A stretch of DNA of 64,000 bases from an archaeon (GTDB taxonomy: Archaea; Nanobdellota; Nanobdellia; Woesearchaeales; UBA9642): positions 33,003 to 97,002 of the forward strand of contig JAZDHK010000033.1 of assembly GCA_043806035.1 (NCBI GenBank), given 5' to 3'. Shown here one piece after another: positions 1 through 64,000 of the stretch (position 1 is the stretch's first letter; every line of letters begins with the position of its first letter). Both the position numbers and the translations under genes were made by a program. The notes under the pieces are model-generated. The model was not told where the DNA came from and ran no database searches. It worked only from the letters and a program-made list of their open reading frames with translations.

Positions 1-3000
1 GGATGCACGACATACAAAATACGCATTAGACAATTCAACACTTCTTGCCAACACGGACAACGTGCTCAATATCACGGCGAGAAAGACGAACGGCAGCGGC
101 ACCTGGGGTCCTGAAGGACAGGTATTTGCACTGCTCACTGAGGATGAGCAGCAGCCCTGGTTTGTCCTCTCTGACGTGTACATGAACACGTGCACGCCAG
201 CATGCATCGGCACGCTCAGAGGCAACTATTCAGAACCGAACTTCTTCAATCTTGAAATAACGGGAAACATATCCGCACCGTACTATACGGAGACCCCTCC
301 TGCGCAGCCATTCATCATAACACTCGAACTCAACGAGAGCGATGCGCTCATTTACGCGTCCATGCGGGACAGGGCAGGCAATCTCGCCTATCTCGAACGG
401 CAGGGACAGTATGATAATGAAAGCCCTGAACTGGAATTGCTTGAAGTCATCTCTAGACCTGACGGGTATGCTTTTGCAGACAATAATTTCACATGGCGTG
501 TCAAGAGACTGCAAGGCAATACACCCATACGTGTTAACGTCACCATTCGCGGAAGGATTGTCAGCACGGATTACCAGTATGTCAACTTGCGCAGCACAGA
601 CTCGACGCCCGTGCTGAACGTGAACATCACACCAGACATCAACGGATTCTTCTCCTATGACTTGCCACAAGAACTCATACCTATTACGGGAAGAGAGAAC
701 AATTACACGTACAACTTGTCCATATATGACCTTGCAGGGAACGTCCTGCTCATCCCGTTGCGTATCGTCTATGATCTCTCACCCCCTCTCATCACCGTGC
801 AATATCCTGCAGGCCATCCTGCTCGTCCGTATGATATTTTTTCGAATGAGCCACAACCTATGTTCTCGCTGCTCACTGATGAAGGGACGCTGTGCAATCT
901 GACCTACTATCCTCAGGACAGCCTCCTGCTTTGGACGGACAGCATAGAGGGATATGGTAGTACGCACCAGCAACGGCCATCCTACCAAATAGATCTCGTG
1001 CATAATGCGTTCAACGTCACCTGTGCAGACCTCGTCGGCAACACCGCCAATGCACCGTACCATTTCTTCTTCGACAATGAAGGTCCGCGCATACGCGCAA
1101 TAACCCTTACTACGCCAACGAGCAACTACGATGTCTTCCAGGACGAGAACCACGTGCAGTTCTACGTGTTCAACAGAACAGACACCATCATCAACTTCAG
1201 CATGATGAACAGCACGGGACAGGACGAGCCGTACACGTACTGCAAGTACGACCAGGATGACGTTCCCTACGAGCAGATGGCACTCGATGCAAATTACGTC
1301 TACGGATTCTCAGAATCGAGAAGGGCGACAAACCTGCTCAGCCTCACAAGCAACGAAACACACTACATTGCCTGCGCGGACTTCCTAAACAACACCCTGC
1401 AACAGCCCTACACCAACTACCGTGTCGATCTTTTCTCCAGTCCCACTGCCCCGCTCATCTGGAACGTCAAAGTGGACAACAAGACCGCAGGATACATCAG
1501 GCATTTGACACCAAAACTGGAAGTGTTCGCCAGCAGGTTCTTGACCTCCTGCACATACACGCAATACGTGGGCACGGAGCTTCCACTTCAGCGAGACCCG
1601 ACACACAATGGCGTCTATGACTTATTAGACACGGACAACAATCGCATTTTCGATGACATTCTCGACTTACAAAACGGGTTCATCTACCGTTTTGACATCA
1701 GCTGTCAGGGTGCGGGCAGCGAGACGGCAAGCATAACCGTCATGACCGACAACAGCACCTTCATTACCATCACTGATCCAGAGAACGGCGAGGTATTCAA
1801 CGACCCTCTGCGAACCATAACGGTGGTGACAGAGCCGGACAGCAACGTCACCGTGCTCGTTAATAACACCAACCCACGATCGGAATTCACAACCACGCCA
1901 ACGCTCATCCTGCAGAACGTCCTGCTACGCTATAACGGCAGCAACAACATCAGTGCACGCACACTCGATCATGCAGAGAACACGGCACAGGACAGCACCC
2001 TTGTTGTGTACAACATGTCCGGACCCTCAGTTAACATAAGTCTTGCTATCAATGATAACCAGTTCAGCAACCAAGAGCTGTGGATGGTCAACGACACATA
2101 TAACCTCACCATGAACTTCCAGAGCAGCAATCCTCTCTTCGATATTACCAGGACACGGCTGGTTTTCGAGAATGCAACACATGCACCTGTTGTGTTCACT
2201 AACACCACAATAGGGAATCGCATGCTGCTCACACCGGCCGCTCCATTCGTTCTCGTGAACGATTACACATTGGCAGTGGTTGCTTATGACCAGTATGGCG
2301 TTGCAGGAAGCACTGCTTTCTTCACCATCCTCATCAGGCCAGTCCCCAAGATAGTCGCCACTAGCCCGCAAGATGGCATTATCGTCTATGATACGGAGCA
2401 GAATTTCTCAGGCACATTCACTCCCTATGCGGAACAAGCGTACCTGCGCATAAACAACAGGACGATCATATCGTCGAATCCAGCATTCCAGTTGACAAGT
2501 ACAACATATACGTATGCAAGCGCGCTGTGCCAGGACATTATTCCTGGATTGAATACGTGGACCGTTTTTGCAGCACTCAACGAAACATGGGCAAACACAT
2601 CAGGAAGCTTGACCCTGCAGCAAAGCCTCCCTCCGAATGTTACGTTGTTCAGCACGCAAGAAAACGTCTTTGTTGACGACAACACCTTTAGGACCAATCA
2701 AACGCAGGTCAACATCAGCATCAACATCAGCGACGATGACAATGGCTGGTATGTCATCGAGAATGCCACTCATCGCATGGCCAGCGGCAACTTCTCAACC
2801 CTTCCAGAAACGCACACGTTCACGCTTACCGGCTTGACGAATGGAGCAAGCCGTCACCTCAACATCACCGCACAAGATAAGACGTGCAATGTGCGGGCAA
2901 TTGCAGTAACCGTCGTTAATGACAATCAGGCACCACTCATCAACATAACAGAGCCATTCTACTACAATAATCAACTCTTTGCAAGCACGGTGACTCCTGC

Positions 3001-6000
3001 ATTCGTCATCGATACGGACGAGTCCGCCAGTTGCACGGTCATGTACACGCATAGCGGGGCGTATGGTGAGCCGTACATACTCTATTTAGGTAATGTTTCA
3101 GGGCACCATCACGAACTCCTGCCTGACCAGCAGTACTTCAGCATAGATGTGAACAGCAACGTGAACATCACGTGCAAGGACGTGTTTGGCAACAGCAGGA
3201 CCGTCACTCCTTGGCCAACGTTCCGCTTCGACAACACCCCGCCAGCTATAAGTGATTTCACTATCTCTTCCTCTACAGACAGATTCCTCATGACGAGCCA
3301 ATCAAACTATGAACGGACATTCTACGTGTTGGACAACAGCACCCGGCTCAAGCTCATCATGAACGAAGGCTATACGTCCTGCAAGTACAGCACGGTCAGC
3401 GAGCCGTACGCGGAAATGGATGTTGATTTCGACAACACGCCCTGGTCGGGCTATACCCGTTATTCTCCCTTCATCAACCTCTCCACCACCTTACAGGACT
3501 ATTACGTGTCCTGTGAGGATCCCAGCCAGAACGCCATCACACCTCCGTATCTTTATCATCTTGCCCATCAGGATGCATTCAGGCTCATCGTCGGCGTACG
3601 CATGAATGCCAATCTCAACGATACGTTCATCAACCAATTGCATCCGACGCTCTATCTTGACAGAAGCACGACAGATACGAGTTGCTCCTACCGGCAGTAC
3701 ATGTTCAACAACAGTGCATGGCAAGATCTGACAGTAGGTCCTGCAGTAGGCTTCAACGGGAATGGATATACTGTCTCTCATGCAGTGGATATGCTGAGCA
3801 ACAACACCTACCTGTTCAACATCACCTGCCAACGATTCTTGGAAGTGGATAGGGCAGCATTCATCATCCACACGGACACAAACACGTATGTCAACATCAC
3901 TGATCCAGCAAACAATGTGGTGAGCAGGGATCCATCAATAAACATCACCGTACAACACGAGAACGACAGCAGGCTCATCGTCTTCGTGAACAACACAGAG
4001 CAATACAACCAGACAACAAACGATATGGTACAAACTGCCGTGCCCATTCTCCTGCCTGGCAACGGATCATCGCCAGTCAAGGCACGCATCATCGATCATG
4101 CAACCAACACGGCAGAGCACACCATAACCCTCGTCTATAACATGACCGGCCCTCTTGCTGCGTTGACGTTGTTCGCCGTGAACGACGCGCCTTACGGCAG
4201 TAACGTAGAGCAGCTCACCAGTGCAGAGATACAACTTGACTCTCTTGAGACACCATCGCGCATCAACCTCGCCAATACAGCCATAACCGTCTTCAATACT
4301 ATGAATCAGCCGGTGAATTTTACGAGAAGCATGCCTCTTGTTCCTGGAAACACGGTACGCATACAGCTCGATAATGCTGCGACTTTGCCTGGGGATTATC
4401 GTCTTAATGTCGTGGCAAGGGACGCGTTCAACGCATCGGGCAGCACGGCCAGTTTCATTATTGCAGTAAGGAACGCTGCGAACATCCTGTCAGAAAATCC
4501 CCCTGCGGTTATCACGGAAGCGAATGCGTTGTTCAATGGCACCCTCACACCGTATGCGGACAGGTTTGAACTGCATGTTCTCAGACCGACGCGAGGATGG
4601 CAGAACGTCACTATATTCACTGCCCCTGCGACAACGTACGCATACACGGCGAGCTGCAGTCTGCTCGAGCAAGGACTGAACGAGTATACACTGTATGCAG
4701 TGCTGAACGGCACTGCCTCCTGGCTGGAACGTACTGTTGAGCTTCAGCCTTCAGGCGTGCCCAATCTCTCTGTTGATGTCACGAGCAGCGTTGGCGTTGT
4801 CAGCAAAGAGAATGCGACAACGTTCAGGACGAATGCATCAGCAGTAAACCTCAGCCTGACTTTCTCTGATGATGACGGCGGCACGTACCGGGTGAATGGC
4901 ACAAATCTTAATGTACAAGGACAGTTCAATGAATCCTACACCATCCTCCACCAATTCACGCTCGCCATGCAAGCAGGCCAGGACAGGCTGTATCCTTATG
5001 ACATCAACGTCAACGACAGGAGCTGTAACGAACTCCTCACTATGGTAACTGTCATCAGGGATGACAAGGCACCCATAATCGGTGTGCGTTCCCCCTTCCT
5101 GGACAGCGGCAGGCTGTACGCGGCGAGCAGAAACGCAGTCATCAATGTCAGCACAGACGAGCAGGCGACCTGTCAACTCACGTATACAAGTGAAAGTGGT
5201 GCTGTGCTTCCTGGAGAATTTGCAAGCGCAGACAATCGAACGCACACGTTCTATGGCGTTTTCCTGAACAACACACCCGTTGTCATAAACTGCACGGACG
5301 TCTTTGGACACGTTGGCAGGACAACCCCACAAATCTTAACATTCATTGTTGATGACGTCCCACCATCCATCCTCGAATGGGATGTCATCAACCCTAATAG
5401 TCGCTACTTGCGCAACAGTACGAACAGCACTGATTTCGTCAAGGACTTCATCATTTATAGAGGCAATGGTACGGACATCCGCGTCAAGGTCGATGACCGG
5501 AATGCAACGTGTAAGTATGATTTGAGCACCACTACCTTTGAGAACATGCAATACACGTTAGAAGAATATGACGTGCATAACACACCACCCTACTACGTGC
5601 AGTTCAGAATAGGCAGCCAGCTCAACTTCACGGAAGGAGAAGTCAAGACACTGCACGTCTCTTGTGCCGATCCTGCAGGCAACGTCATGGACCAAAGAAT
5701 AAATGCAGGAGAGACATCATTCTACTATGATCACTTCACGTACAGGATGAACTACACATCTACCATCGGCCTCTTCCTCGGCCTGTACATCAACAACAAA
5801 GAGAACAACTCCTACATCAACAACCTGAACGCGCAATTGCGCGCCATAACCTTCGACGCACTACGCTGCAGATACACCTACTTCATCGACAATGCTGGCT
5901 GGCAGGAGCTTGGCGAAGATATCATGAGCCGTGTTAATTACACGCACACGGCAACAATTGCTCTTGAGAACAACAAGACCTACCGCTTCGACGTGTACTG

Positions 6001-9000
6001 CGACCAGACGAGCCTCGAGCCAGAAACAAAATCCATAACCATCATGACAGACAATTACACCTTCATCCACATCGACACGCCCCGCTCAGGAGAATTCACC
6101 GATCCCGCACTACTCCTGCAAGGAACGAGCGAACCAGGCAACCTCACCATCACCCTGACAACACCCGATGACCAAAGAACGTACGAACTGCAAACAACAG
6201 GATCATTCACACAGCCCATCACCTTGTTCGGCGAGCCCGATGGGTTCAGCCAGAACACCATCACGGCACACATCAGAGACAGAGCGGACAACACCGCCTC
6301 AGATACCGTCATGGTGAGCTTTAACTGGTCAGGGCCATTAACTGATGCGCGTGTCGGCATCAACGGCCAGGAACCTATACCTATCACGGACACGACCGTA
6401 CGGCAATTGCGCAACATCACCATCGCACTCGACACAGTTGATGCGCGCCTCGATCTTGAAAGAACAAACGTCAGTTTTAGAGACGCAACACACAACATAC
6501 CCTTCACGAGAACAAACCTGCCCGATGCAATATTCCTCTCCTTCTCACCCCCACGAGTGGATATTGGCAGCTATGACTTAGATATCATTCCCCGCGCGAA
6601 TGATGGCAGTGCAGGCCTGCCCCATCACATCATTGTCAGAATACACCCCAACGCCACCATAATCACCGTAGAAAATCCTGCAGAGGACCACACGACGACA
6701 GCAAGCGTGCTCTTCAATGGTACGCTCGAACCATACGCGAACAGGACATACATTGCATTCACGACAAGCCATGACATCACCACCAGCAACCGCATGACCA
6801 CCTTCAGCTACACGAGCAACTGCCAAGATCTCGTGCACGGCTGGAACGACTACATCATCACCGCATGCATAGAGGAATTCTGCACCCCACTCCAGGGAAG
6901 CATGTATTTAGAAGAACGTATGCCAACCATCAACCTTACGGCAGTCCTGCCCGCATCCAATGTGTATTATGACCCAGCAAATGATGTGTGGAGGACAAAT
7001 CTTGCACGAGTGAACCTCTCGGGAACGGTCGTAGATGACGACGGCTCAACCTTCCTCATCTGGAACGGCTCACGCTACATTTACAACACCACTTACACGA
7101 CACAGCACGAATTCTTCGTCCAAGCAAACCTGACAACTGGCGTCAATAGGGAAGTGGCCAATAATTTCACCTTCCTTGCATTCGATCAAAGCAGCTGCAC
7201 ACCCACAACGCTACTGGCAACAGTGCTGTACGATAGCGCACCCCCTCACATTACCTTCAACTATCCCGTCCTGCACCCAGACAGGTCAGGGCATGCCAAC
7301 CAAATCTATGCACGAGAGGATAGCCCTGTCTTCGACATCAGCACGAACGAGCCTGCACGATGCAACCTCACGTACACCATGGCATTCACGGGAGGCATCA
7401 GCAACACCATTTCCTGCGATGGAGACTTCAGCACGACGCACAGCTGCATAACCTCTCCTATAGAGCAGAACACGCAAACGGTTATCACCTCCTGCGTTGA
7501 TGTCTTCGGCAACACGAACACCACACCTGCCATGCGCTTCTTCGTGGACAACATTCCTCCTAACATCACGTGGGGAATAACCACCCCCAATTACACCTTG
7601 CAAGTGCAAGACCAGGCAAGAAACTACACGCTCTATTACAGTAATCTCACCCAGCTCAACATCACCACGCAAGCGGCGGATTATGCAAGCTGCGTATACT
7701 CCAATGAAACAACACAGTATGAGTTCATGCTGCCCATGTACAACCAGACGCCGCTGGAACGACGATCTGCAGTGCTCGCTCTCATAGAAAACGTCAGCCA
7801 GCACTGGTACATCTCCTGCAGGGACTTCGTCGGCAACACCATCAACGATGCATTTAGAGAATACTACATCACCTTCAATCCCAATGCACTCTATGAGATC
7901 AGCCTCACCATAGACGGCAAGGGCAACAACTCATTCATCAACAACCTCACACCAACACTGCGTGCAGGTGCAGCGGACATGGAATGGTGCAAGTACACCG
8001 GACAACGATGGACGGGCAGCGGGTGGGTAGACACGCATCCACTGACGAGCATGACCGTGTATCAGGGAGGGGCGAATGCAACCACACCCTTGCTGGAAAA
8101 CAACAACACGTACCTGTTCAGTGTCACGTGCAAACGCCAACATCAGCTCACGACATTCCAAGAACGAATAATCACCACAACAGACACCACAACCTTCATC
8201 CACATCGACAACCCAAGTAACGGAGAAGTCTTCAACGACAGCATCATCACCATCGACGGCAGCGCAGAAACACCAGGAACAATTAACGTGAGTGTGCAGA
8301 ACAGCAACGGCCTCACCAGATATCCTGCCTTCGCGAGCGAAGGTGCATTCGTGCAGGACATAAGCTTAGTGCGAGGACAAAACACCATCCGCGCACGCAT
8401 TACGGACAGGGCAGGCAATGTTGCAGAGCATGCAATCAACGTCACCTTAGACTTGCTCGGTCCTGAAGTCAGCATAGCCGTAGGTCTCAACGGCAATTCG
8501 CCTGACGAGCACCACACGAGCTTCAGCGGGCAGTACTTGTCCAGCATCCTGCTCAGCATGGAATCAGTGGACCTCCGCTTCAACATCAGTCTTACAGAAA
8601 TCAATCTCTCCGATCAAGGACAAGTTCCCTTCACACGAACGTACGGCCTAGGCACGATTACCTTAACTATAGACCCGACGAGATACCTGGGCAATTACAC
8701 CCTGCGCATCAAAACGTTCGGCAACGATAGCACCATAGGCAGCAGCAAGATCGTCTTCCTCACGATAGACCCGGACATACCAAGCATAACCCTCTCTAGC
8801 CCGCATGATGGCTACGTCAACAATGCCAGCGTACGCTTCTCCGGAAGCATACAGCCCATGGCACAACTGCTCCAGTATGCCGTCTATAATGAGACGGGAG
8901 GAATACGCAGCGGCATCTTGCCTTTCGCGGACAACCTCAACACGACGTTCAACTACGTTGTCAACAACGCACTTACAGAGGGAAGGAACGATTATTATGT

Positions 9001-9097
9001 TACGGCAGTCCTCAATGGACGTTCGAGCAATCCGACGGGCGGCACACTCTACCTGGTCACCAGCCCGCCCAGCATACAAAACGTGACCATAGGCTGA
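1..9097 (+). CDS. giant extracellular repeat protein (putative glycosylated adhesin), 5'-partial, >3030 aa
   Basis: Frame 2 is open from nt 2 (DARHTKYALDNSTLLANTDN precedes the first listed codon), so the N-terminus lies outside the window. A single uninterrupted 9.1 kb ORF. It contains four diverged ~715-aa super-modules, recurrent D-x-[AV]-G-N and D-x-x-[AP]-P-x-I boundary motifs typical of Ig-like beta-sandwich surface domains, and very dense N-x-S/T sequons. The TGA stop is followed by GAGGTGAGG and the next ATG. No C-terminal TM anchor. Confidence 0.88.
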   Translation, partial: DARHTKYALDNSTLLANTDNVLNITARKTNGSGTWGPEGQVFALLTEDEQQPWFVLSDVYMNTCTPACIGTLRGNYSEPNFFNLEITGNISAPYYTETPPAQPFIITLELNESDALIYASMRDRAGNLAYLERQGQYDNESPELELLEVISRPDGYAFADNNFTWRVKRLQGNTPIRVNVTIRGRIVSTDYQYVNLRSTDSTPVLNVNITPDINGFFSYDLPQELIPITGRENNYTYNLSIYDLAGNVLLIPLRIVYDLSPPLITVQYPAGHPARPYDIFSNEPQPMFSLLTDEGTLCNLTYYPQDSLLLWTDSIEGYGSTHQQRPSYQIDLVHNAFNVTCADLVGNTANAPYHFFFDNEGPRIRAITLTTPTSNYDVFQDENHVQFYVFNRTDTIINFSMMNSTGQDEPYTYCKYDQDDVPYEQMALDANYVYGFSESRRATNLLSLTSNETHYIACADFLNNTLQQPYTNYRVDLFSSPTAPLIWNVKVDNKTAGYIRHLTPKLEVFASRFLTSCTYTQYVGTELPLQRDPTHNGVYDLLDTDNNRIFDDILDLQNGFIYRFDISCQGAGSETASITVMTDNSTFITITDPENGEVFNDPLRTITVVTEPDSNVTVLVNNTNPRSEFTTTPTLILQNVLLRYNGSNNISARTLDHAENTAQDSTLVVYNMSGPSVNISLAINDNQFSNQELWMVNDTYNLTMNFQSSNPLFDITRTRLVFENATHAPVVFTNTTIGNRMLLTPAAPFVLVNDYTLAVVAYDQYGVAGSTAFFTILIRPVPKIVATSPQDGIIVYDTEQNFSGTFTPYAEQAYLRINNRTIISSNPAFQLTSTTYTYASALCQDIIPGLNTWTVFAALNETWANTSGSLTLQQSLPPNVTLFSTQENVFVDDNTFRTNQTQVNISINISDDDNGWYVIENATHRMASGNFSTLPETHTFTLTGLTNGASRHLNITAQDKTCNVRAIAVTVVNDNQAPLINITEPFYYNNQLFASTVTPAFVIDTDESASCTVMYTHSGAYGEPYILYLGNVSGHHHELLPDQQYFSIDVNSNVNITCKDVFGNSRTVTPWPTFRFDNTPPAISDFTISSSTDRFLMTSQSNYERTFYVLDNSTRLKLIMNEGYTSCKYSTVSEPYAEMDVDFDNTPWSGYTRYSPFINLSTTLQDYYVSCEDPSQNAITPPYLYHLAHQDAFRLIVGVRMNANLNDTFINQLHPTLYLDRSTTDTSCSYRQYMFNNSAWQDLTVGPAVGFNGNGYTVSHAVDMLSNNTYLFNITCQRFLEVDRAAFIIHTDTNTYVNITDPANNVVSRDPSINITVQHENDSRLIVFVNNTEQYNQTTNDMVQTAVPILLPGNGSSPVKARIIDHATNTAEHTITLVYNMTGPLAALTLFAVNDAPYGSNVEQLTSAEIQLDSLETPSRINLANTAITVFNTMNQPVNFTRSMPLVPGNTVRIQLDNAATLPGDYRLNVVARDAFNASGSTASFIIAVRNAANILSENPPAVITEANALFNGTLTPYADRFELHVLRPTRGWQNVTIFTAPATTYAYTASCSLLEQGLNEYTLYAVLNGTASWLERTVELQPSGVPNLSVDVTSSVGVVSKENATTFRTNASAVNLSLTFSDDDGGTYRVNGTNLNVQGQFNESYTILHQFTLAMQAGQDRLYPYDINVNDRSCNELLTMVTVIRDDKAPIIGVRSPFLDSGRLYAASRNAVINVSTDEQATCQLTYTSESGAVLPGEFASADNRTHTFYGVFLNNTPVVINCTDVFGHVGRTTPQILTFIVDDVPPSILEWDVINPNSRYLRNSTNSTDFVKDFIIYRGNGTDIRVKVDDRNATCKYDLSTTTFENMQYTLEEYDVHNTPPYYVQFRIGSQLNFTEGEVKTLHVSCADPAGNVMDQRINAGETSFYYDHFTYRMNYTSTIGLFLGLYINNKENNSYINNLNAQLRAITFDALRCRYTYFIDNAGWQELGEDIMSRVNYTHTATIALENNKTYRFDVYCDQTSLEPETKSITIMTDNYTFIHIDTPRSGEFTDPALLLQGTSEPGNLTITLTTPDDQRTYELQTTGSFTQPITLFGEPDGFSQNTITAHIRDRADNTASDTVMVSFNWSGPLTDARVGINGQEPIPITDTTVRQLRNITIALDTVDARLDLERTNVSFRDATHNIPFTRTNLPDAIFLSFSPPRVDIGSYDLDIIPRANDGSAGLPHHIIVRIHPNATIITVENPAEDHTTTASVLFNGTLEPYANRTYIAFTTSHDITTSNRMTTFSYTSNCQDLVHGWNDYIITACIEEFCTPLQGSMYLEERMPTINLTAVLPASNVYYDPANDVWRTNLARVNLSGTVVDDDGSTFLIWNGSRYIYNTTYTTQHEFFVQANLTTGVNREVANNFTFLAFDQSSCTPTTLLATVLYDSAPPHITFNYPVLHPDRSGHANQIYAREDSPVFDISTNEPARCNLTYTMAFTGGISNTISCDGDFSTTHSCITSPIEQNTQTVITSCVDVFGNTNTTPAMRFFVDNIPPNITWGITTPNYTLQVQDQARNYTLYYSNLTQLNITTQAADYASCVYSNETTQYEFMLPMYNQTPLERRSAVLALIENVSQHWYISCRDFVGNTINDAFREYYITFNPNALYEISLTIDGKGNNSFINNLTPTLRAGAADMEWCKYTGQRWTGSGWVDTHPLTSMTVYQGGANATTPLLENNNTYLFSVTCKRQHQLTTFQERIITTTDTTTFIHIDNPSNGEVFNDSIITIDGSAETPGTINVSVQNSNGLTRYPAFASEGAFVQDISLVRGQNTIRARITDRAGNVAEHAINVTLDLLGPEVSIAVGLNGNSPDEHHTSFSGQYLSSILLSMESVDLRFNISLTEINLSDQGQVPFTRTYGLGTITLTIDPTRYLGNYTLRIKTFGNDSTIGSSKIVFLTIDPDIPSITLSSPHDGYVNNASVRFSGSIQPMAQLLQYAVYNETGGIRSGILPFADNLNTTFNYVVNNALTEGRNDYYVTAVLNGRSSNPTGGTLYLVTSPPSIQNVTIG
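1731..8230 (+). repeat. protein-level tandem super-repeat, period ~2.13-2.17 kb, at least 4 copies
   Basis: The anchor motif I-x-x-x-T-D-x-x-T-[FY]-[IV]-x-I-x-x-P-x-x-G-E occurs at nt ~1731, 3861, 6030 and 8167. The order of flanking motifs is the same in each copy. Copies 3 and 4 share the exact 19-mer accttcatccacatcgaca (near 6058 and 8196). Confidence 0.85.
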
Positions 9098-9108
9098 AGA
9101 GGTGAGGT

Positions 9109-12100
9109 ATGAAACATGCACTGTTCGTGCTAGTGCTGCTAGTCATCCCGCTCGCTCTCGCTGTCGATGTGCTACCAGGTAATCTCGTGACGAACAACGT
9201 CCAACCCACCATACACATCTTCTTCGACAAGAACACATCTGTTACCAACGCATCATTATGGAATGTTTCTGGACGCATGCCCGATACGTTCTTCTCCTAC
9301 GACCATGCCGTGAATGACACGACCCATTGGTATTTCAGCATAGAGCAGCCGTTGGCACACGGCAATTACAGCCTGCGATTCAACGCCACGGATGCACTCA
9401 ACAATTCTGACCCGAACAAGAGAGTTTATTTCTTCATCGACCTCATCAAGCCGAACATCACCGCACTCACCATGTATCCCTGGAGAAACGATTACTTGAA
9501 CGTCAGCAACCAAACTATAACTGTAACGACGATGGATAACCTTCCCGGCGTGCGCCTTATCGATGTCGTGCTGCGCAGGCAATCGACGACAACGAACATC
9601 ACTGCGCAGTTCAGGCAGATTACGTCCTGGGTATTTCAGGGCAATGCATCCATTCCTGATGGGAATTATACGCTGCTCGTGAACATCAGTGATGCTGGGG
9701 GCAATCGCGCAGACAGGAATCTTTCCTTCCTCATGAACGCAGAACCATTTCGCGTATTCTACGTTGCCCCTCCCTTCGGCTACACGGCAATAAACCCGTT
9801 TAATCTCACGCTGGGCACGAACAAGCAAGCCACCTGTTATTACAGCAAGAACAGGAACACGCCTTTCGGCAGCATGCTGCCCTTCACGGAGAGCGACGGC
9901 TTCAATCACCTCATTGCGAGCTTCCTGCTCGATGCAGCAATACAGAATATCACCGTCCAATGCATGATCCAAGAGGGAGGACTGAGTGACAGATTCAGCA
10001 TCGAATTAGGGTATGATGCGACACTGCCGAACATACAGGACATGAGCGTGCATCCCAACAACGGGCAACCCGTTATTAACGAGGACCTTGACAATGCCTA
10101 TCTTCGCGTACTAACTGATGATACGGCGCGATGCAAGTACAGTTTCAGCACGGATAACTATACGGATATGCTTCCGTTCGAAAATTTTTCCCAAGGAATA
10201 TTTGACGTATCAAACGCTCATTTCTTCAATGGGGAGATCGAGAATGGCAACAATTACACGGTCTTTGTACGCTGCGAGAATCGCGCAGGACTAATCAGCA
10301 GCGCACGCACCTTGCCGTTCAGTGTAGACTTGCAGGCAGCGGCAACGATAACCATCATTAGTCCATTGGCATACGTGCACAATCCCAATATTGTGTTCAA
10401 CATCACTACGACAGAAGCCACCACGTGCACGTATGACGGCAGGCCATTCGAGCATGGAGGAGGCACAAGAAATCTCTATACGGATCCCACGTGGTATGAG
10501 GACGGCAGCCACTCCGTCGTCATCGCATGCGAATTCCAGCAAGGCCTGCAAACCAAGAACGTGACGTTCATCGTCGATACCGTGCAGCCCAGCCAAGCCG
10601 TCATTGCCGTGGACAACATCAGCTGCAATCCCGAACGCATCACGGCAAGCTTCTCTGCCAACGACACGAACGGCATTCTCGGATACAATTACACCGTCAG
10701 TGGCCCAGGAGGTGTTGTCAAGGAATGGACATTCGGCAGCAGTGGAGAGTATAGCGGAGACTTGCAGGAGGGTGCCACGTACACGTGGAGGGCATACGCC
10801 ATCGACCGTGCAGGCAATGCAGGTCCTGAAGCCGCGCCCAAGAGTACGCGTGTGCTCAGTCCAGACAGCCTCTCGTGTGACGATACCTCTCCGCAGATTT
10901 CCTTCGATGCAGACACGGATCAAAATCAGATACGCATAATGGTTGATTGTTATGACAGCGATAGTGGCTGTGTCGACACGTTCTGGTATGATCTCAAGCT
11001 GTCCAGCAGCACCGCCTGCACATACACACGCTTGAGAAACATCAGCCAACCCGTGCTGCTCAATGATTCTGCAAAATTCTGTGCATTAGTGAAAGACAAG
11101 GCAGGAAACAATGCGACAAAGAGCGAATTCTTCTCCCTGCACATCAACGCAACGCACTGCAATAATTCGGAGAAGGATGGCGACGAATCCGACACGGACT
11201 GCGGCGGCAGCTGCTTGCCCTGCACGAAAGGGAAGCACTGCACGGACACGCAAGACTGCCTCGCCACGTTGTTTTGTGCCGCAAACAGCATATGCCAGCA
11301 ACCAACATGCAATGACACCATCAAGAATGGCCAAGAGTCAGATGTGGACTGCAGCGGTGATTGTCCTCCTTGTGCGCTCAACAAGACGTGCACAGTAGCG
11401 GTAGACTGCGAAAGCGGCTACTGTGCCAGCGGCAAGTGCAGCGTCGCCTCCTGCAACGACGGTGTGCAGAACGGCAATGAGTCAGACATTGATTGCGGCG
11501 GCCAATGCGTAAAGTGCGAGCTCAACAACCGTTGCGTGGTAGATGCTGACTGCATGTCCGGATTGTGCAAGCTGAGTTTCTGCACGAAGAAGATAGACGA
11601 GCAGGAGGTTCTGCCTCCCGAAGAGGCAAGCCACACGGCATCCATCGTGCTGCTCATCATCGGAGGACTGCTCATGCTCGGCGGTGCAGGATATCTGGTG
11701 TATGTCACCAAATTCGCATCACCGCCAGCCACCCCTCCTGCCATGCAGCAGAAACCACCGCAACGACCCGTGCTGCAGCAATCGAAAGGCCGTTTTCATT
11801 TCAAGAAGAGACCATCACTGCTGCCAACGCACTTCGCGCCAGCCCCGGAGAAGAAGCCGGTGCAGGAAGAGTATGTGGATGTTCGTGATTTGCAGACGAA
11901 GTCTGAAGAGAAAAGCGATGCCTTTAAAGAACTGGAAAAAGTGAGTTCTGATGTCAAGGATCCTTTCGCGGCATTGTCCAAAATAGGAGACAAGGCAATA
12001 GCGAATCTTGCGACAAAACGCCAGCTGGATACACAAGACATCGTCACGCTTGTCGAACATGCAGGGCAAGGACAGCAGCAGCTCACCGAGACCGTGCTGA

Positions 12101-12225
12101 AAAAACTCCTCTCAACCAATGCAATAACCAAGAAAGAGATCAGCGATGCGCTCTTCGAGCTTATGGACCAGCAGAAAATACGCTCGGACGATGCGCAGAA
12201 ATTCATGAGCGATCTCGACATCTAG
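9109..12225 (+). CDS. type I membrane surface protein: Sec signal peptide, Ig-like two-Cys modules, 3 Cys-rich repeats, TM helix, ~170-aa cytoplasmic tail
   Basis: GAGGTGAGG SD lies 3 nt upstream of the ATG. N-terminus MKHALFVLVLLVIPLALA|VD. DxAGN motifs (SDAGGN, IDRAGN, KDKAGN). TM helix ASIVLLIIGGLLMLGGAGYLVYV, followed by a Pro-rich then K/E-rich tail. Dense sequons occur only in the ectodomain. Confidence 0.88.
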   Translation: MKHALFVLVLLVIPLALAVDVLPGNLVTNNVQPTIHIFFDKNTSVTNASLWNVSGRMPDTFFSYDHAVNDTTHWYFSIEQPLAHGNYSLRFNATDALNNSDPNKRVYFFIDLIKPNITALTMYPWRNDYLNVSNQTITVTTMDNLPGVRLIDVVLRRQSTTTNITAQFRQITSWVFQGNASIPDGNYTLLVNISDAGGNRADRNLSFLMNAEPFRVFYVAPPFGYTAINPFNLTLGTNKQATCYYSKNRNTPFGSMLPFTESDGFNHLIASFLLDAAIQNITVQCMIQEGGLSDRFSIELGYDATLPNIQDMSVHPNNGQPVINEDLDNAYLRVLTDDTARCKYSFSTDNYTDMLPFENFSQGIFDVSNAHFFNGEIENGNNYTVFVRCENRAGLISSARTLPFSVDLQAAATITIISPLAYVHNPNIVFNITTTEATTCTYDGRPFEHGGGTRNLYTDPTWYEDGSHSVVIACEFQQGLQTKNVTFIVDTVQPSQAVIAVDNISCNPERITASFSANDTNGILGYNYTVSGPGGVVKEWTFGSSGEYSGDLQEGATYTWRAYAIDRAGNAGPEAAPKSTRVLSPDSLSCDDTSPQISFDADTDQNQIRIMVDCYDSDSGCVDTFWYDLKLSSSTACTYTRLRNISQPVLLNDSAKFCALVKDKAGNNATKSEFFSLHINATHCNNSEKDGDESDTDCGGSCLPCTKGKHCTDTQDCLATLFCAANSICQQPTCNDTIKNGQESDVDCSGDCPPCALNKTCTVAVDCESGYCASGKCSVASCNDGVQNGNESDIDCGGQCVKCELNNRCVVDADCMSGLCKLSFCTKKIDEQEVLPPEEASHTASIVLLIIGGLLMLGGAGYLVYVTKFASPPATPPAMQQKPPQRPVLQQSKGRFHFKKRPSLLPTHFAPAPEKKPVQEEYVDVRDLQTKSEEKSDAFKELEKVSSDVKDPFAALSKIGDKAIANLATKRQLDTQDIVTLVEHAGQGQQQLTETVLKKLLSTNAITKKEISDALFELMDQQKIRSDDAQKFMSDLDI
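11158..11583 (+). repeat. three tandem ~47-aa eight-Cys repeats (C-N-x4-[DN]-G-x-E-S-D-x-D-C-[GS]-G-x-C-x2-C ... D-C-x-[ST]-x2-C-x4-C)
   Basis: Read directly from the translation: CNNSEKDGDESDTDCGGSCLPC..., CNDTIKNGQESDVDCSGDCPPC..., CNDGVQNGNESDIDCGGQCVKC... Confidence 0.85.
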
Positions 12226-12431
12226 ACCGGCTTGTTTGCAAGTTTCATTTTTGGCACCGCATCATCAGGTTGTGGGCAAAGCATTTGGCGTAGAAGTGTC
12301 TGGCCTGTTGCCAGATGGTACGCCCGTGTAGGCGGACGCTTATTCTTACCAGAGGCATTCCGCACGTAGCTGCCGACGATCTTCTTGAGGAACGTCTCTT
12401 TAACCTTCTTCCCGCAGATGACGCAGTTCAT
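12222..12431 (-). CDS. small basic CxxC protein, hypothetical (69 aa)
   Basis: ORF only. N-terminal MNCVICGKK, last gene of a three-gene minus-strand island. No recognisable family. Confidence 0.3.
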   Translation of the reverse strand: MNCVICGKKVKETFLKKIVGSYVRNASGKNKRPPTRAYHLATGQTLLRQMLCPQPDDAVPKMKLANKPV

Positions 12432-12462
12432 GAGAGACGAGAGAGAGTAGGCACATTAATAT

Positions 12463-13038
12463 TTATCGTACCAAACAAACAGCTTGGCACTTGTGCTGCG
12501 AGATGACGACGAATACGAGCAATCCCCCGAGCACGAACGAGAACAAAGTATTGAGTGTGAAGCCTTCTGTCATCAGAAAATACAGCGTGCTACTTAGAAA
12601 AGACACAGCACCGATGACAACCAGAGGAAGGAATCGACGCCATGCTTTCGCACGGAACTGCTGCTCGTCATCGACGTAAGAGAAGATGGCAAAATAGATG
12701 CGTCTCCAGGTGTGATGGAAGACACATTTCAGGTGAGTCAACCGGTACCAGTAGAGCCACGGGTGATAGAAAAATCCTGACCGCAGGATGATGATAGTCG
12801 AGAGCCCGAAACCAAAAGCGAGTTTCAACCACAGCGGATACATATAGGCTTGCAATATGAAGAGTAGCAGTGCCATGCAGATACTATAGACTACAAGCAG
12901 AGCTTGCATACTAATCGGCTTGTGGCGGGCTATTTCAGTATAGAACTCTTCAATACGTCGATGAATACTCGTCGCTGACGATTTCTTAACGAGTTCGGCG
13001 ATATCGTCAGCAAGCAGTTTCCGTAAATCAGCGCGCAC
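12463..13038 (-). CDS. hypothetical polytopic membrane protein (191 aa)
   Basis: ORF with about 4-5 hydrophobic helices. No conserved motif recognised. Confidence 0.55.
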   Translation of the reverse strand: MRADLRKLLADDIAELVKKSSATSIHRRIEEFYTEIARHKPISMQALLVVYSICMALLLFILQAYMYPLWLKLAFGFGLSTIIILRSGFFYHPWLYWYRLTHLKCVFHHTWRRIYFAIFSYVDDEQQFRAKAWRRFLPLVVIGAVSFLSSTLYFLMTEGFTLNTLFSFVLGGLLVFVVISQHKCQAVCLVR

Positions 13039-13149
13039 ACAGCTTCTACCCGTTTCAGATATATAAACTTATTGCGAAAAATGCCCTTCTTTATCAAGGT
13101 GGTCGAGGATGTCGTCCATGATCAGACAGAACACATCGATTATATACAT

Positions 13150-13554
13150 TTATTTCATGAAGATCACGAACGCGAAGAACACGAAGACGATGCTCAGGGG
13201 GAAGAAGGTGAAGAACACAAATTTATTCCATCACCACACCTTCCTGCCGTCGAGCATAGCGACAGGCAGCATGTTGAACAAGGCAAGTCATGAGTTAATG
13301 AGCACGCCGAACAGACTGAGGACGTGCCAGATTCCCCGTAACAGCACCAACGGCAAGAAAAACAGTACGAGCAACAGATTCACTGCAGGCCCGACGACGG
13401 AGATGATGCCTTTCTGTTTCTTCGTGATGTGGCCTGAGATGTACACAGCACCCGGAGCGGCGAGGATGAATCCGAACAGACTAATCACCACCCCAGCAAC
13501 AGCATGTTGAAGTATGCACGAAACTCGGCGAAGCAGCTTCCAGACCGCAATCAT
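13150..13554 (-). pseudogene. decayed M50/site-2-protease-like gene with two in-frame TGA codons and a lost HExxH
   Basis: Minus-strand frame reads ...SCILQHAVAG...VVGPAVNLLLV...GVLINS-TGA-LALFNMLPVAMLDGRKVW-TGA-WNKFVFFTFFPLSIVFVFFAFVIFMK-TAA. GPxxN and N-x2-LA-x-FN-x-LP-x3-LDG are the M50 signature blocks and continue in frame across the stops. The position of H-E-x-x-H reads C-I-L-Q-H. Confidence 0.55.
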
Positions 13555-13581
13555 TAAAAGCAACGCATTCCAGGGGACTGT

Positions 13582-14091
13582 ATGAACGCGCAAGTGCAAA
13601 GCCAGATTTTCATTTACATCCTTGTTATAGTAGTTGTCGGTTTGCTGCTCCTGCTCGGCTACAAAGCCATCGGAAACTTGCGTAATGATGCGTGCAAGGT
13701 CAACGAGGTTAGCCTGAAAGCAGAGCTCGAGACTGCAGTCCAGGATAACAGCGCGTACAAGGCGTCTGACGTGAGAACATTCCAGGCGGGCTGTGCAGGC
13801 AGTGTGCTCTGCTTTGCTGACGCTGCTCTGGTAGAGGGCACGGGGGGCGTTGATTTTCCCTTGCAGCTCGGCAGGCCCGCAACGTATTTTTTTTACGTCA
13901 ATGACAGCATGAATGCGCACGTGCTAAGAAATGTGTTCATCCTGGACAATGAAGGCACGATGAACGAGCGGGCAATATTCATTCCTCGCGTCGAGGTGGA
14001 GCAGAACCTCACCTGCATCGAGGCAGTGCAGGGACTGTTCAAGGTGCGTTTTGAGGGCACGGGCAAGGGAACGAAGGTTTTCCCTGGGTGA
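13582..14091 (+). CDS. class III signal peptide (pilin-like) protein P1, 169 aa
   Basis: MNA|QVQSQIFIYILVIVVVGLLLLLGY N-terminus. An ATTAAAAG TATA-like box sits about 25 nt upstream. First gene of a tightly packed unit. Confidence 0.75.
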   Translation: MNAQVQSQIFIYILVIVVVGLLLLLGYKAIGNLRNDACKVNEVSLKAELETAVQDNSAYKASDVRTFQAGCAGSVLCFADAALVEGTGGVDFPLQLGRPATYFFYVNDSMNAHVLRNVFILDNEGTMNERAIFIPRVEVEQNLTCIEAVQGLFKVRFEGTGKGTKVFPG

Positions 14092-14094
14092 AGT

Positions 14095-15141
14095 ATGCAA
14101 AGAGGTGTGTTTGAGATCCAGTTCAACTGGATCTTCGTCATCATAGCAGGAGGCGTCATCCTCTTCTTTTTCCTGTCATTGATTAGCAAGCAGAAGGCGA
14201 CGAGCGACGAGTCCATCAACCAGGACGTGCTGCGCAGGCTCGACACCATCCTCATCAGCACCGAGCAAGGCTATCAGACGTACAAGGAATTGCATCTTGT
14301 CAAGACACAACTGACGTTCACATGCGAGGATACGTCTCCATCGCTGACGACGCAAGGCATCATCAGCAATTTGCAGATAGGCAGCTTCTCTGTTGACACA
14401 CCGACGCAGATACTCTTCACGCCACCCTCGCTCAATACGGACACGTTCCAATTATGGACGGACACATGGGACCAGCCGTTCCGCGTTTTGCCCTTTCTCT
14501 ACGTGACCGCCCCAGAAGTGTCCTTTTACATCGTCGAAACCACTCCGCCAGATCGTTCGCAGGAAATCTATGAATTACTGCCCGCAAATGTGAGCAAGAA
14601 ACTCATCACTGCTGCAGACATCAATTACTTGCCGAACAAGAACGACCAATACAGTGTGGTCATTTTTCTCGATGCAGCAGTCAATCTCGCAGATCCTCTG
14701 TATACTCCTTCGCAGCTGAAAGGTGACGTACGGGCAGTCAAGGTGGAATCTACTGGGGATGCTGGTGAGGTGACGTTTTACAAGAAATCGTTTGTGGGGA
14801 ATTTTTTCGAAAACGGGACGCTGCCTTTCATAGGCAACGAGATGCTCCTCGGGTCGATAGTGGCTGCGGACGCGCAGGCATACGCGTGCAATGTCAAGAA
14901 GGCGCTCGTGCGCTACAAGACCATTACTGAATTGCACCTTGCCCGGGTAATAAACCTGTCTGGCATGACCGATCCTACCTGCATAGGACCGTTGACCGCA
15001 GGACGAAGGACGCTCGAGTCCATGAACACAACGCTCAATTTCACAACGTCAGCGTTCCAGATGCTTGATTTATGCAGTACAGATTTGCAGACGAGCAATG
15101 AAGATCTCGTGAGAGGAAGACGATGCCCACTCATCTACTGA
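14095..15141 (+). CDS. pilin-like protein P2, 348 aa
   Basis: GGGTGA SD. MQRG|VFEIQFNWIFVIIAGGVILFFFLSLI. 3-nt gap after P1. Confidence 0.8.
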   Translation: MQRGVFEIQFNWIFVIIAGGVILFFFLSLISKQKATSDESINQDVLRRLDTILISTEQGYQTYKELHLVKTQLTFTCEDTSPSLTTQGIISNLQIGSFSVDTPTQILFTPPSLNTDTFQLWTDTWDQPFRVLPFLYVTAPEVSFYIVETTPPDRSQEIYELLPANVSKKLITAADINYLPNKNDQYSVVIFLDAAVNLADPLYTPSQLKGDVRAVKVESTGDAGEVTFYKKSFVGNFFENGTLPFIGNEMLLGSIVAADAQAYACNVKKALVRYKTITELHLARVINLSGMTDPTCIGPLTAGRRTLESMNTTLNFTTSAFQMLDLCSTDLQTSNEDLVRGRRCPLIY

Positions 15142-15605
15142 AGAAAGGACAATTGCAAATGCTCGAAAGCATAGGTGTCATCATCATCATAACCTTCCTC
15201 ATCTTCTTCAGCTTCAGCATCTACCAACGATTCCATGCCAGCGAGATAGCCAGGAAAAATCAGCAGCAGAACCAGCTTTCTGCCATCGATGTTGCAAATA
15301 GGATAGGGGAACTGCCAGAACTGCAGTGCAGCCACGTCGATGTTGTTACTGTAGGCTGTTTTGACCTGGTGAAAGTGCAAACCTTCGCAGCATTCGCAAC
15401 GTCTCCAGCATTCAGGCTCATGTACTATCCCCTCTTGAGGGAGAGCAGCATTACCGTCTACGAGACGTATCCTTCCCCACACAACTTCACCATCTACGAG
15501 CAGAATGCCACGAACACCAGCATACCATTCTTCATGCCTATAACTATCTACCACCCGCAAGAGCGAACGTATGGCTTCGGCTACATCGAGGTGCTCAAGG
15601 AATGA
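15123..15605 (+). CDS. pilin-like protein P3, 160 aa
   Basis: MPTHLLKKG|QLQMLESIGVIIIITFLIFFSF. 19-nt overlap with P2. Confidence 0.75.
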   Translation: MPTHLLKKGQLQMLESIGVIIIITFLIFFSFSIYQRFHASEIARKNQQQNQLSAIDVANRIGELPELQCSHVDVVTVGCFDLVKVQTFAAFATSPAFRLMYYPLLRESSITVYETYPSPHNFTIYEQNATNTSIPFFMPITIYHPQERTYGFGYIEVLKE

Positions 15606-16087
15606 AAGCACAGATGGAAATCATGGGGTTAGCTGTCATCGTCGTCCTCATTGCCCTGGGCATTTTCATCTTCATCGGATTGTCGGCACGGTTCGGCGAG
15701 GTCAACCAGATTGTGAAACCCGAAGCGTACAATGACGAGCGTCTAGCGACGACGTACGTTGATGCGCTCCTTCGAACATCCGTCCCTAGCTGTCATGCCT
15801 TGCATGTCGATGAACTGCTTCGCGACTGCGCCTTGAATAACAGGACGTGCGGTGCTTTGGGTAGTTGTGAGCTCGTGCAACTCGTCATCGAAAATGTCAC
15901 CAACGCCACGCTGGACGTGTGGGGGAAGAACTATTCCTTGAACGTCACGTATCCGTTGGGCACGAAAGGGATAAGCTTCAGCAAAGGACCTCCTTGCGTG
16001 CGAAGGTATGGTGTGGAGCCGTACACGGTGAGACTTCATCCGTTTCCGGGAGATGTGCTTGTAGAATTGTCCCTCTGCAAAAAATGA
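15602..16087 (+). CDS. pilin-like protein P4, 161 aa
   Basis: ATGA overlap with the P3 stop. MKA|QMEIMGLAVIVVLIALGIFIFIGL. Confidence 0.78.
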   Translation: MKAQMEIMGLAVIVVLIALGIFIFIGLSARFGEVNQIVKPEAYNDERLATTYVDALLRTSVPSCHALHVDELLRDCALNNRTCGALGSCELVQLVIENVTNATLDVWGKNYSLNVTYPLGTKGISFSKGPPCVRRYGVEPYTVRLHPFPGDVLVELSLCKK

Positions 16088-16103
16088 TGTGCTAAGAACA
16101 AAC

Positions 16104-16111
16104 AATATAAA
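16104..16111 (+). promoter_or_regulatory. TATA-like box (AATATAAA) about 27 nt upstream of the 31-aa ORF
   Basis: Spacing matches the other leaderless starts in this window. Confidence 0.4.
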
Positions 16112-16133
16112 CGTGTACGTCGGTTGAATCATT

Positions 16134-16229
16134 ATGACTATCGGTTTTTGGGCAAAGTTGCTCTTCATCTGCATCGTCTTGGGAGCACTCATCGTTATGA
16201 CAATAAAACTCGTGGGCATATTTTCGTGA
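16134..16229 (+). CDS. 31-aa hydrophobic micro-ORF s1 (below the ORF-track cutoff)
   Basis: ATG ACT ATC GGT ... TCG TGA translates to MTIGFWAKLLFICIVLGALIVMTIKLVGIFS. A TATA box sits at about -27. It ends 4 nt before P5. Confidence 0.35.
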   Translation: MTIGFWAKLLFICIVLGALIVMTIKLVGIFS

Positions 16230-16233
16230 ATGC

Positions 16234-17160
16234 ATGGAAACTAAACCTTTGGCAACGGTTATTATGGCAGTCATCATAGCCGTGCTACTCTTAGGGATGC
16301 TTGCATACTCTATCGCTACTATCAAGAAGTTTGAGGACAGGGACAAGTGCAGGCTCACCTCGTGGGCGCAGGCGAACAGCCAATACCAGCCAGGCATTGC
16401 AGGCATCATTCCAGGACCAAAGTTCGATTTAGGATTACGCCAAGACTGCCCAACCTATTACGTGACGTTCACCAAGGACAAGGTCACGGAGAGGAAAAGC
16501 AACAGCGACGACACGGAAGTGCTCAGCGTCTATGACAGCACACGGGGGAAACTGGTACAAAAGTACAAGCAGCTCACACCAGACATGGTCAACAGCGTCG
16601 TCGCAGAACAAATGCGTTACTGCTACTACCAGTTCTGGGAAGGCAAAGTGCCTGTCTTTTACAACAAGTATACGGACATCAATGTTTTATCAACGATTGC
16701 ATTCGGTGTTGTTGGTGTTGCACTGACCCATGCGAACAACGTCCGCTGCTTTCCCTGTGCGGAATTGCACTTCAGCGACAGTGTTGATTATGACTCAAAC
16801 AAAGGCAGTGGTCTGTCCGTGCAAAACCTTCCAGAAACACAACTCCCCCCTTCTGAAAATACGGCAAGCATAGGCTATTATTTGGTCAACAGGAAAGGCA
16901 AGAACATGAACAGCACGTATTTTGATTATTTGAACAGCTACAACGGCTACTGCCAACTTACGACGGGCAAGCAGGGAAGCTGCCTGGCTGAAGAGCTCAA
17001 TGACATGGACATAGATCCCTATCTCGTGCTGGAAAAAGACAAGTACTACAAAGTCTTGCTTATCAGGAGGGGAGAGGAACGGGACGAGTACACCATAACA
17101 TCGTATGTTGTCCCTGCTGATCGGGAAGCAAAGATATGCACGGAGGGCATGGTGTCATGA
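16234..17160 (+). CDS. N-terminally anchored secreted protein P5, 308 aa (paralog of P6)
   Basis: METKPLATVIMAVIIAVLLLGMLAYSIA, with no clear K/R-G motif. Shares EQMRYCYYQFWEGKVPVF ... VRCFPCAELHF with P6. Confidence 0.78.
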   Translation: METKPLATVIMAVIIAVLLLGMLAYSIATIKKFEDRDKCRLTSWAQANSQYQPGIAGIIPGPKFDLGLRQDCPTYYVTFTKDKVTERKSNSDDTEVLSVYDSTRGKLVQKYKQLTPDMVNSVVAEQMRYCYYQFWEGKVPVFYNKYTDINVLSTIAFGVVGVALTHANNVRCFPCAELHFSDSVDYDSNKGSGLSVQNLPETQLPPSENTASIGYYLVNRKGKNMNSTYFDYLNSYNGYCQLTTGKQGSCLAEELNDMDIDPYLVLEKDKYYKVLLIRRGEERDEYTITSYVVPADREAKICTEGMVS

Positions 17161-18041
17161 AGGCACAAATAAGCAGTCTCTTGCTCGTCACCATTGTCAC
17201 GATACTGACCTTGCTCGTCGTGCTGCTCGTCATGTCCGGCATATTCTCGAGCACGAATGATGCCTTTGCGTACAAGGACTGCCAGGCGAGCGTGGAAAAA
17301 TTCATCGCCCGCACAAAATTGACGAAAGATTACACGACGGCGAGCATCACGTGCAGGACGAGAACGGTGAATGTACGCGCCACTGATCAGGAACAGGTGA
17401 AACGGCAACTTGCGGAGGAAATGCGCAGCTGCTGGTCAACATTCAAACAAGGTAATGTACGGTTCTTCGTTGAAGAGGGCACGTACTGCCACCCCTGTGC
17501 TATTGTCAATTTTAATAAGAGAATGAAACCGATTACTGATTTCAATGCGTACTTGGCGCAAAGGAAGATGACGAGCAGCAACCTCACGTATGCGGCTTAT
17601 TTTATAGGTTACAGCACGCCTGGAGGACAGGAATTAGCAGTCTTCACAGATAATGCAAGTTTTGGAAATGCTCTTCTCCTTGATCCGCAGAAGCATTATG
17701 TCGTGCTGTTCCACCACATGATGGGCATGGAAACCATACGACAATTCAAAGAAAGAATAGGCGGTGAGACGAACGCAGTATTTTTAGGCATTGGAGCGGG
17801 GGGTGCCGCTGCTGGAGTTGTGGGTATTATTCTTGTTACTGCAGGAGTTGTTTCTGGACCCATAGGCTGGATCATCTTGGGCGCAGGCATGGTCATAGGG
17901 GGGGTGATTGCAGACATTTGGGGAGACCCTCCAGAATGGGTGAGCAGCATCATGCTTATAGAATACAAGCCGGGAGAACTCGAGAGGCTCGGCTGCCAAT
18001 TTGATGAAGTGCAGCAGGACATGTTCGGCAACCTAAACTAA
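17157..18041 (+). CDS. pilin-like protein P6, 294 aa, with a C-terminal glycine-zipper TM pair
   Basis: ATGA overlap with the P5 stop. MKA|QISSLLLVTIVTILTLLVVLLV. EEMRSCWSTFKQGNVRFF ... YCHPCAIVNF. C-terminus GIGAGGAAAGVVGIILVTAGVVSGPIGWIILGAGMVIGGVIA. Confidence 0.78.
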   Translation: MKAQISSLLLVTIVTILTLLVVLLVMSGIFSSTNDAFAYKDCQASVEKFIARTKLTKDYTTASITCRTRTVNVRATDQEQVKRQLAEEMRSCWSTFKQGNVRFFVEEGTYCHPCAIVNFNKRMKPITDFNAYLAQRKMTSSNLTYAAYFIGYSTPGGQELAVFTDNASFGNALLLDPQKHYVVLFHHMMGMETIRQFKERIGGETNAVFLGIGAGGAAAGVVGIILVTAGVVSGPIGWIILGAGMVIGGVIADIWGDPPEWVSSIMLIEYKPGELERLGCQFDEVQQDMFGNLN

Positions 18042-18044
18042 ACA

Positions 18045-18053
18045 TTTATAAAA
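18045..18053 (+). promoter_or_regulatory. TATA box (TTTATAAAA) about 27 nt upstream of the 45-aa ORF
   Basis: Located immediately after the P6 stop. The spacing implies a leaderless transcript starting at ATG 18076. Confidence 0.45.
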
Positions 18054-18075
18054 TTAGTTCACGCCTTGCACGGGC

Positions 18076-18213
18076 ATGCATGGCCAGAAAAGCACTTTGA
18101 AGGAGATGATCGTTCTTGCAGCGGTGATTATCATTTTCATCATCATTTTGTCGTTTTTATTCAAGGACAAGGTTTCCAACCTGGTCGATAGCATCATTTC
18201 CGTATTCCACTAA
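18076..18213 (+). CDS. 45-aa Flp-like mini-pilin candidate s2 (below the ORF-track cutoff)
   Basis: MHG|QKSTLKEMIVLAAVIIIFIIILSFLFKDKVSNLVDSIISVFH. It has its own TATA box. The TAA stop lies 2 nt before the P7 ATG. Confidence 0.5.
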   Translation: MHGQKSTLKEMIVLAAVIIIFIIILSFLFKDKVSNLVDSIISVFH

Positions 18214-18215
18214 CT

Positions 18216-19013
18216 ATGAAAGGACAACTCAACAAGCAACTGTTGGGCTTCATCATGCTAGCCATTGCAATCATCATGGCATACTTGTTGCTCACGCACG
18301 GCAGAGACTATGCATTCAAGATGCAATACTGGCTCTTCGGACCACCATCCGACGATGATGATCGTGCACACTACTATTTTGATCGCATGGCAGAATTCCT
18401 CGAGAGCTCCGCAGTGACGGACGATTTCTCGAAAAAATTGCCAACAGAGGTACCTTGCCTGCTTTCACGGTATGCGTACGATGAGGACAAGCCGCTCTCG
18501 AGCAAGTACTTCTTCAGCGTCGACTATGAAGGGCCTGCAGACAACCAGCAGGGCAACAAGGCATACGTCTTGCACATGCACGTGCAAACGCCATCAGGCT
18601 TCATTGATAATGCCTCAAAAAGACTGGGCGTGCAGACGTTCAGGTATAGGTGCTCTGCAATCGAGCCAAAAGTGAACAGACCTCCCGTCATGCTCGCGCA
18701 GGACGCATTCCTTTGTGGAGTGAACCCCCCTGCACGGTACATACTTCTCCCGGACCAGCACGTTGCAGGTATGCCGTTCCTGCAGGACTACGCCCAAATA
18801 AACAAGACCACGAACACGTACTACTTTTCCCGCTACCCTTCATTGTACATCTTTGCAGACACGGCAAACCCTGTTGAAGAGGACAAATACCGATCCTACT
18901 TTTACGTCTTCGACCCCGCAGACAGCATGTACAAGGCAAGCTCGACTCGAGACAGCATACTGCGCAGCCTGCAAGAGATTCCCTCCTGCACGTTCAAGAA
19001 GCGGAAGACGTGA
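18216..19013 (+). CDS. pilin-like protein P7, 265 aa
   Basis: MKG|QLNKQLLGFIMLAIAIIMAYLLL. Confidence 0.78.
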   Translation: MKGQLNKQLLGFIMLAIAIIMAYLLLTHGRDYAFKMQYWLFGPPSDDDDRAHYYFDRMAEFLESSAVTDDFSKKLPTEVPCLLSRYAYDEDKPLSSKYFFSVDYEGPADNQQGNKAYVLHMHVQTPSGFIDNASKRLGVQTFRYRCSAIEPKVNRPPVMLAQDAFLCGVNPPARYILLPDQHVAGMPFLQDYAQINKTTNTYYFSRYPSLYIFADTANPVEEDKYRSYFYVFDPADSMYKASSTRDSILRSLQEIPSCTFKKRKT

Positions 19014-19036
19014 CTGCGGCCGCAGCATCCGAAACC

Positions 19037-19044
19037 TTTAAATA
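19037..19044 (+). promoter_or_regulatory. TATA box (TTTAAATA) upstream of P8
   Basis: About 45 nt upstream of ATG 19088, which has a GAGGTGA SD. Confidence 0.4.
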
Positions 19045-19087
19045 GTGAAAGAGCGGCTGTATTTCTAAAAGTTTCGAGGTGACGGTT

Positions 19088-19342
19088 ATGAAGAAAGGTG
19101 TGGAACTTTCTATGAATGTCATCATCATTGCAGCAATAGCACTCGTTGTTTTGGTGATATTGGTGGTGCTTGTCCTAAACAGCGCAGGGCCTGTGGCGGA
19201 CACGAACAAGTGTGGCGCGGGGCAAGGCATGTGCATCGGAGAAGGCGATGAGTGTGGTGACGGCTACATCGTGCAGCCGTTGAGCAACTGCCCGACAGCA
19301 ACGCCGAAATGCTGCGTACCCTTTGGCGGCGAGCAGCAATAA
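19088..19342 (+). CDS. mini-pilin P8 with a six-Cys C-terminal knob, 84 aa
   Basis: GAGGTGA SD. MKKG|VELSMNVIIIAAIALVVLVILVVLVL, then C-x6-C-x6-C-x11-C-x6-CC. Confidence 0.82.
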   Translation: MKKGVELSMNVIIIAAIALVVLVILVVLVLNSAGPVADTNKCGAGQGMCIGEGDECGDGYIVQPLSNCPTATPKCCVPFGGEQQ

Positions 19343-19352
19343 AGGTGCAAGC

Positions 19353-19589
19353 ATGAGAAGAGGTGTGGAACTTTCTCTTAATTTTATCATTATTGCGGTC
19401 ATCGTGCTCGTCATCCTGCTCATAGCCATCGTTCTCGTCATCAATGGCGGCACGAGCTTCAATAGGGACACGAAGACCTGCACGTCAAGAGGAGGACAGT
19501 GCATTCCGGGAGGGGACAGTTGCCCTTCTGGCTCGATACCTGTTCCTGGCGTAGAGGGATGTGACGGCAGCTGCTGCCTCGGGGCATAG
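19353..19589 (+). CDS. mini-pilin P9 with a six-Cys knob, 78 aa (tandem paralog of P8)
   Basis: AAGGTG SD. MRRG|VELSLNFIIIAVIVLVILLIAIVLVI, then C-x6-C-x6-C-x12-C-x3-CC. Shares the 15-mer ggtgtggaactttct with P8. Confidence 0.82.
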   Translation: MRRGVELSLNFIIIAVIVLVILLIAIVLVINGGTSFNRDTKTCTSRGGQCIPGGDSCPSGSIPVPGVEGCDGSCCLGA

Positions 19590-19592
19590 CTC

Positions 19593-19721
19593 ATGAGGAG
19601 TACAGAGCTGGCGATGAACAGCATCGTCACCATGGCCGTTGCTGCCTGTCTCTGTTGTTCATCTACTCAGGTGATGGTTCAATTAACGAATGCTGCATAT
19701 CAGGTGAGAGTTGTTGCATAG
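19593..19721 (+). CDS. 42-aa degenerate third copy of the VELS mini-pilin N-terminus (s3), possibly a remnant
   Basis: MRSTELAMNSIVTMAVAACLCCSS... aligns with the [KR]-G-VELS-[ML]-N-x-I-I-I start of P8/P9. The hydrophobic stretch is short. Confidence 0.3.
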   Translation: MRSTELAMNSIVTMAVAACLCCSSTQVMVQLTNAAYQVRVVA

Positions 19722-19725
19722 ACAT

Positions 19726-21420
19726 ATGAAGAAAGGCATGGCTGCCCTGGAGTTTGTCGGCTACTTGCTGCTGATGCTCGTGGTCATTCTAGTAGCGATG
19801 TATCTCATCAATGGAGGAATAAGCATGTTTGGCATGGCTACCGGCTGTGAAGGGCAGAACGGCGTGTGCAAGGAATCCTGTGGTGAGAATGAACGAACGG
19901 TCATTTTCTTCAAGGGCTGTCCCCCGTCTGATGACAGGGCAGATAAGGAGAAGAAGCACTGCTGCGCCCCGCAAAAAGAAGATCAGGAAGGAGGCAGCGA
20001 GAGTGATGCGAAGTGCAAGAACCAAAATAATGGGTACGCCTGCGGCAATGGCACGCTCAGATACGGCAATAGAAACATTCCCTTCGTTTCCATGGTGTGC
20101 TTAGACCAGAAATGCGTGCCTCGCTGCGACTTTTGTGCAAGAGTCCTGGGCAGCGATACTGTTTGCAATCCGCTGCCAGGCGTGAATCAAGAAGTCACGT
20201 TCACTGATGCTTTCTCGTGCAGAGCCATGGAAAGTCCTCTGGATTGTGATGCACTCAACCTGCATGGTGACTGCATCAGAGGCTTCTGCCCGGGTGACAC
20301 GTACTGTGCAAAACGAGACGGCAATGGAGCGAGAGATGGTGAATTGTACATCCGCTATTCCGACCAGCCAGAATACTGTGCGGGAGACTGCGCCTTGCCT
20401 GGCACAATCGTGATCGTCGGTGACCCATTACGCCTCACCGTCAGTTACTCTGGACCGGACAGGAAGCTCTGCGCGGTAGATGTACTCAGAGAGGATGGGC
20501 AAGCCAACAAATTCGTCAGGCAGTTCACACCAGCATGCAGGAACGTTTCCTTAGATAATGGTCCATGCTCATTCAGGTGGGTGTTTGAATGCGGAGGAGA
20601 TGCACCTGCATTCGTGCTCGAGAATGACCCATTGCAGTTTCTAGTGAACAGTTCAGAATATGAATTGTTGAAGAATGTGCCCTTGCGTATCGATGTCATC
20701 GCCTATAATTGTGACGTCAGCGATAAGCAGGGCAACGTCCAGACGAGTCCTTGCCAGGACAAGGGAAGAAACGAATTAGCCCACGCCCGCATTTCTCTCG
20801 ACTTAATGAAGCCGTCATCTGCAGAGCTGCGCAAAAGAAATCCCATAATCACCATAGCATCATCCAATCCATCGACGAAATCCTGCATTGTTACCTGCAA
20901 GAACTCATTGGGGGAGCAGTGTGGGCCGCTGAACTACCTGGGTGTGGGTGCAGGAGAGCAGTGTGGGGAGAACTTGAACTGGGAGGGAAATTTGCCCACA
21001 CTAGCCTACAACAAGTGGAACGAACAGCCAATAGACAGAACAGCAAACCCTGTATTGTGCTTCAGAGGCAGGCTCACGAGCAACCCGCTCTTCGTTAATT
21101 ACACGACAGACCCTAACGGGTGTGAGCGGTTCTTCTACCAGAAAGTAGCGGAGGAGCAAGTGTGCCTGTGGAACAGCTGTGCACAAATTTCTGATGCTGC
21201 ACAATGTGAAGACACGCTCAGCCAAGGCTGCAGCTTCAGCTGTATTTGGGATAATGTGAAAAAGACGTGCCGGCTGTGCAGCACGCCCGAAACCCAATGC
21301 AAGTACATCAGAGACAGGGCTGCCTGTGATGCTGCAGCAGAAAAGTGCGGCATGCAATGCCACTGGCGGCGACGATTCCTGTTCCTGCCTGACACGTGCG
21401 AGCCGGGGCCGAGACCATGA
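19726..21420 (+). CDS. pilin-like, extremely Cys-rich secreted protein P10, 564 aa
   Basis: MKKG|MAALEFVGYLLLMLVVILVAMYLI, then knob C-x6-C-x3-C-x12-C-x13-CC. About 44 Cys by my count (an even number). Confidence 0.82.
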   Translation: MKKGMAALEFVGYLLLMLVVILVAMYLINGGISMFGMATGCEGQNGVCKESCGENERTVIFFKGCPPSDDRADKEKKHCCAPQKEDQEGGSESDAKCKNQNNGYACGNGTLRYGNRNIPFVSMVCLDQKCVPRCDFCARVLGSDTVCNPLPGVNQEVTFTDAFSCRAMESPLDCDALNLHGDCIRGFCPGDTYCAKRDGNGARDGELYIRYSDQPEYCAGDCALPGTIVIVGDPLRLTVSYSGPDRKLCAVDVLREDGQANKFVRQFTPACRNVSLDNGPCSFRWVFECGGDAPAFVLENDPLQFLVNSSEYELLKNVPLRIDVIAYNCDVSDKQGNVQTSPCQDKGRNELAHARISLDLMKPSSAELRKRNPIITIASSNPSTKSCIVTCKNSLGEQCGPLNYLGVGAGEQCGENLNWEGNLPTLAYNKWNEQPIDRTANPVLCFRGRLTSNPLFVNYTTDPNGCERFFYQKVAEEQVCLWNSCAQISDAAQCEDTLSQGCSFSCIWDNVKKTCRLCSTPETQCKYIRDRAACDAAAEKCGMQCHWRRRFLFLPDTCEPGPRP

Positions 21421-22085
21421 GGGGAGAGGCAACACATGATCAAGTGATAGGGTTCATCATACTTGTCTTCATCCTGGTGGCTGTTGTTTTTGGCATTTAT
21501 TGGAAATTCTTTCACAAGAGCGAGCAGCAAATAGCTGACTTAGAAAGTTGCGGAACGTTCAGCATCGTCGTCGCTGGCGACAGCCTGACGCGGCCAGGAG
21601 AATGCATTGTTGGAAAATGCCCGACGGACAGGCAATACAAGCAAGTGCCTGGAATGTGCGATCCAGGAATGGTGTGCTGTGTGGATCAATCATTGGAAAC
21701 GGATGTTCCTGTGCTCATGTACCGGCTCAAGGGAGAGGATACTCGGAAGTACAAGCCAATGCAAGGCAGCATAAATCTCGAAAAGGGCAAGAAATACGTC
21801 TTCAAGATGCCACAGCTCACCGAGCAGCAGGATGCAGTATCGTGTGCAATCACCATGTACGAAGTCGATGATTTTGAGCAATTGCCCACGCAAGAGGGAG
21901 GCAATGACAACAGCGCCAGAGACGAGCGCATTGACTGGGCAAAAAACAACTGCATTGAGAATGCGACAACATGGATGGATATAATCTTTCCCGAAGAGGC
22001 CAATTATTTGCTGTTCATCAAGAGTATTGACTCCTCAGGGGAGGAACTCGTCGTTGAGCCTGTTGAGCTGAGCGTGGTCTCGTGA
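21417..22085 (+). CDS. pilin-like protein P11, 222 aa
   Basis: ATGA overlap with the P10 stop. MRG|EATHDQVIGFIILVFILVAVVFGIY. Knob C-x17-C-x4-C-x12-C-x5-CC. Confidence 0.75.
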   Translation: MRGEATHDQVIGFIILVFILVAVVFGIYWKFFHKSEQQIADLESCGTFSIVVAGDSLTRPGECIVGKCPTDRQYKQVPGMCDPGMVCCVDQSLETDVPVLMYRLKGEDTRKYKPMQGSINLEKGKKYVFKMPQLTEQQDAVSCAITMYEVDDFEQLPTQEGGNDNSARDERIDWAKNNCIENATTWMDIIFPEEANYLLFIKSIDSSGEELVVEPVELSVVS

Positions 22086-23512
22086 ACGGCAGCCTTGATT
22101 TTCATTTCCTTCTTGAAGCGATCATGATTTCCATCATCGTGCTCTTCATCTTTGGTTGCGTCAATGGTGCATACCATTCGTTGACGAACGCTGACGATAG
22201 GCAGGTGAGCCTGAACAACTTCAACGCCTTAGCAACGGGCATGCAGAGTCTCGTGAACGTGCAGGACAGAGTCATGGTACAAGGCATGACCTTCTCTCTC
22301 CCTGCCAGAGTATACGTTGTCGGCTTTGACAGCGAATGGAATGAGAATGTCAAGCAGGCAGGATTGACAGATGACAGCTCCTATGAAGGTGTGCACAAGC
22401 CACAACAATGCTTGGTGAACGAGCATTCGCCAGAGGATGCTTGCTTGTGCTTGTACGAGAATGAGCAATTCGCCTACATGCACGGTAGCGAGAACAGGTT
22501 TGGAAAATTAAGTCCAGAAGAACGCATCAAGGCGTACGAAAAGCCCATCATGGCCTGCTACGTGTTCTCCTCAAAACCCGATGTGGCGGGGAGGTTTAAG
22601 CCAATAGTCTTCCTTAGCACGTGGGCAAGCAGCGACAGTCCCGTTGCAGAGAATGCAAAAAAGCCGTTCTTTGCAACAGTCCGTCCAGACCAGCCTCCGT
22701 ATGCTGGCGTCTTGGGAAGCAAGGATAACGAAGCAGGAAAATATGCATTCCTCATCTTCAAAGGCAATGACAAAACCCACACGCTCTACTACGAAAAGTA
22801 TGAGACCGACGAAAAAATTTACATTTACCTTACCACGAAAGTAGCGACACAGGACCTTTCCTTCAGAGAGTACGAACTCAAAAAACAGGCAGGATATTGC
22901 AGCGACAACAGCCATGCCAATTGTGCGGGAAAGACCATAGGAACGAGCATAGGCACGGGAAGGTATGGCAATACGCTCGACGAATGGTATGCTGTTAGTC
23001 AAGGAAGGTATGCGCAAGCAGCACCCTCTGCGGTGTGCAACGGCCGTTTCACGTGCGAACCAATATCAGAGGAGAAAGGATGCAGGATCGTCTGCCAGCC
23101 GTACTGCATAGAGCAGTGCAAAGACCAGAACTGCAAGGCAGCAGTCATCACGGAAAAGTGCGAATGCAACGGCATCAAATTTTCTGGCTACTGCGCATGC
23201 ACGCAGGACGTCACCACTGGCACGTGCCCCGCCATTGACGGCATTCCCACCCTGCTCTATCACGACCAAGTCATCCAGGGATACGGCGATGCATTGCAGC
23301 AATGCATTGCCGAACACATTGCAGACGACGCGTATGTCGAAGATCAGCTGAAGAGCATAGTGCATTATGCATCAGATGACTATGCCGACTGTAGTTTTGA
23401 GCGTCTCGATGGTGACGATGCGTTCAGTGCATGCGAGCACGATGTGTGCATGGCATCGGCGAACCCTTCCTGTGTGATTGCTGCAGAAGACAGATGCACG
23501 CCTCGACGATAA
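22082..23512 (+). CDS. pilin-like protein P12 with a Cys-rich C-terminal region, 476 aa
   Basis: GTGA overlap with the P11 stop. (M)NG|SLDFHFLLEAIMISIIVLFIFG. C-terminal CNGRFTCEPISEEKGCRIVCQPYCIEQCKDQNC... Confidence 0.75.
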   Translation: MNGSLDFHFLLEAIMISIIVLFIFGCVNGAYHSLTNADDRQVSLNNFNALATGMQSLVNVQDRVMVQGMTFSLPARVYVVGFDSEWNENVKQAGLTDDSSYEGVHKPQQCLVNEHSPEDACLCLYENEQFAYMHGSENRFGKLSPEERIKAYEKPIMACYVFSSKPDVAGRFKPIVFLSTWASSDSPVAENAKKPFFATVRPDQPPYAGVLGSKDNEAGKYAFLIFKGNDKTHTLYYEKYETDEKIYIYLTTKVATQDLSFREYELKKQAGYCSDNSHANCAGKTIGTSIGTGRYGNTLDEWYAVSQGRYAQAAPSAVCNGRFTCEPISEEKGCRIVCQPYCIEQCKDQNCKAAVITEKCECNGIKFSGYCACTQDVTTGTCPAIDGIPTLLYHDQVIQGYGDALQQCIAEHIADDAYVEDQLKSIVHYASDDYADCSFERLDGDDAFSACEHDVCMASANPSCVIAAEDRCTPRR

Positions 23513-23521
23513 ACATATAAA

Positions 23522-24361
23522 TTGTTCTTGTTCAGTGCATGCGTGGTTTCGTACGAAACAAAAATAAGAACGGCAGCACGGTATGTGAAAAAACACTTGA
23601 CGAACACGCCTCGTGCAGCCATCGTCCTTGGCTCTGGACTAGGGACCCTTGTTCAGCCAGACAACGCAAAAAGCATAGCATACAAGAACATCCCCTACTT
23701 TCCGCAAACGACAGTGCCAGGCCACGAGGGAAAGCTCATCATTGGTGAGTTGGCAGGGCATGCTGTGCTGGTGTTGCGCGGCAGGAAACACTATTATGAA
23801 GTCGCCGACAAGCCGCACGGCATGCGTGCTGTTGTTTTTTCCGTGCACGTGCTTGCAGAGCTCGGCATACCGTATTTTATTGCGACGAACGCCGCAGGAG
23901 GGCTCAATACTTCCTTTGCTGTCGGTGATGTCATGCTGATTTCCTCACACATCAGCTTCCTACCCAATCCTCTAATGGGAAGGCAACTCAGTGATGTTGC
24001 AGAACGATTTGTTCCTCTGCACGATGCATATGATGAACAGCTGCGCAGCTTCGCCAGAGGCAAAGGTGTCAGAGAAGGAGTCTATCTTGCACTGTCTGGC
24101 CCGAGTTATGAGACTCCTGCAGAATGCCTTGCCTACAGGAAACTTGGCGCTGATGCCGTGGGCATGTCCACCGTCCCAGAAATTATCGCTGCAAGAAGCA
24201 GGGGCATGACGTGCTTTGCCTTTTCGTTGATCACGAACAAGATTGCAAAGAACGGCATGAACAACACCAGCCACGACGAAGTAAAGGCAGTGCTTGCTTC
24301 AGAACACACGCGAAAGCATGCGGAAGCAGTGCTGCTTTGCGTGCTTAAACGGATCGCTTGA
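23522..24361 (+). CDS. purine nucleoside phosphorylase (trimeric PNP/MTAP family)
   Basis: ILGSGLG-type motif (AIVLGSGLG), VPGHEGKLIIG, ATNAAGGLN, GPSYETPAE, VGMSTVPE. The start is uncertain (TTG 23522 or GTG 23543, with ATATAAAT about 25 nt upstream). Confidence 0.85.
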   Translation: MFLFSACVVSYETKIRTAARYVKKHLTNTPRAAIVLGSGLGTLVQPDNAKSIAYKNIPYFPQTTVPGHEGKLIIGELAGHAVLVLRGRKHYYEVADKPHGMRAVVFSVHVLAELGIPYFIATNAAGGLNTSFAVGDVMLISSHISFLPNPLMGRQLSDVAERFVPLHDAYDEQLRSFARGKGVREGVYLALSGPSYETPAECLAYRKLGADAVGMSTVPEIIAARSRGMTCFAFSLITNKIAKNGMNNTSHDEVKAVLASEHTRKHAEAVLLCVLKRIA

Positions 24362-25394
24362 TGACGAAGTCCGCAAGTGCAAGGAGCTTTTCTGGGCGTT
24401 TGAGCTGCGTGATTTCTTGCTTTGCTTCCGTCACTAATTGTTTGGCAGCATCTTGCGCAGCGATAAGCGCACGGTGCTTGAGCAGCAGGGCAACTGCCTC
24501 TTTTTTGAGTGCAGCATCAGTCGTATGCGTGCAGAGTATCTCGAGGAGTCGTTCTCTTTCTTCTGCTGTTGCTTTTTCGAGAGTGATGATGACGGGAAGG
24601 CTGAGTTTTCCTTCCGTGATGTCCTCTGCAGTGGTTTTTCCCCATGCTCGTGTGGGTTGTACGTTCATGATGTCATCCTGAATCTGGAATGCAACGCCAA
24701 TGACGTGCCCGAATTTTTCGAGAGCGGCAGTGTCATTTTTCGTCCCCCCTCCGATTATGGCACCTAGTTGTGCTGCGATGGAGGAGAGCATGCCTGTCTT
24801 GAGCATGCACATGTGCAAATATTGTTCCTTGCTTATCCTTCCCGGATGGTTGTGCCAATAAATGTCCATCGCCTGACCAAGATGCAATTTCATCGTCCCG
24901 GTGGTGACGACATCATACAGTCTGGCTCGTACGGATGCAGGGTAGCCAAGGAGGGGTTGGTATGCGAGGAAGTATAATGCATTCCCTGCATTAATGGCAA
25001 TGTCCTCACCGTACAGTTTGTGAATGGCAGGCTTACCTCTTCTCAGTTCGCTCTTGTCTTCCATGTCATCGATGATGAGGCTGCCGTTATGGATGAGTTC
25101 GACGACGGGGACGAAAGGCAAGATTTTTGGGAGCATTTCCTTTTCGTCCTTTCCCGAGACGGCGCACGCGGCCATGAGCAGGAGTGCCGGACGCCACATC
25201 TTTCCCCCTCTGTCAAGAAGGTCATAACAGGGCTTGCTAATCGCTTCCGTCAAGGCATGCGTGTCCGCTTGCGTGCCGTATTTCGGCTCGTGCAGTTGCT
25301 TGAGCCACCCTTCGGTCATTTTTCTCGGCAAGGCGTCCTCTGACGCTTTCTTGAATGCCGGACGGTACTGTTCGAGATAGGCAACGATGTCCAC
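24345..25394 (-). CDS. polyprenyl (geranylgeranyl) diphosphate synthase
   Basis: First Asp-rich motif LIIDDMEDKSELRRG and second motif FQIQDDIMN. Confidence 0.88.
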   Translation of the reverse strand: MDIVAYLEQYRPAFKKASEDALPRKMTEGWLKQLHEPKYGTQADTHALTEAISKPCYDLLDRGGKMWRPALLLMAACAVSGKDEKEMLPKILPFVPVVELIHNGSLIIDDMEDKSELRRGKPAIHKLYGEDIAINAGNALYFLAYQPLLGYPASVRARLYDVVTTGTMKLHLGQAMDIYWHNHPGRISKEQYLHMCMLKTGMLSSIAAQLGAIIGGGTKNDTAALEKFGHVIGVAFQIQDDIMNVQPTRAWGKTTAEDITEGKLSLPVIITLEKATAEERERLLEILCTHTTDAALKKEAVALLLKHRALIAAQDAAKQLVTEAKQEITQLKRPEKLLALADFVIKRSV

Positions 25395-25402
25395 AGTACG
25401 TG

Positions 25403-25852
25403 TTAAGCAAGGGGTGTTTTAAAAAGATTGTTGATAACTTGCGAATGCAAGGGATGGACGTTTTTGCTAGGGCTTTTTCGTAACCAGTGTACACTCGTGA
25501 TCTCCTCTCCAGGAGAAGGGGTGTGTTCGTCGGTGCTCACGATGAAGAAAAGCAAGGTCTTATTGAAGTATTGATTAAGATCATCTGCATAGAACAGAGC
25601 ATGTTGTTTTGCAACCAGTCGTCCTGGCGCGATTCGCAGTCCTGTTTCTTCGAAGAATTCTCTTGTGAGTGCTTCCTCGTTTGATTCACCAATTTCCCGT
25701 GTTCCTCCAGGGAATTCCCATAGTGAAGACCATTTGCATTTTACAACGAGCAGTTTATTGTTCTGTACAAGAATGCCATATACTGATGTACTCTCTTTCG
25801 GAGTTATGTTTCTTGGTAACTGATGCAGTTTTCCTCTCCTGTCAGCATACAT
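25403..25852 (-). CDS. NUDIX hydrolase
   Basis: Nudix box GGTREIGESNEEALTREFFEETG. Confidence 0.85.
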   Translation of the reverse strand: MYADRRGKLHQLPRNITPKESTSVYGILVQNNKLLVVKCKWSSLWEFPGGTREIGESNEEALTREFFEETGLRIAPGRLVAKQHALFYADDLNQYFNKTLLFFIVSTDEHTPSPGEEITSVHWLRKSPSKNVHPLHSQVINNLFKTPLA

Positions 25853-25919
25853 GTTTGTGCGTTTTCTTTTTTTGTTTAAAAAACAAACCTTTTTAAGACG
25901 TGTCGAATTAGCTGCAAGT

Positions 25920-26185
25920 GTAGGCTAGGCCGGGGTGTTCATCCTACCTTGTGACCGCAAACGGATGTCGGCGGGGCTGAAGCAGGAGAGAGGCTTCCTG
26001 CAGTGCAAGAAGTCTTGGTGCAACCGTCGAGGCTCTGTCCTCTTCGGCCGGCACTGTAGCCAACCGGGTCAGGGCAGGAATGCAGCAGCCCTCCGTTATG
26101 GAGTCGGTGCTTTGAGGGTCGCGGAGCGGAGGAACCATCAAGGGCACTTCTCGTTCTGTGTGCTGTCCATTTCCTGCGGCCTACA
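25920..26185 (+). ncRNA. ffs: archaeal signal recognition particle RNA (7S/SRP RNA)
   Basis: 5' GTAGGCTAGGCCGGGG pairs with 3' CGGCCTAC. The helix-8 motif GGTCAGGGCAGGAATGCAGCAGCC resembles the universal GGUCAGGUCCGGAAGGAAGCAGCC. The 5' domain resembles Pyrococcus-type SRP RNA. No coding potential. A T-run follows, and a TTTTTAAG box lies about 25 nt upstream. Confidence 0.88.
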
Positions 26186-26200
26186 TTTTTCGGCGAGAAC

Positions 26201-26665
26201 ATGACCGATCTCCAAAAACTAATGGATTCTCGACTATTGTTTTTAACTCAAGCAGAACCCATTATTGATGCATCCCTTTTTCGTGAACGCGTGCGTTCTT
26301 TGTTGAGCAGTCCTGAACGTGGAAGATATGTGCGGCATGCGCAGGATACTGATCCGAGCAATTGCTTTGGCACGACACTGTACATTGTAGGTTCACTTCC
26401 TACTCCTCGTTTTGTGCACGGGGACAAACTGAGCAGATGTCTTGAACAAAACAGTTTATCAAAAAAGAAACCCGATAGCATCATTGCATTATTTGACGAA
26501 GAACATTTGCTGCACACTGGCGTTTATCTCGGTGATTGTGCGCAAGGGGGCGTTGTCATTCACCAACCAGATACGGGAGAGGATTATGCAGTAGACCCTC
26601 TAGAAGCAATGTGCTTTCTCTATCCTGCAACGAGGAAAGAATTCTACACGTTCAGAACTTCTTAA
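26201..26665 (+). CDS. hypothetical protein, possible papain-like (NlpC/P60-type) Cys/His fold
   Basis: ORF. NCFGTTLY (candidate nucleophile Cys) and LLHTGVYLG (candidate His). The assignment is weak. Confidence 0.45.
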   Translation: MTDLQKLMDSRLLFLTQAEPIIDASLFRERVRSLLSSPERGRYVRHAQDTDPSNCFGTTLYIVGSLPTPRFVHGDKLSRCLEQNSLSKKKPDSIIALFDEEHLLHTGVYLGDCAQGGVVIHQPDTGEDYAVDPLEAMCFLYPATRKEFYTFRTS

Positions 26666-26849
26666 ACTTCGCACTCGTATCGATGAGGTCGACGTGCCCT
26701 AAGAATATTGCTCGGCAGCAGTACCGTTCAAGCCCCAACGCGTCCATGATCTTTTTGCGGTCCTCGCCTGCCTTGACCTTCTCCAAGTAGTCTTCCCAGA
26801 GGTGGCCAATGGGTTTTCCGCAACTCATGCAACGAACGGGAATGATCAT
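26652..26849 (-). CDS. rpoN: DNA-directed RNA polymerase subunit N (Rpo10)
   Basis: MIIPVRCMSCGKPIG...ERYCCR Zn-binding signature, 65 aa. Only the 3' third of the listed 209-aa ORF is real. Confidence 0.92.
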   Translation of the reverse strand: MIIPVRCMSCGKPIGHLWEDYLEKVKAGEDRKKIMDALGLERYCCRAIFLGHVDLIDTSAKFKKF

Positions 26850-26860
26850 GTGCTTCACCT

Positions 26861-27256
26861 CTAACGATAACTCTTCTGGGTCTTTGCCCGGGCACGTCCG
26901 TGGCTGTTTGGTTTGTGTGTTTCCTTGCGTCGGACGTCGGCGACCAGTAGTTGTCTGTCGTATTCCAAAAATGTTTCTTTGAGTTTGCTGTTGTTCTCTA
27001 CGAGTGCTCGTGCGATGGCGAGGCGTACTGCCTCTGCCTGTGAATTGTAACCGCCGCCGGTGACGTTGACGTCGATGTTCAGCTTGCTTGCCACGTCCTT
27101 GGCGAGCATGAGCGGTTCCATGATTTTTAGTTGAGACAGTGCGGGCGTGAGGTGTTCGAGGAGATTGTTGTTGATGCGTACCTTGCCCGTTCCCGGATAT
27201 GCGGTCGCTCGTGCAATGGCTCGCTTTCTTTTTCCTGAAGTGATGATGACTTTCAT
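26861..27256 (-). CDS. rps9: 30S ribosomal protein uS9
   Basis: GKRKRAIARA ... C-terminal KSYR. Confidence 0.95.
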   Translation of the reverse strand: MKVIITSGKRKRAIARATAYPGTGKVRINNNLLEHLTPALSQLKIMEPLMLAKDVASKLNIDVNVTGGGYNSQAEAVRLAIARALVENNSKLKETFLEYDRQLLVADVRRKETHKPNSHGRARAKTQKSYR

Positions 27257-27678
27257 GCTTTTCCACCCATGTGCTGTGCAATCTCCCCTAAGGTGACGTA
27301 CTTGGTCTTTTTGACTTTGTTCACATCGCTGCCGGGCACCTTCACGGCATCTTTAGTGTCGGTATTTGCGGGAATGGTCACGTAGCATTTGATTCTGCGT
27401 AGGGCTGCATACCCTTTCGGCTGGTGATGAGGAAGCATGCCTCGAATAATGCGTTTCATCAACCTGTCGGGGCTTCTGATGAAGAACGGGCCTTTGCGTA
27501 TCTGACCCATGCTTGCCTTGCGCTCGTACGCTGCGAAGATGTTCTCTTTCGTTCCCGTGATGACTGCAGCCTTGCAGTTGATGACGGCAATGGTTTCTCC
27601 GAGCAGTGCCTGCTTTGCTGCAAAGCCAGCCACCCTGCCTACAATTGCGTGTTGTGCGTCGATAATCATGGTGTTCAT
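27253..27678 (-). CDS. rpl13: 50S ribosomal protein uL13
   Basis: IDAQHAIVGRVA..., ATGA-type overlap with neighbours. Confidence 0.95.
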   Translation of the reverse strand: MNTMIIDAQHAIVGRVAGFAAKQALLGETIAVINCKAAVITGTKENIFAAYERKASMGQIRKGPFFIRSPDRLMKRIIRGMLPHHQPKGYAALRRIKCYVTIPANTDTKDAVKVPGSDVNKVKKTKYVTLGEIAQHMGGKA

Positions 27679-28022
27679 CCGATGATGCGTATTTTTTTTC
27701 CGTCAGGGCTCTTCTTCATGAGTTCGCTGATCGTTATTGCTTTTCCTTTCTCATTGATCTTTTTCTCTGCAGTCTCCGAGAAGCTAAGTGCGGCGATGGT
27801 GACGGCATGGTCGAGGTCACCGCTGCTCAAGACTTTGCCAGGGACAACGACTGTCTCTTCGGGCGCGCTGTGGACGTTGATCCGCGAGAGGTTGACGACG
27901 CAGCGTTGGCGCGTTGGCTTCTCGAGATCAGTAGCTAGACGCTTCCACAAGTCTGCTTTTTGCTCTATCGCAAGCACTTTTAAGCCCGTGATGAGTTCCG
28001 TCAGTTGGTTGTTGTCTTTCAT
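27675..28022 (-). CDS. rpl18e: 50S ribosomal protein eL18 (L18e)
   Basis: Position in the conserved archaeal L18e-L13-S9-RpoN block. VVVPGKVLSSG motif. Confidence 0.9.
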   Translation of the reverse strand: MKDNNQLTELITGLKVLAIEQKADLWKRLATDLEKPTRQRCVVNLSRINVHSAPEETVVVPGKVLSSGDLDHAVTIAALSFSETAEKKINEKGKAITISELMKKSPDGKKIRIIG

Positions 28023-28029
28023 GTTCTAT

Positions 28030-28115
28030 TGCGGGGGACGGGATTCGAACCCGCGCAGCCACTAAGGCATACGGCCCTCAACCGTACTCTTTTGACCAGA
28101 CTCGGACACCCCCGC
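28030..28115 (-). tRNA. tRNA-Leu (anticodon GAG)
   Basis: GCGGGGG acceptor, anticodon arm TACGG-TTGAGGG-CCGTA, long variable arm, T arm GCGGG-TTCGAAT-CCCGT. No encoded CCA. Confidence 0.9.
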
Positions 28116-28121
28116 AGGGTA

Positions 28122-28739
28122 TCATTCCTTATCAAGGTCTTTACTGAGCTCTATGACTGTGTCGAGCTGCTCGTCGAACATCTTGAGTGCTGCGAGCAGG
28201 ATGTCTTTCGCGGGAAGCTGTCCCCATGATTCGAGGGTGAACGTGTACGTGGTGCCTTGCTGCGTGTACCAGGCAAGTCCAGAGTCCCATTTTGCGTGTG
28301 TTTTTCCCTTGCCGAGAATGGCAATGGCTTCGAACTGCAGTTCTTGATCATCAAGGAGTTTAACAATTGGCGTTTTTGGATAAACGGGCTTGATTGCAGG
28401 ATCCTTGCTCTTCAGATCCTTCGCATACACCGTCCCCGGTCCTTTTGCTGAAAGCACGAACTTGACCATGGCGTTGTTGACGAACTCATCCCCTTTATGA
28501 TCAACGGGAAGCAATTGGTAGCCTTTCAAGTCAGTAGTGAGTGCGAGCAGGCCGACACGATGTGCAATAATCTCATCATACAGGATGCTGCTGTTCTTTT
28601 TCATCTCAACATCATCTATAGCCATGACAGGAACTTCCTTCGTCGCGAGACGTCTCAGCGCATTCATGTATGATGGGGTGGCATCAGTAATGGTGAACGT
28701 TATTTTTTCAGGAGTCCCTTTCACAAGTTCTGCTTTCAT
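28122..28739 (-). CDS. rpoD: DNA-directed RNA polymerase subunit D (Rpo3)
   Basis: [42 protein letters not shown]. Start chosen at the ATGA overlap with the S11 stop. Confidence 0.9.
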
Positions 28740-29155
28740 ACGCGTCTGCCCCGTTTTCCTTTGCTTTTTCTGCACGTATCGTGCGGTGCAGGAGTCACTT
28801 CTTCAATACTACCTATACGCAAACCCATCCTGGAAAGGCTCCTGACCGCTGCCTGCGCTCCAGGACCAGGATTGTGCGGGCCGTTCTGACCACCTGGCGC
28901 TTTGATCTTGACGTGGATACCCATGATGCCTTTTTCCAGAGCAATTTCGCCAGCCTTCTTTGCTGCATTCATGGCGGCGACAGGAGAACTCTCAAGCCTG
29001 TCCGCCTTGACAACTTGCCCGCCGCTCGTCCGCGCTATGCTCTCCGTCCCAGTTATATCTGTGATGTGGATGATGGTGTTATTGTAACTTGAGTAAATAT
29101 GGCATATGCCCCACCTGCCGCCTTCTGCCCTTTGGAACGACTGTTGCGGCCTCAT
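28736..29155 (-). CDS. rps11: 30S ribosomal protein uS11
   Basis: [21 protein letters not shown]... Confidence 0.95.
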
Positions 29156-29772
29156 GTTCTTCTCCTCCTCTTGCCTGGCCGTTTCTTTGGCATGCTCTCT
29201 TCCTTCTTTTTTGCCACTTGTTCCTGGGCTTCCAACGTGTTCTTCTGCACGAGTTCTGACTTGTTGGAGCGTTCAGGGTGGTCTTCGCGAGTGAACGGGC
29301 TCGTGGTCATGAATTGCAGGGAATGCTCTTCGTCTGTCCTGACGAGATAACTTGGCGAGGTTGTCTTGTTGCCATTGATGAGGATGTGGCCGTGCGTGAT
29401 GAACTGCCGTGCTTGTTTCATGCTCCTCGCGAGTCCTTTTCTGAAGACGAGGGTTTGCAGTCTGCGTTCCATGACGTCCTTGAGTGCGATGCCCAATGCG
29501 TCATCGACTTCTTGTTCTTGCTGCAATAATCCTAGAGAAACGAGTTTTTGCTTGAGTTGCGCAGTTTCTTTTTCTGCCTGGCTGCCCGTTAGTGGCGTGA
29601 GTTTCTTGACCTGGTCCTTGATTCGTTTGAGGATGGTGGCCATCTTGTAGAGTTCTGTCTTGTTAACCGTTCCATAGGTGCGTGCAATACTCCTTTCTTC
29701 CTCGATGCGCGCCTTGTTCCACGGGTGCATCGGTGTTTCGTACTTCTTCTTTGGTTTTTTTGCATGACCCAT
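29152..29772 (-). CDS. rps4: 30S ribosomal protein uS4
   Basis: [19 protein letters not shown]4 domain. Lys/Arg-rich C-terminal extension. Confidence 0.93.
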
Positions 29773-29774
29773 GA

Positions 29775-30269
29775 TTACTTACGCTCCATGCCTCTCCTTT
29801 TGCCGCCTATGCCTTGCACTTTTCCTTTGTTTCTTCTGAAATTGGATTTTGTCCTCTGACCCCGGACAGGCAGTCCCCACTGGTGCCTGAGTCCTTTGTA
29901 TGATTTTATCTTCTTCATGCGTTTCATATCATTGTCCTTGGTAAAATCAAGGTCTGCAGTGATAAGGTGCATGTTTTCTCCTGTTTCGTAGTCCATGCGC
30001 CTGTTGAGCATCCATGTGGGTATGCCGTTTTGCAATGGCTTTTTGATGATGGTTTCTAGTTTGTCCACATCTTCCTGCGTGAGCGTTCCTGTCTTTTTCG
30101 TCTTGGAAATGCCCGAGATGGTGCAGATTGCATTGGCGTACATGACGCTGATGCCTTTAATCTTCTGCAAGGCTTGCAGTAGCGGCTTTTCACCTATAAG
30201 ATCGGTATTCACGACTCTGACAAGGTGCCGCACTTCTTGCTTTACGTCCTGTTTTGCTTCTGGTGCCAT
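29775..30269 (-). CDS. rps13: 30S ribosomal protein uS13
   Basis: VRVVNTDLIGEKPLLQALQKIKGI... RGQRTKSN. Confidence 0.95.
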   Translation of the reverse strand: MAPEAKQDVKQEVRHLVRVVNTDLIGEKPLLQALQKIKGISVMYANAICTISGISKTKKTGTLTQEDVDKLETIIKKPLQNGIPTWMLNRRMDYETGENMHLITADLDFTKDNDMKRMKKIKSYKGLRHQWGLPVRGQRTKSNFRRNKGKVQGIGGKRRGMERK

Positions 30270-30375
30270 GGTAATATCGCTCGAGAATCACACAGCCCTA
30301 TACTACGCGTGAACTCGGGCTTTTTTGGAAAGAATGCCGAACCATTTATAAAGCTTCTGGTCGCTCTTTTATGGC

Positions 30376-31155
30376 ATGGTTGTGGAAAAGACGGAAGAGA
30401 CACCACCTTTACGCGAATGTGTAGAGATGGACCAGCACTTCATGCGCGACAAAGAACTGCTCAAACGCATTGCAAGTGCCGTTGCCATTTCAGGGAAGGA
30501 CGTCATAGAAGTTGGTTTCGGACACGGTGAGCTCACTGGGGAATTGCTAAAAAAAAAGCCAGCGAGACTGCTTGCCATAGAAAAAGAGCAGTCGTTCAAA
30601 CTCACTTCTGCCGTCTCTGATAATCCTTTGCTGGTAGTGCAGTATGGCAATGCCTTGCAAGTACTTAAAACAATGCATGCAGACGTACTCATCGGAAACA
30701 TCCCGTACGGCATCAGCGAGCCGTTGCTCAAAGTGTGCATCAAGCATCCATTCCCCGGCATTGTGCTCGTCACCAGTCATGCATTCGCAGAAGGGCTCGT
30801 GCACGGATCTTCCAAGACTGCATTGCTCGCCCGTGCCGTGTATGCGTGCGAAATAGCGTTCACCATTTCTCCTGATGCGTTCTATCCTCGACCTCACACG
30901 AGGTCTGCATTGCTGGTCTTGCATAAGAAGAATGAGCAAATGAAACTGGATGTGGTGCTTGAGCGTATGGCCTGTCGTGATGCCAAGAAAATACTGCCGG
31001 CAGTGCAGGATGCGGCGCGAGAATTCTTGACGAAAAAACAAGTCAAGGAATTGCTGCGCGTGCTGCCAGAGCGATTGCTGCAGAAATCGCTGTCACAGTT
31101 GACGAACGAGGAGTTTCTTCTCTTGCATGCCGTGTTAGAAAAAAAGTTAGGCTAG
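30376..31155 (+). CDS. rsmA: 16S rRNA dimethyladenosine transferase (KsgA/Dim1)
   Basis: DQHFMRD, VIEVGFGHGELT, GNIPYGISEPLL. A TTTATAAA box lies about 25 nt upstream. Confidence 0.9.
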   Translation: MVVEKTEETPPLRECVEMDQHFMRDKELLKRIASAVAISGKDVIEVGFGHGELTGELLKKKPARLLAIEKEQSFKLTSAVSDNPLLVVQYGNALQVLKTMHADVLIGNIPYGISEPLLKVCIKHPFPGIVLVTSHAFAEGLVHGSSKTALLARAVYACEIAFTISPDAFYPRPHTRSALLVLHKKNEQMKLDVVLERMACRDAKKILPAVQDAAREFLTKKQVKELLRVLPERLLQKSLSQLTNEEFLLLHAVLEKKLG

Positions 31156-32313
31156 CTTCACTATCTTTTTCAGCGTCTCGGCAAAGGTGTCAATATCTTC
31201 ATCCGTGTTGTACACATACAGGCTTGCGCGCACGCTGCCCTGCAATTTGTTGGCATTGAACCAGGAATGCACGCAATGCGCCCCCGAACGTACGAGGATG
31301 TTGTGCTCGTTCAGCAGCAAGGCGACGGTGTGATTGTCCATGCCATTGATGTTGAAGCTGAAGATGCCCGCGCGCAATGCAGGGTTCTTTGGGCCGAGCA
31401 GCGAGATCTTCTCTGAACTCAATGTGTTGCTGAGCCGTTCGTTGAGGCGTTGCTCATGCCGCATTATGGTATCCATGCCTATCCTGTTTAGGTAGTCGAA
31501 CGCTGCCTTCATGCCAGTGATGCCTGCATAATTTTGTAAGCCTGCCTCAAAACGAAAAGGAATCTTGTCATAGTGTACGCTCGTGTATGTGGAGTCGAGT
31601 GCCGTTCCCCCTCCCGTCATGAAGGGATTGAGTTTCTCGAGCAATTCTTTTTTCCCGTACAAGAACCCGACGCCCGTAGGTCCGAGCATCTTGTGTCCTG
31701 ATACGGCCATGAAATCAACATCAAGTTTCTTTACATCTATTGCTTGGTGTGGGGCAGACTGTGCAGCATCGGAAAGAACGAGGGCGCCGACCTTGTGTGC
31801 CTCTTTGATGATTTCTTTGAGCGGGACGCTCGTCCCGTCCAGATTGGTGGTTTGGCAGACAGCGACGACTTTCGCCGTTTTTACTTTCTTGAGGAATGCA
31901 TCCATGTCAAACTGTCCGTTTTTGGAAGGAACGATGTCATGCCTGCATCCCGTCTGCAGCCAGGGGAGAAGGTTGGAATTGTGCTCCTTATCCGTCGTCA
32001 AGACAACATCATCTTTTTTCAGGCCGAGGCTCCTGGCGACAAGATTGATGCTTTCCGTCGCATTCTTTGTGAAGACTATTTCTTCAGGACGGGCATGCCA
32101 GAATTTTGCTGCGCACGCCCGTGTCTCATCCGTTTTTTGCTCGACTAGTTCCCCGAGTTTGTGCTGGCTTCTCCCCGCACAGGCAGGATAGTTCTCATAA
32201 TACTCAGTTATTGCTGCAATGACTTGTTTTGGCTTGAGGCTCATGCAGGCACTGTCGAGGTAGATGTATTTGGAAAGCAGAGGAAAGTCCTCGCGCAGCT
32301 TAGGATGTAGCAT
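31147..32313 (-). CDS. cysteine desulfurase (class V aminotransferase, second copy)
   Basis: AVSGHKMLGPTGVGFLYGK (PLP Lys) and RSGAHCVH. Start set at the internal Met (MLHPKLREDFPLL) to avoid a 77-nt overlap. Confidence 0.88.
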   Translation of the reverse strand: MLHPKLREDFPLLSKYIYLDSACMSLKPKQVIAAITEYYENYPACAGRSQHKLGELVEQKTDETRACAAKFWHARPEEIVFTKNATESINLVARSLGLKKDDVVLTTDKEHNSNLLPWLQTGCRHDIVPSKNGQFDMDAFLKKVKTAKVVAVCQTTNLDGTSVPLKEIIKEAHKVGALVLSDAAQSAPHQAIDVKKLDVDFMAVSGHKMLGPTGVGFLYGKKELLEKLNPFMTGGGTALDSTYTSVHYDKIPFRFEAGLQNYAGITGMKAAFDYLNRIGMDTIMRHEQRLNERLSNTLSSEKISLLGPKNPALRAGIFSFNINGMDNHTVALLLNEHNILVRSGAHCVHSWFNANKLQGSVRASLYVYNTDEDIDTFAETLKKIVKLA

Positions 32314-33223
32314 TGTTTTCCTTGCGTGCTTCTTTGATGAGCTTGTCAAAGTCGCGAACGCCCTCGGGGCCAACAAGTATCCTGTCGTTTATAAAGAATG
32401 TGGGTGTCCCCTTGACTTCTGCCTTGATGCCATCATCAAAATCATGGAGGACTTCTGCCTGTGTGGCATTGGAGTCGAGGCATTGGATGAACGTTTTCGT
32501 ATCCATGCCCGCCTTTCCTGCCAAGAATTTCAGCGAGGTGCTGTTCAAATTGTTCCGGTTGTCGAAGACGAGTCGCCAGTACGGCCAGTACTTGTCCTGG
32601 AGCTTTGCGCATTCTGCAGCTTGGGCTGCGAGCATGCTGTTGTCGTGATTGTCGAGCGGGAAGTCACGGAAGACGATTTTGACATCAGGATATTTTTTTA
32701 TGAGTTCGTCAATGATGGGTACGGCTCGTTTTGTATACGGACAGCTCATGCATCCGAACACGATGATGGTGATGCTTGCATTCTCCTCTCCCAAGAATGC
32801 GTCGTCGTCTGTCGTAGGGTATTGGATGGGACCTGGGCTGTTCGATCCCGAGGGAAGATAGCTGCAACTCTGGCCTTCAGCATGGTCGAGGATGCAGAAC
32901 CCTCCTTGCTGGCCATTGCAATTCCCGTACGCCACAAAATTGAAGATGGCAAAAAGAGAATAGGCAAGACTGGCAAAGAGCAGTATGATAAAAATCCAGG
33001 AGAGCAGCTCGAATCGCTTGTACAGCCAGCCGCCCAGTTTGGCGTGCTTGGCCATGACCTTTCCCGTGAGCTGTGCCTTGAGCCGCTTATCCAGTCCCGT
33101 CTCGCATTTTTGCAAGGTGATGCGCTTGAACACGCATTCGAACGCTTCCTTGGCAATCTTTCTATACGTTGCACTGAATATGCCGAGTATGCCAAATACA
33201 ATGAATGCTAGGAGGCAAATCAT
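32300..33223 (-). CDS. membrane-anchored DsbA-like thiol:disulfide oxidoreductase
   Basis: Two N-terminal TM helices with flanking Cys. Thioredoxin-fold domain with FGCMSCPY (CxxC) and GTPTFFIN (cis-Pro loop region). Confidence 0.8.
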   Translation of the reverse strand: MICLLAFIVFGILGIFSATYRKIAKEAFECVFKRITLQKCETGLDKRLKAQLTGKVMAKHAKLGGWLYKRFELLSWIFIILLFASLAYSLFAIFNFVAYGNCNGQQGGFCILDHAEGQSCSYLPSGSNSPGPIQYPTTDDDAFLGEENASITIIVFGCMSCPYTKRAVPIIDELIKKYPDVKIVFRDFPLDNHDNSMLAAQAAECAKLQDKYWPYWRLVFDNRNNLNSTSLKFLAGKAGMDTKTFIQCLDSNATQAEVLHDFDDGIKAEVKGTPTFFINDRILVGPEGVRDFDKLIKEARKENNATS

Positions 33224-33232
33224 GTGCTTCCC

Positions 33233-34996
33233 TCAGACACCACAGCCTGCGCCTGCAGGCGCTGCTGCATCGCCCGTCAACGTGTTCGCGCAGCCAGCAA
33301 GTCCAGCATTGACTGTGCAGAATCCTTGCTTTATCGTTTCGGCGTCGAGCCCAGAGAATAGTTGTTGATTGTTTGCCATCCATGTCGGGCTTGCCCCTAT
33401 CCTGAGCTGCTGGGCAAGTTTGAGATCTTCACTGAGGAGCTGCTTGCCTTCACTGCCTTCCGAACAGGTCTTGATTGTTGCAGCATCCATGCCATTGTCG
33501 GTTGCGCAGCTTTCCCATGCAGTGCTTTGGATGTTCTGGTTCCTGCACCAGATGTAGTCCATGTACTTGTTGTTGTCCGGATAGTGGTTCATGGCGCACA
33601 ACTCACGGATGTCCTCAGCAACTTCTGCAGGGCCGTGTAGGCTGGCGAAGCTGCCGTCCGCATTTTCGTTGGCGATGTAGTGCAGTTTGAAATTGATGTT
33701 GCCTTGGAAGTTCTGGAGCACTTCTTTCATGCTGTTCATTGCCATTGTGCCGTAAGGGCATTGGCTCATGACAAACAGGTCGAGTTGTTTTGGCTTTGCT
33801 TCTCTGCAGTCCATCGTTTCCTTGCATTGCGGGTCAGCGCAGTCTATGAGGCCGTTGCCTGTGTCGTCGATGCCGTTGGTGCACTTTTCTGCAGTTGGAT
33901 CATAGCTTGATCCGGCTGCGTCGGGAATGATGACATATTTATCGTCAACTTTCTGGAACGCCTGCGCGTACTGTGCATAGTTTGCGTCCTCGGTGAGTTT
34001 TGTGTCATACAAGTATGCGGGAAGCAGGCTAAGCTGGTATTTCTCATAGAGGGACTTGCCTGCTGGCGTGTTGTAGTCTATCTCGGTTATGGTTGTTCCT
34101 CTGAAGATTTGCTGCAATGCCTGCGTGAGCTGCTGCGGGTTGCACTCAGCGCACGTGTTGTCGTTCAGGACGATGAGCTGTGTCTCAACTGGCTGGGGGA
34201 TGTTCTCGCAGCCCTTGCTGTCCGGAATGATATCGCAGATTTTGTATGCAAACTCCTCATAGGGCTGTGCACCGATGAGTAATTGTCCGTTGATGAGGAA
34301 TCCTGGCGTTCCTGAAATGCCTGCCGCCTGGCCTTCTTCGAAATCTTTCCCGACGATAGTCGCTTTTATGCCTGAGTCAAGGCAGGTGTTGAACTGGTCT
34401 GCTTGCATGCCGAGTTCTACTGCATATTCTTTGAGCTTGTCCACTTCTAATGCGGCCTGGTTCTGGAAAAGTATGTCGTGGTATTCAAGGAATTTTCCCT
34501 GGTCACGGGCGCATTCGCTCGCTTCCGCAGCTTTTTGCGCATTGGGGTGGAAACTGAGGGGGTAGTGCTTGTAGATGAGTCTGACGTCATCACCAAAATT
34601 GTCCATGACTTGATTTACCACAGGAGCAGCTCTGCCACTATAGGGGCATTGGAAGTCGCTGTATTCGATAATGGTCACGGGTGCGTTGACGTTGCCCATG
34701 ATGACTCCTTCGGCATTGTCAGGGATGGAGCTGTTAGTTGTGGGGGTTGTCGTCGGTGTCTTGCTGAGCAGCAGGATGGTGACGATGACACCGATGAGCA
34801 GAATGACGCCGATGATGATCCAGGGCAGCGCTTGCATTGGTTGTTTTTGTTTCTTCTGCACGCGATGCTCTTTTTTCTCGATCGCATGTCTCTTTTTTGC
34901 GCGCTTGTGCACCCTGTGCTTTGTCTCGTGTTTTACCAGAACAGGTTCTGGTGTGGTGTTTTCAGAATGTTGTTCAACCTCATCAGGCATGGTCAT
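33233..34996 (-). CDS. membrane-anchored multi-domain DsbA/thioredoxin-like protein, 587 aa
   Basis: Lys-rich N-terminus, TM helix, Thr/Pro linker. Domains with FQCPYSG + GTPGFLING, CAEC, CTNGIDDTGNGLIDCADPQC, and SQCPYGT. Confidence 0.8.
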   Translation of the reverse strand: MTMPDEVEQHSENTTPEPVLVKHETKHRVHKRAKKRHAIEKKEHRVQKKQKQPMQALPWIIIGVILLIGVIVTILLLSKTPTTTPTTNSSIPDNAEGVIMGNVNAPVTIIEYSDFQCPYSGRAAPVVNQVMDNFGDDVRLIYKHYPLSFHPNAQKAAEASECARDQGKFLEYHDILFQNQAALEVDKLKEYAVELGMQADQFNTCLDSGIKATIVGKDFEEGQAAGISGTPGFLINGQLLIGAQPYEEFAYKICDIIPDSKGCENIPQPVETQLIVLNDNTCAECNPQQLTQALQQIFRGTTITEIDYNTPAGKSLYEKYQLSLLPAYLYDTKLTEDANYAQYAQAFQKVDDKYVIIPDAAGSSYDPTAEKCTNGIDDTGNGLIDCADPQCKETMDCREAKPKQLDLFVMSQCPYGTMAMNSMKEVLQNFQGNINFKLHYIANENADGSFASLHGPAEVAEDIRELCAMNHYPDNNKYMDYIWCRNQNIQSTAWESCATDNGMDAATIKTCSEGSEGKQLLSEDLKLAQQLRIGASPTWMANNQQLFSGLDAETIKQGFCTVNAGLAGCANTLTGDAAAPAGAGCGV

Positions 34997-35044
34997 TCAC
35001 CCCGTATTGCGGCTTTTTTGCCACTATTTAAATTTTTGGTATTT

Positions 35045-35053
35045 GCGCTATGC
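35045..35053. repeat. left 9-bp target-site duplication GCGCTATGC
   Basis: An identical 9-mer directly flanks both IS ends. Confidence 0.85.
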
Positions 35054-35073
35054 GGGTGTGGGACAGTAATTGG

Positions 35074-35253
35074 TTAGGTCTTCTGTACGACGTCTTTGGT
35101 GATGATGACATAGACTCTTCTTCCCATGTACCGTCTGGGGACGTCTGCTTTAGCAGATGTCCCGATTGGCGTGACTATTCGTTCTAGGAATCCGTCGATG
35201 TCTTTGTCGTTCAGTGCTAGTTTTCCTTTGTTGAGTTCGATTTTTCTTGCCAT
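35074..35253 (-). CDS. 59-aa IS accessory protein (resembles the archaeal 'putative transposon-encoded protein' DUF2080 family)
   Basis: Hand translation: MARKIELNKGKLALNDKDIDGFLERIVTPIGTSAKADVPRRYMGRRVYVIITKDVVQKT. The x-V-x-P-x-G-x-S-A-x-x-x-V-P-x-x-x-x-G-x-x-V pattern is from memory of that family. Confidence 0.55.
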   Translation of the reverse strand: MARKIELNKGKLALNDKDIDGFLERIVTPIGTSAKADVPRRYMGRRVYVIITKDVVQKT

Positions 35254-35306
35254 ATCAAAGCTATCTATAGATAGCTTTAAATACTTTTCTATTTTGTATA
35301 GCGGAT

Positions 35307-36317
35307 ATGAAGATAACCACGAAGCAAGTGCGACAAGTAGCGACGATGCTTGATGAGATCATCAAGGAATACAAAACAGAAAATCCCAAACAAAAACGCG
35401 ATTGGAGAACCTACGAACAGCAATCCGCTGAACGCCTGAAAACGGCGTTCAGAGAGCTCAAACCAATCATAGACGAAGCGGTAAGCATGATTGCTCTAAC
35501 CAAAGGAATCAAGAGAGGCAACAAGTCATCACTTGACCTACGACAGAAGGTCTTGGTCATTCTGCTTGCCCGGTTGCTTCAGAAAAGCAACCGCAACATG
35601 TCCTCGATGATGATTCTGTTCTCTTGGCTCGCTGATGTCTCTGTTGGTTACAAGACTGTCGAAAGGTTGTATTCTGACGAGAGCGTAGCTCTCGCATTAC
35701 ACAACGTACAGGTGATTTTATTGAGAAGAAAAGGCATAGAGCACGTCGACGGTTCCGGTGACGGAACCGGCCACACGATTACCATCAATATGCATTACGC
35801 TACCGAAGCTCAAAAACGAAAAGACAAAATCAAAGAAAACTCTTCAGAGACGAAGAAGAAAGTTATCTATTCGTTTGCACTGATGGACATCAAGACTCGC
35901 ATGTATGTGGGATATGGCACGAGTTTCATCAGCGAGAACGCAGCATATCTCGACGCGGTCATGATGACGAGAGAACTGAACATATCGCTTGATAGCATAC
36001 GATTGGACAGGTACTACAGCACGCAATCGCGTGCTGAATTCCTGCAGGAAAACTTCCCAGGAATAGCGATGTATCTCATACCAAAAATCAATGCCACCAT
36101 AAAGGGTTCCTGGTCCTGGAAACGAATGCTTCACACACTTGTTCAAGACCCCAAATCCTACTTGAAAGAATACTTTCACAGGAACCAATCAGAAAGTGGG
36201 TTCGCTGAGGACAAAAAGCGAACCGGATGGAAACTGGGACAGAAAAGACCAGAACGAATAGCCACAGCAGGGTTCTGCAACCTGCTCTGGCACAACCTTC
36301 ACTGGCTCAACGACTAA
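35307..36317 (+). CDS. DDE transposase
   Basis: Y-x2-R-x3-E-x6-K signature (YFHRNQSESGFAEDKK) typical of IS4/IS5 families. Confidence 0.85.
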   Translation: MKITTKQVRQVATMLDEIIKEYKTENPKQKRDWRTYEQQSAERLKTAFRELKPIIDEAVSMIALTKGIKRGNKSSLDLRQKVLVILLARLLQKSNRNMSSMMILFSWLADVSVGYKTVERLYSDESVALALHNVQVILLRRKGIEHVDGSGDGTGHTITINMHYATEAQKRKDKIKENSSETKKKVIYSFALMDIKTRMYVGYGTSFISENAAYLDAVMMTRELNISLDSIRLDRYYSTQSRAEFLQENFPGIAMYLIPKINATIKGSWSWKRMLHTLVQDPKSYLKEYFHRNQSESGFAEDKKRTGWKLGQKRPERIATAGFCNLLWHNLHWLND

Positions 36318-36332
36318 TTCTGTCCCACACCC

Positions 36333-36341
36333 GCGCTATGC
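36333..36341. repeat. right 9-bp target-site duplication GCGCTATGC
   Basis: See the left copy. Confidence 0.85.
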
Positions 36342-36358
36342 GCTAACTATATATAGAT

Positions 36359-36547
36359 GTGGTCTATGTGACGTGCATGGATCAGCATGCTGTTTTGCGC
36401 CGCTGGATAGGCATAGTGACGCTTGTCGTTGTCATAACGAACGTGTTGTTGTTCTCTTTCCGCATCGTTTCAGCGCTGACGTTCTGGATAGTCATAGGAT
36501 TGGCGGCGATCATTGCCTGGCCCGTGCTCAATCGTTTGAAGAAATGA
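36359..36547 (+). CDS. small two-TM membrane protein, hypothetical
   Basis: ORF with two hydrophobic helices. A CTATATATAG box lies upstream. The start is uncertain. Confidence 0.4.
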   Translation: MVYVTCMDQHAVLRRWIGIVTLVVVITNVLLFSFRIVSALTFWIVIGLAAIIAWPVLNRLKK

Positions 36548-38485
36548 TCATTTTTTTCCCTGCTCAACAAGGAATACGTGGCTCTCGCCAGGCTCGAGAA
36601 TGATGCTGAGCTGCGTGCCGATGCGGTCATACGTTGTCCCCGAGAGGAGGTCTTTGAGCGTGTAATGCCTGTTGAAGTCATACCCCTCGAGGTTGAGATG
36701 CAGCTTCGTGTGCAGGCTGCTGTTGAAGTCCAAATTTATGATGGTAAGCACGGTTTCTCTTTTCTTTCCCTGATAGTCTCTAAAGAAGCTGAACGCTCGC
36801 GCTTCCCACGTGACTCCTTGATCGCTGTTGACGAACGTGTACGTTCCCTTCTGCAGGGCAATGCGTTCGTGCCGTATCTTGTTTATCTTTGCGATGTAGT
36901 CGGTGATGTTCTTCTTGCTCTTCCAGTTAATGGCAGAATAGCTGCGCAGGCTGACCTGCTCGTGCTCGACGACCTCGTAGCCGTTGTGCAGCAACGGTAT
37001 GCCTGGGAGGAGCGCTGAAAGTACCCATCTGCTCTTGTTGAGCTGCATGTCACTGTTCTCCTTTTCGAGATTGCTGAATTTTTTTGGCAGCCGCAGGAAG
37101 TCATGGCATTCGGGATAGAGCAGCCAGGCGCTGTTCTCAGGGAAGAAATGCCCGGAGATGTTGTAGATGTAGTCGAGATACCCTTTCAGTTGGGGGACGC
37201 TGTATATCTTTGCGGAATAATCGCCATTGAGACAGGTCATGCCGCAGGCCTGCAGGTCCTCGACATCATTCACGTACGTTTCGCCGATGAACATGATCTC
37301 GGACGAGAGCGGGGCGTATCGCTGTCTGGCACACACGTGCCGTGCGTAGTGTCTTGTTTCCTGAATGAGCTCTTTCCAAAATGCTAATGGAATGGCATAG
37401 GCCACATCGAGCCTGAAACCATCGACACCGTACTGCGTAATCCAGTACTTGAACAAATCCTTGAAATAGTTCTTCATGTCGTTGATTGTAGGATTTTTCG
37501 GTGCAGAGTTTGGAGAAGAAGGGTAGCGGTAGTTCCAGTTCAGCCAGGCGCAGTCGCTCCAGAATACGTCGTGGTCGTACGGGCTGAAGACGTGCTCTGG
37601 CCGCCCCCAAACCTCTCGCTTCGGATCGTCTTCAGGATAGATGTACGGATCGTTCAGGGAGAGAGGATGTCTCTTGTACAAATACCATTCAGGATGCAGC
37701 CGTTGGAGGACGCTGTCCTTGCTCGTGTGGTGAATGACCATGTCGATGATGACCCTGATCTTGTTCTCATGGCAAGTCTTGACGAACTTCTTGAACTCCT
37801 TATACTGGTCCGTTTGTTCTGATTCGCTCCAACCGAGTTCGGGATCGATGCTCTTGTAGTCCTGGATAGAATAGATGCTACCTGGATGCATGTGTACGGG
37901 CAGGACGTTGGGTTCTTTGACGTAATGCTCCTTGAGCCATTCGTCGTACTTGTACATCTCTCCCGACTTCTGGATGGGATTAAGGTAGAGTGCAGTTATC
38001 CCTAACTTTTTGAAGTGCGGCATGGCCTTGATGAGGTCTCTGAACGTGCCCCCTTCTCCTGGTTCGATGATGCCGTCCTGGTTCTTGTCTTGTGCCCCGA
38101 ATTGTCGGACGAATGCGTTGTAGATGATCAGGTCCTTGCTGTATGCGGGCTCGACATGGAAGTCTACGGGCGGTTGCATGTGCCAGCTCTTCTCGTCGGA
38201 AAAACGATACCTGATGCTGAACGTATAGCATCCTGCCAATGACGGCGTGAGCGTTCTTTCGAAGACGGAGATGTTGTTCTCTTTCTTTGCCAAGTGTAGC
38301 GTTGCGGCGAAGAAGTGTTTGTTGTGCTCAACATATTCTTTGCAGTGCACATTCGTCCAGATTTCGACAATGAGCTGCTCTGGTGCATTAGCTATCTTTG
38401 CAGAAAACGTGAAGGGGTCACCTGACAGAACTTTCATCAACGCAGCAGGATAGCTCGTAATCTCCAACGACTCACCTCTCTGCAA
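36548..38485 (-). CDS. GH13 alpha-amylase family glycoside hydrolase
   Basis: Conserved regions I DMVIHHTS, II GFRLDVAYAI, III FIGETY, IV YPECHD. Confidence 0.88.
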   Translation of the reverse strand: MQRGESLEITSYPAALMKVLSGDPFTFSAKIANAPEQLIVEIWTNVHCKEYVEHNKHFFAATLHLAKKENNISVFERTLTPSLAGCYTFSIRYRFSDEKSWHMQPPVDFHVEPAYSKDLIIYNAFVRQFGAQDKNQDGIIEPGEGGTFRDLIKAMPHFKKLGITALYLNPIQKSGEMYKYDEWLKEHYVKEPNVLPVHMHPGSIYSIQDYKSIDPELGWSESEQTDQYKEFKKFVKTCHENKIRVIIDMVIHHTSKDSVLQRLHPEWYLYKRHPLSLNDPYIYPEDDPKREVWGRPEHVFSPYDHDVFWSDCAWLNWNYRYPSSPNSAPKNPTINDMKNYFKDLFKYWITQYGVDGFRLDVAYAIPLAFWKELIQETRHYARHVCARQRYAPLSSEIMFIGETYVNDVEDLQACGMTCLNGDYSAKIYSVPQLKGYLDYIYNISGHFFPENSAWLLYPECHDFLRLPKKFSNLEKENSDMQLNKSRWVLSALLPGIPLLHNGYEVVEHEQVSLRSYSAINWKSKKNITDYIAKINKIRHERIALQKGTYTFVNSDQGVTWEARAFSFFRDYQGKKRETVLTIINLDFNSSLHTKLHLNLEGYDFNRHYTLKDLLSGTTYDRIGTQLSIILEPGESHVFLVEQGKK

Positions 38486-38562
38486 TGGCTATCGAGAAAC
38501 TTCTTTAAATAGTTGTTGGAGAATGTACGCCTGCCCGGGCAGATTCTTTTGTTGTGCAATTG

Positions 38563-41079
38563 CTAGCTGCACTCGCTATACCCGCAATCAAAGCATGTTG
38601 GTTTGGTGCAGCCACTCTGCACGGTGACGTTGGGGCTGAAGCATTTGGGGCAGTAGAGGTTGTCCTCCTCGTCTTTTTTCTTCTCGACGAGCTTTTGCTG
38701 TCCGAGCGCGCTCTGCCCGTTCAGATCAATGAGCTTGCCGGTCTTGATTAGATGGTCGCGTAATGCTTTCGACAGTCCGTGCGCGATGCTGTCGACGCGA
38801 TTAGGTCCCATGCCGTACGGCTTGTCTCCCTTGATGCTGTTCAAGTGCCGAAGGATCTCACGGGCGTCCCCTCCGCACTCCAAGTACTTGGAGATCATGA
38901 TGCCAAGAGCGGTGGTCATGCCGGAAATTTCAGTCCCTGATGGAGAAATGTTCGCAAAGAGTTTCGTCGGCCCTTGCTCGTCATAGTTAATGTGGATGTG
39001 CAGCGATCCCTGCCCGGTGTTTATCTTGTAGTACATGCTCAACTCACCAAGACCCGTGCTTTTTCTTCGTTGTGGCTTCTCTTCTTTCTTTTCCTCTTTC
39101 TTAACTATGTTGAGCACTTGGAATTGCTTGCTGCCATCCCGATAAATGGTGACTCCTTTTGCGCCCCACTCATATGCTTTCCAGTACACGTCCTCCACGT
39201 CCTTGACGGTCGCTTCATTCCTCAGATTGACTGTTTTTGAGACGGCGTTGTTTGTGTGCTTCTGGAATGCGACTTGCACAGCGACATGCTCTAGTGGCTC
39301 GAGGTCGTGACTTGTCAGGAAGAGCCGCTGGATCGCCTCAGGGATTTCCTTCAAACCAAGGAGCGACTTGTGGTTGGCATCGACTTTCTTGAACAGTTCC
39401 TGCTCGGGAAGGCCGAAGTAGCCGTGCTTCTCGGCGATTTCCTTGAACAGTGGATTCACTTCATAAAAGACATCCTTCTCATCGGGCGTCTTGCCTGTCT
39501 TCAACGCATCCAATCCTGCAGCGTTGTATCTCGTGTAGACGATGGCAAAGAATGGCTCGATGCCGGCCCCCTGCAGCCCTGCCGTTATGCCTATGGTCCC
39601 CGTCGGTGCAATGGTGGTCCGTGTGCTGTGCCTGAGCAGGGCGTCTTTGCCGCGATAGTGCGTGCTTTCCTTGTCGTACGTGCTACCGACAAAATTGGGG
39701 AAAGGACCGCGTTCAAGGGCGAGCTCGCAGCTGTACTCGAGTGCGGTATCGTCGATGAACTGCATGACTTCCTCTGCCTTCTTGAGCGCAGCAGTGCTGT
39801 TGTACGGCAGACCGAGCAGCACGAGGCTTTCCGCCCAGCCCATCACGCCCAGCCCTATCCTGCGGTTGCCTTTGGCCAACTCTTCGATGCGCGGCAGAGG
39901 GTAATTGTTCACGTCAATGACATTGTCTAAGAAATGTACGCTCAATTTTACAGTTTTGCCGAGCCGTTCATAATCAAAGTTCTTGCCGTCTTTCCTCACG
40001 AACTTGCTGAGATTGATGCTGCCCAGATTGCAGGGCTCGTATGGCAGCAAAGGTTGTTCGCCGCAGGGATTCGTTGATTCTATGCTACCGAGTGCTGGAG
40101 TCGGGTTGCTGTCGCTGTTGTTTATCCTGTCGATAATGATGATGCCAGGATCTCCCGTCTCCCACGCAGACTTCACCATGAGATCGAAGACCTCTTTTGC
40201 ATTGAGCTGCCCACTCACTTCGTTCGTGTGCGGGTTGATTAAGTCGTATTTCTCGTTCCTTTTGACTTTCTGCATGAAATTGTCGTCTATGGCGACGGAG
40301 ACGTTGAAGTTTTCCATCATGCCGGGCGTCTTCTTCATGGTGATGAATTTGAGAATGTCCGGATGGTCGTAGCGCAGGATGCCCATGTTCGCCCCCCGCC
40401 TCGTGCCCCCCTGCTTGACGACGTCGGTGCTTTTGTCGAAAATCTGCATGAAACTAATGGGTCCTGAAGAGACGCCTTTTGTTGACTTGACTTCATCATG
40501 TTCTGGCCGGAGATTGCTGAAACTGAACCCGGTGCCTCCACCTGACTTGTGGATGATGGCCATGTGCAAAACTGAGGTATAGATACCTTCAATGCTGTCA
40601 GGTACGGGCAAGACGTAGCAGGCGCTGAGCTGCTGCAATGCCCTTCCTGCATTCATGAGCGTTGGGGAGTTTGGCAAAAATTCGAAATTGCTCAGAATCT
40701 TGTAGAATGCATCCCTCGTCTTTCCCATTGCTTCTTCGATCGTGTCGTCTTTTGCAGCGACTGCGGCCAAGTTGGTGAGGTAGTGCTTGAAGTTTCTGTC
40801 CCGTTCGTTGTGCTCGTTGCTATCTACATGTAGGAGGTGATATGTCCAGGTCCTTCCTCGCACGTTGTACGTCACTGGTTTGTGACGGACATTCTTGAAC
40901 AAGTCGTCCTCTCTCGTGTTGGGATGGTGCAGGACGTCTCCTAAAGCTATGTTTGTTGCCACGAGCTCAAACCACGCTTCAGGGGAAGGAGAATCTTTTA
41001 GATACTTGTCCTTGATGACCTTGCTCTGGTTTTCTGTCAGTGCAATGTGGGGCAGATTCTTTCTCAATAGGTCATGCAT
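38563..41079 (-). CDS. nrdJ: class II (adenosylcobalamin-dependent) ribonucleotide reductase
   Basis: TNPCGEQPLLPYEPCNLGSINL active-site block. C-terminal Cys4 tail CPKC...CFDCGYSEC. Confidence 0.92.
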   Translation of the reverse strand: MHDLLRKNLPHIALTENQSKVIKDKYLKDSPSPEAWFELVATNIALGDVLHHPNTREDDLFKNVRHKPVTYNVRGRTWTYHLLHVDSNEHNERDRNFKHYLTNLAAVAAKDDTIEEAMGKTRDAFYKILSNFEFLPNSPTLMNAGRALQQLSACYVLPVPDSIEGIYTSVLHMAIIHKSGGGTGFSFSNLRPEHDEVKSTKGVSSGPISFMQIFDKSTDVVKQGGTRRGANMGILRYDHPDILKFITMKKTPGMMENFNVSVAIDDNFMQKVKRNEKYDLINPHTNEVSGQLNAKEVFDLMVKSAWETGDPGIIIIDRINNSDSNPTPALGSIESTNPCGEQPLLPYEPCNLGSINLSKFVRKDGKNFDYERLGKTVKLSVHFLDNVIDVNNYPLPRIEELAKGNRRIGLGVMGWAESLVLLGLPYNSTAALKKAEEVMQFIDDTALEYSCELALERGPFPNFVGSTYDKESTHYRGKDALLRHSTRTTIAPTGTIGITAGLQGAGIEPFFAIVYTRYNAAGLDALKTGKTPDEKDVFYEVNPLFKEIAEKHGYFGLPEQELFKKVDANHKSLLGLKEIPEAIQRLFLTSHDLEPLEHVAVQVAFQKHTNNAVSKTVNLRNEATVKDVEDVYWKAYEWGAKGVTIYRDGSKQFQVLNIVKKEEKKEEKPQRRKSTGLGELSMYYKINTGQGSLHIHINYDEQGPTKLFANISPSGTEISGMTTALGIMISKYLECGGDAREILRHLNSIKGDKPYGMGPNRVDSIAHGLSKALRDHLIKTGKLIDLNGQSALGQQKLVEKKKDEEDNLYCPKCFSPNVTVQSGCTKPTCFDCGYSECS

Positions 41080-41082
41080 GGG

Positions 41083-41544
41083 TCATCCCCTCTTTTCTTC
41101 CTTCAAGAGTTTTATTTCTTGTTCGAATGTTTTCAAGTCGGCAAAGTCTTTGTAGACGCTAGCGAATCTGATGTATGCGACAGCATCAAGGTTCCTGAGT
41201 TTTTTCATCACCAGCTCGCCTATGTGTTGGCTGCTGATCTCGATACTGTTCTGCCTGCGTAATGTCCGTTCGATATCGTCTACTGCTTTCTCGATCCGTT
41301 CCTTGTCTACGGGACGTTTCTGGCAGGCTTTGAGCAGGCCCATGAGCATTTTGTTCCTGTCGAATTTTTCTTTCGAACCATCTTTTTTGATAACGCTTAA
41401 TTCTATCTCTTCGATGCGCTCAAAGGTGGTGAAGCGCTTTTCGCACTTGAGGCATTCTCTTCTGCGCTTGAGCACGTCCGCCTCATCGTTGTCGCGGGAT
41501 TCCAGAACTTTTGTCTCTGCATGAGCGCAATACGGACATTTCAT
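41083..41544 (-). CDS. nrdR: transcriptional repressor NrdR
   Basis: MKCPYCAHAETKVLESR...CLKCEKRFTTFE zinc ribbon plus ATP-cone. Start at MKCPYC. 3-nt gap to nrdJ. Confidence 0.92.
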   Translation of the reverse strand: MKCPYCAHAETKVLESRDNDEADVLKRRRECLKCEKRFTTFERIEEIELSVIKKDGSKEKFDRNKMLMGLLKACQKRPVDKERIEKAVDDIERTLRRQNSIEISSQHIGELVMKKLRNLDAVAYIRFASVYKDFADLKTFEQEIKLLKEEKRG

Positions 41545-41576
41545 AACCCACCTTGTCACTGTGCAAGAGCAAAAAA

Positions 41577-41592
41577 ACACTGTATTTAGTGT
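41577..41592. promoter_or_regulatory. NrdR box 1 (ACACTGTATTTAGTGT)
   Basis: 16-bp palindrome matching the acaCwAtATaTwGtgt consensus, 33 nt upstream of the nrdR ATG. Confidence 0.8.
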
Positions 41593-41607
41593 TTTTTTGC
41601 TCAAAAA

Positions 41608-41623
41608 ACACTACATCTAGCGT
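41608..41623. promoter_or_regulatory. NrdR box 2 (ACACTACATCTAGCGT)
   Basis: Second box, offset by 31 nt (three helical turns) from box 1. It lies 17 nt downstream of the TTTAAATA box (41640-41647, minus strand). Confidence 0.75.
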
Positions 41624-41872
41624 TCTCTGCAGTAAGTCATATTTAAAGATTGTTGTGGTGCAAAACGTGCAAAGCAGTGCGTATGAAGCAGCAGTTATGT
41701 ACTAATACATAGGTGCTAGTCGGTCTGTTCTTACCTTGCTGGGATTTCAGGAGAACTGCCAGGGGGTAGCTCAAAGAGAAATGCCTGGCAGCTTGCATCC
41801 TTGCTAGAAGTAAGCTTTAAATACGACCCACACATTTCATTCTTAACAATCGTTAATTGAAGGAGAGCGTCA

Positions 41873-43261
41873 ATGAGTGAACGGTTCGATCACAAAAATG
41901 AGGAAACGCCGGATAGCTATATTTACAAGGCAATTCCTGGCTTGACTGAAGAGCTCATCCGAGAGATTTCAAAGCAGAAGAACGAGCCTGAATGGATGCT
42001 GCAAAAACGGCTCAAAGGCCTTGCGGCGTTCAACAGCATGCCTCTCCCTTCTTGGGGGCCCGACCTTGCAAAACTTGACTTCAGCAAGATAACCTTCTTT
42101 GCCAGGCCAAATGCCGCAAAGAATGCCAAGCAGTGGGAGGACGTCCCTGAAAAGATCAAGCAGACGTTCGAACGATTAGGCATTCCCGAGGCCGAGCGCA
42201 AAGCACTCAGTGGCGTTGGTGCACAATACGAAAGTGAAGTCGTCTATCACAACCTCAAGAAAGAATGGGAAGACCAAGGAGTCATTTTCTTGGACATGGA
42301 TGAAGCACTGCACACCCATCCTGAGCTGGTGAAGCACCACTTTATGACCAACTGTGTCCCCATCACCGATCACAAGTTCGCAGCACTGCATGCGGCAGTC
42401 TGGAGCGGAGGAACCTTTTTGTACGTGCCCAAGGGAGTGCACGTCTCCATGCCCTTGCAAGCGTATTTTCGTATGAATGCAGCAAAAATGGGCCAGTTCG
42501 AACACACCCTCATCATCATAGAAGATGACGCGCAAGCACACTACATCGAAGGCTGCTCCGCTCCGCAATACAATGACAATTCCCTCCATGCCGGATGCGT
42601 CGAGATCTACGTCAAGAAAAATGCACGCATGCGCTACAGCAGCGTTGAGAATTGGTCAAGGAACACGTACAACCTCAACACGAAACGCGCCATCGTGGAA
42701 GAAAATGGAATCATTGAATGGGTGAACGGAAATCTTGGCAGCTGTGTCACCCTGCTCTATCCCTGCAGTATCCTTAAAGGAAAAGGCGCCAGGGCGGACT
42801 TTTTAGGAATTGCAATGGCAGGGAAAGGACAGAACCAAGACACAGGTGCCAAGGTATTTCATCTAGCATCGCACACCTCCTCAACCATAACAAGCAAGAG
42901 CATCAGCAAGGATGGTGGCATTACTTCCTATAGAGGAATATTGCGCATTGCCAAGACGGCGAAGCAATGCACGTCCAGCGTACAGTGCGATGCGCTCATG
43001 ATCGATGCGGGAAGTCAGAGCAACACGTATCCCGTCATTGCTGTCCAGGAAGAAGATGCCCAGGTTGTTCACGAGGCGACCGTAGGAAGGATTGGTCCGG
43101 AGCAAATATTCTACCTACAGAGCAGAGGATTAAGTGAACAGGAAGCCAAGCAGATGATCGTCTCAGGATTCATAGAACCCATCGTCAAAGAACTCCCGCT
43201 AGAATATGCCGTTGAGCTCAACAGGCTCATAGAACTCGAGATGGAGGGCAGTCTCGGATGA
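41873..43261 (+). CDS. sufB: Fe-S cluster assembly protein SufB
   Basis: Full-length SufB-like sequence. GAAGGAG SD. TTTAAATA box about 50 nt upstream. Confidence 0.93.
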   Translation: MSERFDHKNEETPDSYIYKAIPGLTEELIREISKQKNEPEWMLQKRLKGLAAFNSMPLPSWGPDLAKLDFSKITFFARPNAAKNAKQWEDVPEKIKQTFERLGIPEAERKALSGVGAQYESEVVYHNLKKEWEDQGVIFLDMDEALHTHPELVKHHFMTNCVPITDHKFAALHAAVWSGGTFLYVPKGVHVSMPLQAYFRMNAAKMGQFEHTLIIIEDDAQAHYIEGCSAPQYNDNSLHAGCVEIYVKKNARMRYSSVENWSRNTYNLNTKRAIVEENGIIEWVNGNLGSCVTLLYPCSILKGKGARADFLGIAMAGKGQNQDTGAKVFHLASHTSSTITSKSISKDGGITSYRGILRIAKTAKQCTSSVQCDALMIDAGSQSNTYPVIAVQEEDAQVVHEATVGRIGPEQIFYLQSRGLSEQEAKQMIVSGFIEPIVKELPLEYAVELNRLIELEMEGSLG

Positions 43262-44220
43262 AATCACGTACATATGGGTTGGGAGTGTACACGGATCTTT
43301 CTGTGTACGGTGCGCAGGAGCTCAGAAAGAAACTCACGCGGGCAACTCAAGAAGTAGTATTGCCTTATCCGAAGAATGATCTTGCAGAGCTTGCCTATGT
43401 GCACGTTTCAGAACAGGTACGCGTGCTCATAAAGGAAAAGAACGAACAGCACACATTCCTTTTGGATAAGACAAGCAAGCCGTGCAGTTTCATCACCATC
43501 AACGTGGGCAAGGGTTGTAGCGGAACGGTGGTTCTGCACAGTACAGGGGAAGGCAGGTTCGGTTCGAGCGTTGTTCGTGTTGTTCTTGAAGAACGTGCAG
43601 CACTGGCCGTGTATGCACTCCATGATGCGGCAGTTTCCTTATTCTATGCAGAGCAGGAAAGTAGACTGGAGGAGCGGGCAGTTCTCGGATGGACGGACAT
43701 CGTCCTTTCGGGCAGCACGGTGATAAGCGAGACAACGACAACACTCGCAGGCAACAGTGCACGAGCAGAACAACATGCTTGCTTTCTGGCAAAAGACGCC
43801 CAGTATGACATTGCCAGCACGGTCATTCATGAACGAGCAGACACGAAGAGCAATGTTGCCATCAAAGGCGTCTGCTTTTCAGGAAGTGCTCTCTTCAGAG
43901 GGCTGATCAAGATATTGCCTGCAGCAACGGGCAGTGATGGCTATCAGAAGTCAGACATCCTTTTGCTTTCGCAACAGGCAAAGGCAAACGTCATCCCCAC
44001 GCTCGAGATCCAGAATGCAGACGTCAAATGCTCGCACGGAGCGACGATTGCACCGCACAATCCTGAAAAACTATTCTATCTCATGAGCAGAGGCCTGTCA
44101 AAGAGCGAGGCATTGCAACTCCTCCTGACCGGCTTTTTTGAGCCGCTCACTCAGACATTTCCAGAAAGCATAAAAAACCTCCTACAAGAAAGAGTGGCAA
44201 GAGAGGCAGAACATGCATGA
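43258..44220 (+). CDS. sufD: Fe-S cluster assembly protein SufD
   Basis: SufB/D C-terminal beta-helix (ATIAPHNPEKLFYLMSRGLS). ATGA overlap. Confidence 0.88.
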   Translation: MKSRTYGLGVYTDLSVYGAQELRKKLTRATQEVVLPYPKNDLAELAYVHVSEQVRVLIKEKNEQHTFLLDKTSKPCSFITINVGKGCSGTVVLHSTGEGRFGSSVVRVVLEERAALAVYALHDAAVSLFYAEQESRLEERAVLGWTDIVLSGSTVISETTTTLAGNSARAEQHACFLAKDAQYDIASTVIHERADTKSNVAIKGVCFSGSALFRGLIKILPAATGSDGYQKSDILLLSQQAKANVIPTLEIQNADVKCSHGATIAPHNPEKLFYLMSRGLSKSEALQLLLTGFFEPLTQTFPESIKNLLQERVAREAEHA

Positions 44221-45358
44221 TTTTCCCTTGCTGAAAAACATCACGTACTTGGACAGTGCAGCAACAACCCAGACTCCCGTTCAGGTCGTGCAAGCAATGG
44301 CAGACTACTATGAACACTATAGATCAAACACGCATCGTGGGCTGTATGCGTTGAGTGAGCGCGCAACGGAAGCGTACGAGCGCACAAGAACCGATGTTGC
44401 AAGCTTGCTCGGAAAGCATCCTGAAGAGATTATCTTCACACAAAGCACAACCTATGCCCTGAACATGCTGTCGTTCATGCTCGAAAAGCTGCTCACAAAA
44501 AAAGACACCATCCTGATTTCCGAAATGGAGCATCACAGCAACTACCTGCCCTGGAAACGCCTTTGCGAACGAACGGGAGCACGACTGGAAGTCATCCCGT
44601 TGACAGATAATGGTTTGTTGGATCAGGGAGCAATCGAAGAGTTGCTCCCATCAGCGAAAATACTTGCCCTCACGCAAGCATCAAACGTGCTCGGCACAAC
44701 AAATCCTGGCAGCATATTTGAGAAGGCACGCCAGCAAGGAACGATAACCGTGCTTGATGCCGCACAATCCCTGCCACACTTGCTCACGGCCAAAGCAGAC
44801 TTCATCGCCTGTTCTGCCCACAAGATGCTCGGGCCCACGGGAGTTGGCGTGCTTGCAGGCAAGAAGGACCTATTAGAGACACTCGACCCTCCCTTCGTGG
44901 GAGGAGGCATGGTGGCAAATGTCAAACCAGAACAGTGGATGGAGCTTCCATTGAAGTTCGAGGCAGGAACACAGAACATAGCAGGAGTCATCGGCTGGGG
45001 AGAGGCAATAGCATACTTGCGCAAACACCGAGACTTGCTCGAGAGAAAGGACAAAGAAATCACTGCCCATTTCCTCGCGCACAAACCAGACTATCTAGAA
45101 CTCTACGGACCGACAACAGCAAAGAACCGCCTGCCCATCTTCAGCTTCAACCTACAAGGCATACACTGTCATGACGTTGCATCGATGCTTGCGCAGAACG
45201 GCATTTGCGTCAGGGCAGGCCATCACTGCGCCATCCCCATCATGCGCCGCTACAAAACGCAAGGCATGGTTCGTGCAAGCGCACACCTCTACAACACCAC
45301 ACAGGACATAGACGCACTCTTCAAAAGCATAGAGCGGATACGGAAGCGATTTGCATGA
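44213..45358 (+). CDS. sufS: cysteine desulfurase SufS
   Basis: CSAHKMLGPTGVGVL, RAGHHCA. Confidence 0.9.
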   Translation: MHDFPLLKNITYLDSAATTQTPVQVVQAMADYYEHYRSNTHRGLYALSERATEAYERTRTDVASLLGKHPEEIIFTQSTTYALNMLSFMLEKLLTKKDTILISEMEHHSNYLPWKRLCERTGARLEVIPLTDNGLLDQGAIEELLPSAKILALTQASNVLGTTNPGSIFEKARQQGTITVLDAAQSLPHLLTAKADFIACSAHKMLGPTGVGVLAGKKDLLETLDPPFVGGGMVANVKPEQWMELPLKFEAGTQNIAGVIGWGEAIAYLRKHRDLLERKDKEITAHFLAHKPDYLELYGPTTAKNRLPIFSFNLQGIHCHDVASMLAQNGICVRAGHHCAIPIMRRYKTQGMVRASAHLYNTTQDIDALFKSIERIRKRFA

Positions 45359-45720
45359 ATCTATACAGAGAAATCATCATGGACCACTTCAAGCATCCGA
45401 GAAATGTGGGTAGCATTCCTGACGGCATAACGCAGAATGAAGTCAATCCCTTGTGCGGGGATAGCACCACGCTTTCCTTGTGCATTCAAGATAGACGGAT
45501 AACTGACGCAAAGCACATAACGAAAGGCTGCGCGATCAGCATAGCATCCATGTCATTGCTCACCGAGCACATCAAAGGCAAGAGCGTCGATGAAATCCAG
45601 GCGATGACTGCAGATGACATGTTCACGCTCATAGGAACGAATCCCGGATCGGCAAGGCTCAAATGCGTGCTCCTCCCCTTATCGACGCTCAAAACAGCAT
45701 TGGCACGAGGAAAACCATGA
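45355..45720 (+). CDS. sufU: SufU/IscU-like sulfur acceptor
   Basis: HFKHPRNVG, NPLCGD, KGCAIS. ATGA overlap with the sufS stop. Confidence 0.88.
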   Translation: MNLYREIIMDHFKHPRNVGSIPDGITQNEVNPLCGDSTTLSLCIQDRRITDAKHITKGCAISIASMSLLTEHIKGKSVDEIQAMTADDMFTLIGTNPGSARLKCVLLPLSTLKTALARGKP

Positions 45721-46454
45721 CAGAGCTACTCAAAATAAGCGATTTGCACGTACGCGTTGAGGAAAAAGACATTTTGAAAGGAGTGAGTTTCTCGATCAAG
45801 AAAGGAGAGATTGTTGCCCTGATGGGTCCCAATGGTTCAGGCAAGAGCACACTGAGCCAGGCCATCATGGGAAATCCTAACTTCACCATCTCAAAAGGAG
45901 ATGTGCTGTTTGAGGGAAAGAGCATACAACCGCTACGTCCTGACGAGCGATCCAAGCTCGGCATATTCCTCAGCTTCCAATATCCCGTAGAAATTCCTGG
46001 TGTGACACTATCCCACTTCTTACGAGCAGCCATCAATGCGCGGCGAGAACAAAAAATGCCCGTTGCAGAATTCATGCAGGCACTCAACAAAAACCTCGCC
46101 CTGCTGCACATGGACAAATCCTTTGCGGACAGGTACGTACATGCGGGTTTTAGTGGTGGTGAGAAGAAGATGACGGAAATACTGCAGCTCGCCCTGCTGC
46201 AGCCAAAACTGGCAATTCTTGATGAGACCGATTCGGGGCTGGACATCGATGCACTCAAGCACGTTGCTGAAGGAATAACTTCAGTCAAGACACCAGACAG
46301 GGGCATACTCATCATCACGCACTATCAGCGAATGCTTAATTACGTGCGTCCTGATCGCGTGCTGATCATGCTCGACGGTTGCATCAAGGAACAGGGAGGT
46401 CCTGAACTTGTTGAGAAGCTGGAAAAGCAGGGCTATGATTGGTTGAGAACGTGA
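45717..46454 (+). CDS. sufC: Fe-S cluster assembly ATPase SufC
   Basis: Walker A GPNGSGKST, signature FSGGEKK, Walker B LAILDETDSGLD. ATGA overlap. Confidence 0.93.
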   Translation: MTELLKISDLHVRVEEKDILKGVSFSIKKGEIVALMGPNGSGKSTLSQAIMGNPNFTISKGDVLFEGKSIQPLRPDERSKLGIFLSFQYPVEIPGVTLSHFLRAAINARREQKMPVAEFMQALNKNLALLHMDKSFADRYVHAGFSGGEKKMTEILQLALLQPKLAILDETDSGLDIDALKHVAEGITSVKTPDRGILIITHYQRMLNYVRPDRVLIMLDGCIKEQGGPELVEKLEKQGYDWLRT

Positions 46455-47101
46455 GATGTTCTGCACGTGTTCTGAACAATGTGCAGCTTACACCGACGGT
46501 GTGGCGACTCACCATACTTCTCGATGAGGACATTACGTGCAAACCAGGGCAGTATATGAGTTTTGAATTCGAGGAAAACGGCAGCATCTTTCGTAGGCCG
46601 TACAGTGTCCTCGCCCAACTTGATATGAGACAGCTCGAATTTCTCGTCAAAAGAAAAGGGAAGTTCAGCAGTCTGCTCTGTGATGTACGTGCGAGCCAAA
46701 AATTGACAATACTCGGGCCTTTCGGCAAATTCTTGCTCGAGCCTGCGCAACAGATGATATTCATTGCAACAAGCACAGGACTCTCTCCCCTGTTCTGCAT
46801 GCTCTCTACACGACCAGCAGGCAAGTCATGGCTGTTCTTTGGCGCAAGGACAGAAGAGGAACTGCTGCTGCACGACCAATTGTCGCAGCTCGACATCACC
46901 TACCTGCCCATTCTGAGCAGGTCTCCGCAGTGGCGGGGCGAGCAAGGACACGTCCAGGACGCACTGGCCAGGCACTGGAGTGCAGTTGCTGACGGTGTTT
47001 TTTACATTTGCGGCGGCAAAGGCATGGTCGATGACGTACGCGCATTCCTCGAAGGCAAGGGAGTTCCCGAGGAAAGAATAAAATTTGAAGAATACACCTG
47101 A
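46451..47101 (+). CDS. ferredoxin-NADP reductase-like FAD/NAD(P)-binding oxidoreductase
   Basis: RPYSV (FAD-binding RxYS) and ATSTGLSP (NAD-binding). GTGA overlap with the sufC stop (TTG 46439 is an alternative start). Confidence 0.8.
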   Translation: MRCSARVLNNVQLTPTVWRLTILLDEDITCKPGQYMSFEFEENGSIFRRPYSVLAQLDMRQLEFLVKRKGKFSSLLCDVRASQKLTILGPFGKFLLEPAQQMIFIATSTGLSPLFCMLSTRPAGKSWLFFGARTEEELLLHDQLSQLDITYLPILSRSPQWRGEQGHVQDALARHWSAVADGVFYICGGKGMVDDVRAFLEGKGVPEERIKFEEYT

Positions 47102-47124
47102 GTGCTGTTTCCTTGCAAGAATAT

Positions 47125-47982
47125 TCATATTTCCTTTTTCTTCAGCAGAGGTGTGACGTCGACATTGCTGATGTCTTGCTCGACGAGCGCTTGCTTGGCA
47201 ATTTGCGGTAGGCCATCGCCGTACGTCGGCTTGCTCGTCTTGTAGAACAAGCCAATAGGCAATTTTTCGTATTCTCTTGCTTTTTTGTGCGCTGCCTCGA
47301 AATCAGCAACATCATGCTTTGTTTCTTCTAGCTTGTACACGTTGGCCTTGTAATAGTCGAAGGTGTTTACTGTATTAAAGGATAGGCACGGCTGGAACAC
47401 GTCAATCAATGAGAACCCTTTGTGTTTGATTCCCTCGGTGATAAGATTGACGAGGTGCACAGTGTCTCCCGCGAATCCTCGGGCAATGTACGTTGCTCCC
47501 GCATCGAGCGCTAATGTCAACGGATTTATGGGCTCCTCCAATGTGCCGTCGGGCGTCGATTTGCTCTTGTATCCTTTCCCTGATGTCGGTGACGTTTGGC
47601 CTTTCGTCAGCCCATACACTTGATTGTTGTGCACGACATATGTGATGTCAATGTTTCGTCGCATGGCGTGAATGAAATGACTGAGCCCTATGCCGTAAGC
47701 ATCACCATCACCGCCTGCAGCGATGACCGTGAGCTTGTGGTTGCAGAGCTTTATGGCAGTTGCCACGGGCAGTGTCCTGCCATGGATACTTTCAAAGCCG
47801 TACACATGCACGTAATGCGGCGTTTTTCCCGAGCAGCCAATGCCTGAGACGAGAACAATATCCTTGGGTGCAACGCCTATTTTTGCAATTGCCTGCTTGA
47901 GCGCGAGCAGTATCCCGTAATTGCCACAGCCAGGGCACCATTGTGGATGAACGCTTGTTGTGAGTTCTTGGAAGGTAGTCAT
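47125..47982 (-). CDS. 2-oxoacid:ferredoxin oxidoreductase, beta (TPP-binding) subunit
   Basis: WCPGCGNYGIL, GGDGDAYGIG. Confidence 0.9.
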   Translation of the reverse strand: MTTFQELTTSVHPQWCPGCGNYGILLALKQAIAKIGVAPKDIVLVSGIGCSGKTPHYVHVYGFESIHGRTLPVATAIKLCNHKLTVIAAGGDGDAYGIGLSHFIHAMRRNIDITYVVHNNQVYGLTKGQTSPTSGKGYKSKSTPDGTLEEPINPLTLALDAGATYIARGFAGDTVHLVNLITEGIKHKGFSLIDVFQPCLSFNTVNTFDYYKANVYKLEETKHDVADFEAAHKKAREYEKLPIGLFYKTSKPTYGDGLPQIAKQALVEQDISNVDVTPLLKKKEI

Positions 47983-49709
47983 TGTTTCACCAATGCCTGC
48001 ACTCTTTCTTGGATGTCTTCCGGATAAAACGGCCTGCCGTCATACTTGAGGTAGGTGTTTGGGATGAAGATGCCTGTCTGCTGGAACAGCCAATCTCTGA
48101 ACTGTGCGAGACTGTTGCCTTCAACAACGATGGTCTTTTCAGGATTGGTGATGAGTTTTTTGGTCTCCTCGACAGGGAAGGGTGTGATGTAGGTATAGTG
48201 GATGAGTCGTGCCTTGATGCCTTTCCTTTCCAGGAAGCCGAGCGCTTCACGCGCAGGTCCTTTCGTCGATCCCCACGTGACGATAGTGTACTCTCCTTCT
48301 CCCATGACTCTGGGCTTGATGAGCGCGAGGGGAATGCTTTGTAGTTTTTTCATGCGCTTATCCGTCATGTGGACATGCATGAGCGGATCCTCTGATGTCT
48401 TGCCTCGCTCATCGTGCTCATAACTCGAGCAGACATACAGACAGTTTTGTTGGCCGGGCAGTGCGCGTGGAGAAATGCCGTCTGCTGTGAATTCGTGCCT
48501 CTGGTAGTCTGTCTGTCGTGCGGCTTCTTCGTTCGTGAGCAATTTTCCGCGAGTGATGGGGATTGCTGTCTTGAATGAGGGTGTTGTTTTTGCTGATGTT
48601 GCTAATTGCTTGTCTGACAAGATGATGACGGGAACTTGCAGTCCTTCTGCAACGTTGAATGCATTGACCGTTTCATAGAAGCATTCTTCCACATCCCCCG
48701 GCGCGATAACAACTCGGGGAAATTCGTCCTGTGATGCGTGCAGCATGAATCGCAAATCACCTTGTCCTGTATAGGTGGGTAAGCCTGTGCTCGGACCTGG
48801 GCGCTGCACTTCGACAACAACCAAGGGCACTTCCGTCAGGCCTGCCATGCCAAGCGCCTCGGTCATGAGCGAGAATCCACCGCCTGACGTGCCTGTCATG
48901 GCCCTAACCCCGCTATAATTTGCGCCTATGGCCATGAGGATTGCTGCCAGCTCATCCTCGGTGTGCTTGACGACAATGTTGTAGTTGTTTTGTTGCGCAG
49001 CAAGCACGTGCAGGATGCTGCTTGCTGGCGTCATGGGATATGCTGAATAGAACTTGCAGCCCGCCTTGAGGGCGCCGTAGCTGATGGCTTCATTGCCGTC
49101 GATGAGTGTGTTCGTCTCATGCGCAACTTCTTGGATGGTGTGCTTGAATGTTTTGTTCTGCACGGCATCATAGCCTTTCCTGATGGCGACCATGTTGTCC
49201 TGGATGACCTTTTCTGTCTTCTTGGCGAATTGCTTGCGAATGACTGCCTCCAAATGCTTGAGGTCTATTTTGAGCAGGCCCGTAACTGCACCGAATGCAA
49301 TGGTGTTTGCATAGATAGCGTTGCCCACCTCTAATGCCATTTTTTTGAGCGGCAAGCCATGCAAGATAACGTCTTTGCGGACAAGCGCACTAACATCTAA
49401 CTCCACGCGTCCCGTGTCATAAATGATGGCTCCCTGCTCTGATAGCTCCATATGGTGCTTGGTTATGGTCTGTGCATCCAATGCGATGAGAATGTCTATT
49501 TGCTTGATGCAGGAATGCAACTCTTGCTCTTCTGCTCTGATGAGGACGGTGTTGTGTCCTCCTTTGATCAGCGAAGGATAGTCAGACTGCATGAAGATGT
49601 GTAATCCTGCATGCTGCAATGCCTGGGCGCAGAGGCTGCCGATGGTCATGATGCCCCATCCTGCCTCGCCACCAACCTTGATAGAAACTTTGTTGACTGT
49701 CATGCTCAC
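47979..49709 (-). CDS. 2-oxoacid:ferredoxin oxidoreductase, fused gamma-alpha subunit
   Basis: N-terminal gamma-like domain plus alpha domain (AYPMTPAS, GGGFSLM). 4-nt overlap with the beta subunit. Confidence 0.9.
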   Translation of the reverse strand: MSMTVNKVSIKVGGEAGWGIMTIGSLCAQALQHAGLHIFMQSDYPSLIKGGHNTVLIRAEEQELHSCIKQIDILIALDAQTITKHHMELSEQGAIIYDTGRVELDVSALVRKDVILHGLPLKKMALEVGNAIYANTIAFGAVTGLLKIDLKHLEAVIRKQFAKKTEKVIQDNMVAIRKGYDAVQNKTFKHTIQEVAHETNTLIDGNEAISYGALKAGCKFYSAYPMTPASSILHVLAAQQNNYNIVVKHTEDELAAILMAIGANYSGVRAMTGTSGGGFSLMTEALGMAGLTEVPLVVVEVQRPGPSTGLPTYTGQGDLRFMLHASQDEFPRVVIAPGDVEECFYETVNAFNVAEGLQVPVIILSDKQLATSAKTTPSFKTAIPITRGKLLTNEEAARQTDYQRHEFTADGISPRALPGQQNCLYVCSSYEHDERGKTSEDPLMHVHMTDKRMKKLQSIPLALIKPRVMGEGEYTIVTWGSTKGPAREALGFLERKGIKARLIHYTYITPFPVEETKKLITNPEKTIVVEGNSLAQFRDWLFQQTGIFIPNTYLKYDGRPFYPEDIQERVQALVKQ

Positions 49710-49875
49710 CTCACGTCGTTGTCGTCTTGCAGGATGTTTATATAGGTTGCGGTCAAATCAACTGATTTTACACGTTAGCGGGCTTGCAGTCCACTGTACA
49801 ATTTTCTGTATTGAACTTGCAGAACTGTGGGACTGAATGTCGCACGCTTTTTTGATTAAACTTTTCGCAAAAGTT

Positions 49876-49891
49876 TATGGACGAGGCGGGA
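49876..49891. repeat. 15/16 copy of the tRNA-Ala 3' end (TATGGACGAGGCGGGA)
   Basis: Direct repeat of 49989-50004 (TATGGACAAGGCGGGA), 113 bp away. Confidence 0.7.
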
Positions 49892-49990
49892 CGCAAGAAA
49901 TGCTGTGGCATTTCTGCGCGTCAGAAACTTTGTTTCTGAACGTTTGAACCCGTTCAAATCAAGACGAAAACTCAAACGAATTACTTGCTA

Positions 49991-50064
49991 TGGACAAGGC
50001 GGGATTTGAACCCGCGGCCTCACCGTTGCGAACGGTGCGCTCTACCGAGCTGAGCTACTTGCCC
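49991..50064 (-). tRNA. tRNA-Ala (anticodon CGC)
   Basis: Full cloverleaf: GGGCAAG acceptor with the G3:U70 Ala identity pair, anticodon arm CACCG-TTCGCAA-CGGTG, T arm GCGGG-TTCAAAT-CCCGC. Confidence 0.92.
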
Positions 50065-50199
50065 ATGGTGTTGGAAACCCTTACGTTCTTTAAAAAAGTT
50101 CACAATCTCTTTGTTCTGCAGTCACACCGCAAATCGCTCATTAATGTCACTGTTGAGTGGTTATGAAACGAAACCTTTATAAACTCAGGCAATTTGGTA

Positions 50200-50508
50200 A
50201 TGTCCATGACGACCTTAGTCATGGAACTGGCAAAGAGTGCAAAGACTGCAACAACAGTGGGAATTGGATGTTTTGGGGCAGGGCTTGCCTGCGGTCTTGC
50301 AGGATATGATGCTGTTAACGACCCACTTATACCAATCATGGCAGCTAGCGTGGGTCTCGAAGCCACAGTTTGCGCTGTACAAAGAGCGGTCGATTTTGGG
50401 GGTGCGGGATCGGCCTTCGTTGGTGCAGAAGCTGGACTTGGCTTTGGCGCAGTATGCAGCTCAGCAGGTTATATCCTCGGTACGGGTATCCGTTACTTTA
50501 CTAATTGA
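50200..50508 (+). CDS. Gly/Ala-rich (glycine-zipper) small protein, hypothetical
   Basis: ORF between two tRNAs. CTTTATAAAC box about 20 nt upstream. GIGCFGAGLACGLAG ... GGAGSAFVGAEAGLGFGAV. Confidence 0.5.
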   Translation: MSMTTLVMELAKSAKTATTVGIGCFGAGLACGLAGYDAVNDPLIPIMAASVGLEATVCAVQRAVDFGGAGSAFVGAEAGLGFGAVCSSAGYILGTGIRYFTN

Positions 50509-50589
50509 TGCTACACGATGTGTAGTCTTAGACATTGTGTTTTCAAACTAATTTTATCTTTGCAACAAGGAGAATGTTGATATCTACTA

Positions 50590-50660
50590 TGGGACTGCTG
50601 GGAATCGGACCCAGGTCAGGCGGCCCCGAACCGCCGATGATACCACTACACTACAGCCCC
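50590..50660 (-). tRNA. tRNA-Pro (anticodon CGG), atypical T-loop
   Basis: Acceptor GGGGCTG/CAGTCCC, anticodon arm GGCGG-TTCGGGG-CCGCC, T arm CTGGG-TCCGATT-CCCAG (C at position 55). 3-bp D stem. Confidence 0.7.
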
Positions 50661-50676
50661 GCGGTATTTTTCAGAA

Positions 50677-51717
50677 TTAATCGCCATTTATAAGCTTATT
50701 CCCTGCGTAGTGGTCGAATTCGTCGAGGAGTTTGATGCAATCGTCGATGTGCAAAAATGCTGATTTTATTCCTTTCTTTGCAATGTCATAAATCATTTTT
50801 TGAGTAAATCCAAGATGCTCGATGAGTTGCATGTATTCTTTCGTTACGGTGGTATCTGATATCGTCCTGTTGTCCGTGCAGATGGCAAGGCGCAATCCTC
50901 TGTTGTAGTACGTACGTACAGGATGCGTGTCGAGCGATGCCACCGCTCCGGTGTCGATGTTGCTGGTGATACACGTTTCGATTGGAATGCGTTGTGTGTT
51001 GATGAAGTCGAAGAGTTTTGTGCTTTCGCGCAAGGAGATGCCGTGGCCGATACGTCGTGCATTGAGGTAGATGATCGCTTGTGCGATGCTTGCAACATCA
51101 TCTGCTTCTCCGGCGTGTGTCGTTACGGGGAGAAAGTTTCTGAGGACGGGCATGATGATCTGCTCGAACAGTTCAGGTCTGTTGCCTTTTTCTGGTCCTG
51201 CAAGGTCAAATCCAATCGCTCCTCGTTCTTGGTAGTTGATGGCGAGCTCCACCGCACGCTTTGTCGCTTCGAGGTCGTTGCGGATGCCGCACACAATGAC
51301 GCCCGCGTACATGCCGAAATCTCTTTTTGCACGTGCAATGCCGTCGAGGGTTGCCTCCATTATTGCATACAATCGTAGGCTCTCTTTTTCATAATTGGTT
51401 GGCCCGAACCGTAATTCGAGAACGTTGACGTTCTCTGCATGTGCGTCTTGGCATATCTCGTATGCTGCTCTTGAGAATGCATCAGGTTTGACGAAGACGG
51501 ATTCGCATATCGCTATGCCTTCTAAGTATCTGACCAGGGATTTGTCTTGCTTGTTCTTGTACACGACGAGCTTGCGCAGTTCCTCCTCATTTTTTGCAGG
51601 AAGCGCAACCCCGTATTGGTCGGCAAGCTCGAGAAGACTGGTTATTCTTGTCGAGCCGGCGAGATGGCAGTGTAAGTCAGTCTTGGGCATGTCAATAAGC
51701 CATTGCGGCGTTTCCAT
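50677..51717 (-). CDS. add: adenosine deaminase
   Basis: DLHCHLAGS metal site, THAGE, CTDN. Confidence 0.88.
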   Translation of the reverse strand: METPQWLIDMPKTDLHCHLAGSTRITSLLELADQYGVALPAKNEEELRKLVVYKNKQDKSLVRYLEGIAICESVFVKPDAFSRAAYEICQDAHAENVNVLELRFGPTNYEKESLRLYAIMEATLDGIARAKRDFGMYAGVIVCGIRNDLEATKRAVELAINYQERGAIGFDLAGPEKGNRPELFEQIIMPVLRNFLPVTTHAGEADDVASIAQAIIYLNARRIGHGISLRESTKLFDFINTQRIPIETCITSNIDTGAVASLDTHPVRTYYNRGLRLAICTDNRTISDTTVTKEYMQLIEHLGFTQKMIYDIAKKGIKSAFLHIDDCIKLLDEFDHYAGNKLINGD

Positions 51718-51736
51718 AACTACTTAATAATGGTAA

Positions 51737-52477
51737 ATGATTTATAAATGTTGTGGAAAGCTTTTTAATGCGAGTGCTGTTCGTGCATGCATGGACAAAC
51801 AGGAACGCGTGCAGAAGCTCATCGCCCAATCCGGATGGTGCAGCCGACGCAAAGCAGAAGAATTCATTGCAGAAGGAAGAGTGACGGTCAACGGGCACGC
51901 TATCAAGCTCGGTGACAAAGCAACTCCGCAAGACAACATACTCGTTGACGGCAGAAAGGTCGTTCTTGAAAAGAAAGTGACTATCATGCTCAACAAGCCA
52001 AAGCACTACATCTCAGCCATGAGCGACCAGTTCTACAACAAGACACTTTCCAAACTGCTCCCTGTTGAAGAACGAATATTTCACATAGGCCGACTGGACA
52101 AGGACGCCCGAGGCATGCTTCTTCTCACGAACGATGGAGACCTCGCCAACAGGATCATGCATCCTCGCTATCAAATAACAAAAACGTACATTGCACAGCT
52201 CGATGGTGTCTTCACCAAGCAGCACAAGGAGATCCTGGAGAGGGGCATACGGCTCAAGGACGGCTTCGTGAAAGCAAGGATCCGCCAATTAGAGAAGAAC
52301 CTCATTGAACTTACGCTTGCAGAGGGCAAGCACAAGATTGTGAAACGGGCATTCCAATACTTTGGTTTTCGCGTCGTCGATTTGAAGCGCACGAAGATAG
52401 GCCAGCTCAGCATCGACGTCAAGGAAAGAGGCTACCGCACCCTAACCGGGCAGGACATCAAAAAGATATTCGCATGA
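51737..52477 (+). CDS. RsuA/RluB-family pseudouridine synthase with an S4 domain
   Basis: RVQKLIAQSGWCSRRKAEEFI (S4), IGRLDKDARGMLLLTNDG (catalytic Asp). The likely start is the internal ATG at 51791. Confidence 0.85.
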   Translation: MIYKCCGKLFNASAVRACMDKQERVQKLIAQSGWCSRRKAEEFIAEGRVTVNGHAIKLGDKATPQDNILVDGRKVVLEKKVTIMLNKPKHYISAMSDQFYNKTLSKLLPVEERIFHIGRLDKDARGMLLLTNDGDLANRIMHPRYQITKTYIAQLDGVFTKQHKEILERGIRLKDGFVKARIRQLEKNLIELTLAEGKHKIVKRAFQYFGFRVVDLKRTKIGQLSIDVKERGYRTLTGQDIKKIFA

Positions 52478-52547
52478 GTGCTGCTGTCTCTTTGCAGTGC
52501 TTTCAGCACTACATAATCCTTATATATGCCGCTGCATTTTCACCAGC

Positions 52548-53549
52548 ATGACACTCAAGCAACTCGTAACGGACGGCATAGCAACCATAGCGGCGTTGCC
52601 AGCAAACAATGCAATAACCATGCATGATCTGAACAAGTACATAGGCTACACCGTCCCCCTCATAGCACACGACTATGCGGCAAAAACACCGCAGCTCTGG
52701 AATGCGCTGTATGCAAGACTCAATCTGCCGTATAGGAATATCATGCTCGTTGCCAATCCAGAAAACATTCCCATCATCTTTGCTGCGTTCAGGAAAGACC
52801 CTAAGTATTTGGGTGGAGGTGCAGGTGTAGGATTTAAGGAGAAGGTCATCCCGTACCTTGACAAAGTCGTCCCCGAAGACCTTAAATCAGTCAACATCAT
52901 TGTGAAAGAACAAGGTCTGCTCGTCGGCTACAATACGGACGCAAAAGGACTCTATCTGAGCGTGGAGCAGGAACTCATGAAGCTGAACAAGAGCGTGAAC
53001 GGAAGTGCCGTAGTGCTCATCGGAGCTGGCGGCGTGGCAAAAGAGTTCGCGAAACATCTTGCTGAACATGGAGCGCGCAGGATAGCAATTATCAACAGGA
53101 CGGTGTGGAAGGCGACCACGCTCGCGCACGACCTTTCTACAACATTCGGCATTGAGAGCTATGCCGTTCCCGAAGACAGCATTCGTGGAGCGGTGCTCAA
53201 CACGATCGTGAAGCCAGATATCATCGTCAACACCTCTGACAAAGGCAGCGATGCTCTTCCTGAGACTGCAGCATTCGCTGCAGAAGGTCCCACGAACAAC
53301 ACGCAATCGCTTGAACTGTTGAGGAATTTGTACCTATTCAATCCCGATGTGGTGCTCATTGACATCGTTCTGCCGCAACGAAGATCAATAACGTTGCGCC
53401 TTGCGGAGAGTGCGAAGCTCGAACATCTCGTCGACGGCACGCCCATGGTTATCAATCAGGCAGCGCCTGCATTCAAGCTGGTCGCAGATGCCCATCCCGG
53501 GCATGGCGGAGGATTATCAGAAGCAGAGATTCTCGAATACATGACCTGA
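52548..53549 (+). CDS. shikimate/quinate dehydrogenase-family protein
   Basis: GYNTDAKG, VLIGAGGVAKE Rossmann motif. Start at MTLKQLV, with a TTATATAT box about 24 nt upstream. Confidence 0.65.
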   Translation: MTLKQLVTDGIATIAALPANNAITMHDLNKYIGYTVPLIAHDYAAKTPQLWNALYARLNLPYRNIMLVANPENIPIIFAAFRKDPKYLGGGAGVGFKEKVIPYLDKVVPEDLKSVNIIVKEQGLLVGYNTDAKGLYLSVEQELMKLNKSVNGSAVVLIGAGGVAKEFAKHLAEHGARRIAIINRTVWKATTLAHDLSTTFGIESYAVPEDSIRGAVLNTIVKPDIIVNTSDKGSDALPETAAFAAEGPTNNTQSLELLRNLYLFNPDVVLIDIVLPQRRSITLRLAESAKLEHLVDGTPMVINQAAPAFKLVADAHPGHGGGLSEAEILEYMT

Positions 53550-53550
53550 G

Positions 53551-55026
53551 TTATTTCTTTTTTGCATTCTCGAGCATGTTCTCGATGAAATGCTTGTTGA
53601 GCAGTTCCCTCTCGCGAGCAGGGATATCTGGATTCTTGGGTTTTTTCCTGGACGATTTCTCCGGCTCTTTTTTCGGTTTTGCATGCGGGTGATAGCTGCT
53701 AATGCTCTGGAACGTCATGCCGTTCGGCCTGATGAACAATGTCTCTCGTTGGAGATGCTTGCCAAAATTCACCTCGATGAGTCGCATCTCCTTTAAGGTA
53801 GGGAGGAGGAAGAGCGCTGCGCCGAATCTCGCTATGCCCGAAATGACGAAGACGGTCTTGATGGTGAGCAGTCCGGTGAGCAGACCGCCGAGCATGGCCC
53901 CCGCAAAGATGCCTATGCCGTTGAGCAGGTTAAGGTAGGCAACGTATCTCGTTCGCCGTTCTGGGTCTGTAGCGTCAAAGATGAAGTTTCCCGCAGCGAG
54001 GTTGAACCCACCCCAGGCAGCTCCTGACAGTGCGTGCACGGCAATGAGCCACCAGAAATTGGGAGCGAGGATGAACACGATGGGAATGAGCGGCACGAGG
54101 AATCCCGTGATGACGAGCAAGCGCTTGCTGCCCTGCTCGTCGTTAAGTTTTCCCCATAACGTCAGGAAAATGAGATTGGCGAACAGATCGATGCCGTTGA
54201 GGATGGTGAATTGCCAATAGCTGACATGCAGGTGCTTGAGTAGGTAGACGGCAAAGAACGGGCTGCTGATTGCTGTCGCTATCTTGAGGAAAAAGATGAA
54301 CAGGACGAACCTGCCGTAGTTGTTCTTGGGAAGGTTGTGCAAGAACGTGAAGAGCCCAGCAACGTGTATTGCTTTTTTCTTCTCAGGAATGCGTTCCTGC
54401 ATATTCATGAGAAAGACGGCAGAGCTAATGCGCGCGATAATGGCTATGCCGAAGAGAATGGTGAATCCGATAAGTGCGTTCGTCGTCGAGAATTTGTTGA
54501 GAATGAATCCTGCGATGAATGCCGAAAGGAAACTCACCAGTCCAGTGATTTGGTTTCTTTTGCTGAAATACTTCCCGCGCTCATGCTCCTCTACTAAGTC
54601 GCCCATCATGCTTCTCCATAAGGGATTGATGAACACGCCCGCAGATGCAACCAAGGTCATGAAGATGAGCAAGAACATGCCGCCATACCCTTCTTTAGCA
54701 AAATAGGGTATGAGAAGAATGGGCAGCCAGAGTATTGCCTGCATGAGTGCGGAGATGACGATGACGGTCTTTCGTGACTTGACGAGCTCGCTCGCCTTGA
54801 TGGCACCGAGCTGGAAGAAACTACCGAAGAGATCAGGAACGCTGGCGAGCAGGGAGATGATGAGGTTGCTTGATTTGAGGAAGAGTGCGAAGGGAATGAT
54901 GAATATGCTCGTGAATCCATCCATCATTGCAAAGCATGAGCCGTCAAGAATGGAGTAGCGTAAGCTTTTCTTTCGTTTCTGCTCCTCTTGTGCAGGGTCT
55001 GGAGACATGTGTGTTGCCTCTTGCAT
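53551..55026 (-). CDS. MFS-type transporter
   Basis: About 12 predicted TM helices, and a basic C-terminal tail. Confidence 0.75.
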   Translation of the reverse strand: MQEATHMSPDPAQEEQKRKKSLRYSILDGSCFAMMDGFTSIFIIPFALFLKSSNLIISLLASVPDLFGSFFQLGAIKASELVKSRKTVIVISALMQAILWLPILLIPYFAKEGYGGMFLLIFMTLVASAGVFINPLWRSMMGDLVEEHERGKYFSKRNQITGLVSFLSAFIAGFILNKFSTTNALIGFTILFGIAIIARISSAVFLMNMQERIPEKKKAIHVAGLFTFLHNLPKNNYGRFVLFIFFLKIATAISSPFFAVYLLKHLHVSYWQFTILNGIDLFANLIFLTLWGKLNDEQGSKRLLVITGFLVPLIPIVFILAPNFWWLIAVHALSGAAWGGFNLAAGNFIFDATDPERRTRYVAYLNLLNGIGIFAGAMLGGLLTGLLTIKTVFVISGIARFGAALFLLPTLKEMRLIEVNFGKHLQRETLFIRPNGMTFQSISSYHPHAKPKKEPEKSSRKKPKNPDIPARERELLNKHFIENMLENAKKK

Positions 55027-55035
55027 GAAGGATAT

Positions 55036-56190
55036 TTAAGCTTTTGCAGCTTTCCTCACTGCTTCAGCAACTGCCTTCGTGACGTTCTTGTCGAGAATGT
55101 TTGGAAGGATCTCTTCAGCAGTCGGCTGCCGGATACAGCTTGCAAGTGCGTGTGCTGCTGCCAACTTCATCTCATGGGTAATGCGGGATGCTCGTGCGTC
55201 CAGCGCTCCTCTGAAAATACCTGGGAATGCAAGCACATTATTCACTTGGTTGGGGAAGTCGCTCCTTCCCGTTGCGACGATTGCAGCTCCTGCTTTTTTT
55301 GCCAGGTCAGGCATGATTTCAGGAACGGGATTTGCCATGGCGAAGATGATGCAGTCATTTGCCATGCTCTTTACCATGTCCTCGTGCAGTGTGCCGGCGA
55401 CGCTCACCCCGATGAAGACATCTCGTTCCTTGACTGCGTCAGCCAGCGTCCCTTGCAGCCCGTGCTTGTTTGTCATGTTCGCAAGCAGTTCCTTTTCCTC
55501 GTTCAAGTCTGTCCTTTCTGCGCTGATGATACCTTTGCTGTCGCAAACAATGATGTCGCTAACGTTTTGGGACAGCAAGAATTTTGTGATTGCCGTTCCC
55601 GCAGCACCTGCGCCACTGATGACTACTTTGCATGCATCGAGCTTTCGTTCTGTTACTTTGCATGCATTGAGCAATCCTGCCAAAACGACGACTGCCGTGC
55701 CGTGCTGGTCGTCATGCATGACGGGGATGCCTATATCCTGCAGTTGTTCCTCGACAGCAAAACAGCGTGGTGCAGAAATGTCCTCGAGATTTATCCCTCC
55801 GAAAACAGGCGCGATGTTCTGCACAACCAGGATAATATCTTCTGTTTTTTGCGAAGCGATGCAAATAGGGAATGCGTCGATACCTGCGAATTCCTTGAAG
55901 AGCGCGGCCTTGCCCTCCATGACGGGAATGGCCGCTTCAGCACCAATATTCCCCAGACCCAAGACAGAGGAACCATCGCTTACGACGGCGACCGTGTTGC
56001 CCTTAATAGTATACGTGTAGACATCGTTTCTGTTTTTGGCTATTTGCCTGCACGGTTCTGCAACACCCGGGGTGTAGGCGAGACTGAGGTCATCCCTGTT
56101 TTGTAAAGGGACCTTGTTTTTTATCTCGAGTTTTCCTCTGTATGCTTTGTGTAGCGCTAATGCTTCTTCGTAGACGTCCATGCGGTTCAC
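55036..56190 (-). CDS. NAD(P)-dependent malic enzyme (short MaeB-type)
   Basis: LSLAYTPGVAEPC, VVSDGSSVLGLGNIG, ISGAGAAG. Confidence 0.9.
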   Translation of the reverse strand: MNRMDVYEEALALHKAYRGKLEIKNKVPLQNRDDLSLAYTPGVAEPCRQIAKNRNDVYTYTIKGNTVAVVSDGSSVLGLGNIGAEAAIPVMEGKAALFKEFAGIDAFPICIASQKTEDIILVVQNIAPVFGGINLEDISAPRCFAVEEQLQDIGIPVMHDDQHGTAVVVLAGLLNACKVTERKLDACKVVISGAGAAGTAITKFLLSQNVSDIIVCDSKGIISAERTDLNEEKELLANMTNKHGLQGTLADAVKERDVFIGVSVAGTLHEDMVKSMANDCIIFAMANPVPEIMPDLAKKAGAAIVATGRSDFPNQVNNVLAFPGIFRGALDARASRITHEMKLAAAHALASCIRQPTAEEILPNILDKNVTKAVAEAVRKAAKA

Positions 56191-56438
56191 CTGAAGTATC
56201 GTTCTCTCGTGAGTTCTGCTGCGTGCAACAATGCGTGCGTGTACAGATTGGCGCTCTGTGCCTCATCTAATACCGTGATGCCGTCTTGCATGCACCGTTC
56301 TTTGAAAGCAACCTCGAATGCATGCCTGAGTTCGCTACAGAACTTGTGAGCGTCAGTAAAGTTGAATTGGTAGAGGCTGCTAGCAGCATCGAGTTCTTGC
56401 AACCACGCAGATTCTCTGTTGTATAGCCTGTCCATCAT
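56187..56438 (-). CDS. hypothetical protein (83 aa), translationally coupled to malic enzyme
   Basis: ORF. ATGA overlap with the downstream start. Confidence 0.45.
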   Translation of the reverse strand: MMDRLYNRESAWLQELDAASSLYQFNFTDAHKFCSELRHAFEVAFKERCMQDGITVLDEAQSANLYTHALLHAAELTRERYFR

Positions 56439-56531
56439 GGTGCTGCACTGTAGAGTGTATTTATATGCTTTTTCAGACGCAGGGCAATGTTTAAATATGC
56501 TGACGCAGTTTCTACGTATGGGAGGGAAATC

Positions 56532-56960
56532 ATGAGCTTAACAGAACTGATGCAAACGATTGAGCCGACGATGACAGCGACGGGATATGGGCTTGCTGTA
56601 GGTGCGAGCGCGTATGTCGTGGGCAGTGCAGCATGGAGCTTGCGCAGAGGGACTACCTTCTTGCAGCAGCTGAAGACACCTTACACGATATTGGTGGGCG
56701 CGTTGGTCGGAGGGATAACTGCGTTCATTGCGTATGCGGGACTTTCTCCAGACAACATATCTGCGCTTGACCAAGTAGTCCAGTTTGTGGGTGCAGCGGG
56801 CATAGGTGCCGGTCTGGGATCCATAGTCAGACCCATAGGTCATGCCATGCGTACGCATGACGGCTTGTTTGATGACATCAAGAACCAAGCATACAATGGT
56901 GCGGTTCGTGGCGCAGTCATAGCACCCATAACATATGCGGGAATGAAGTTGCTCACTTAA
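56532..56960 (+). CDS. Gly/Ala-rich membrane protein, hypothetical
   Basis: ORF. TTTAAATA box at 56490-56497 and GGGAGGG before ATG 56532. Glycine-zipper helices. Confidence 0.5.
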   Translation: MSLTELMQTIEPTMTATGYGLAVGASAYVVGSAAWSLRRGTTFLQQLKTPYTILVGALVGGITAFIAYAGLSPDNISALDQVVQFVGAAGIGAGLGSIVRPIGHAMRTHDGLFDDIKNQAYNGAVRGAVIAPITYAGMKLLT

Positions 56961-58372
56961 TCGTCCAACTGTTCCCAACGTTGTGGGAGCTCAGCGAGCT
57001 TTTTCTTCCTCAAGAAGGTCATGTTTGGTTTTTTTCCTGCAGCAAGCAGTTCTTGCTGCAATTGTAGGACGGTGCTGAGACTGAACAGCAGTGATGTTCT
57101 GATATGCTGTAAGTCAGGCTTGTACTCAGGCAGATAGATGCCTCTGTTTGCAAGAATGCCGTTGAGTTCTGCCTTGTTCCTGAACTTGTACTCGTGCGTG
57201 GAATTGAGGCTGTGCTGCAGGAAAAACCTGATATTCTTGACGATGAATTCATAAAGGTTTGGCTTGCCGATGATTTTCTCAGGTGACGTGTATGCCCAGT
57301 TGAGACTGCCCGCAACCGTCTTGAGCTTCACGTACGCGTGGGATATGCCTCGTTCGATGACCTCTTCCCTGTCGATGATGGGAAAGTCGAACTCGCCATG
57401 AAGGACGAGCGTGTGTTCGAGGAATTCTCGCGAGTCGTGCAGGAAACGGATGTGTCGCTGCAAGTATTCATCTGAGGAGGGGAAGAGGTGGATGCCGACA
57501 TGCTTTGCGAGCGAGCTGTGCTCTGCGCCCTCGACTACTTTTTCTTCGAGAACGCTTGGCTTGGTTAAGCGCAATACATTGTGTGCTTTGCGCAGGTCCT
57601 TGACTCGCACCCAGTTGTCGTAGTCGCTGAACTGTGCAGGATCATCTGTCCTGCTTGCTGATCCGTACAGGAGTATGCCTACGAGATTGTCTCCTAACTT
57701 TTCCCTGAGCCACTGCACGTAGGGAAAGCGATGCTGCAATTCATGCTCGCTCACTTCTACAGTCCTTTTCCTGATTTCGAATTTTCTCTTGCCCGAGGGA
57801 ATCTCGAGCAAGTATTCCATGAACTGATACTTCATTTGTGACAATGCTTCGTCCCAATGCTGTTCGTTGCGCAGGTCGCCAAACAAGAAAGGATATGGTC
57901 GTTCTTTCAGGTGATCGTAGATCTGACCGATCATGTAGAGTCTGTTGAGGACGTGTGCCTTGTTCACGACCGTTCCTAGTTCTCGCCTGCCGTGGATGAT
58001 TGCACTATCCAGTGTTGCTCCCTTTGCTTCTATTTCCGTTTGCAATTGCAGCAGTACTCGTTCTGATTCGGGAATCCAGTTTTGATCCAGTCCAAAGTAC
58101 TCCTGCATGAACTTGTTAGGCATCTTTTGCGTTATTCTTCTGAATGTTGTGGGAATATAGTCACGAAATCCCTTGATGACATCGATGGACCACGGATTAG
58201 TGAGTGTGTTCTCATCGCTGCTTTGCAGGATGTGTTGTATGTCGTCTGGAGTGGGAATGCCCTCCACTACGACAGGATGTACGAACTGGTAGGTCTCTTC
58301 ATATGGCAGGCCGGGCACCTGGTAGTTCGGGCCTATGTCCTCATAGAGTATCTTGGCCATGCTTGTCAGCAA
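56957..58372 (-). CDS. Pol-beta-type nucleotidyltransferase domain protein, 471 aa
   Basis: Central motif LLYGSASRTDDPAQFSDYDNWV (G-S-x(n)-D-x-D). The flanking domains are unassigned. Confidence 0.6.
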   Translation of the reverse strand: MLTSMAKILYEDIGPNYQVPGLPYEETYQFVHPVVVEGIPTPDDIQHILQSSDENTLTNPWSIDVIKGFRDYIPTTFRRITQKMPNKFMQEYFGLDQNWIPESERVLLQLQTEIEAKGATLDSAIIHGRRELGTVVNKAHVLNRLYMIGQIYDHLKERPYPFLFGDLRNEQHWDEALSQMKYQFMEYLLEIPSGKRKFEIRKRTVEVSEHELQHRFPYVQWLREKLGDNLVGILLYGSASRTDDPAQFSDYDNWVRVKDLRKAHNVLRLTKPSVLEEKVVEGAEHSSLAKHVGIHLFPSSDEYLQRHIRFLHDSREFLEHTLVLHGEFDFPIIDREEVIERGISHAYVKLKTVAGSLNWAYTSPEKIIGKPNLYEFIVKNIRFFLQHSLNSTHEYKFRNKAELNGILANRGIYLPEYKPDLQHIRTSLLFSLSTVLQLQQELLAAGKKPNMTFLRKKKLAELPQRWEQLDD

Positions 58373-59297
58373 TGGAGCATTCTTTATAAATTTTGGGCAC
58401 AGTATTCTCTTGGGGAAGCAGGACGTGATTCCACTCTGTCTTTCTTACGAGAATCATGCGTTGGCCGTTCATCACTTCTTGACCTAGGATGTAGTATCTG
58501 AAGCCCTCTTCAATGTTTTCTTGTATTGCCTGCCATGCCCTCGTATCTGCGGGGTAGAATGCCCGGTTAGGCGCTATTTCCTCTGTGTTGAGGGGAACGC
58601 CGTGCAGACGTTCTTTCAGCAGCTGCTCGTCGACGATGCTCTGATAGATGAATGTGTGCTCAGCGGTGTGGAGGAGAAACTGTGCATTGACCAACTGCAG
58701 CGGGGCTATCTTTGCGTGCAAACGCACAGCGGTGTTTGTGTATTGTGTGATGCCCGTTATGTGCTTCGCTTTGTAGGTGAGCAGACCCAGAAGTTTCGTC
58801 GGGAAGCCCATGCCCGGAATGACTGATGCCAGCGTGTGTGCAACCATGCTCCCTTTCTCGGCATAGTGTGGTGTGGGCAGGGCGCAGAACGTGCTGATAG
58901 GCACTAATCCTGTGTAGTTGTGTGGCAAGGAGAACTTCTCCAGAACTACTGATGGAAGCTGTTCTGCAGGATACGCAACACCGACAAATGCGCTCGGCAG
59001 CAGTCCACAGTCGAGCATCACCCAACGAGGCATGGCCAAGTGCTTATCTCCATAGGCAATGCCGTCCAGCTGGTGGAGCAGGTTGAGGAACGGTTGCTGT
59101 TTCTTGTCCAGAACATCGATGACGTGCAAAGGAGTGCCGAACGGAGAAAGATCATATGCGGCCATGTTTGCCGTATTGCCCGCTATGTACGAAATGCCCG
59201 AGAGGAGGTGCTCGAGCGGAGTCATGGTCTTTGCAGTTTGCTGTGTTGTTGTCATAGCAGACGAGATGTGCGATTGTCTTTTAAGCCTATCGTCCAT
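58341..59297 (-). CDS. hypothetical protein, 318 aa
   Basis: ORF with a 32-nt overlap onto the downstream NTase gene. No firm family assignment. Confidence 0.55.
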   Translation of the reverse strand: MDDRLKRQSHISSAMTTTQQTAKTMTPLEHLLSGISYIAGNTANMAAYDLSPFGTPLHVIDVLDKKQQPFLNLLHQLDGIAYGDKHLAMPRWVMLDCGLLPSAFVGVAYPAEQLPSVVLEKFSLPHNYTGLVPISTFCALPTPHYAEKGSMVAHTLASVIPGMGFPTKLLGLLTYKAKHITGITQYTNTAVRLHAKIAPLQLVNAQFLLHTAEHTFIYQSIVDEQLLKERLHGVPLNTEEIAPNRAFYPADTRAWQAIQENIEEGFRYYILGQEVMNGQRMILVRKTEWNHVLLPQENTVPKIYKECSIADKHGQDTL

Positions 59298-59359
59298 AAA
59301 TGAACATTTTTAACAATAATGTTCAAAACAGAACATTTATAGATGGGTAGTGCCTTTTA

Positions 59360-59992
59360 GTGCACATGTCCATTGCGCGCACAGTCAAGCACTACGTCAT
59401 CGAACATGCGTTCGTACATAAGGCACTCAGACAGCACCTGCTCAACTATTCATCGCTAGCGCGAAAGATTATCAAGGACTGCTCGCTTTCTCCTAAGGAT
59501 TTTGGTGCAATAGTCGTTGCGCTGCGCAGGATACAGGACAAACATCCAGACATGACGACACGCAAGATAGCACGCATCCTGCAGGAATCACATCTCGAGA
59601 TACGGACAGGCATAGTTGTTTTCATCATTGAGAAAGAATATCTGGGAAAGAAGGTGACAGAATTGCATGCAAGGGTCAAAGATGCCAAGGGAAGTATACA
59701 CGTGATTGAAGGCGTCGATGTCATGACCATCATTACAACCACTGATTGCGAACGTCTTGTTACGCACTATTTTCGCAGCGAGATTATCAGCAAGCAGGGA
59801 CATCTCGTCGAGCTCATCCTGCGCAGCCCACAATTCCTTGAGAACACGCCGGGCGTGACATCGTATTTGTGTGGACTTCTCGCCGAGCGCGACGTGAATA
59901 TTGTCGAGATGATGAGCTGCTGGACGGACACCATCTTCATCATAGCAGAGAACGATTTAGAAAAGGCAGTTGCTGCATTCTCAGTGTCGTAA
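59360..59992 (+). CDS. HTH + ACT domain protein
   Basis: C-terminal ACT-like PGVTSYLCGLLAERDVNIVEMMS. The start may be ATG 59366. Confidence 0.6.
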   Translation: MHMSIARTVKHYVIEHAFVHKALRQHLLNYSSLARKIIKDCSLSPKDFGAIVVALRRIQDKHPDMTTRKIARILQESHLEIRTGIVVFIIEKEYLGKKVTELHARVKDAKGSIHVIEGVDVMTIITTTDCERLVTHYFRSEIISKQGHLVELILRSPQFLENTPGVTSYLCGLLAERDVNIVEMMSCWTDTIFIIAENDLEKAVAAFSVS

Positions 59993-61489
59993 GGAATAAT
60001 TGGGGGGTTCTCGTGTTATCCTGATCTCATGCGGGTGTGCTTCTTTCTGACCAGCATCAGTGACTCTTCTGAAGTCTGCCTTGAGCTGCAGTTCCTCTAC
60101 CGATGCTGCGCCCACGTAGCCCATGCTTCTCCTAAAACTCCCTACATACTGTGCAATGACCTCTGCCAGCTCTCCTTTGTAGGGAACGAGTCCTTCTACT
60201 CCTTCTGCGATGAGCTGTTCCTTGCCTGATTGGTTGTAGCGCTGCCTCGATCCTGCATGCTCTTCCATGGCGCCGATGGAGCCCATGCCTCGGTAGACTT
60301 TCCATTGCCTGCCTTCGACAAATTCGATCCTGCCGGGTGCTTCTTTTGTTCCTGCAAGCATGCCTCCCATCATGACAGAAGCAGCTCCTGCGCCTATGGC
60401 TTTTGCAATATCTCCTGGATACTTTAAACCACCATCTGCACAGAGCGGTATGCCATACTCTTTTGCGATAGTACTGCACTCATAGATTGCCGTCACTTGC
60501 GGCGTCCCAATGCCTGCAATGACTCTCGTCGTGCATATACCCCCTGGCCCTTGTCCTATCTTGATGCCATCAACGCCTAACGCGCACAATCGTCGAGCAC
60601 TGTCCGGCTCTGAAATGTTGCCTATGACGATATCGATGCCCAGTCGCATGTCTTTGAGCTTTTTGAATGTTTCATGGACGGGCAGGGAATCAGCATGTGC
60701 AGTGTCAATGACAAGCACATCTGCCTTCTTCACCAACTGTTCTGCACGAGAGAACGCATCGTCATACACGCCGATAGCTGCAGCAACCCTGAGCTTGCCG
60801 TGCGCATCGACATTGTATGCATAGATTCCAGCAGCAGGGTGCATGATGCGCTTGACGTCGCTCAGCACGTACATGCCTGCAAGCAGTCCTTTGTCGTCGA
60901 TAAGGGGAAGCACTTTTTTCTTGGCAGAGAACATCAGCGCGTATGCCTGCTCGATGGTTGTGTCTGGAGACGAGGTAATGAGTTGTGTCGTCATGAGCTG
61001 CCGTGCCTGTTGTGTCGTGTCCGTGCAGAAGTCGAAATCGTTGTCCGTCAGGATGCCAACGAGCATTCCTGTGCTGTTGAGCACGGGAAAACTACTGAAC
61101 GTCCACCTTTTTTCTTGCTTCTTTGCTAGGATGGAGGCAATGGTGTCTGTTTCTCTGAAAGAGATGGGCTTTTCGATGAGTCCGTTGAGGTGGAACTTGA
61201 CTTTGGCGACTGCCGCAGCCTGTGCTTCAGGAGAAAGATTCTTGTGTATGACGCCTATGCCGCCGAGCTTGGCAAGTTCTATAGCCATGTCCGCTTCTGT
61301 TACGGTGTCCATCGCTGCGCTCACAATGGGAATGTTCAGGTTGACATTGCGAGAAAATCGTGTTGCCGTGCTTACTGCATCAGGCATGACTTTGCTGTAT
61401 TGAGTCTTGAGCTCTACATCGTCATATGTGACGGCAAGACCAATGCGTGAGAGCGTTTCAAAAAAAGCATCTTTGGGCAGGTTGTTCAT
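59981..61489 (-). CDS. guaB: IMP dehydrogenase (with CBS pair)
   Basis: [11 protein letters not shown] catalytic loop, [16 protein letters not shown]. Confidence 0.93.
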
Positions 61490-61612
61490 CAGTAGCTGAA
61501 CCTAACGTTCACGTAGAGGAGAAAGCCACACCTTGTTTAATAATTTTTCTAAACAAGACAGTGCGTTTTCTGTTCCAGTAAATTATTTAATGACGGCTAC
61601 CTCTGTGCTGTT

Positions 61613-62212
61613 GTGGAATTAAGACTTGGATTTTTGGCATCGCATACGGGGAGTAATGTGGAGGCCATACTCAACAGCATAGACACGGGTGTGCTTACTG
61701 CACAACCGAAAATTATCATAACGAACAATCCTGGTGCAGAAGTTCTTGCTGTCGCAAAAAAATACGGCGTAGCATCACGTTGCTTGAATGCCAATAACCA
61801 CGCACCCTATCCGACTGTGGATGAGGCAATACTCCAAATACTTATCGCATCAGAAGTGAATCTTGTGCTCCTTGCGGGATATATGAAACGCATTGGACAA
61901 AACGTGATTAGACACTACTCGAATGCAATACTCAATATACATCCTGCATTACTTCCTAAGTATGGTGGACAGGGGATGTACGGAATGAACGTTCATGACG
62001 CAGTTATTAAGTCAGCCGATACAGACAGTGGTGCAACCGTGCATCTTGTTGATGAACACTACGATACGGGGAGAATACTGTTGCAATCAAAAGTGCCCAG
62101 ACATACGGATGATACTGCAGCGACCCTTGCAAAAAGAGTACTCGAAACAGAACATGCGCTCTATACTGAAGTACTCAAAAGAATACAGGAAGATGAACTT
62201 CTCCTTAACTAA
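61613..62212 (+). CDS. purN: phosphoribosylglycinamide formyltransferase
   Basis: LASHTGSN, LLAGYMKRI, NIHPALLPKYGG. GTG start. Confidence 0.88.
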   Translation: MELRLGFLASHTGSNVEAILNSIDTGVLTAQPKIIITNNPGAEVLAVAKKYGVASRCLNANNHAPYPTVDEAILQILIASEVNLVLLAGYMKRIGQNVIRHYSNAILNIHPALLPKYGGQGMYGMNVHDAVIKSADTDSGATVHLVDEHYDTGRILLQSKVPRHTDDTAATLAKRVLETEHALYTEVLKRIQEDELLLN

Positions 62213-62308
62213 GATTAGTCGTATTCAAGCGTTATCGCCGAATCTTTTTGTTTTGGTGAATTATTGTGTGCTGGGTAGCGAGTAATGTATGATTTTTCTC
62301 CTTATCGT

Positions 62309-62791
62309 TCATAGTGAATTCACATAAATAATTTTGTGATTGATAATTGATGCTCCTTGTTGACCAAACGTGAATGTTGCTCTCAATTTCTTCCCTTCTA
62401 AAACTTCAGGCAACCAGTATGCATCATCTATCCACATCCGTTTCATGGGAAGTGAATCGCGGGAATACCATTCGGGTTTCATCTCTTCAGTTTCCTGTGG
62501 CTCCCCATACCATTTCTTCAGAAAATAAACATGCACAGTCTGATTCCAATCTTTCTCCTCAGGCACATCATCAAAGAAAAAATCTATCTCAGCCACCTTC
62601 TCAAGATTAGAGAACTGTGCATCTATTCGAGCTTCTTCTTTTAATTCACGTACGGCTGCTTGTTCAATGGTTTCTCCGTTATGCACCTTGCCACCATAAC
62701 CATTTAATTTTTCAGCACCAAAACCGCGTTTTTTGAGTCCCAAAAGAACGTGATTATCCTGTATACAGTAAACAAGAGTAACTGGTCTCAT
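62309..62791 (-). CDS. NUDIX hydrolase (MutT-like)
   Basis: GGKVHNGETIEQAAVRELKEEARI. Confidence 0.85.
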   Translation of the reverse strand: MRPVTLVYCIQDNHVLLGLKKRGFGAEKLNGYGGKVHNGETIEQAAVRELKEEARIDAQFSNLEKVAEIDFFFDDVPEEKDWNQTVHVYFLKKWYGEPQETEEMKPEWYSRDSLPMKRMWIDDAYWLPEVLEGKKLRATFTFGQQGASIINHKIIYVNSL

Positions 62792-62824
62792 GGCAATATC
62801 GCATCTTGGCGGTGCGGGAAGGCG

Positions 62825-63562
62825 TTAATCGGTGTCGACTCTCGGCGCGAGGATGAATGCCAGTTGCGCCTTGTTCAGAGCGACATATTCTATCTTGAGC
62901 GGATAGTCCTTGGAAAACTCGACTTTCACCTTGTCTGCTATCTTGCTCCCTTGGATGATTTTCTTCAGGTATTCGATGCTGTACTTTGCTCTGCACTTTT
63001 CCTTGGCATCGACTTTCGTGTTGGCATCCTCGGGAATGTCGATCTGTGCTTTGTTGAGATCCCCTTGTGCGGAGATGATGAACTTTTTGGGCTCAACATG
63101 GAAGGTGACGCTTTCTCCCACGATGTCCACATCCTCGATGGCATCATTCAGTGCCGTGCTGTCGAGCATGATGCTTGCTGCAAATTTGAGGTCGGGCATG
63201 CGCTGCTCCTTCTCTTCGAGGTCGAGCAGTGGCAGGGAGAATGTTCTCGTGCTCGTTCCTTTCAATGTGAGCTTGAACTTGCTGTCTGCAACTTCTAAGG
63301 TCATGGTGTCATTTCCTTTGATCCTGCGCAGAACCTGCTTGAGATTGTTGAGGTTGATACTGAAGCTTGTCTCGGCCTTGACATCGTATTCGACAAATGT
63401 GCTCGAAAGGATGCGGAAGATGACCATGGCGACGTTCGCAGGGTCCATGGCAATTAACTCAATCTTGTCCTTGTCCACCTTGAACGTGCCTTCGCTGACA
63501 AGATCAGAGATGATGCTGACGGGCTCTTTGATGAATTTGGTATCTGCTAGTGTGACTTTCAT
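62825..63562 (-). CDS. pcn: DNA polymerase sliding clamp (PCNA)
   Basis: Archaeal PCNA-like over its full length. Start at MKVTLAD. Confidence 0.9.
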   Translation of the reverse strand: MKVTLADTKFIKEPVSIISDLVSEGTFKVDKDKIELIAMDPANVAMVIFRILSSTFVEYDVKAETSFSINLNNLKQVLRRIKGNDTMTLEVADSKFKLTLKGTSTRTFSLPLLDLEEKEQRMPDLKFAASIMLDSTALNDAIEDVDIVGESVTFHVEPKKFIISAQGDLNKAQIDIPEDANTKVDAKEKCRAKYSIEYLKKIIQGSKIADKVKVEFSKDYPLKIEYVALNKAQLAFILAPRVDTD

Positions 63563-63623
63563 ACGTTTCCCCCCTTGAGAGTCGTACAACCTGCTGCTTT
63601 ATATAATTTTCCGTCCTGCACAG

Positions 63624-64000
63624 CTACAGCCGCAGCGTCTCCCCAGAATATAGCCTATGTACAGTCTTTCCTTCGACATATCCTTCTTTCTTCGCCATGG
63701 CGATGAATGCGTCCATGCTTTCCTGTTCGCTGTGGCTGGGGATGATGTGCTCAGGCTTCACGAGCCGGAGCAGTTCCTGCTGGTCCAGTATGCTACCGTG
63801 CCCTGACGCGTGTATGTCGCGAATGATGCGCACTTTTCTTGCCGTCAGTTCTTGCTCGATGGCTTCCCGGTTCAGGCGATTGATCTCTGTCGGGATGACG
63901 GAGCTGGCGAAGATGACCACGTCACGCTCGTCAAGCGGCAGCATCTTCTCCTCGACGATTTTCCTGAGCATGGATCTCGGCTCGCCTTGGTGGCCGGTGA
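63624..64000 (-). CDS. rnj: RNase J / beta-CASP ribonuclease, 3' part only (extends past the window)
   Basis: The frame is open to nt 64000 (TGHQGEP...). IHASGHGS and IPSHSE beta-CASP motifs. Confidence 0.85.
   Translation of the reverse strand, partial: TGHQGEPRSMLRKIVEEKMLPLDERDVVIFASSVIPTEINRLNREAIEQELTARKVRIIRDIHASGHGSILDQQELLRLVKPEHIIPSHSEQESMDAFIAMAKKEGYVEGKTVHRLYSGETLRL

Follow-up and report, generated by a model that had tools for sequence, protein, structure and literature searches.

A recurrent, motor-less locus of pilin-like and giant surface proteins in DPANN archaea is a candidate type IV filament-like fibre

How do DPANN archaea recognize their hosts and physically keep hold of them? 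The majority of DPANN lineages, Woesearchaeota among them, have not been cultured, and the genes for their surface proteins carry just the label "hypothetical". In the 64-kb stretch of archaeal DNA analyzed here (the window), the plus strand carries a giant open reading frame (ORF), a 1038-aa type I membrane protein, 13 pilin-like proteins, and small membrane proteins (Table 1). The metabolism encoded in the window is fairly full, with Suf, POR, IMPDH, and RNR among its genes. What does this set of surface genes build? The reading that we prefer, with a probability of roughly 60%, is a type IV filament-like fibre made by a DPANN-type archaeon, for which the locus supplies structure and adhesion and the motor is encoded elsewhere. 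Its products would form a filament and may contact a host, and the organism may be an episymbiont with a small genome.

Table 1. Features of the locus in the 64-kb window; arrows mark the predicted leader cleavage site.
Feature	Coordinates	Strand	Product	Remarks
A	2..9097	+	giant secreted surface protein, >3031 aa	open at window start
B	9109..12225	+	type I membrane protein, glycoprotein-like, 1038 aa	
P1	13582..14091	+	pilin-like, 169 aa	first gene of the conserved P1-P4 quartet
P2	14095..15141	+	hallmark protein, 348 aa	
P3	15123..15605	+	pilin-like, 160 aa	KKG↓QLQMLE
P4	15602..16087	+	pilin-like, 161 aa	MKA↓QMEIMGL
s1	16134..16229	+	single-TM protein, 31 aa	
P5	16234..17160	+	paralog of P6, 308 aa	
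P6	17157..18041	+	pilin-like, 294 aa	MKA↓QISS; P5/P6 family in ~57 loci
s2	18076..18213	+	small pilin-like/TM protein, 45 aa	TTTATAAA upstream
P7	18216..19013	+	pilin-like, 265 aa	MKG↓QLNK
P8	19088..19342	+	small pilin, 84 aa	MKKG↓VELSMNVIII; GAGGTGA SD upstream
P9	19353..19589	+	P8 paralog, 78 aa	MRRG↓VELSLNFIII; 49% identical to P8
s3	19593..19721	+	42-aa ORF	doubtful gene
P10	19726..21420	+	modular pilin-like, 564 aa	P8-like leader, helix, Cys-knob
P11	21417..22085	+	pilin-like, 222 aa	MRG↓EATHDQVIGFIIL
P12	22082..23512	+	Cys-rich, 476 aa	N-terminal hydrophobic helix; last gene of locus; 27 loci

Synteny, set beforehand as a refuting test, was assessed in 87 sequences (86 fetched loci and the window). 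The order was fixed throughout, running from one or more giant genes through a B-type anchored gene and P1-P2-P3-P4 to P5/P6 and the multicopy small Cys-knob pilins. P2 occurs in all 87 sequences, P3 and P4 in 83 each, and P1 in 69; the P1-P4 order is invariable, and a giant or B-type protein lies directly upstream in 76 of the 87. The order was also kept in the closest relative (43% identical), whose proteins are 21-57% identical. The P2 family comprises 1,499 cluster representatives and is found in at least 227 GTDB species, mostly metagenome-assembled genomes labelled Woesearchaeota or Nanoarchaeota. The locus is recurrent in >200 DPANN (Woesearchaeota-type) species and is not a one-off. 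The locus as a unit, whose composition looked undescribed in the sequence-only reading, is absent from Pfam, NCBIfam, and the PDB, and no description of it was found in the literature searched.

The genes had been read as lying on one strand, which was correct for their coordinates and order but not for an uninterrupted strand: B and P1 are separated by 1.36 kb (12226-13581) in which three ORFs run on the minus strand, one of them a decayed M50-like pseudogene, and this opposite-strand stretch is missing in relatives. Elsewhere the packing is tight. B follows A after 11 nt, with GAGGTGAGG upstream of B. Within the quartet (13582..16087), a gap of 3 nt is followed by overlaps of 19 nt (P2/P3) and 4 nt (P3/P4); s2 and P7 are 2 nt apart; and P8-P9-s3-P10-P11-P12 are spaced by gaps of 10, 3, and 4 nt and then by two overlaps. 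The start/stop overlaps claimed earlier were seen as ATGA at P3/P4, P5/P6, and P10/P11 and as GTGA at P11/P12. TATA-like boxes upstream of s1, s2, and P8 appear consistent with the proposed transcription units.

P1-P4 are single copy, fixed in order, translationally coupled, and unrelated in their globular domains. By hhalign, the P1, P3, and P4 profiles are alike solely over the N-terminal ~30 aa, and such a shared N-terminus followed by divergent heads resembles the classic pilin pattern. The P4 family has an invariant Gln at +1, Glu at +3, and four Cys. P2 begins with MQRG↓VFEIQFNWIF and ends in CPLIY; its AF2 model (pLDDT 92.2, pTM 0.86) has an N-terminal helix of 53 residues (residues 6-58), and a Foldseek search of this model against the PDB gave no fold match. 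As modeled, the P2 globular fold appears unmatched in the PDB, known pilin heads included.

Downstream of the quartet, P8 and P9 represent a multicopy family (175+ copies in 59 loci), and P8, which ends in a C-terminal knob with six Cys, is a candidate major subunit. P10 adds a ~470-aa extension to a P8-like module and has 44 Cys overall, P11 also joins this Cys-knob module to an extension, and P12 has 25 Cys. P6 carries an extra Gly-rich hydrophobic C-terminal region, while P7 is fast-evolving (21% identity with its L001 ortholog). A small ORF between P4 and P5/P6 is positionally conserved in relatives, as is the place of s2 before P7; s3 is doubtful as a gene because it has no counterpart in the closest relative. 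DsbA/GILT-like genes lie 10 kb downstream of the locus in the window and adjoin it in L072. In many relatives, the locus ends with pilin-leader proteins bearing M15/VanY or SLT murein-hydrolase domains, a module absent from this window; these proteins suggest that the apparatus makes contact with the walls of bacterial cells and may break through them.

Where, then, is the motor? Pfam searches of the whole 64-kb window turned up neither an ATPase nor a platform nor an A24 peptidase. None occurs in the surroundings (±10 kb) of 84 of the 86 related loci or, in the closest relative (L087), ahead of the giant gene, and a motif scan of the 86 fetched loci found no A24 peptidase. A T2SSE ATPase adjoins the cluster in two of the 86 (L028 and L029), and in L028 coiled-coil-like proteins neighbor this ATPase beside the P1-P4 cluster. 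The sequence-only reading had noted that assembly machinery was lacking. This is correct for the window and for 84 of the 86 loci, as a property of the locus that does not imply genome-wide absence. Hamm et al. 2024 (PMC11291902) report that CpaF/TadC loci are conserved among cluster 2 DPANN, Woesearchaeota included, and a groundwater study stated that DPANN genomes lack T4P components. We infer that the motor is encoded elsewhere in the genome.

The 84 loci without a linked motor also speak for a non-filament complex, that is, a short pseudopilus or bindosome-like scaffold that positions or exports A, B, and cargo domains and forms no long fibre; its class III-like proteins would be processed, or just anchored, and remain in the membrane. 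We consider such a complex unlikely. A pseudopilus would need the same ATPase, platform, and peptidase, and, while many members carry 300-560 aa cargo domains unlike those of shaft pilins, the abundant multicopy P8/P9 family has the Flp/Epd size expected of a shaft subunit. The translational coupling of B to P1 in most relatives, and the presence of archaeal class III signal peptides on bindosome sugar-binding proteins as well (preprint 10.64898/2026.04.22.720090), would suit a scaffold, whereas the single-copy four-gene quartet suits a priming complex.

Do the giant proteins belong to the same apparatus? The label of A as a giant repeat ORF was correct: A contains four super-repeats in tandem, each ~740 aa long and composed of Ig-like/beta-sandwich modules, with 26-31% identity among them (E 1e-35 to 1e-64). 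It carries 121 N-x-S/T sequons and lacks an anchor at its C-terminus. B combines a Sec signal peptide with Ig-like (Big_13) domains and Cys-rich "DCGGxC" repeats; a TM segment at aa 844-866 is followed by a cytoplasmic tail of 172 aa, in which a C-terminal motif is conserved. Pfam matched Big_13 and Glucodextran_B on A; when S-layer domain families were looked for, it gave just Ig-like Big_13, Glucodextran_B, and CarboxypepD_reg. The idea that A and B are built from the same modules held in that both match Big_13 and was weak in direct comparison, with just one 98-aa A/B match (E 6e-4). Both proteins are predicted to be glycosylated. A is very fast-evolving; its ortholog in L087 has 3156 aa, and the architecture differs among relatives (~2000 + ~1060 aa vs ~860 + ~420 + ~1800 aa). 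A B-family member lies immediately 5' of P1 in ~60 loci, and its stop usually overlaps the P1 start. In L087, a further class III protein, P0 (956 aa), is encoded upstream of the giant gene, which places pilin-like genes on both sides of the giants. Together, the stop/start overlap in most relatives and the class III protein before the giant gene argue for one functional unit.

These two features also count against reading A and B as an S-layer-like envelope pair (lattice and stalk, like SlaA/SlaB), with the pilins as an unrelated or loosely coupled system whose pilus has to cross that layer. The Sulfolobales SlaA/SlaB operon follows the same pair logic, a large unanchored glycoprotein and then a smaller C-terminally anchored one; A and B are both rich in Thr and Asn, carry 3-4 sequons per 100 residues, and contain Ig-like domains; and S-layer-like Ig-fold proteins occur inside archaellum loci (preprint 10.64898/2026.04.22.720090). 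However, no homology to SlaA/SlaB was detected, and A (>3000 aa, four diverged super-repeats) is far bigger than known S-layer proteins, being internally repeated and more than twice the size of its Sulfolobales counterpart. The very fast evolution and variable architecture of A, and the long conserved cytoplasmic tail of B, which in relatives is translationally coupled to a pilin gene, also differ from such a pair, which we regard as still less probable than a scaffold.

The N-termini of the P proteins bear on whether these are pilins at all. A FlaFind-like scan for the [KR][GAS] plus hydrophobic motif found it in nine real genes, all within 14.1-22.1 kb, and in no real gene of the 24-64 kb region. 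The leaders of P1 (MNA↓Q), P5 (METKP...), P12 (NG↓S), and s2 (MHG↓QKST) are non-canonical in the window, and their orthologs are canonical in the closest relative. Relatives of P1 have KK[GSA]↓Q, and in L001, where every P protein has a canonical leader, the orthologs of P5, P12, and s2 have KKG↓, MKG↓E, and MKKG↓Q, respectively. Among family members, 78 of 81 for P2, 31 of 32 for P4, 29 of 30 for P3, and 25 of 31 for P1 retain the [KR][GAS]↓Q site. The first 30 residues of the P1-P4 families are better conserved than the remainder, and Gln at +1 is nearly invariant in P1, P3, and P4, with an acidic residue at +3 to +6. The class III-like signal peptides noticed at the outset, short basic leaders that end in [KR][G/A/S] right before a hydrophobic helix of ~20 residues, were thereby borne out, with nine canonical copies in the window, all in the locus, and with site and N-terminus conserved across families. 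These sequence patterns support the view that the N-termini behave as leaders of the type IV pilin (class III) kind and unlike generic anchors, and the leaders are predicted to be cleaved. No product matched a curated pilin model at E<=1 (Pfam, including Class_IIIsignal/PF04021; NCBIfam), and PDB profile searches and Foldseek gave no sequence or fold match to any pilin. That the helices are uncleaved, ordinary signal anchors of assorted membrane-anchored extracellular proteins, as the missing pilin HMM match, the missing peptidase in the window, and the lack of a basic -2 residue in P1, P5, and P12 of this genome might suggest, is very improbable, since generic anchors neither hold an invariant [KR][GAS]↓Q...E across 25-30%-identical orthologs nor conserve the N-terminus above the globular domain, and the motif is missing from all other real genes of the window.

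For the type IV filament-like fibre, we propose the following assembly. An A24-type prepilin peptidase of the PibD/FlaK/EppA kind would cut after [KR][G/A/S], mostly leaving Gln at +1 as in EppA/Epd-type pilins, and a T2SSE-family ATPase with a TadC/FlaJ-type platform would pull the N-terminal helices from the membrane and polymerize them. P1-P2-P3-P4 may act as a priming or tip complex, like the four core minor pilins of bacterial T4P and T2SS, while P8 and P9, the small Cys-knob pilins that are multicopy and variable among relatives, would make the shaft. P10 and P11 would be modular pilins whose large disulfide-rich extension after the P8-like module is shown on the fibre, and P5, P6, P7, and P12 would be further low-abundance subunits. 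B would be anchored in the membrane, possibly coupled to the base through its conserved cytoplasmic tail, and A would be exported as a long-reach adhesin, possibly held by B or the tip complex; DsbA/GILT-like proteins would oxidize the many extracellular cysteines. These individual subunit roles are putative assignments by analogy and copy number only.

How does the locus compare with known systems? In archaeal TFF loci, more than one pilin and large adhesin-like proteins with Ig folds are common (preprint 10.64898/2026.04.22.720090). Like the present locus, the Epd/"system 1" and "system 2" loci (M. maripaludis Epd pili; Makarova 2016) each encode several class III proteins, have Gln at +1 of the predicted cleavage site, and include candidate major pilins that are very small and lack a large globular domain, together with large adhesin-like proteins of the Ig fold. 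They are, however, defined by an in-locus ATPase and platform (Epd also by EppA), which the window and the ±10-kb surroundings of 84 of 86 relatives lack, and the present locus has at least 13 pilin-like genes, >4000 aa of giant proteins, and no match to the Pfam/NCBIfam models that recognize known pilins. A complete archaeal TFF system, as classified by Makarova 2016 and the MacSyFinder models, has a T2SSE-family ATPase and a T2SSF/FlaJ platform in its locus; the window has neither. Epd-type pilins are marked by a QxSxExxxL-like motif with Gln at +1 and by a dedicated EppA in the cluster; P1, P3, and P4 have Gln at +1 and an acidic residue after it, and neither a PF04021 match nor EppA was found. 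The resemblance to bacterial minor-pilin/PilY1 operons (P. aeruginosa fimU-pilVWXY1E; M. xanthus PilY1 with four minor pilins; T2SS GspH-I-J-K) is organizational, an analogy only: four pilin-like proteins that are co-translated and unlike each other, with P2 (348 aa) much the largest, are set apart from motor genes and beside a very large adhesin, with a proposed priming/tip role. PDB profile searches and Foldseek found no homology to the GspH/I/J/K-FimU/PilV/W/X folds or the PilY1 beta-propeller; the leader here is archaeal-type with Gln at +1, not G↓F...E5, and in place of a beta-propeller PilY1 the putative adhesins comprise Ig-repeat giants plus a type I membrane protein. The modular pilin PilB of Streptococcus sanguinis (PMC8179133) likewise joins a small pilin module to a large extra domain, as P10 and P11 appear to do and as relatives do in fusing M15/SLT hydrolase domains to a pilin leader, without homology. 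Closer in lineage are the T4P loci of cluster 2 DPANN (CpaF, TadC, FlaF, PilA, and coiled-coil proteins), which are found in Woesearchaeota, Pacearchaeota, and Nanoarchaeota and have a proposed host-interaction role (Hamm et al. 2024, PMC11291902). An ATPase, a platform, and coiled-coil (sigma-1-like) proteins are the defining parts of those loci; all three are missing here, and the families of the present locus are not mentioned for them (PMC11291902); the present locus is probably the complementary structural and adhesin locus.

Taken together, a conserved, uncharacterized cluster in >200 tiny DPANN archaea is a strong candidate for the apparatus by which these archaea hold other cells. It provides a testable handle, namely the P2 hallmark family and a fixed four-gene module beside giant surface proteins. 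It also exposes a blind spot in current censuses of archaeal type IV filaments, which start from the ATPase gene and for that reason overlook structural loci without a motor. Since its families have no Pfam, NCBIfam, or PDB relatives and the modeled P2 fold is unmatched, they are new structural targets. The pilin-leader murein hydrolases in many genomes point to bacterial, rather than archaeal, partners. More tentatively, the locus could specify the structural core of a DPANN-wide (Woesearchaeales/Nanoarchaeota) host-contact organelle not recognized before, a pilus-like fibre primed by the lineage-specific P1-P4 complex with its new folds and bearing giant repeat adhesins and, in many species, pilin-fused peptidoglycan hydrolases. 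Such a device for grappling and for breaching walls would let ultrasmall archaea attach to bacterial hosts and perhaps feed on them.

The giant ORF (A), the gene for the membrane-anchored protein (B), the pilin-like genes P1–P12, and the small ORFs s1–s3 are all present on the plus strand of 1–23512, at the positions assigned to them by the sequence-only reading. A is Thr/Asn-rich, contains 121 N-x-S/T sequons, and consists of four tandem super-repeats of ~740 residues each that share 26–31% identity with one another (E 1e-35 to 1e-64, segment-versus-segment BLAST); its Pfam matches are to Ig-like modules only (Big_13 and Glucodextran_B). B comprises a Sec signal peptide, Big_13 domains, Cys-rich 'DCGGxC' repeats, a transmembrane helix (residues 844–866), and a 172-residue cytoplasmic tail. 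The earlier statement that A and B are built of the same modules is only loosely true, as the sole match between them is weak and spans 98 residues. At its C-terminal end, the tail of B carries a conserved motif of ~50 residues (...VFKAILSKLL..G.ISK..VSEILFEFLD...) that also occurs in the B-type proteins of about 20 loci; its presence in this subset of distant relatives suggests that the tail has a dedicated partner inside the cell. Metagenomes were scanned twice, with the giant protein of the window and with that of a relative, and gave no matches. Downstream, the genes are ordered P1-P2-P3-P4, s1-P5-P6, s2-P7, and P8-P9-(s3)-P10-P11-P12, with gaps of 2–10 nt or ATGA/GTGA overlaps within the units and TATA-like boxes 5' of s1, s2, and P8. 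P12, the last gene of the locus in the window, is followed by a purine nucleoside phosphorylase gene.

Features of the window and of related loci (L numbers; L087 is the full contig of the closest relative)
Feature	Sequence	Position	Strand	Remark
A, giant ORF	window	2..9097	+	open at window start, >3031 residues
B, membrane-anchored protein	window	9109..12225	+	11 nt after A; Shine-Dalgarno-like site GAGGTGAGG upstream
Cytoplasmic tail of B	window	11707-12225	+	
Zinc-ribbon-like protein	window	12222-12431	minus	69 aa
Membrane protein	window	12463-13038	minus	191 aa
M50 (site-2 protease)-like gene	window	~13110-13553	minus	truncated; NMLPVAMLDG motif; two in-frame TGA codons
Archaeal SRP RNA	window	25918-26186	+	
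tRNA-Leu(GAG)	window	28029-28116	minus	
DsbA/Thioredoxin_4 proteins	window	32300-33223, 33233-34996	minus	two, one with a fused GILT domain
ORF without Pfam match	window	35307-36317	+	336 aa, soluble
NrdR-type repressor	window	41083-41604	minus	Zn-ribbon and ATP-cone
tRNA-Ala(CGC)	window	49990-50065	minus	
tRNA-Pro(CGG)	window	50590-50660	minus	
ORF without Pfam match	window	56957-58372	minus	471 aa, soluble
ORF without Pfam match	window	58341-59297	minus	318 aa, soluble
P0	L087	2460-5330		956 aa
GILT/DsbA gene	L072	15428-17281		3 kb after P4
Secretion-type T2SSE ATPase	L028	12375-14675	minus	766 aa; directly after P4, opposite strand
T2SSE ATPase	L029	3-899	+	close homolog of that in L028; directly upstream of P0-giant-P1-P4 array, same strand
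Class III leader with Peptidase_M15/VanY or SLT	L057	17426-18487		downstream end of locus
Class III leader with Peptidase_M15/VanY or SLT	L038	14078-15361		downstream end of locus; likewise in 19 further loci

At E ≤ 1e-3, an exhaustive profile search with P2 recovered the representatives of 1,499 clusters (clustered at 50% identity), 299 of which reach E ≤ 1e-30. The matches span the full protein in nearly every case (~330–370 aa) and have the N-terminus KKGxxE(I/V)QFNWIF and the C-terminus SCPLIY in common, and the named examples are annotated 'hypothetical protein, Candidatus Woesearchaeota archaeon'. Among GTDB species representatives, scanned with a 12-sequence alignment, 227 genomes carry a P2 relative at 24–33% identity, 33% being the best value for any representative; exact-sequence look-ups of the window's P10 and P2 found no record. 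The titles of the 227 records read Woesearchaeota, Nanoarchaeota, Nanoarchaeia, or Nanobdellota, and some are generic or evidently wrong. Many locus-bearing records (L007, L009, L012, and others) are titled 'uncultured Methanosarcinales archaeon' and one (L016) 'Candidatus Binatia bacterium', which look like labels of this generic or wrong sort.

For the comparison of gene order, ORFs were called in 87 sequences (86 fetched loci and the window's first 30 kb) and HMMs were iterated from the window proteins. P2 was found in all 87, P3 and P4 in 83 each, and P1 in 69, always as single copies and without exception in the order P1-P2-P3-P4. The P5/P6 paralog family occurs in about 57 loci, P12 in 27, and small Cys-knob pilins of the P8/P9 type (80–110 aa) in 59, with more than 175 copies and as a rule several per locus. 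Very large surface proteins lie directly 5' of P1 in 76 loci, in two recurring architectures: that of the window, ~2000 aa plus ~1060 aa, and one of ~860 aa plus a ~420-aa class III protein plus ~1700–1970 aa. The protein next upstream of P1 is almost always B-like, with a signal peptide and a single transmembrane helix 140–340 residues before the C-terminus.

The sole close P2 homolog (43% identity, word-indexed search) is encoded on a 27-kb JGI contig whose gene order matches that of the window, namely a giant gene (3156 aa), B (1028 aa), P1–P4, s1, P5, P6, s2, and P7–P12, with ortholog identities of 21–57%. Conservation of gene order had been named as a check in the sequence-only reading, and it is clearly borne out by both the 87 sequences and this relative. 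In the full contig, SecY-like, EMC3/DUF106-like, and L34e housekeeping genes lie upstream, followed by P0, a Cys-rich protein whose class III leader is perfect (MRSKRG/QFTLF; slashes mark predicted cleavage sites) and whose gene overlaps the giant gene at its end. In 30 loci, members of the ~420-aa family to which P0 belongs are encoded upstream of the giants. The upstream border of the locus is thus defined, the giants have pilin-like genes to either side, and no motor is encoded; the window's counterpart of P0 would be expected just beyond the 5' end of the window.

B and P1 are set apart in the window by 1356 bp (12226–13581) with three minus-strand ORFs that were absent from the earlier account. 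This block is an insertion, since the B stop codon overlaps the P1 start in the closest relative and in most others. TGA recoding of its M50-like ORF was ruled out, as TGA ends 31 of 48 genes and is the most frequent true stop codon; the ORF is therefore a pseudogene, with no sign of recoding. Intact M50-like homologs lie directly after P4 in L009 and L029, where polytopic proteins of 242–246 aa were considered as A24 prepilin peptidases and rejected as M50-like proteases. With the corrections of this minus-strand block and of the weak A/B likeness, the original description of the locus stands.

We then asked of every window ORF whether its N-terminus resembles that of a type IV pilin, by a FlaFind-like rule requiring [KR][GAS] in the first 25 residues and an uncharged 20-residue hydrophobic window within the next 8. 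Nine real genes were picked, all at 14.1–22.1 kb; picks elsewhere in the window were spurious antisense or embedded ORFs only. The leaders of P1, P5, P12, and s2 deviate in the window, but the closest relative's orthologs have canonical ones (MKG/Q, MKKG/T, MKG/E, and MKKG/Q, respectively). In families built from the related loci, the leader motif is kept in 78/81 P2, 31/32 P4, 29/30 P3, and 25/31 P1 members, Gln at +1 is nearly invariant in P1, P3, and P4, and the first 30 residues are better conserved than the remainder (top-residue frequency 0.60–0.72 versus 0.41–0.51). Profile–profile comparison of P1, P3, and P4 showed that only these ~30 N-terminal residues are common to them (probability 81–90%). 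Type IV pilins are recognised by just this combination, a conserved leader and helix joined to heads that are unrelated; generic signal anchors look otherwise.

The AlphaFold2 model of P2 (81-sequence alignment; pLDDT 92.2, pTM 0.86) predicts a 53-residue N-terminal helix leading into a beta-rich domain and a C-terminal helical region. Foldseek found no counterpart of this model in the PDB (best E 0.013, TM < 0.2), the P1–P4 family profiles matched no PDB sequence, and no P protein matched a Pfam or NCBIfam model. The P proteins are therefore proposed as pilin superfamily members from their leader motif, the way it is conserved, and the helix predicted for P2, rather than from curated-family homology. 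P8–P12 are very Cys-rich (6–44 Cys), and P10 and P11 have large extensions behind an N-terminal part made up, as in P8, of leader, helix, and Cys-knob, thereby resembling the 'modular pilins' of Streptococcus sanguinis (PMC8179133). The window's two DsbA/GILT proteins are probably extracytoplasmic disulfide oxidoreductases and could serve P8–P12; a gene of this type also lies near P4 in L072. Together, these genes and the Cys-rich P8–P12 would fit extracellular oxidative folding.

The window comes from an archaeal chromosome (GC ~0.50) and contains an RpoN-L13-L18e-RpoD-S11-S4-S13 cluster, PCNA, and an archaeal SRP RNA. Outside the locus it encodes ordinary metabolism (Suf, 2-oxoacid:ferredoxin oxidoreductase, ribonucleotide reductase with NrdR, IMPDH, PurN, malic enzyme, and adenosine deaminase) in addition to the DsbA/GILT-type thioredoxin proteins. 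The NrdR-type repressor gene adjoins that of a class II-like ribonucleotide reductase; since NrdR is mainly a bacterial regulator, it may stem from gene transfer. By Pfam, no secretion ATPase, T2SSF/FlaJ platform, or A24 peptidase is encoded in the 64 kb. Pfam-negative ORFs are soluble or small membrane proteins, none of them polytopic, and the three of 336, 471, and 318 aa were excluded as platform or peptidase because they are soluble.

According to an earlier groundwater study, DPANN lack type IV pilus components; cluster 2 DPANN, including Woesearchaeota, are reported to have two conserved loci with a CpaF-type ATPase and a TadC platform (Hamm et al., 2024, PMC11291902). When 120 non-family proteins from the flanks of the related loci were scanned with Pfam, 153 families were matched, the 25 most frequent of which are housekeeping genes, and T2SSE was hit twice, in L075 and L028. 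The former was ruled out as a motor, being a KH-domain PilT-like housekeeping ATPase; the latter is a secretion-type ATPase, whose close homolog in L029, a third T2SSE match, was recovered when selected flank ORFs were scanned separately. The L028 ATPase is followed by two small proteins that are coiled-coil-rich by eye and recall the DPANN type IV pilus loci of Hamm et al. (2024). A 549-aa protein beside the L029 ATPase was rejected as a platform, since it belongs with the class III proteins of the P0 family. The locus is thus without a motor in 84 of the 86 loci and joined to a T2SSE ATPase in one lineage (L028 and L029). The earlier reading is upheld in part: synteny favors it, and the absence of machinery describes the locus and the window, not the organism as a whole.

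Many relatives carry further conserved genes 3' of P12 (~284, ~167, ~190, and ~350–450 aa). Class III leaders occur in the ~190-aa family and in 20 of the 21 members of the ~350–450-aa family, whose domains are Peptidase_M15/VanY (E 4e-12) or SLT lytic transglycosylase. Archaea are not known to have murein, and these pilin-leader hydrolases, none of which is encoded in the window, therefore point to bacterial cell walls as their target.

We favor, with a probability of about 0.6, the reading that a type IV filament-like fibre draws its subunits and adhesins from this locus and has its ATPase, platform, and prepilin peptidase encoded elsewhere. P1–P4 would form a priming or tip complex, by a logic like that of the four core minor pilins of bacteria, which are encoded with PilY1 and apart from the motor genes; P8 and P9 would build the shaft, and P5–P7 and P10–P12 would be low-abundance or modular subunits. 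B would act as a membrane-anchored partner with a cytoplasmic handle and A as a long-reach glycosylated adhesin. The same pilin-like proteins might instead form a short membrane-bound pseudopilus or scaffold, which we regard as unlikely. Somewhat less likely still is that A and B are an S-layer-like envelope pair, an arrangement compatible with the fibre. That the N-termini are plain signal anchors is highly improbable given the pilin signature of the P families.

Archaeal clusters that combine type IV pilins with large adhesin-like proteins are already known, and the proposed fibre locus is of this kind. Across the databases and literature searched, its specific families, the invariant P1–P4 module and the obligatory pairing of that module with giant or B-type proteins, the motor-less organisation, and the breadth across Woesearchaeota-type DPANN appear to be undescribed. 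A 2026 census of archaeal type IV filaments (10.64898/2026.04.22.720090) classed systems by ATPase-anchored loci and noted that multiple pilins, along with large Ig-fold proteins resembling adhesins or S-layer proteins, are often encoded in them. Because that census was anchored on ATPase loci, a motor-less structural locus like that of the window would escape it.

Follow-up and report, generated by a model that had tools for sequence, protein, structure and literature searches.

The window, that is, the whole 64,000-nucleotide stretch of archaeal DNA that was analysed, begins inside the gene of a giant protein (P0001), which is followed on the same strand by the gene of its membrane partner and by a run of small genes (Table 1). 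This order, with the giant first, a type-I membrane protein second and then about 12 small proteins with prepilin-like N-termini, is conserved in nine loci, including L001, L002 and L040-L045, and the small genes are all annotated as 'hypothetical'. RpoN, an Rpb3-type RpoD, S13/S4 and PCNA are encoded alongside, this RpoD being 47-54 % identical to those of Woesearchaeota/Nanoarchaeia MAGs. Together with the homologues of pilin-like gene 2 (see below), these genes show the DNA to come from a DPANN archaeon related to Woesearchaeota/Nanoarchaeia. Also, a DsbA/GILT-type oxidoreductase is encoded within the window.

Table 1. Positions of the features of the locus and the basis of each assignment
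Feature	Position (nt)	Strand	Basis
End of the non-repeated part of P0001 (residues 2046-2250), Ig-like domains before cassette 1	2..616	+	Translation; weak Big_3_2, Big_13; collinear with P0002
Cassette 1, 700 aa, seven Ig-like domains G-A-B-C-D-E-F	617..2716	+	HMM score 1020, P0001 2251-2952; per-domain HMMs
Cassette 2, 713 aa	2717..4855	+	HMM score 1065, P0001 2951-3665; four-copy alignment
Cassette 3, 724 aa	4856..7027	+	HMM, P0001 3664-4385; 19-mer at nt 6059
Cassette 4, 689 aa, end ...TSPPSIQNVTIG, stop TGA 9095-9097	7028..9097	+	HMM, P0001 4388-5071
Purine-rich GGTGAGGT, possible ribosome-binding site	9101..9108	+	Directly before partner ATG; read from sequence
Partner, 1,038-aa type-I membrane protein	9109..12225	+	Sequence; Big_13 at 2e-16
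Pilin-like gene 1, 169 aa, first of conserved four-gene core	13582..14091	+	Orthologues L001 (38 %), L002 (27 %), starting MKG/QAQQIF...
Pilin-like gene 2, 348 aa, N-terminus RG/VFEIQFNWIF, C-terminus CPLIY	14095..15141	+	Alignment
Pilin-like gene 3, 160 aa, KKG/QLQMLESIG...	15123..15605	+	Orthologues 46 %, 33 %; motif test
Pilin-like gene 4, 161 aa, KA/QMEIMGLAV...	15602..16087	+	Orthologues 42 %, 26 %; motif test
Pilin-like gene 5, 308 aa	16234..17160	+	Orthologue L001 20476-21315, 29 %, starting MKKG/TFSTLAG
Pilin-like gene 6, 294 aa from MKA/QISS start	17157..18041	+	Orthologues 33 %, 23 %; motif
Pilin-like gene 7, 265 aa, MKG/QLNKQLLGF	18216..19013	+	Orthology comparison; motif
Short pilin-like gene, 84 aa, MKKG/VELSMNVIIIAAIALVVL, candidate major subunit	19088..19342	+	Motif scan; orthologue L001 23149-23400
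Short pilin-like gene, 78 aa, MRRG/VELSLNFIIIAVIVLVIL	19353..19589	+	Motif scan; orthologue L001 23426-23668
Cys-rich pilin-like gene, 564 aa, 7.7 % Cys, MKKG/MAALEFVGY	19726..21420	+	Orthologue L001 23650, 34 %; motif
Pilin-like gene, 222 aa	21417..22085	+	Motif
Final cluster gene, 476 aa, 5.3 % Cys, N-terminal hydrophobic helix	22082..23512	+	Sequence; weak match L002 25295

The giant protein and its cassettes

Frame +2 runs over 3,032 codons with the terminal TGA as its only stop, whereas the remaining five frames carry 46-273 stops each over the same stretch (nt 2-9097); computed from base composition, ln P of finding no stop is -128. A sequence-only reading of this DNA had described such an open frame and had argued that the protein must exceed the 3011 aa listed, and both statements proved correct. 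The frame crosses the left window edge, and the full product, encoded on a 111,102-bp contig, has 5,076 aa, the window covering its C-terminal 3,031 aa (60 %) from residue 2046 onward. The upstream sequence gave the complete annotated protein, at whose start (MLIYFVGEHACQ...) no signal peptide is present; the true one probably lies farther upstream, beyond the window.

Nearly the whole length of P0001 consists of Ig-like β-sandwich domains, making it an all-β protein, and no TM segment or other membrane anchor of its own is present. Its N-terminal 2,045 residues, missing from the window, form a Cys-rich, Ig-rich head that is distinct from the cassettes and collinear with P0002 (27.7 % identity over P0001 residues 15-2866). 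For this head, comparison with PDB sequences gave nothing at E <= 1, and Pfam gave Ig-like and CarboxypepD_reg matches only, with no binding or catalytic domain recognised. Moreover, P0001 holds 121 N-x-S/T sequons against 50.5 expected (2.4-fold, z = 12), compared with z values between -1.7 and 3.4 in 21 control proteins.

The last 2,826 residues (nt 617-9094) are four tandem cassettes of seven domains and about 700-724 aa, all recovered as full copies by a profile HMM. Self-BLAST of 250-aa chunks confirms a significant periodicity, with matches at offsets of 700-734, ~1,430 and ~2,150 aa (25-36 % identity, E down to 7e-33). The period of 2130-2170 nt proposed earlier fits the second measured spacing (2,139) and nearly the third (2,172), but the first is 2,100. 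In the same way, the earlier count of 'at least 4' super-modules stands for the four and not for more, because per-domain HMMs detect each type of domain four times, neither more nor less, and the 2,250 residues upstream hold no fifth copy. The four ordered motif sets on which that reading was built do recur, each three to four times at a spacing of 706-732 aa, against practically none in 200 shuffles, and when the four copies are aligned, 70 columns are invariant, three Cys pairs among them. The terminus of cassette 4 lies 8 residues past an inter-domain PP linker.

Each cassette comprises seven Ig-like β-sandwiches, three of them bearing family-invariant Cys pairs. AlphaFold2 modelling of one super-module, run for the first 470 aa of cassette 4 with a 17-sequence family alignment as input, predicts an all-β structure with five β-sandwich domains (pLDDT 83.7). 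Foldseek matches this model only with multi-Ig/FN3/MG arrays (complement C3/C5, the Haloferax S-layer protein 7ptp, cadherins and contactins), and the Pfam matches are only Big_13, Glucodextran_B and Big_3_3, the cut-offs being exceeded in cassette 4 by Glucodextran_B (33.5 bits) and Big_13 (35 bits).

Age and distribution of the cassette

The copies share 25-32 % identity in protein and 43-46 % in codon-aligned DNA, and their third codon positions, 33-37 % identical, are near saturation. The 19-mer ACCTTCATCCACATCGACA, at nt 6059 in copy 3 and nt 8192 in copy 4, is the only shared k-mer above chance; no other pair shares anything longer than a 14-mer, compared with 13 as the longest match in shuffles. 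The divergence between copies is similar to that between a copy and the single cassette of P0002, the closest other lineage (26-29 %). Nonetheless, the module tree unites the four copies in a clade of their own, ((m1,m2),(m3,m4)), which places the amplification as lineage-specific but ancient. Judged by this topology, the array arose through two rounds of single-cassette tandem duplication in the P0001 lineage; judged by the third positions, the duplication is old enough for synonymous-site saturation. The sequence-only reading had spoken of copies diverged in DNA, with a 19-mer common to the third and fourth only, and of an old expansion rather than a recent duplication or an assembly artefact, all of which is borne out here. 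Its proposal of maintenance by selection receives indirect support from the intact 9-kb frame, the invariant positions across 17 cassettes and the retention of the collinear unit.

Giant genes with repeats are notorious for being mis-assembled in metagenomes; mis-assembled, collapsed or chimeric repeats, or a decaying pseudogene, might therefore be suspected. However, reads cannot collapse or chimerise across copies of such low DNA identity, the frame has no internal stop, and the architecture, stop position and downstream genes recur in the independent lineage L001. An artefact is thus effectively refuted, its probability being close to nil.

An exhaustive profile search for the cassette gave 1,406 matches, and the whole collinear cassette is present in 23 of the best 150. 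Among these 23 carriers it occurs once in 19 proteins, 1.4 times in a fragment, twice in P0005 and P0007, and four times only in P0001. In 17 cassettes taken from many lineages, the three Cys pairs and the Gly/Pro/Asp positions of the linkers do not vary. On these alignments, the cassette is a conserved collinear unit, mostly single-copy, of giant proteins from Woesearchaeota-like DPANN archaea. The large proteins of L043-L045 lack the cassette, which is thus not essential to the locus, where the length of the large protein ranges across lineages from 2,001 to >6,000 aa, about three-fold.

The membrane partner, the pilin-like genes and a candidate attachment apparatus

From its N-terminus, the partner has a signal peptide and Big_13 Ig-like domains, then a triple of two-Cys Ig domains and three Cys-rich NGxESDxDCGGxC repeats; past the TM helix (aa 843-867) lies a cytoplasmic tail of 171 aa, which contains DAFKEL and DPFAAL motifs of a conserved D-x-F-x-E-L type. 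Its L001 orthologue is 35 % identical over the full length, and sequons are again in excess (33 against 11.6 expected, z = 7.5). When giant and partner are concatenated, their junction aligns as one HSP to P0031, P0077 and P0048; by this alignment, the two are one polypeptide in other lineages. The fused relatives begin with a signal peptide and a Cys-rich head, continue with the Ig stalk and the cassette, and close with a TM helix and a cytoplasmic tail; this suggests that the cassettes form the part of the stalk nearest the membrane, and that the Cys-rich N-terminus is the far end, which probably binds.

Among the downstream genes, the prepilin-like motif is found in 7 of 10 neighbours compared with 0 of 21 controls, and a scan of all window ORFs of at least 30 aa places 10 of its 15 matches within 14-22 kb. 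Pilin-like gene 2 has at least 241 homologue clusters, all 'hypothetical' and named only from Woesearchaeota/Nanoarchaeia/DPANN. P0001 could be a tip or shaft adhesin on a type-IV-pilus-like filament of these proteins, untethered to the partner, comparable to the bacterial PilY1/PilC adhesins riding minor-pilin complexes. The large protein is strictly syntenic with the four-gene pilin-like core in nine loci, P0001 lacks a TM segment, large pilus-tip adhesins have been proposed for archaeal T4P loci (Makarova et al. 2016, PMC4858521), and Omnitrophota giant genes also lie next to T2SS/T4P-like genes and to small genes with class-III signals (West-Roberts et al. preprint). However, the fused relatives (P0031, P0077 and, in L043, the protein of 2,001 aa) have the topology of type-I membrane proteins, a C-terminal TM helix being followed by a cytoplasmic tail, and relatives such as P0005, P0007 and P0050 start with Sec-type and not class-III signals. 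Moreover, none of the 12 small proteins matches curated pilin or class-III-signal models (arCOG, Pfam), and no secretion ATPase, TadC/FlaJ or prepilin peptidase adjoins the nine loci or is recognised in the 64-kb window. We therefore regard a filament-borne adhesin as unlikely.

The Ig array could also form or prop an outer layer, P0001 being a structural envelope protein of an S-layer-like canopy or sheath. The Haloferax volcanii S-layer glycoprotein 7ptp is at Foldseek rank 3, sequon density is high, and S-layer-like Cys-rich proteins with a C-terminal TM are frequent in archaeal T4P loci (PMC4858521). Nonetheless, the 7ptp match (TM ~0.2) is no better than those with complement or cadherins, the three-fold length range fits poorly with a lattice of fixed geometry, and the Cys-rich distal head and cytoplasmic tail motifs suit a receptor or adhesin better. 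Such an envelope role seems rather improbable.

We consider it probable that P0001 is an extended, membrane-tethered, long-reach adhesin or spacer stalk of a candidate cell-surface attachment apparatus, the label 'adhesin' being inferred from architecture and context. Since DPANN archaea are typically episymbionts and the pilin-like genes are inherited together with the giant, an attachment role is the most likely one. As a stalk, P0001 would be exported, N-glycosylated and disulfide-stabilised, an extended fibre of the beads-on-a-string type. In this lineage the stalk is made as a polypeptide of its own, and the membrane partner encoded by the neighbouring gene presumably holds it non-covalently; the partner's tail, with its D-x-F-x-E-L motifs, would link the stalk to the inside of the cell. 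An Ig-like domain usually spans ~4 nm, and at this value the 21 domains of the three additional cassettes would lengthen the stalk by roughly 80-90 nm.

Comparison with known systems

Like SiiE, LapA/MpIBP, Bap/Ebh and the Mobiluncus adhesin (7,651 aa, PMC10619420), P0001 is a multi-thousand-residue surface protein made mostly of tandem Ig-like β-sandwiches. As in these giant bacterial adhesins, the array would extend outward and carry a binding region at its far end, and the gene is the largest in a small genome. However, P0001 is archaeal and probably Sec-exported and N-glycosylated, whereas the bacterial proteins are T1SS/RTX or sortase substrates; disulfides take the place of Ca2+ or isopeptide/ester cross-links; the repeated unit is a cassette of seven differing domains, its copies 25-32 % identical, instead of near-identical single domains; and the anchor is a separate co-encoded protein.

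In periscope proteins (SasG, Aap), repeats are nearly identical in DNA and copy number changes rapidly. As in them, the number of modules between anchor and functional tip would set stalk length, which varies by lineage, but with copies only 43-46 % identical in DNA the length of P0001 is expected to be fixed and not phase-variable. The titin A-band has super-repeats of 7 and 11 Ig/FN3 domains, an intracellular eukaryotic ruler whose period matches the thick filament. In both proteins the duplicated unit is a fixed-order block of differing Ig-like domains, each closer to its counterpart in other blocks than to its neighbours; no periodic partner is known for P0001, and the likeness is one of analogy, not homology.

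Archaeal T4P loci have been predicted to encode minor pilins, a large adhesin with a signal peptide and a Cys-rich, S-layer-like protein carrying a TM helix at its C-terminus (Makarova et al. 2016, PMC4858521), and unrecognisable pilin islands, or 'dark matter', are described in DPANN (Makarova et al. 2019, PMC6393860). The present locus shares with them small class-III-like proteins next to a large signal-peptide protein and a Cys-rich C-terminal-TM protein, all fast-evolving and unannotated. It differs in the absence of adjacent ATPase, TadC and peptidase genes and of pilin-model matches, P0001 is 5-6 times bigger than the large proteins of those studies, and neither study describes cassette amplification or fission/fusion of the anchor. 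The locus is a conserved, unannotated gene cluster and a candidate cell-attachment apparatus of DPANN archaea.

Finally, the Omnitrophota giants are bacterial proteins of 10-85 thousand aa with enzymatic domains, preceded by GspD/E/F (West-Roberts et al., bioRxiv 10.1101/2023.11.21.568195), whereas P0001 is archaeal, has Ig-like domains only and lies near no recognisable machinery. Nonetheless, in both cases an ultra-small, host-dependent prokaryote encodes a giant surface protein beside many small genes with class-III-like signals.

The giant reading frame and its cassettes

Translation of frame +2 over nt 2-9097 gives 3,031 residues with a terminal stop only, the remaining five frames holding 46-273 stops over the same interval (ln P(no stop) = -128 from base composition). 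The mechanical ORF list starts the gene at a GTG at nt 62 and assigns it 3,011 aa; the frame is nevertheless open to the window edge, and the sequence-only reading was right to expect a larger protein. A database search identifies the full product, P0001, as 5,076 aa encoded on a 111,102-bp contig, residues 2046-5076 lying inside the window.

That reading had also described an ordered set of motifs recurring in at least four super-modules. All the motifs recur, at a spacing of 706-732 residues against about zero expected in shuffles, and the self-alignment proposed as a check reveals the periodicity when chunks of 200-250 aa are used, with off-diagonal BLAST matches at offsets of 700-734, ~1,430 and ~2,150 residues (25-36 % identity, E down to 7e-33); self-BLAST of the whole protein returns the identity HSP alone. 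Six per-domain HMMs have exactly four matches each, in identical order, and none of them detects a fifth copy upstream in P0001, so the number four holds and the words "at least" can be dropped. Each copy is a cassette of seven Ig-like domains in the order G-A-B-C-D-E-F.

Coordinates of the cassettes and of the associated genes in the window
Feature	Position (nt)	Strand	Remarks
Cassette 1	617-2716	+	P0001 2251-2952, four-copy profile
Cassette 2	2717-4855	+	P0001 2951-3665, four-copy profile
Cassette 3	4856-7027	+	P0001 3664-4385, four-copy profile
Cassette 4	7028-9094	+	P0001 4388-5071, four-copy profile
Anchor, 1,038 aa	9109-12225	+	Start 12 bases after the giant's stop, directly behind GGTGAGGT
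Multi-TM ORF, 191 aa, several hydrophobic segments	12463-13038	-	No family match
Short ORF, 84 aa, MKKG/VELSMNVIIIAAIALVVL	19088-19342	+	Orthologue in the related locus L001, 23149-23400
Short ORF, 78 aa, MRRG/VELSLNFIIIAVIVLVIL	19353-19589	+	Orthologue in L001, 23426-23668
DsbA/thioredoxin and GILT (lysosomal thiol reductase-type) protein, 587 aa	33233-34996	-	

In the repeat region Pfam finds only Ig-like families, of which Big_13 and Glucodextran_B exceed the cut-off in cassette 4 while the rest stay below threshold. Glucodextran_B (PF09136) scores 33.5 bits against a gathering cut-off of 27 at window aa 2734-2817, and Big_13 (PF19077) reaches 35.0 bits against a cut-off of 27 when cassette 4 is scanned alone; domain D of cassettes 1-3 falls below the Pfam gathering cut-off. 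An AF2 model of the first 470 residues of cassette 4, built on a 17-cassette family alignment, has a pLDDT of 83.7 and is all β, with five consecutive β-sandwiches (a model with the four internal copies as sole alignment, pLDDT 47.8, was discarded). Together with domains E and F, this makes seven β-sandwiches per cassette. A Foldseek search of the PDB yields generic multi-domain Ig/FN3/macroglobulin arrays and nothing else (complement C3/C5, the Haloferax S-layer glycoprotein 7ptp, cadherins, NCAM and contactins), at probability 1.0 and TM ~0.2; with TM this low, what the matches have in common is the type of domain and not a particular assembly.

A Cys pair is found in each of domains A, B and C, its pattern being C-x-Y ... 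Y-x-C and its position within predicted strands. The three pairs (C109/C153, C219/C261 and C318/C365) are invariant in 17 of 17 cassettes and would form disulfides. The giant also has 121 N-x-S/T sequons where 50.5 are expected (z = 12), the z values of 21 other window proteins ranging from -1.7 to 3.4. Lysine is nearly excluded from the giant (nt 2-9094; 0.9 % against 4-13 % in the other window proteins examined), and the prevailing residues are Thr (12 %) and Asn (9 %), a composition that accounts for the strongly negative GC skew over the gene (-0.10 to -0.24). The 587-aa DsbA/GILT protein could plausibly act as the extracytoplasmic disulfide catalyst of the many Cys-rich secreted proteins of the locus. 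Taken together, the sequon excess, the scarcity of lysine, the Cys pairs and this oxidoreductase point to an exported, N-glycosylated, disulfide-stabilised fibre.

The cassette family and the history of the amplification

With the 3,031-aa fragment as query, a word-indexed search recovered P0001 alone. This reflects the sensitivity limit of the search and not orphan status, since 1,406 proteins come up at E <= 1e-3 (39 at E <= 1e-30) in an exhaustive profile search, many of them matching in the Big_13-like domain D only. Whole cassettes, defined as at least 500 of the 716 profile positions matched as one collinear unit, were counted among the best 150 of the 1,406, where 23 proteins carry them, P0001 and 22 others: one copy is present in 19 proteins, two in P0005 and P0007, 1.4 in the fragment P0006 and four in P0001 only. 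The cassette-bearing giants of Woesearchaeota-like DPANN (P0002, P0005, P0007, P0025, P0031 and others) have a collinear cassette of ~650 aa with domains A-F in fixed order, and P0001 agrees with the family in everything tested, namely cassette order, the three Cys pairs, a collinear head and locus context. Four relatives (P0025, P0054, P0029 and P0061) have an extra C-terminal domain of ~170 aa after the cassette, which ends in or contains a conserved YLEKYPSTL (or LLKFPSSI) motif.

The closest comparison is offered by P0002 (3,156 aa), whose residues 287-3088 are collinear with residues 15-2866 of P0001 at 27.7 % identity over 2,992 columns; P0002 amounts to the same protein bearing one cassette. 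A neighbour-joining tree built from 28 cassettes groups the P0001 copies (m1-m4) as ((m1,m2),(m3,m4)), a clade with P0002 as its sister. The amplification is accordingly lineage-specific and proceeded by single-cassette duplication in two rounds, since duplicating a unit of two cassettes should yield (m1,m3),(m2,m4). The cassettes of P0005 and P0007 pair across species, which points to an independent duplication there.

Between the four copies of P0001, protein identity is 25-32 %, DNA identity 43-46 % and identity at third codon positions 33-37 %; judged by this divergence, the amplification in the lineage is ancient. The sequence-only reading had seen an old expansion here and not a recent duplication or an assembly artefact, and the identities bear it out, as does the single 19-mer it reported between copies 3 and 4 (ACCTTCATCCACATCGACA, nt 6059 and 8192): all other copy pairs share at most 14 bases, the shuffle maximum being 13. 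Recent duplication or gene conversion between copies is ruled out by the DNA identity and by longest shared k-mers of 12-19. The explanation of the repeats as an artefact has a negligible probability, mis-assembly not being credible across copies this diverged.

The true N-terminus of the giant lies outside the window. The called start of P0001 (MLIYFVGEHACQ...), ~6.1 kb upstream of nt 1, lacks a signal peptide, and its residue 15 aligns with residue 287 of P0002; the gene call is probably truncated at its 5' end, or the first ~270 codons lie in a separate or frameshifted ORF. The heads of P0001 and P0002, also outside the window, have in common a Cys-rich region, CarboxypepD_reg, an FN3-like domain and a CYDYxSE...LGKGxC region. 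Neither Pfam nor a PDB sequence search recognised a ligand-binding domain in the P0001 head, the latter returning nothing at E <= 1 for the 1,450-aa head, and a LamG-like lectin domain suspected by eye at P0001 ~1290-1430 is unsupported, with no PDB match at that threshold.

The window belongs to a cellular archaeal chromosome. It carries RpoN, an Rpb3-type RpoD, ribosomal S13 and S4, PCNA, a B12-dependent RNR, SufBCDS, POR and IMPDH, and its GC content is uniform, giant gene included; a phage or mobile-element reading is ruled out by the RNA polymerase/ribosomal cluster, RNR, Suf, POR, PCNA and the matching GC. RpoD shows 47-54 % identity to MAGs of Candidatus Woesearchaeota and Nanoarchaeia and a lower similarity to other archaea, and where homologues of a neighbouring gene are named, they belong without exception to Woesearchaeota, Nanoarchaeota/Nanoarchaeia and "DPANN group" archaea. 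The 209-aa RpoN/Rpb10 ORF (26652-27281, - strand) has its 58-residue domain at the C-terminal end (aa 146-202), owing either to a mechanical start far upstream of the real one or to an unusual N-terminal extension.

The membrane anchor and the pilin-like genes

The giant ends in ...SPPSIQNVTIG without a hydrophobic segment, and the anchor is a separate protein. From N to C, this consists of a signal peptide, Big_13 domains, a triple of two-Cys Ig domains like those of the giant, three NGxESDxDCGGxC repeats, one TM helix and a 171-residue cytoplasmic tail. When the giant's C-terminus is concatenated with the anchor, one HSP runs across the junction to P0031 (6,098 aa), P0077 (6,362 aa) and P0048, which indicates that the two genes found here are one type-I membrane protein elsewhere; the split also occurs in the relatives' loci L001, L041, L042 and L045. 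To this giant the anchor would provide the tether. Also, in L002 (~9950-10040), P0048, which has 2,341 aa and lacks a signal peptide, shares 37 nt with the end of the preceding ORF (>3,704 aa), and the reading continues smoothly in another frame (...ELGTGSG/INGAEYLAADG...). This suggests a 1-nt frameshift, by sequencing error or real, and the pieces are probably one protein of ~6,000 aa.

The split giants all end 8-13 residues past an inter-domain GP/PP linker, in an alternating [IV]-x-[IV]-x pattern (window 9056-9097, P0002, P0005, P0007, P0013, P0023, P0033, P0045 and P0050; besides the end of the window's giant, for example, ...SPEITNISIT and ...GPDSTIIIE). This segment looks like the orphan first β-strand of a missing domain, and it may be donated to the first domain of the anchor. 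At the other end, anchor aa 937-956 in the cytoplasmic tail contain DAFKEL and DPFAAL, instances of D-[IVAP]-F-x-[EKQ]-L. One to three copies of this motif occur in the tails of 8 of 11 anchor or fused proteins (besides the window's anchor, P0031, P0041, P0048, P0049, P0055, L001 14775-17861 and L042 26128-29031) and never in their very long ectodomains. The motif could serve a cytoplasmic partner as a docking site.

An envelope or S-layer-like structural protein seems a rather improbable alternative for the giant. The Foldseek match to the Haloferax glycoprotein is one of domain type, and archaeal S-layer glycoproteins have their own C-terminal TM or PGF-CTERM/lipid anchor, whereas the giant has neither.

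Downstream of the anchor lie twelve + strand genes (13582-23512), with collinear orthologues behind P0002 and P0048 that are 23-46 % identical. The N-termini of their products read [KR][GA], then Q, V or M, then a hydrophobic helix, and are conserved among orthologues (MKKG/VELSMNVIIIAAIALVVL, KKG/MAALEFVGY, KA/QMEIMGLAV, RG/VFEIQFNWIF). A FlaFind-like pattern, [KR][GA]-x directly before a hydrophobic helix, which is a simple form of the archaeal class III signal, fits seven of ten neighbouring proteins and none of the 21 controls, and 10 of its 15 window-wide matches on both strands fall in this cluster, those of the 84- and 78-aa ORFs included. Pfam, NCBIfam and PHROGs give the twelve proteins no match beyond noise-level TM-helix ones, for which reason they are filed as pilin-like and not as pilins; the Pilin_N and Class_IIIsignal models of Pfam and TIGR02537 have no match at E <= 1 in any of them. 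The pilin assignment rests on the motif and on synteny. The 84- and 78-aa proteins are candidate major filament subunits. Their ORFs are hidden by ORF-length cut-offs beneath a longer, probably spurious, - strand ORF (19175-19633). The 191-aa multi-TM ORF sits between the anchor gene and this cluster and has no L001 equivalent at that position.

The arrangement is conserved in nine loci from genomes of 33-56 % GC, where a large protein, or a giant plus anchor, always precedes a core of genes for proteins of ~165, 350, 160 and 158 aa; the anchor or a fused TM tail is followed by the four-gene core in the window and in L001, L002, L040, L041 and L042. As a single polypeptide the large protein ranges from 2,001 to 6,098 aa, an approximately three-fold change in length, and the window's giant and anchor total 6,114 aa. 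The cassette is absent from the large proteins of L043-L045, which makes it a stalk element of one sub-lineage within a broader conserved design. In relatives, one to three secreted proteins of ~950-1,260 aa lie directly upstream of the giant gene (L001 2460-5330, L040 3434-9854, L042 6668-9898); that of L001 starts MRSKRGQ/FTLFVILGIVLIAAF, which is prepilin-like, and has a weak likeness to the anchor. On this contig the corresponding stretch falls beyond the window. Every gene of the locus is annotated as hypothetical, there is no Pfam model for any of the small proteins, and the ~350-aa pilin-like family comprises at least 241 clusters, all "hypothetical protein".

A secretion ATPase (FlaI/PilB-type) or TadC/FlaJ platform is present neither among the called genes of the nine loci, by precomputed Pfam, nor among the window ORFs scanned, and no prepilin peptidase (FlaK/PibD) was recognised in the window or adjoining the nine loci. 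The T4P ATPase and platform genes could be encoded elsewhere in the genome. Predicted archaeal T4P loci include a large signal-peptide "adhesin" with minor pilins and a Cys-rich TM-anchored S-layer-like protein (Makarova et al. 2016, PMC4858521), unrecognisable pilin islands occur in DPANN genomes (Makarova et al. 2019, PMC6393860), and giant genes of Omnitrophota have small class-III-signal neighbours (bioRxiv 10.1101/2023.11.21.568195). A pilus-borne tip adhesin is nonetheless an unlikely description of the giant: the small proteins share the N-terminal pattern of archaeal type IV pili, but they match no curated pilin model, and neither the ATPase nor TadC/FlaJ was found at the nine loci or among the window ORFs scanned.

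Proposed role and relation to known systems

Fused relatives run from a signal peptide through a CC-rich head, Ig stalk, cassette, two-Cys triple and CGGxC repeats to the TM helix and tail. This order would place the cassettes in the membrane-proximal stalk and the Cys-rich N-terminus at its far end. An Ig-like domain usually measures ~4 nm, and a cassette would be ~25-30 nm long, the three extra copies adding ~80-90 nm of reach. The role that we favour, with somewhat better than even confidence, is that of an adhesin or spacer of long reach, kept in place by the co-encoded anchor; its function would be tied to a filament or surface complex of the pilin-like proteins.

A bolder combined proposal, to which we give little credence as a whole, is that the locus would be a host-attachment apparatus of Woesearchaeota-like DPANN, made of a giant Ig stalk that varies in length and bears a Cys-rich head, a membrane anchor with cytoplasmic D-x-F-x-E-L motifs, and a dedicated set of ~12 pilin-like proteins. 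Here the cassette would not be a passive spacer and would act as a titin-like super-repeat binding a periodic partner, the co-encoded filament or the envelope, and the cassette number (1, 2 or 4) would be a ruler that sets the cell-to-host distance.

A large share of archaeal diversity belongs to DPANN, most of them presumably living in attachment to other cells; to our knowledge, the proteins that make this contact are largely unknown. A 2024 cryo-ET study of the Nanobdellota YN1 expressly describes the components of the attachment organelle as unidentified (PMC11420986). We found no description of the cassette family or of the locus in open-access papers and preprints. The locus offers a concrete candidate for the contact proteins of Woesearchaeota-like lineages, with targets that can be tested by antibodies, metaproteomics and cryo-ET of fibres, and the four-copy (A1), family cassette (A2) and ~350-aa pilin-like (A3) alignments can seed new family models. 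Moreover, the window's copy shows how stalk length evolves, a whole cassette of seven domains being duplicated and the copies then diverging deeply, and that stalk and membrane anchor can be one polypeptide or two. Of a familiar kind, with a function and mechanism that we infer, the protein is a good lead for DPANN cell-cell attachment.

Periscope and other rapidly variable repeat adhesins have near-identical DNA repeats, in contrast to the 43-46 % identity found here. The T1SS/RTX giant adhesins (SiiE, LapA, MpIBP), which are marked by C-terminal RTX repeats or a T1SS signal and an N-terminal retention module, differ in that the giant has no RTX/HemolysinCabind or related Pfam match and comes from an archaeon. 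The super-repeats of titin are formally alike, as multi-domain repeats in fixed order, and serve as an analogy only. Giant Ig-repeat surface proteins are common in prokaryotes, the Ig-repeat adhesins of bacteria being well known, and the giant is a surface protein of this same kind. What is new is that it is archaeal and probably glycosylated, that its cassette was quadrupled in ancient times, that it is split from its anchor, and that it stands in a widespread, unannotated locus of Woesearchaeota.

Follow-up and report, generated by a model that had tools for sequence, protein, structure and literature searches.

Organization of the locus

The window analysed here, a 64 kb stretch of DNA from an uncultured Woesearchaeota-related archaeon of the DPANN group, contains 15 back-to-back open reading frames (ORFs) on the plus strand between positions 13582 and 23512, separated by intergenic gaps of -19 to +74 nt. 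These ORFs and two genes for giant proteins located upstream are listed below; an arrow marks the predicted cleavage site within each N-terminal leader.

2..9097, plus strand: G1, giant secreted protein of >3011 aa whose frame is open at the left window end, with Ig-like and glucodextranase-B-like domains and 120 N-glycosylation sequons
9109..12225, plus strand: G2, surface protein, 1038 aa, with a Sec-type signal peptide, Big_13 domains and Cys-rich repeats, and in its C-terminal part a membrane anchor followed by a cytoplasmic tail of ~190 aa
13582..14091, plus strand: P1, 169 aa, MNA↓QVQSQIF and helix; pilin-like, core family
14095..15141, plus strand: P2, 348 aa, MQRG↓VFEIQFNW and helix; signature family of the locus
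15123..15605, plus strand: P3, 160 aa, MPTHLLKKG↓QLQMLES and helix; pilin-like, core family
15602..16087, plus strand: P4, 161 aa, MKA↓QMEIMGL and helix, 6 Cys; pilin-like, core family
16134..16229, plus strand: s1, 31 aa, hydrophobic mini-protein without the motif
16234..17160, plus strand: P5, 308 aa, N-terminal helix without the cleavage motif; paralogue of P6
17157..18041, plus strand: P6, 294 aa, MKA↓QISSLLL and helix; Gly-rich hydrophobic hairpin near the C-terminus
18076..18213, plus strand: s2, 45 aa, MHG↓QKSTLKEM and helix; small conserved protein
18216..19013, plus strand: P7, 265 aa, MKG↓QLNKQLLG and helix; no Pfam match
19088..19342, plus strand: P8, 84 aa, MKKG↓VELSMNV and helix, then a domain of ~45 aa with 6 Cys
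19353..19589, plus strand: P9, 78 aa, MRRG↓VELSLNF and helix; paralogue of P8
19593..19721, plus strand: s3, 42 aa, MRS↓TELAMNSIV; short diverged relative of P8/P9
19726..21420, plus strand: P10, 564 aa, MKKG↓MAALEFV and helix; modular pilin-like protein with a P9-like N-terminal module and a large 44-Cys domain
21417..22085, plus strand: P11, 222 aa, MRG↓EATHDQV and helix, 8 Cys
22082..23512, plus strand: P12, 476 aa, GTG start, MNG↓SLDFHFLL and helix, 25 Cys; last gene of the cluster

Within the conserved P1-P4 block, P2 is the longest protein. Cysteine accounts for 3.9% of residues in the operon versus 1.2% in cytoplasmic proteins, and the sequon density of G1 and G2 reaches 3-4 per 100 aa; this enrichment in cysteines and sequons is an extracellular signature. 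The next gene after P12 encodes a purine-nucleoside phosphorylase, and a DsbA/GILT-like protein is also encoded within the 64 kb window.

Leader motif at the N-termini

The initial annotation of this region described ultra-short leaders ending in G or A ahead of a hydrophobic helix in 12 of the 15 ORFs, and interpreted them as the archaeal prepilin (PibD/EppA substrate) pattern, repeated too consistently to be a product of chance. Every N-terminus quoted there is present in the sequence, and 12 ORFs do begin with a leader of 3-9 residues ending in [K/R/N/H][G/A] before the helix. The proposed -1 rule holds for these 12 but should read G/A/S, which brings the count to 13 of 15. The additional ORF is s3, whose motif had been called degenerate: it is a diverged relative of P8/P9 and fits the rule once Ser is allowed at -1. 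P5 and s1 lack the motif, as had been noted, and a hydrophobic stretch of 19 residues, beginning at residue 6-16, was found in all 15 ORFs (Kyte-Doolittle mean 1.9-4.0).

Under a strict [KR][GAS] rule the count is 10 of 15, because the -2 residue is uncharged in P1 (N), s2 (H) and P12 (N); in the closest relative locus, L001, the orthologues of these three proteins have K at this position. Gln occupies +1 in six of the 13 motif-bearing ORFs (P1, P3, P4, P6, s2 and P7), and the corresponding residue in P2, P8-P12 and s3 is V, M, E, S or T. An acidic residue occurs somewhere between +1 and +7 in 10 of the 13 proteins, at a position that varies and is not fixed at +5, where EppA substrates carry Glu. 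For P6, P8, P9, P10 and P11, the short leader rests on an internal ATG and not on the start of the longest ORF, with which no leader would exceed 14 residues; the choice of the internal ATG is supported by the agreement of the L001 orthologues and by the tight packing of the genes.

Among long ORFs, the motif was detected in eight of nine inside the locus versus one of 50 outside it (Fisher p = 3.6e-8), and eight of about 10 independent lineages in the window have G/A/S after a basic residue (binomial p = 1e-4 with a background of 0.21). Across 32 related loci, G/A/S was found at the motif position in 307 of 390 cases (79%; background 0.21, p ~1e-131) and Gln at +1 in 149 of 390 (38% versus a background of 3.7%), whereas the Sec-type giant proteins of the same loci, used as an internal control, carry the motif in only 4 of 33 cases. 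The motif is thus repeated beyond chance, and a chance origin is excluded.

Archaeal class III signals were described as having their processing site ahead of the hydrophobic domain, G/A/S at -1 and charge at -2, and the substrates of EppA are marked by Gln at +1, as in the KG↓Q and RA↓Q sites of the Epd pilins (PMC4371748). By this description, the leaders read as putative class III (prepilin-like) signals, an assignment supported at the sequence level, and the previously proposed prepilin pattern is conserved in the orthologues and recurs in about 17 protein families.

Conservation of the cluster in related genomes

In L001, gene order and motif are kept at 25-45% protein identity. The orthologue of G1 is a 3156-aa protein located immediately upstream; the orthologues of P1 (Q1) and P12 (Q12) start with MKG↓Q and MKG↓E, respectively, and the orthologue of P10 (Q10) shares 34% identity. 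The orthologue of P5 (Q5) starts with MKKG↓T, and thus the motif of P5 was probably lost in the lineage studied here. Among the small ORFs, s2 corresponds in L001 to qs2 (MYTMKKG↓Q), with a similar 46-aa ORF at that position in another related locus, L031 (MKSKKA↓E); the position of s1 is occupied by a 37-aa ORF, likewise without the motif; and s3 is absent from L001.

The same cluster was identified in 31 Woesearchaeota/Nanoarchaeia genomes, and is carried by 59 metagenome contigs as judged by synteny only. The conserved block spans 20-25 kb, which is considerable for genomes of this small size. The G2 family is found directly upstream of P1 in 29 of the 32 related loci, where an N-terminal helix was detected in 400 of 484 plus-strand ORFs and about 17 unrelated protein families begin with a KK[G/A/S]↓Q-type leader and a helix. 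The pilin-like proteins of the cluster are all annotated as 'hypothetical' and none is assigned to a Pfam family; some pilin-like proteins in related loci bear enzymes, namely murein hydrolases of the VanY/M15, Amidase_2 and SLT types.

At the family level, P2 is represented by 325 clusters, all annotated as 'hypothetical', and P3 by 791 representatives. In a set of 125 diverse P3-family proteins, A/S/G was found at -1 in 115 of 117, Gln at +1 in 114 of 117, and K/R at -2 in 105 of 117. The position of the acidic residue is constant within families: +6 for P3, and +3 for both P2 and P4. The P8 family comprises 65 members, usually present in two or three tandem copies per locus.

Helix conservation, structure models and profile searches

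Conservation within P1-P4 and P8 is highest, as in pilins, over the N-terminal 30 residues (column identity of 0.58-0.71 versus 0.28-0.49), and P1, P3 and P4 are similar to one another, at the profile level, only over the first ~30 residues. Structure models cover P2 and P3. The AlphaFold (AF2) model of P2 (pLDDT 89.8) contains a predicted 48-residue helix at positions 11-58 followed by strands, and that of P3 (pLDDT 94.2) a predicted 59-residue helix at positions 4-62 followed by a six-strand beta sheet. The modelled helices run 25-35 residues past the membrane segment, as in pilins, and both proteins are therefore predicted to have a pilin-type architecture of a long N-terminal helix and a beta domain.

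Foldseek searches of these two models against PDB returned no pilin among the matches and no other solved structure of similar fold (best E 6e-3 for P2 and 7e-2 for P3, TM-scores <=0.32), and the sequence-profile search yielded only 8rey_M, a 'flagellin-like protein', at E = 1.5. No Pfam or NCBIfam model of pilins or class III signals scored above threshold for any protein of the window, nor for 56 members of the P8 family or 118 members of the P3 family. The matches to UpsA, TadE and Flp1-like models were all below threshold, including weak matches of seven of the 56 P8-family proteins to the UpsA pilin model (best E 0.007).

Assembly and processing genes

Neither a secretion ATPase nor a polytopic platform protein nor an A24 peptidase is encoded in the 64 kb window: SufC is its only Walker A protein, and the only proteins with at least four transmembrane helices are an MFS transporter and an M50 remnant. 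Similarly, a search of the flanks of the related clusters, covering ~10 kb in each direction and centred on the P2 gene in the 32 loci and on the upstream gene fam10 in the 59 metagenome contigs, found no ATPase, platform or A24 peptidase gene.

Comparison with known systems

Pili of the archaeal 'system 1' (Epd) type, which are reported from some DPANN, bring together numerous minor pilins and large adhesins (PMC4858521; bioRxiv 10.64898/2026.04.22.720090). The cluster resembles the Epd pilus of Methanococcus maripaludis and its relatives ('system 1'/clade 1; peptidase EppA) in its K/R-G/A leaders with Gln at +1 (RA↓Q and KG↓Q in EpdA-E), in the presence of many minor pilin-like proteins and large adhesin-like proteins in one locus, and in a very small major pilin (~70 aa in Epd), often present in several copies. 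It differs in that Epd loci hold an ATPase, two platform genes and EppA, none of which turned up within the window or next to the related clusters, and in that its proteins do not match curated pilin models. Moreover, the 15-20 pilin-like genes from about 17 families present here exceed the number described for Epd; the acidic residue lies at +2 to +7 rather than at a fixed +5; and the giant proteins contain Big_13 and glucodextranase-B-like domains, with DUF2341 not detected.

In layout only, the cluster is also similar to the minor-pilin core of bacterial type IVa pili and type II secretion systems, represented by FimU-PilVWX or GspHIJK and, at the tip, by the adhesin PilY1. Both have four consecutive pilin-like genes; P2 (~340 aa) is about twice as long as the other three proteins (~160 aa), and a very large adhesin-like protein adjoins. 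However, no similarity in sequence or fold was detected, and the domain of life and the type of peptidase differ.

P10 and P12, as well as the murein-hydrolase proteins of related loci, combine a pilin-type N-terminus with a large module, a likeness to modular type IV pilins such as PilB of Streptococcus sanguinis (PMC8179133). Unlike PilB-type pilins, these proteins are archaeal, and their modules are either Cys-rich domains without an assigned fold or VanY/M15, Amidase_2 and SLT enzymes. Two reports on Saccharibacteria (CPR) describe type IV pili used for episymbiosis (PMC9894109, PMC11623550), and here too an ultra-small, host-dependent lineage may use pilin-based attachment; those pili are bacterial and have recognisable PilA/B/C/D genes, whereas the present cluster holds subunit genes only, all unannotated.

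Proposed function and alternative explanations

We estimate at roughly 70% the probability that the 15 ORFs constitute an operon for type IV pilin-like subunits, with the processing and assembly machinery encoded elsewhere. The best reading of the locus is a stand-alone pilin-type operon paired with giant adhesins. Under this reading, we infer leader processing, polymerization into a filament, individual subunit roles and the overall function as follows. Each protein would be inserted via Sec with its N-terminal helix in the membrane, and a membrane aspartic prepilin peptidase of the A24 family (PibD- or EppA-like), encoded elsewhere in the genome, would remove the leader of 3-9 residues after G/A/S; the frequent Gln at +1 suggests an EppA-like enzyme. 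Once mature, the N-terminal helices could allow the subunits to pack into a surface structure resembling a type IV filament, and the ATPase and platform protein that assemble it would likewise be encoded elsewhere in the genome. The small, duplicated and Cys-rich P8 and P9 are likely to provide the bulk subunit, with P8 as the candidate major subunit; the universally conserved block P1-P2-P3-P4 probably represents a minor-pilin core for initiating or capping the fibre; and the large, Cys-rich P10-P12, together with the giant glycoproteins G1 and G2, probably mediate adhesion. The structure would most likely serve to attach the cell to a host or to a surface. Given the adjoining giant surface proteins and the conservation of the cluster across Woesearchaeota, its product is probably a surface structure for cell attachment that has not been described before.

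The invariable presence of giant-protein genes immediately upstream and in the same orientation, the number of pilin-like families per locus (about 17, far beyond the need of a simple fibre), and the enzyme-bearing pilin-like proteins in related loci would also suit a short, cell-bound pseudopilus or 'bindosome'-like envelope scaffold, in which leader cleavage takes place but no long pilus results. Such a scaffold would export, anchor or display G1/G2 and, elsewhere in Woesearchaeota, murein hydrolases. The Sulfolobus bindosome provides a precedent, with class III signals on surface proteins other than classical, filament-forming pilins (PMC4371748); unlike it, the present cluster has no substrate-binding-protein domains and forms a single long operon. 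We regard the scaffold as unlikely, given that the P8-type subunit, small, duplicated and with a highly conserved helix, resembles the bulk subunit of a fibre, and the absence of assembly genes in cis weighs on it as it does on the filament.

The N-termini might instead be signal anchors that stay uncleaved, in an envelope complex made of ordinary bitopic (type II) membrane proteins, the basic and small residues reflecting the positive-inside rule and N-terminal sequence preferences and not a peptidase site. This would agree with the exactly one N-terminal transmembrane helix per protein, the lack of a peptidase gene nearby, the function of P5 and s1 without the motif, and the lack of matches to curated pilin models. 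We nevertheless consider it quite improbable, as the positive-inside rule leaves unexplained both the excess of G/A/S (79% versus 21%) and Gln (38% versus 3.7%) in about 17 families and the near-invariant motif of the P3 family. Further arguments against it are the rarity of the motif in the Sec-type signal peptides of the same loci, the strongest conservation falling on the N-terminal segments, which is unusual for membrane anchors, and the extension of the modelled helices beyond the membrane. As for the view that the pattern results from how start codons were chosen or from chance among hydrophobic ORFs, five short leaders do hinge on an internal ATG, but independent gene calls in L001 and in another locus, L033, give the same N-termini, and the motif is kept in hundreds of homologues. 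This view is refuted by the enrichment statistics, the L001 orthologues, the related loci and the conservation within the P3 family.

Significance for DPANN archaea

Woesearchaeota and their relatives are abundant, uncultured and tiny archaea with a presumed lifestyle of attachment to other cells. The cluster described here encodes only pilin-type surface proteins and giant adhesins. Type IV pilus components were stated to be missing from DPANN genomes in a groundwater study that separates CPR bacteria from DPANN by their pili (10.1101/2020.05.14.094862), and in other DPANN the assembly genes are present and annotated pilins absent (PMC9563170).

It is conceivable, although doubtful, that the cluster encodes a DPANN-specific host-contact organelle, a type IV-like filament of more than 15 unrelated pilin-like families with giant glycoprotein adhesins, which in most Woesearchaeota would carry murein hydrolases of the VanY/M15, amidase and lytic transglycosylase types on pilin-type N-termini and act as a wall-piercing pilus for attaching to bacterial cells and breaching them. 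If so, bacteria would be indicated as hosts of Woesearchaeota, and the reported lack of type IV pili in DPANN would represent an annotation gap. Recognition of the cluster provides new pilin families, probably with new folds, and concrete targets for metaproteomics, antibodies and cryo-ET. Finally, the murein-hydrolase members in related loci give a testable clue that some of these archaea may interact with bacteria.

Gene organization and predicted leader peptides of the cluster

The 15 ORFs of the cluster are spaced by -19 to +74 nt, and a strong hydrophobic stretch of 19 residues starts at residue 6-16 in all of them (15/15). The cluster lies downstream of two genes encoding very large surface proteins, and a short minus-strand segment separates the two regions:

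2-9097: G1, giant protein open at the left end of the window (>3011 aa), with 120 N-x-S/T sequons (4 per 100 aa) and no C-terminal anchor
9109-12225: G2, starting 11 nt after G1; it has its own Sec signal peptide, Big_13 domains and, towards the C-terminus, a membrane anchor with a cytoplasmic tail
12463-13038, minus strand: membrane ORF of 191 aa
13150-13554, minus strand: remnant of an M50 (site-2 protease) gene (Pfam PF02163, 27.4 bits) with a degenerate HExxH
13582-23512, plus strand: pilin-like cluster, in the order P1, P2, P3, P4, s1, P5, P6, s2, P7, P8, P9, s3, P10, P11, P12

The initial annotation assigned archaeal prepilin-type leaders to 12 of the 15 ORFs, and the twelve N-termini that it quoted are all found in the sequence exactly as written. 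In five of the ORFs (P6, P8-P11) the short leader requires an internal ATG rather than the start of the longest ORF, a choice that is supported by gene packing and by the N-termini of orthologues. The two ORFs described as lacking the motif, s1 and P5, indeed do not fit it. The third exception, s3, is a short, diverged relative of P8 and P9 that had been called degenerate; its N-terminus, MRS↓TELAMNSIV (the arrow marks the presumed cleavage site), fits once Ser is accepted at position -1, and the original G/A rule for this position is to be widened to G/A/S.

We judged these leaders by the criteria of a review of archaeal type IV pili, namely a processing site before the hydrophobic domain, Gly, Ala or Ser at -1, and a charged residue at -2, which is critical in archaea (PMC4371748). 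Substrates of a second peptidase, EppA, also require Gln at +1, and the Epd pilins read RA↓QI, KG↓QV, KG↓QL and KG↓QI (PMC4371748). The predicted leaders of the cluster fit the class III signal criteria at -1, -2 and in site placement, in agreement with their earlier assignment to the PibD/EppA substrate pattern, with N or H at -2 in P1, s2 and P12, where the orthologues have K. P5 (16234-17160) starts METKPLATV and has no cleavage motif, and its orthologue at 12125-12964 of the closest related contig, L001, starts MKKG↓T; the motif has probably been lost in a lineage-specific manner, which could provide a natural experiment on the need for cleavage in a P5-type subunit. A separate feature was seen in P6 (17157-18041), which has a second hydrophobic hairpin, rich in Gly, close to its C-terminal end (residues ~207-250, GIGAGGAAAGVVGIILVTAGVVSGPIGWIILGAGMVIGGVIADIWG). 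It also occurs in the orthologues from loci L001, L015, L020, L023 and L025 and is unusual for a pilin-like protein.

Statistical support for the motif

The long ORFs of the window were screened for [KRNH][GA] in residues 1-12 with a hydrophobic 17-mer after it; this combination is present in 8 of 9 inside the locus versus 1 of 50 elsewhere (Fisher p = 3.6e-8). When paralogues were collapsed to ~10 independent lineages, G/A/S followed a basic residue in 8 of 10, against a background of 0.21 (p = 1e-4). The strongest control on chance is provided by related loci. An N-terminal helix is present in 400 of the 484 plus-strand ORFs of 32 such loci; when the sequences are aligned at the final K/R preceding the helix, the first position after it holds G/A/S in 307/390 cases and the second holds Gln in 149/390, whereas only 4 of 33 Sec-type signal peptides of giant proteins from the same loci match the rule. 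The impression that the pattern is too consistent for chance is thus borne out within the window, across collapsed lineages and among relatives.

Related loci and conserved gene order

A single-sequence search of 5.8 billion proteins with P2 yielded only one close homologue (43% identity), and the wider P2 family was reached only via a family alignment. The homologue is encoded on L001 (JGI sample 3300017613), where the gene order is the same as in the window and proteins of 3156 and 1028 aa are encoded directly upstream of the cluster. The L001 orthologues keep the motif at 23-59% identity, with the N-termini MKG↓Q, MKQG↓V, MNKA↓Q, MKKG↓T (P5 orthologue), MKKG↓Q, MQKKG↓V, MKKG↓M, MKRG↓M and MKG↓E.

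Scanning genome collections for the P2 signature FEIQFNW identified 31 loci, whose informative labels are Woesearchaeota, Nanoarchaeota or Nanoarchaeia MAGs; the label "uncultured Methanosarcinales" on about a dozen of them is taken to be mis-assigned. Bins with the cluster include GCA_016187465.1 (JACPJQ01) and those of contigs Ga0233425_10000022 (405 kb) and JBBSWH010000006.1 (193 kb), and contigs of this group occur at groundwater sites such as Hainich or Rifle. All 31 share the order large Cys-rich gene, 403-aa pilin-like gene, giant gene (1700-2700 aa), P1, P2, P3, P4, two to three P8-type genes, a P5/P6-type gene and ~10 more. The related loci encode ~17 families that are mutually unrelated by BLAST, each starting with KK[G/A/S]↓Q and a helix, and in profile-profile comparison of P1, P3 and P4 the similarity is confined to the first 28-30 residues. 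The P2 family comprises 325 clusters; the source names listed for them all read "hypothetical protein", and no cluster is assigned a Pfam domain. The P3 family includes 791 representatives at the 50% identity level; 125 diverse members have K/R at -2 (105/117), A/S/G at -1 (115/117), Gln at +1 (114/117) and a fixed Glu at +6. A concatenated P1-P2-P3-P4-P8 profile, designed to recover the five families together, gave no matches. One MAG (L012:3440-9889) carries a five-gene insertion between P1 and P2, in which three of the N-termini resemble by eye the shikimate-pathway enzymes EPSP synthase, shikimate kinase and chorismate synthase; the insertion may represent a rearrangement or a mis-assembly.

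Predicted structures and proposed function

The AlphaFold2 models, built from deep alignments (for P3, from representative-library homologues), have a pLDDT of 89.8 and pTM of 0.85 for P2 and 94.2 and 0.80 for P3. P2 is modeled as a continuous helix (11-58) followed by strands and C-terminal helices, and P3 as a helix (4-62) followed by a six-stranded domain. As is the case for type IV pilins, the helix of both models is predicted to run 25-35 residues past the membrane segment. Foldseek comparison of the two models with the PDB returned no meaningful match, leaving the globular parts without a detectable relative, and the P8 family, compared with the PDB as a sequence profile, drew only matches with E > 0.7. 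None of the curated Pfam/NCBIfam models matched any member at threshold; only UpsA-pilin, TadE and Flp1-like models appeared below it.

We assign a probability of about 0.7 to the interpretation that the cluster encodes pilin-like subunits with class III signals, belonging to a structure of the type IV filament type. What the analysis shows directly is the motif and its conservation, the synteny, the structure models and the extracellular signature; the remaining steps are inferred. The proteins would be inserted by Sec, their leaders removed by an EppA- or PibD-like peptidase, and the subunits assembled by a FlaI/PilB-type ATPase on a FlaJ/TadC-type platform. P8 and P9 (~80 aa, in tandem copies, with a conserved helix and a small disulphide knob) may be the bulk subunit, P1-P4 a conserved core of minor pilins, and Cys-rich P10-P12 with G1 and G2 the adhesive parts; these individual roles are proposed with much less confidence than the overall pilin-like interpretation.

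An artefact is highly improbable as an explanation of a pattern that recurs across the related loci. It is unlikely that the N-termini are uncleaved signal anchors: conservation in families P1-P4 and P8 is highest over the first 30 residues (mean column identity 0.58-0.71 versus 0.28-0.49 for the remainder), a profile that pilins typically show and plain membrane anchors usually do not, and this peak is absent in P5/P6. Slightly more plausible, and still improbable, is a short scaffold of the bindosome or pseudopilus kind on which the giants encoded upstream would be displayed.

Within the favored pilin-like interpretation, the closest known system is the Epd or "system 1" pilus, which resembles the cluster in its leader type, its numerous minor pilins, the very small size of its major pilin and its large adhesins. 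The cluster differs from Epd in having no assembly genes in cis, more subunit families that are mutually unrelated, no match to known pilin models or folds, different adhesin domains and, in its relatives, enzyme-bearing subunits. Because of these five differences it was filed not as an Epd locus but as a variant, new within the type IV pilin-based kind; our literature search found no paper describing this cluster.

Search for assembly genes

In the window, SufC is the only Walker A protein, and the polytopic membrane proteins are limited to an MFS transporter, a three-helix protein without a family match and the M50 remnant. The 32 loci fetched around P2 contain no secretion ATPase and no protein with at least four transmembrane helices; the only Walker A matches there are an apparent shikimate kinase, which lies in an inserted segment, and a giant protein that matches by chance. 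A metagenome scan centred on the 403-aa family, which lies further upstream, retrieved 59 contigs, in which the large Cys-rich gene is always the first of the cluster; the sequences preceding it, judged by eye rather than by family scan, resemble TBP, an RNase P p30-like protein and MCM, and none is built like a secretion ATPase, platform or peptidase. The ORFs between P1 and P2 in L012 (shikimate-like) and L009 (unrelated small genes) likewise lack an ATPase or platform makeup. The ATPase, platform and peptidase, if existing, are therefore encoded elsewhere.

The membrane ORFs between G2 and P1 were rejected as peptidase candidates: one has no family match, and the M50 remnant carries two in-frame TGA codons (13290-13288 and 13233-13231) within its conserved NxxLAxFNxLP...LDG motif. 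Neighbouring genes use TGA as a regular stop codon (ATGA overlaps), so the remnant is probably a pseudogene. Both ORFs are inserted between G2 and P1, the counterparts of which overlap directly in L001.

The literature on type IV pili in DPANN is divided. One study stated that DPANN lack type IV pilus components (10.1101/2020.05.14.094862), ATPase, platform and peptidase clusters "with no pilins annotated" were reported in Nanohaloarchaeota and Undinarchaeota (PMC9563170), and "system 1" (bioRxiv 10.64898/2026.04.22.720090) and Aap-like systems were reported in some DPANN.

Enzyme-bearing relatives, extracellular signature and neighbouring genes

Among loci of the main Woesearchaeota clade, the last gene but one belongs to a family in which the KK[G/A/S]↓Q-helix N-terminus is fused to murein-degrading modules:

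L018:17766-18806, with members in L003-L031: pilin-like/murein hydrolase family (alignment A11)

Its 16 members contain VanY (10/16), Peptidase_M15 (9/16, best E 4e-12), Amidase_2 (3/16, 1.5e-28) and SLT transglycosylase (1/16) domains. Archaea are not known to have murein, which suggests that the apparatus contacts bacterial walls, at least in lineages with these members. The family is absent from the cluster in the window, where P7 and P12 were tested as diverged copies and ruled out.

The proteins of the operon contain 3.9% Cys, compared with 1.2% in the cytoplasmic proteins of the window, with 44 Cys in P10 and 25 in P12, and the density of N-glycosylation sequons in G1 and G2 is 3-4 per 100 residues. 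A protein that could form the disulphides implied by this Cys content is encoded downstream:

33233-34996, minus strand: DsbA/Thioredoxin_4 and GILT protein of 587 aa, of the secreted thiol oxidoreductase type

The housekeeping genes around the cluster encode RNA polymerase subunit D, archaeal-type uS4 and uS13, PCNA and a short-chain prenyl diphosphate synthase, and hence identify the organism as an archaeon. NrdR is mainly a bacterial regulator, and a clear homologue (41083-41604, minus strand; TIGR00244, 196 bits) adjoins the ribonucleotide reductase gene in the window; gene transfer may explain why this archaeon has it.
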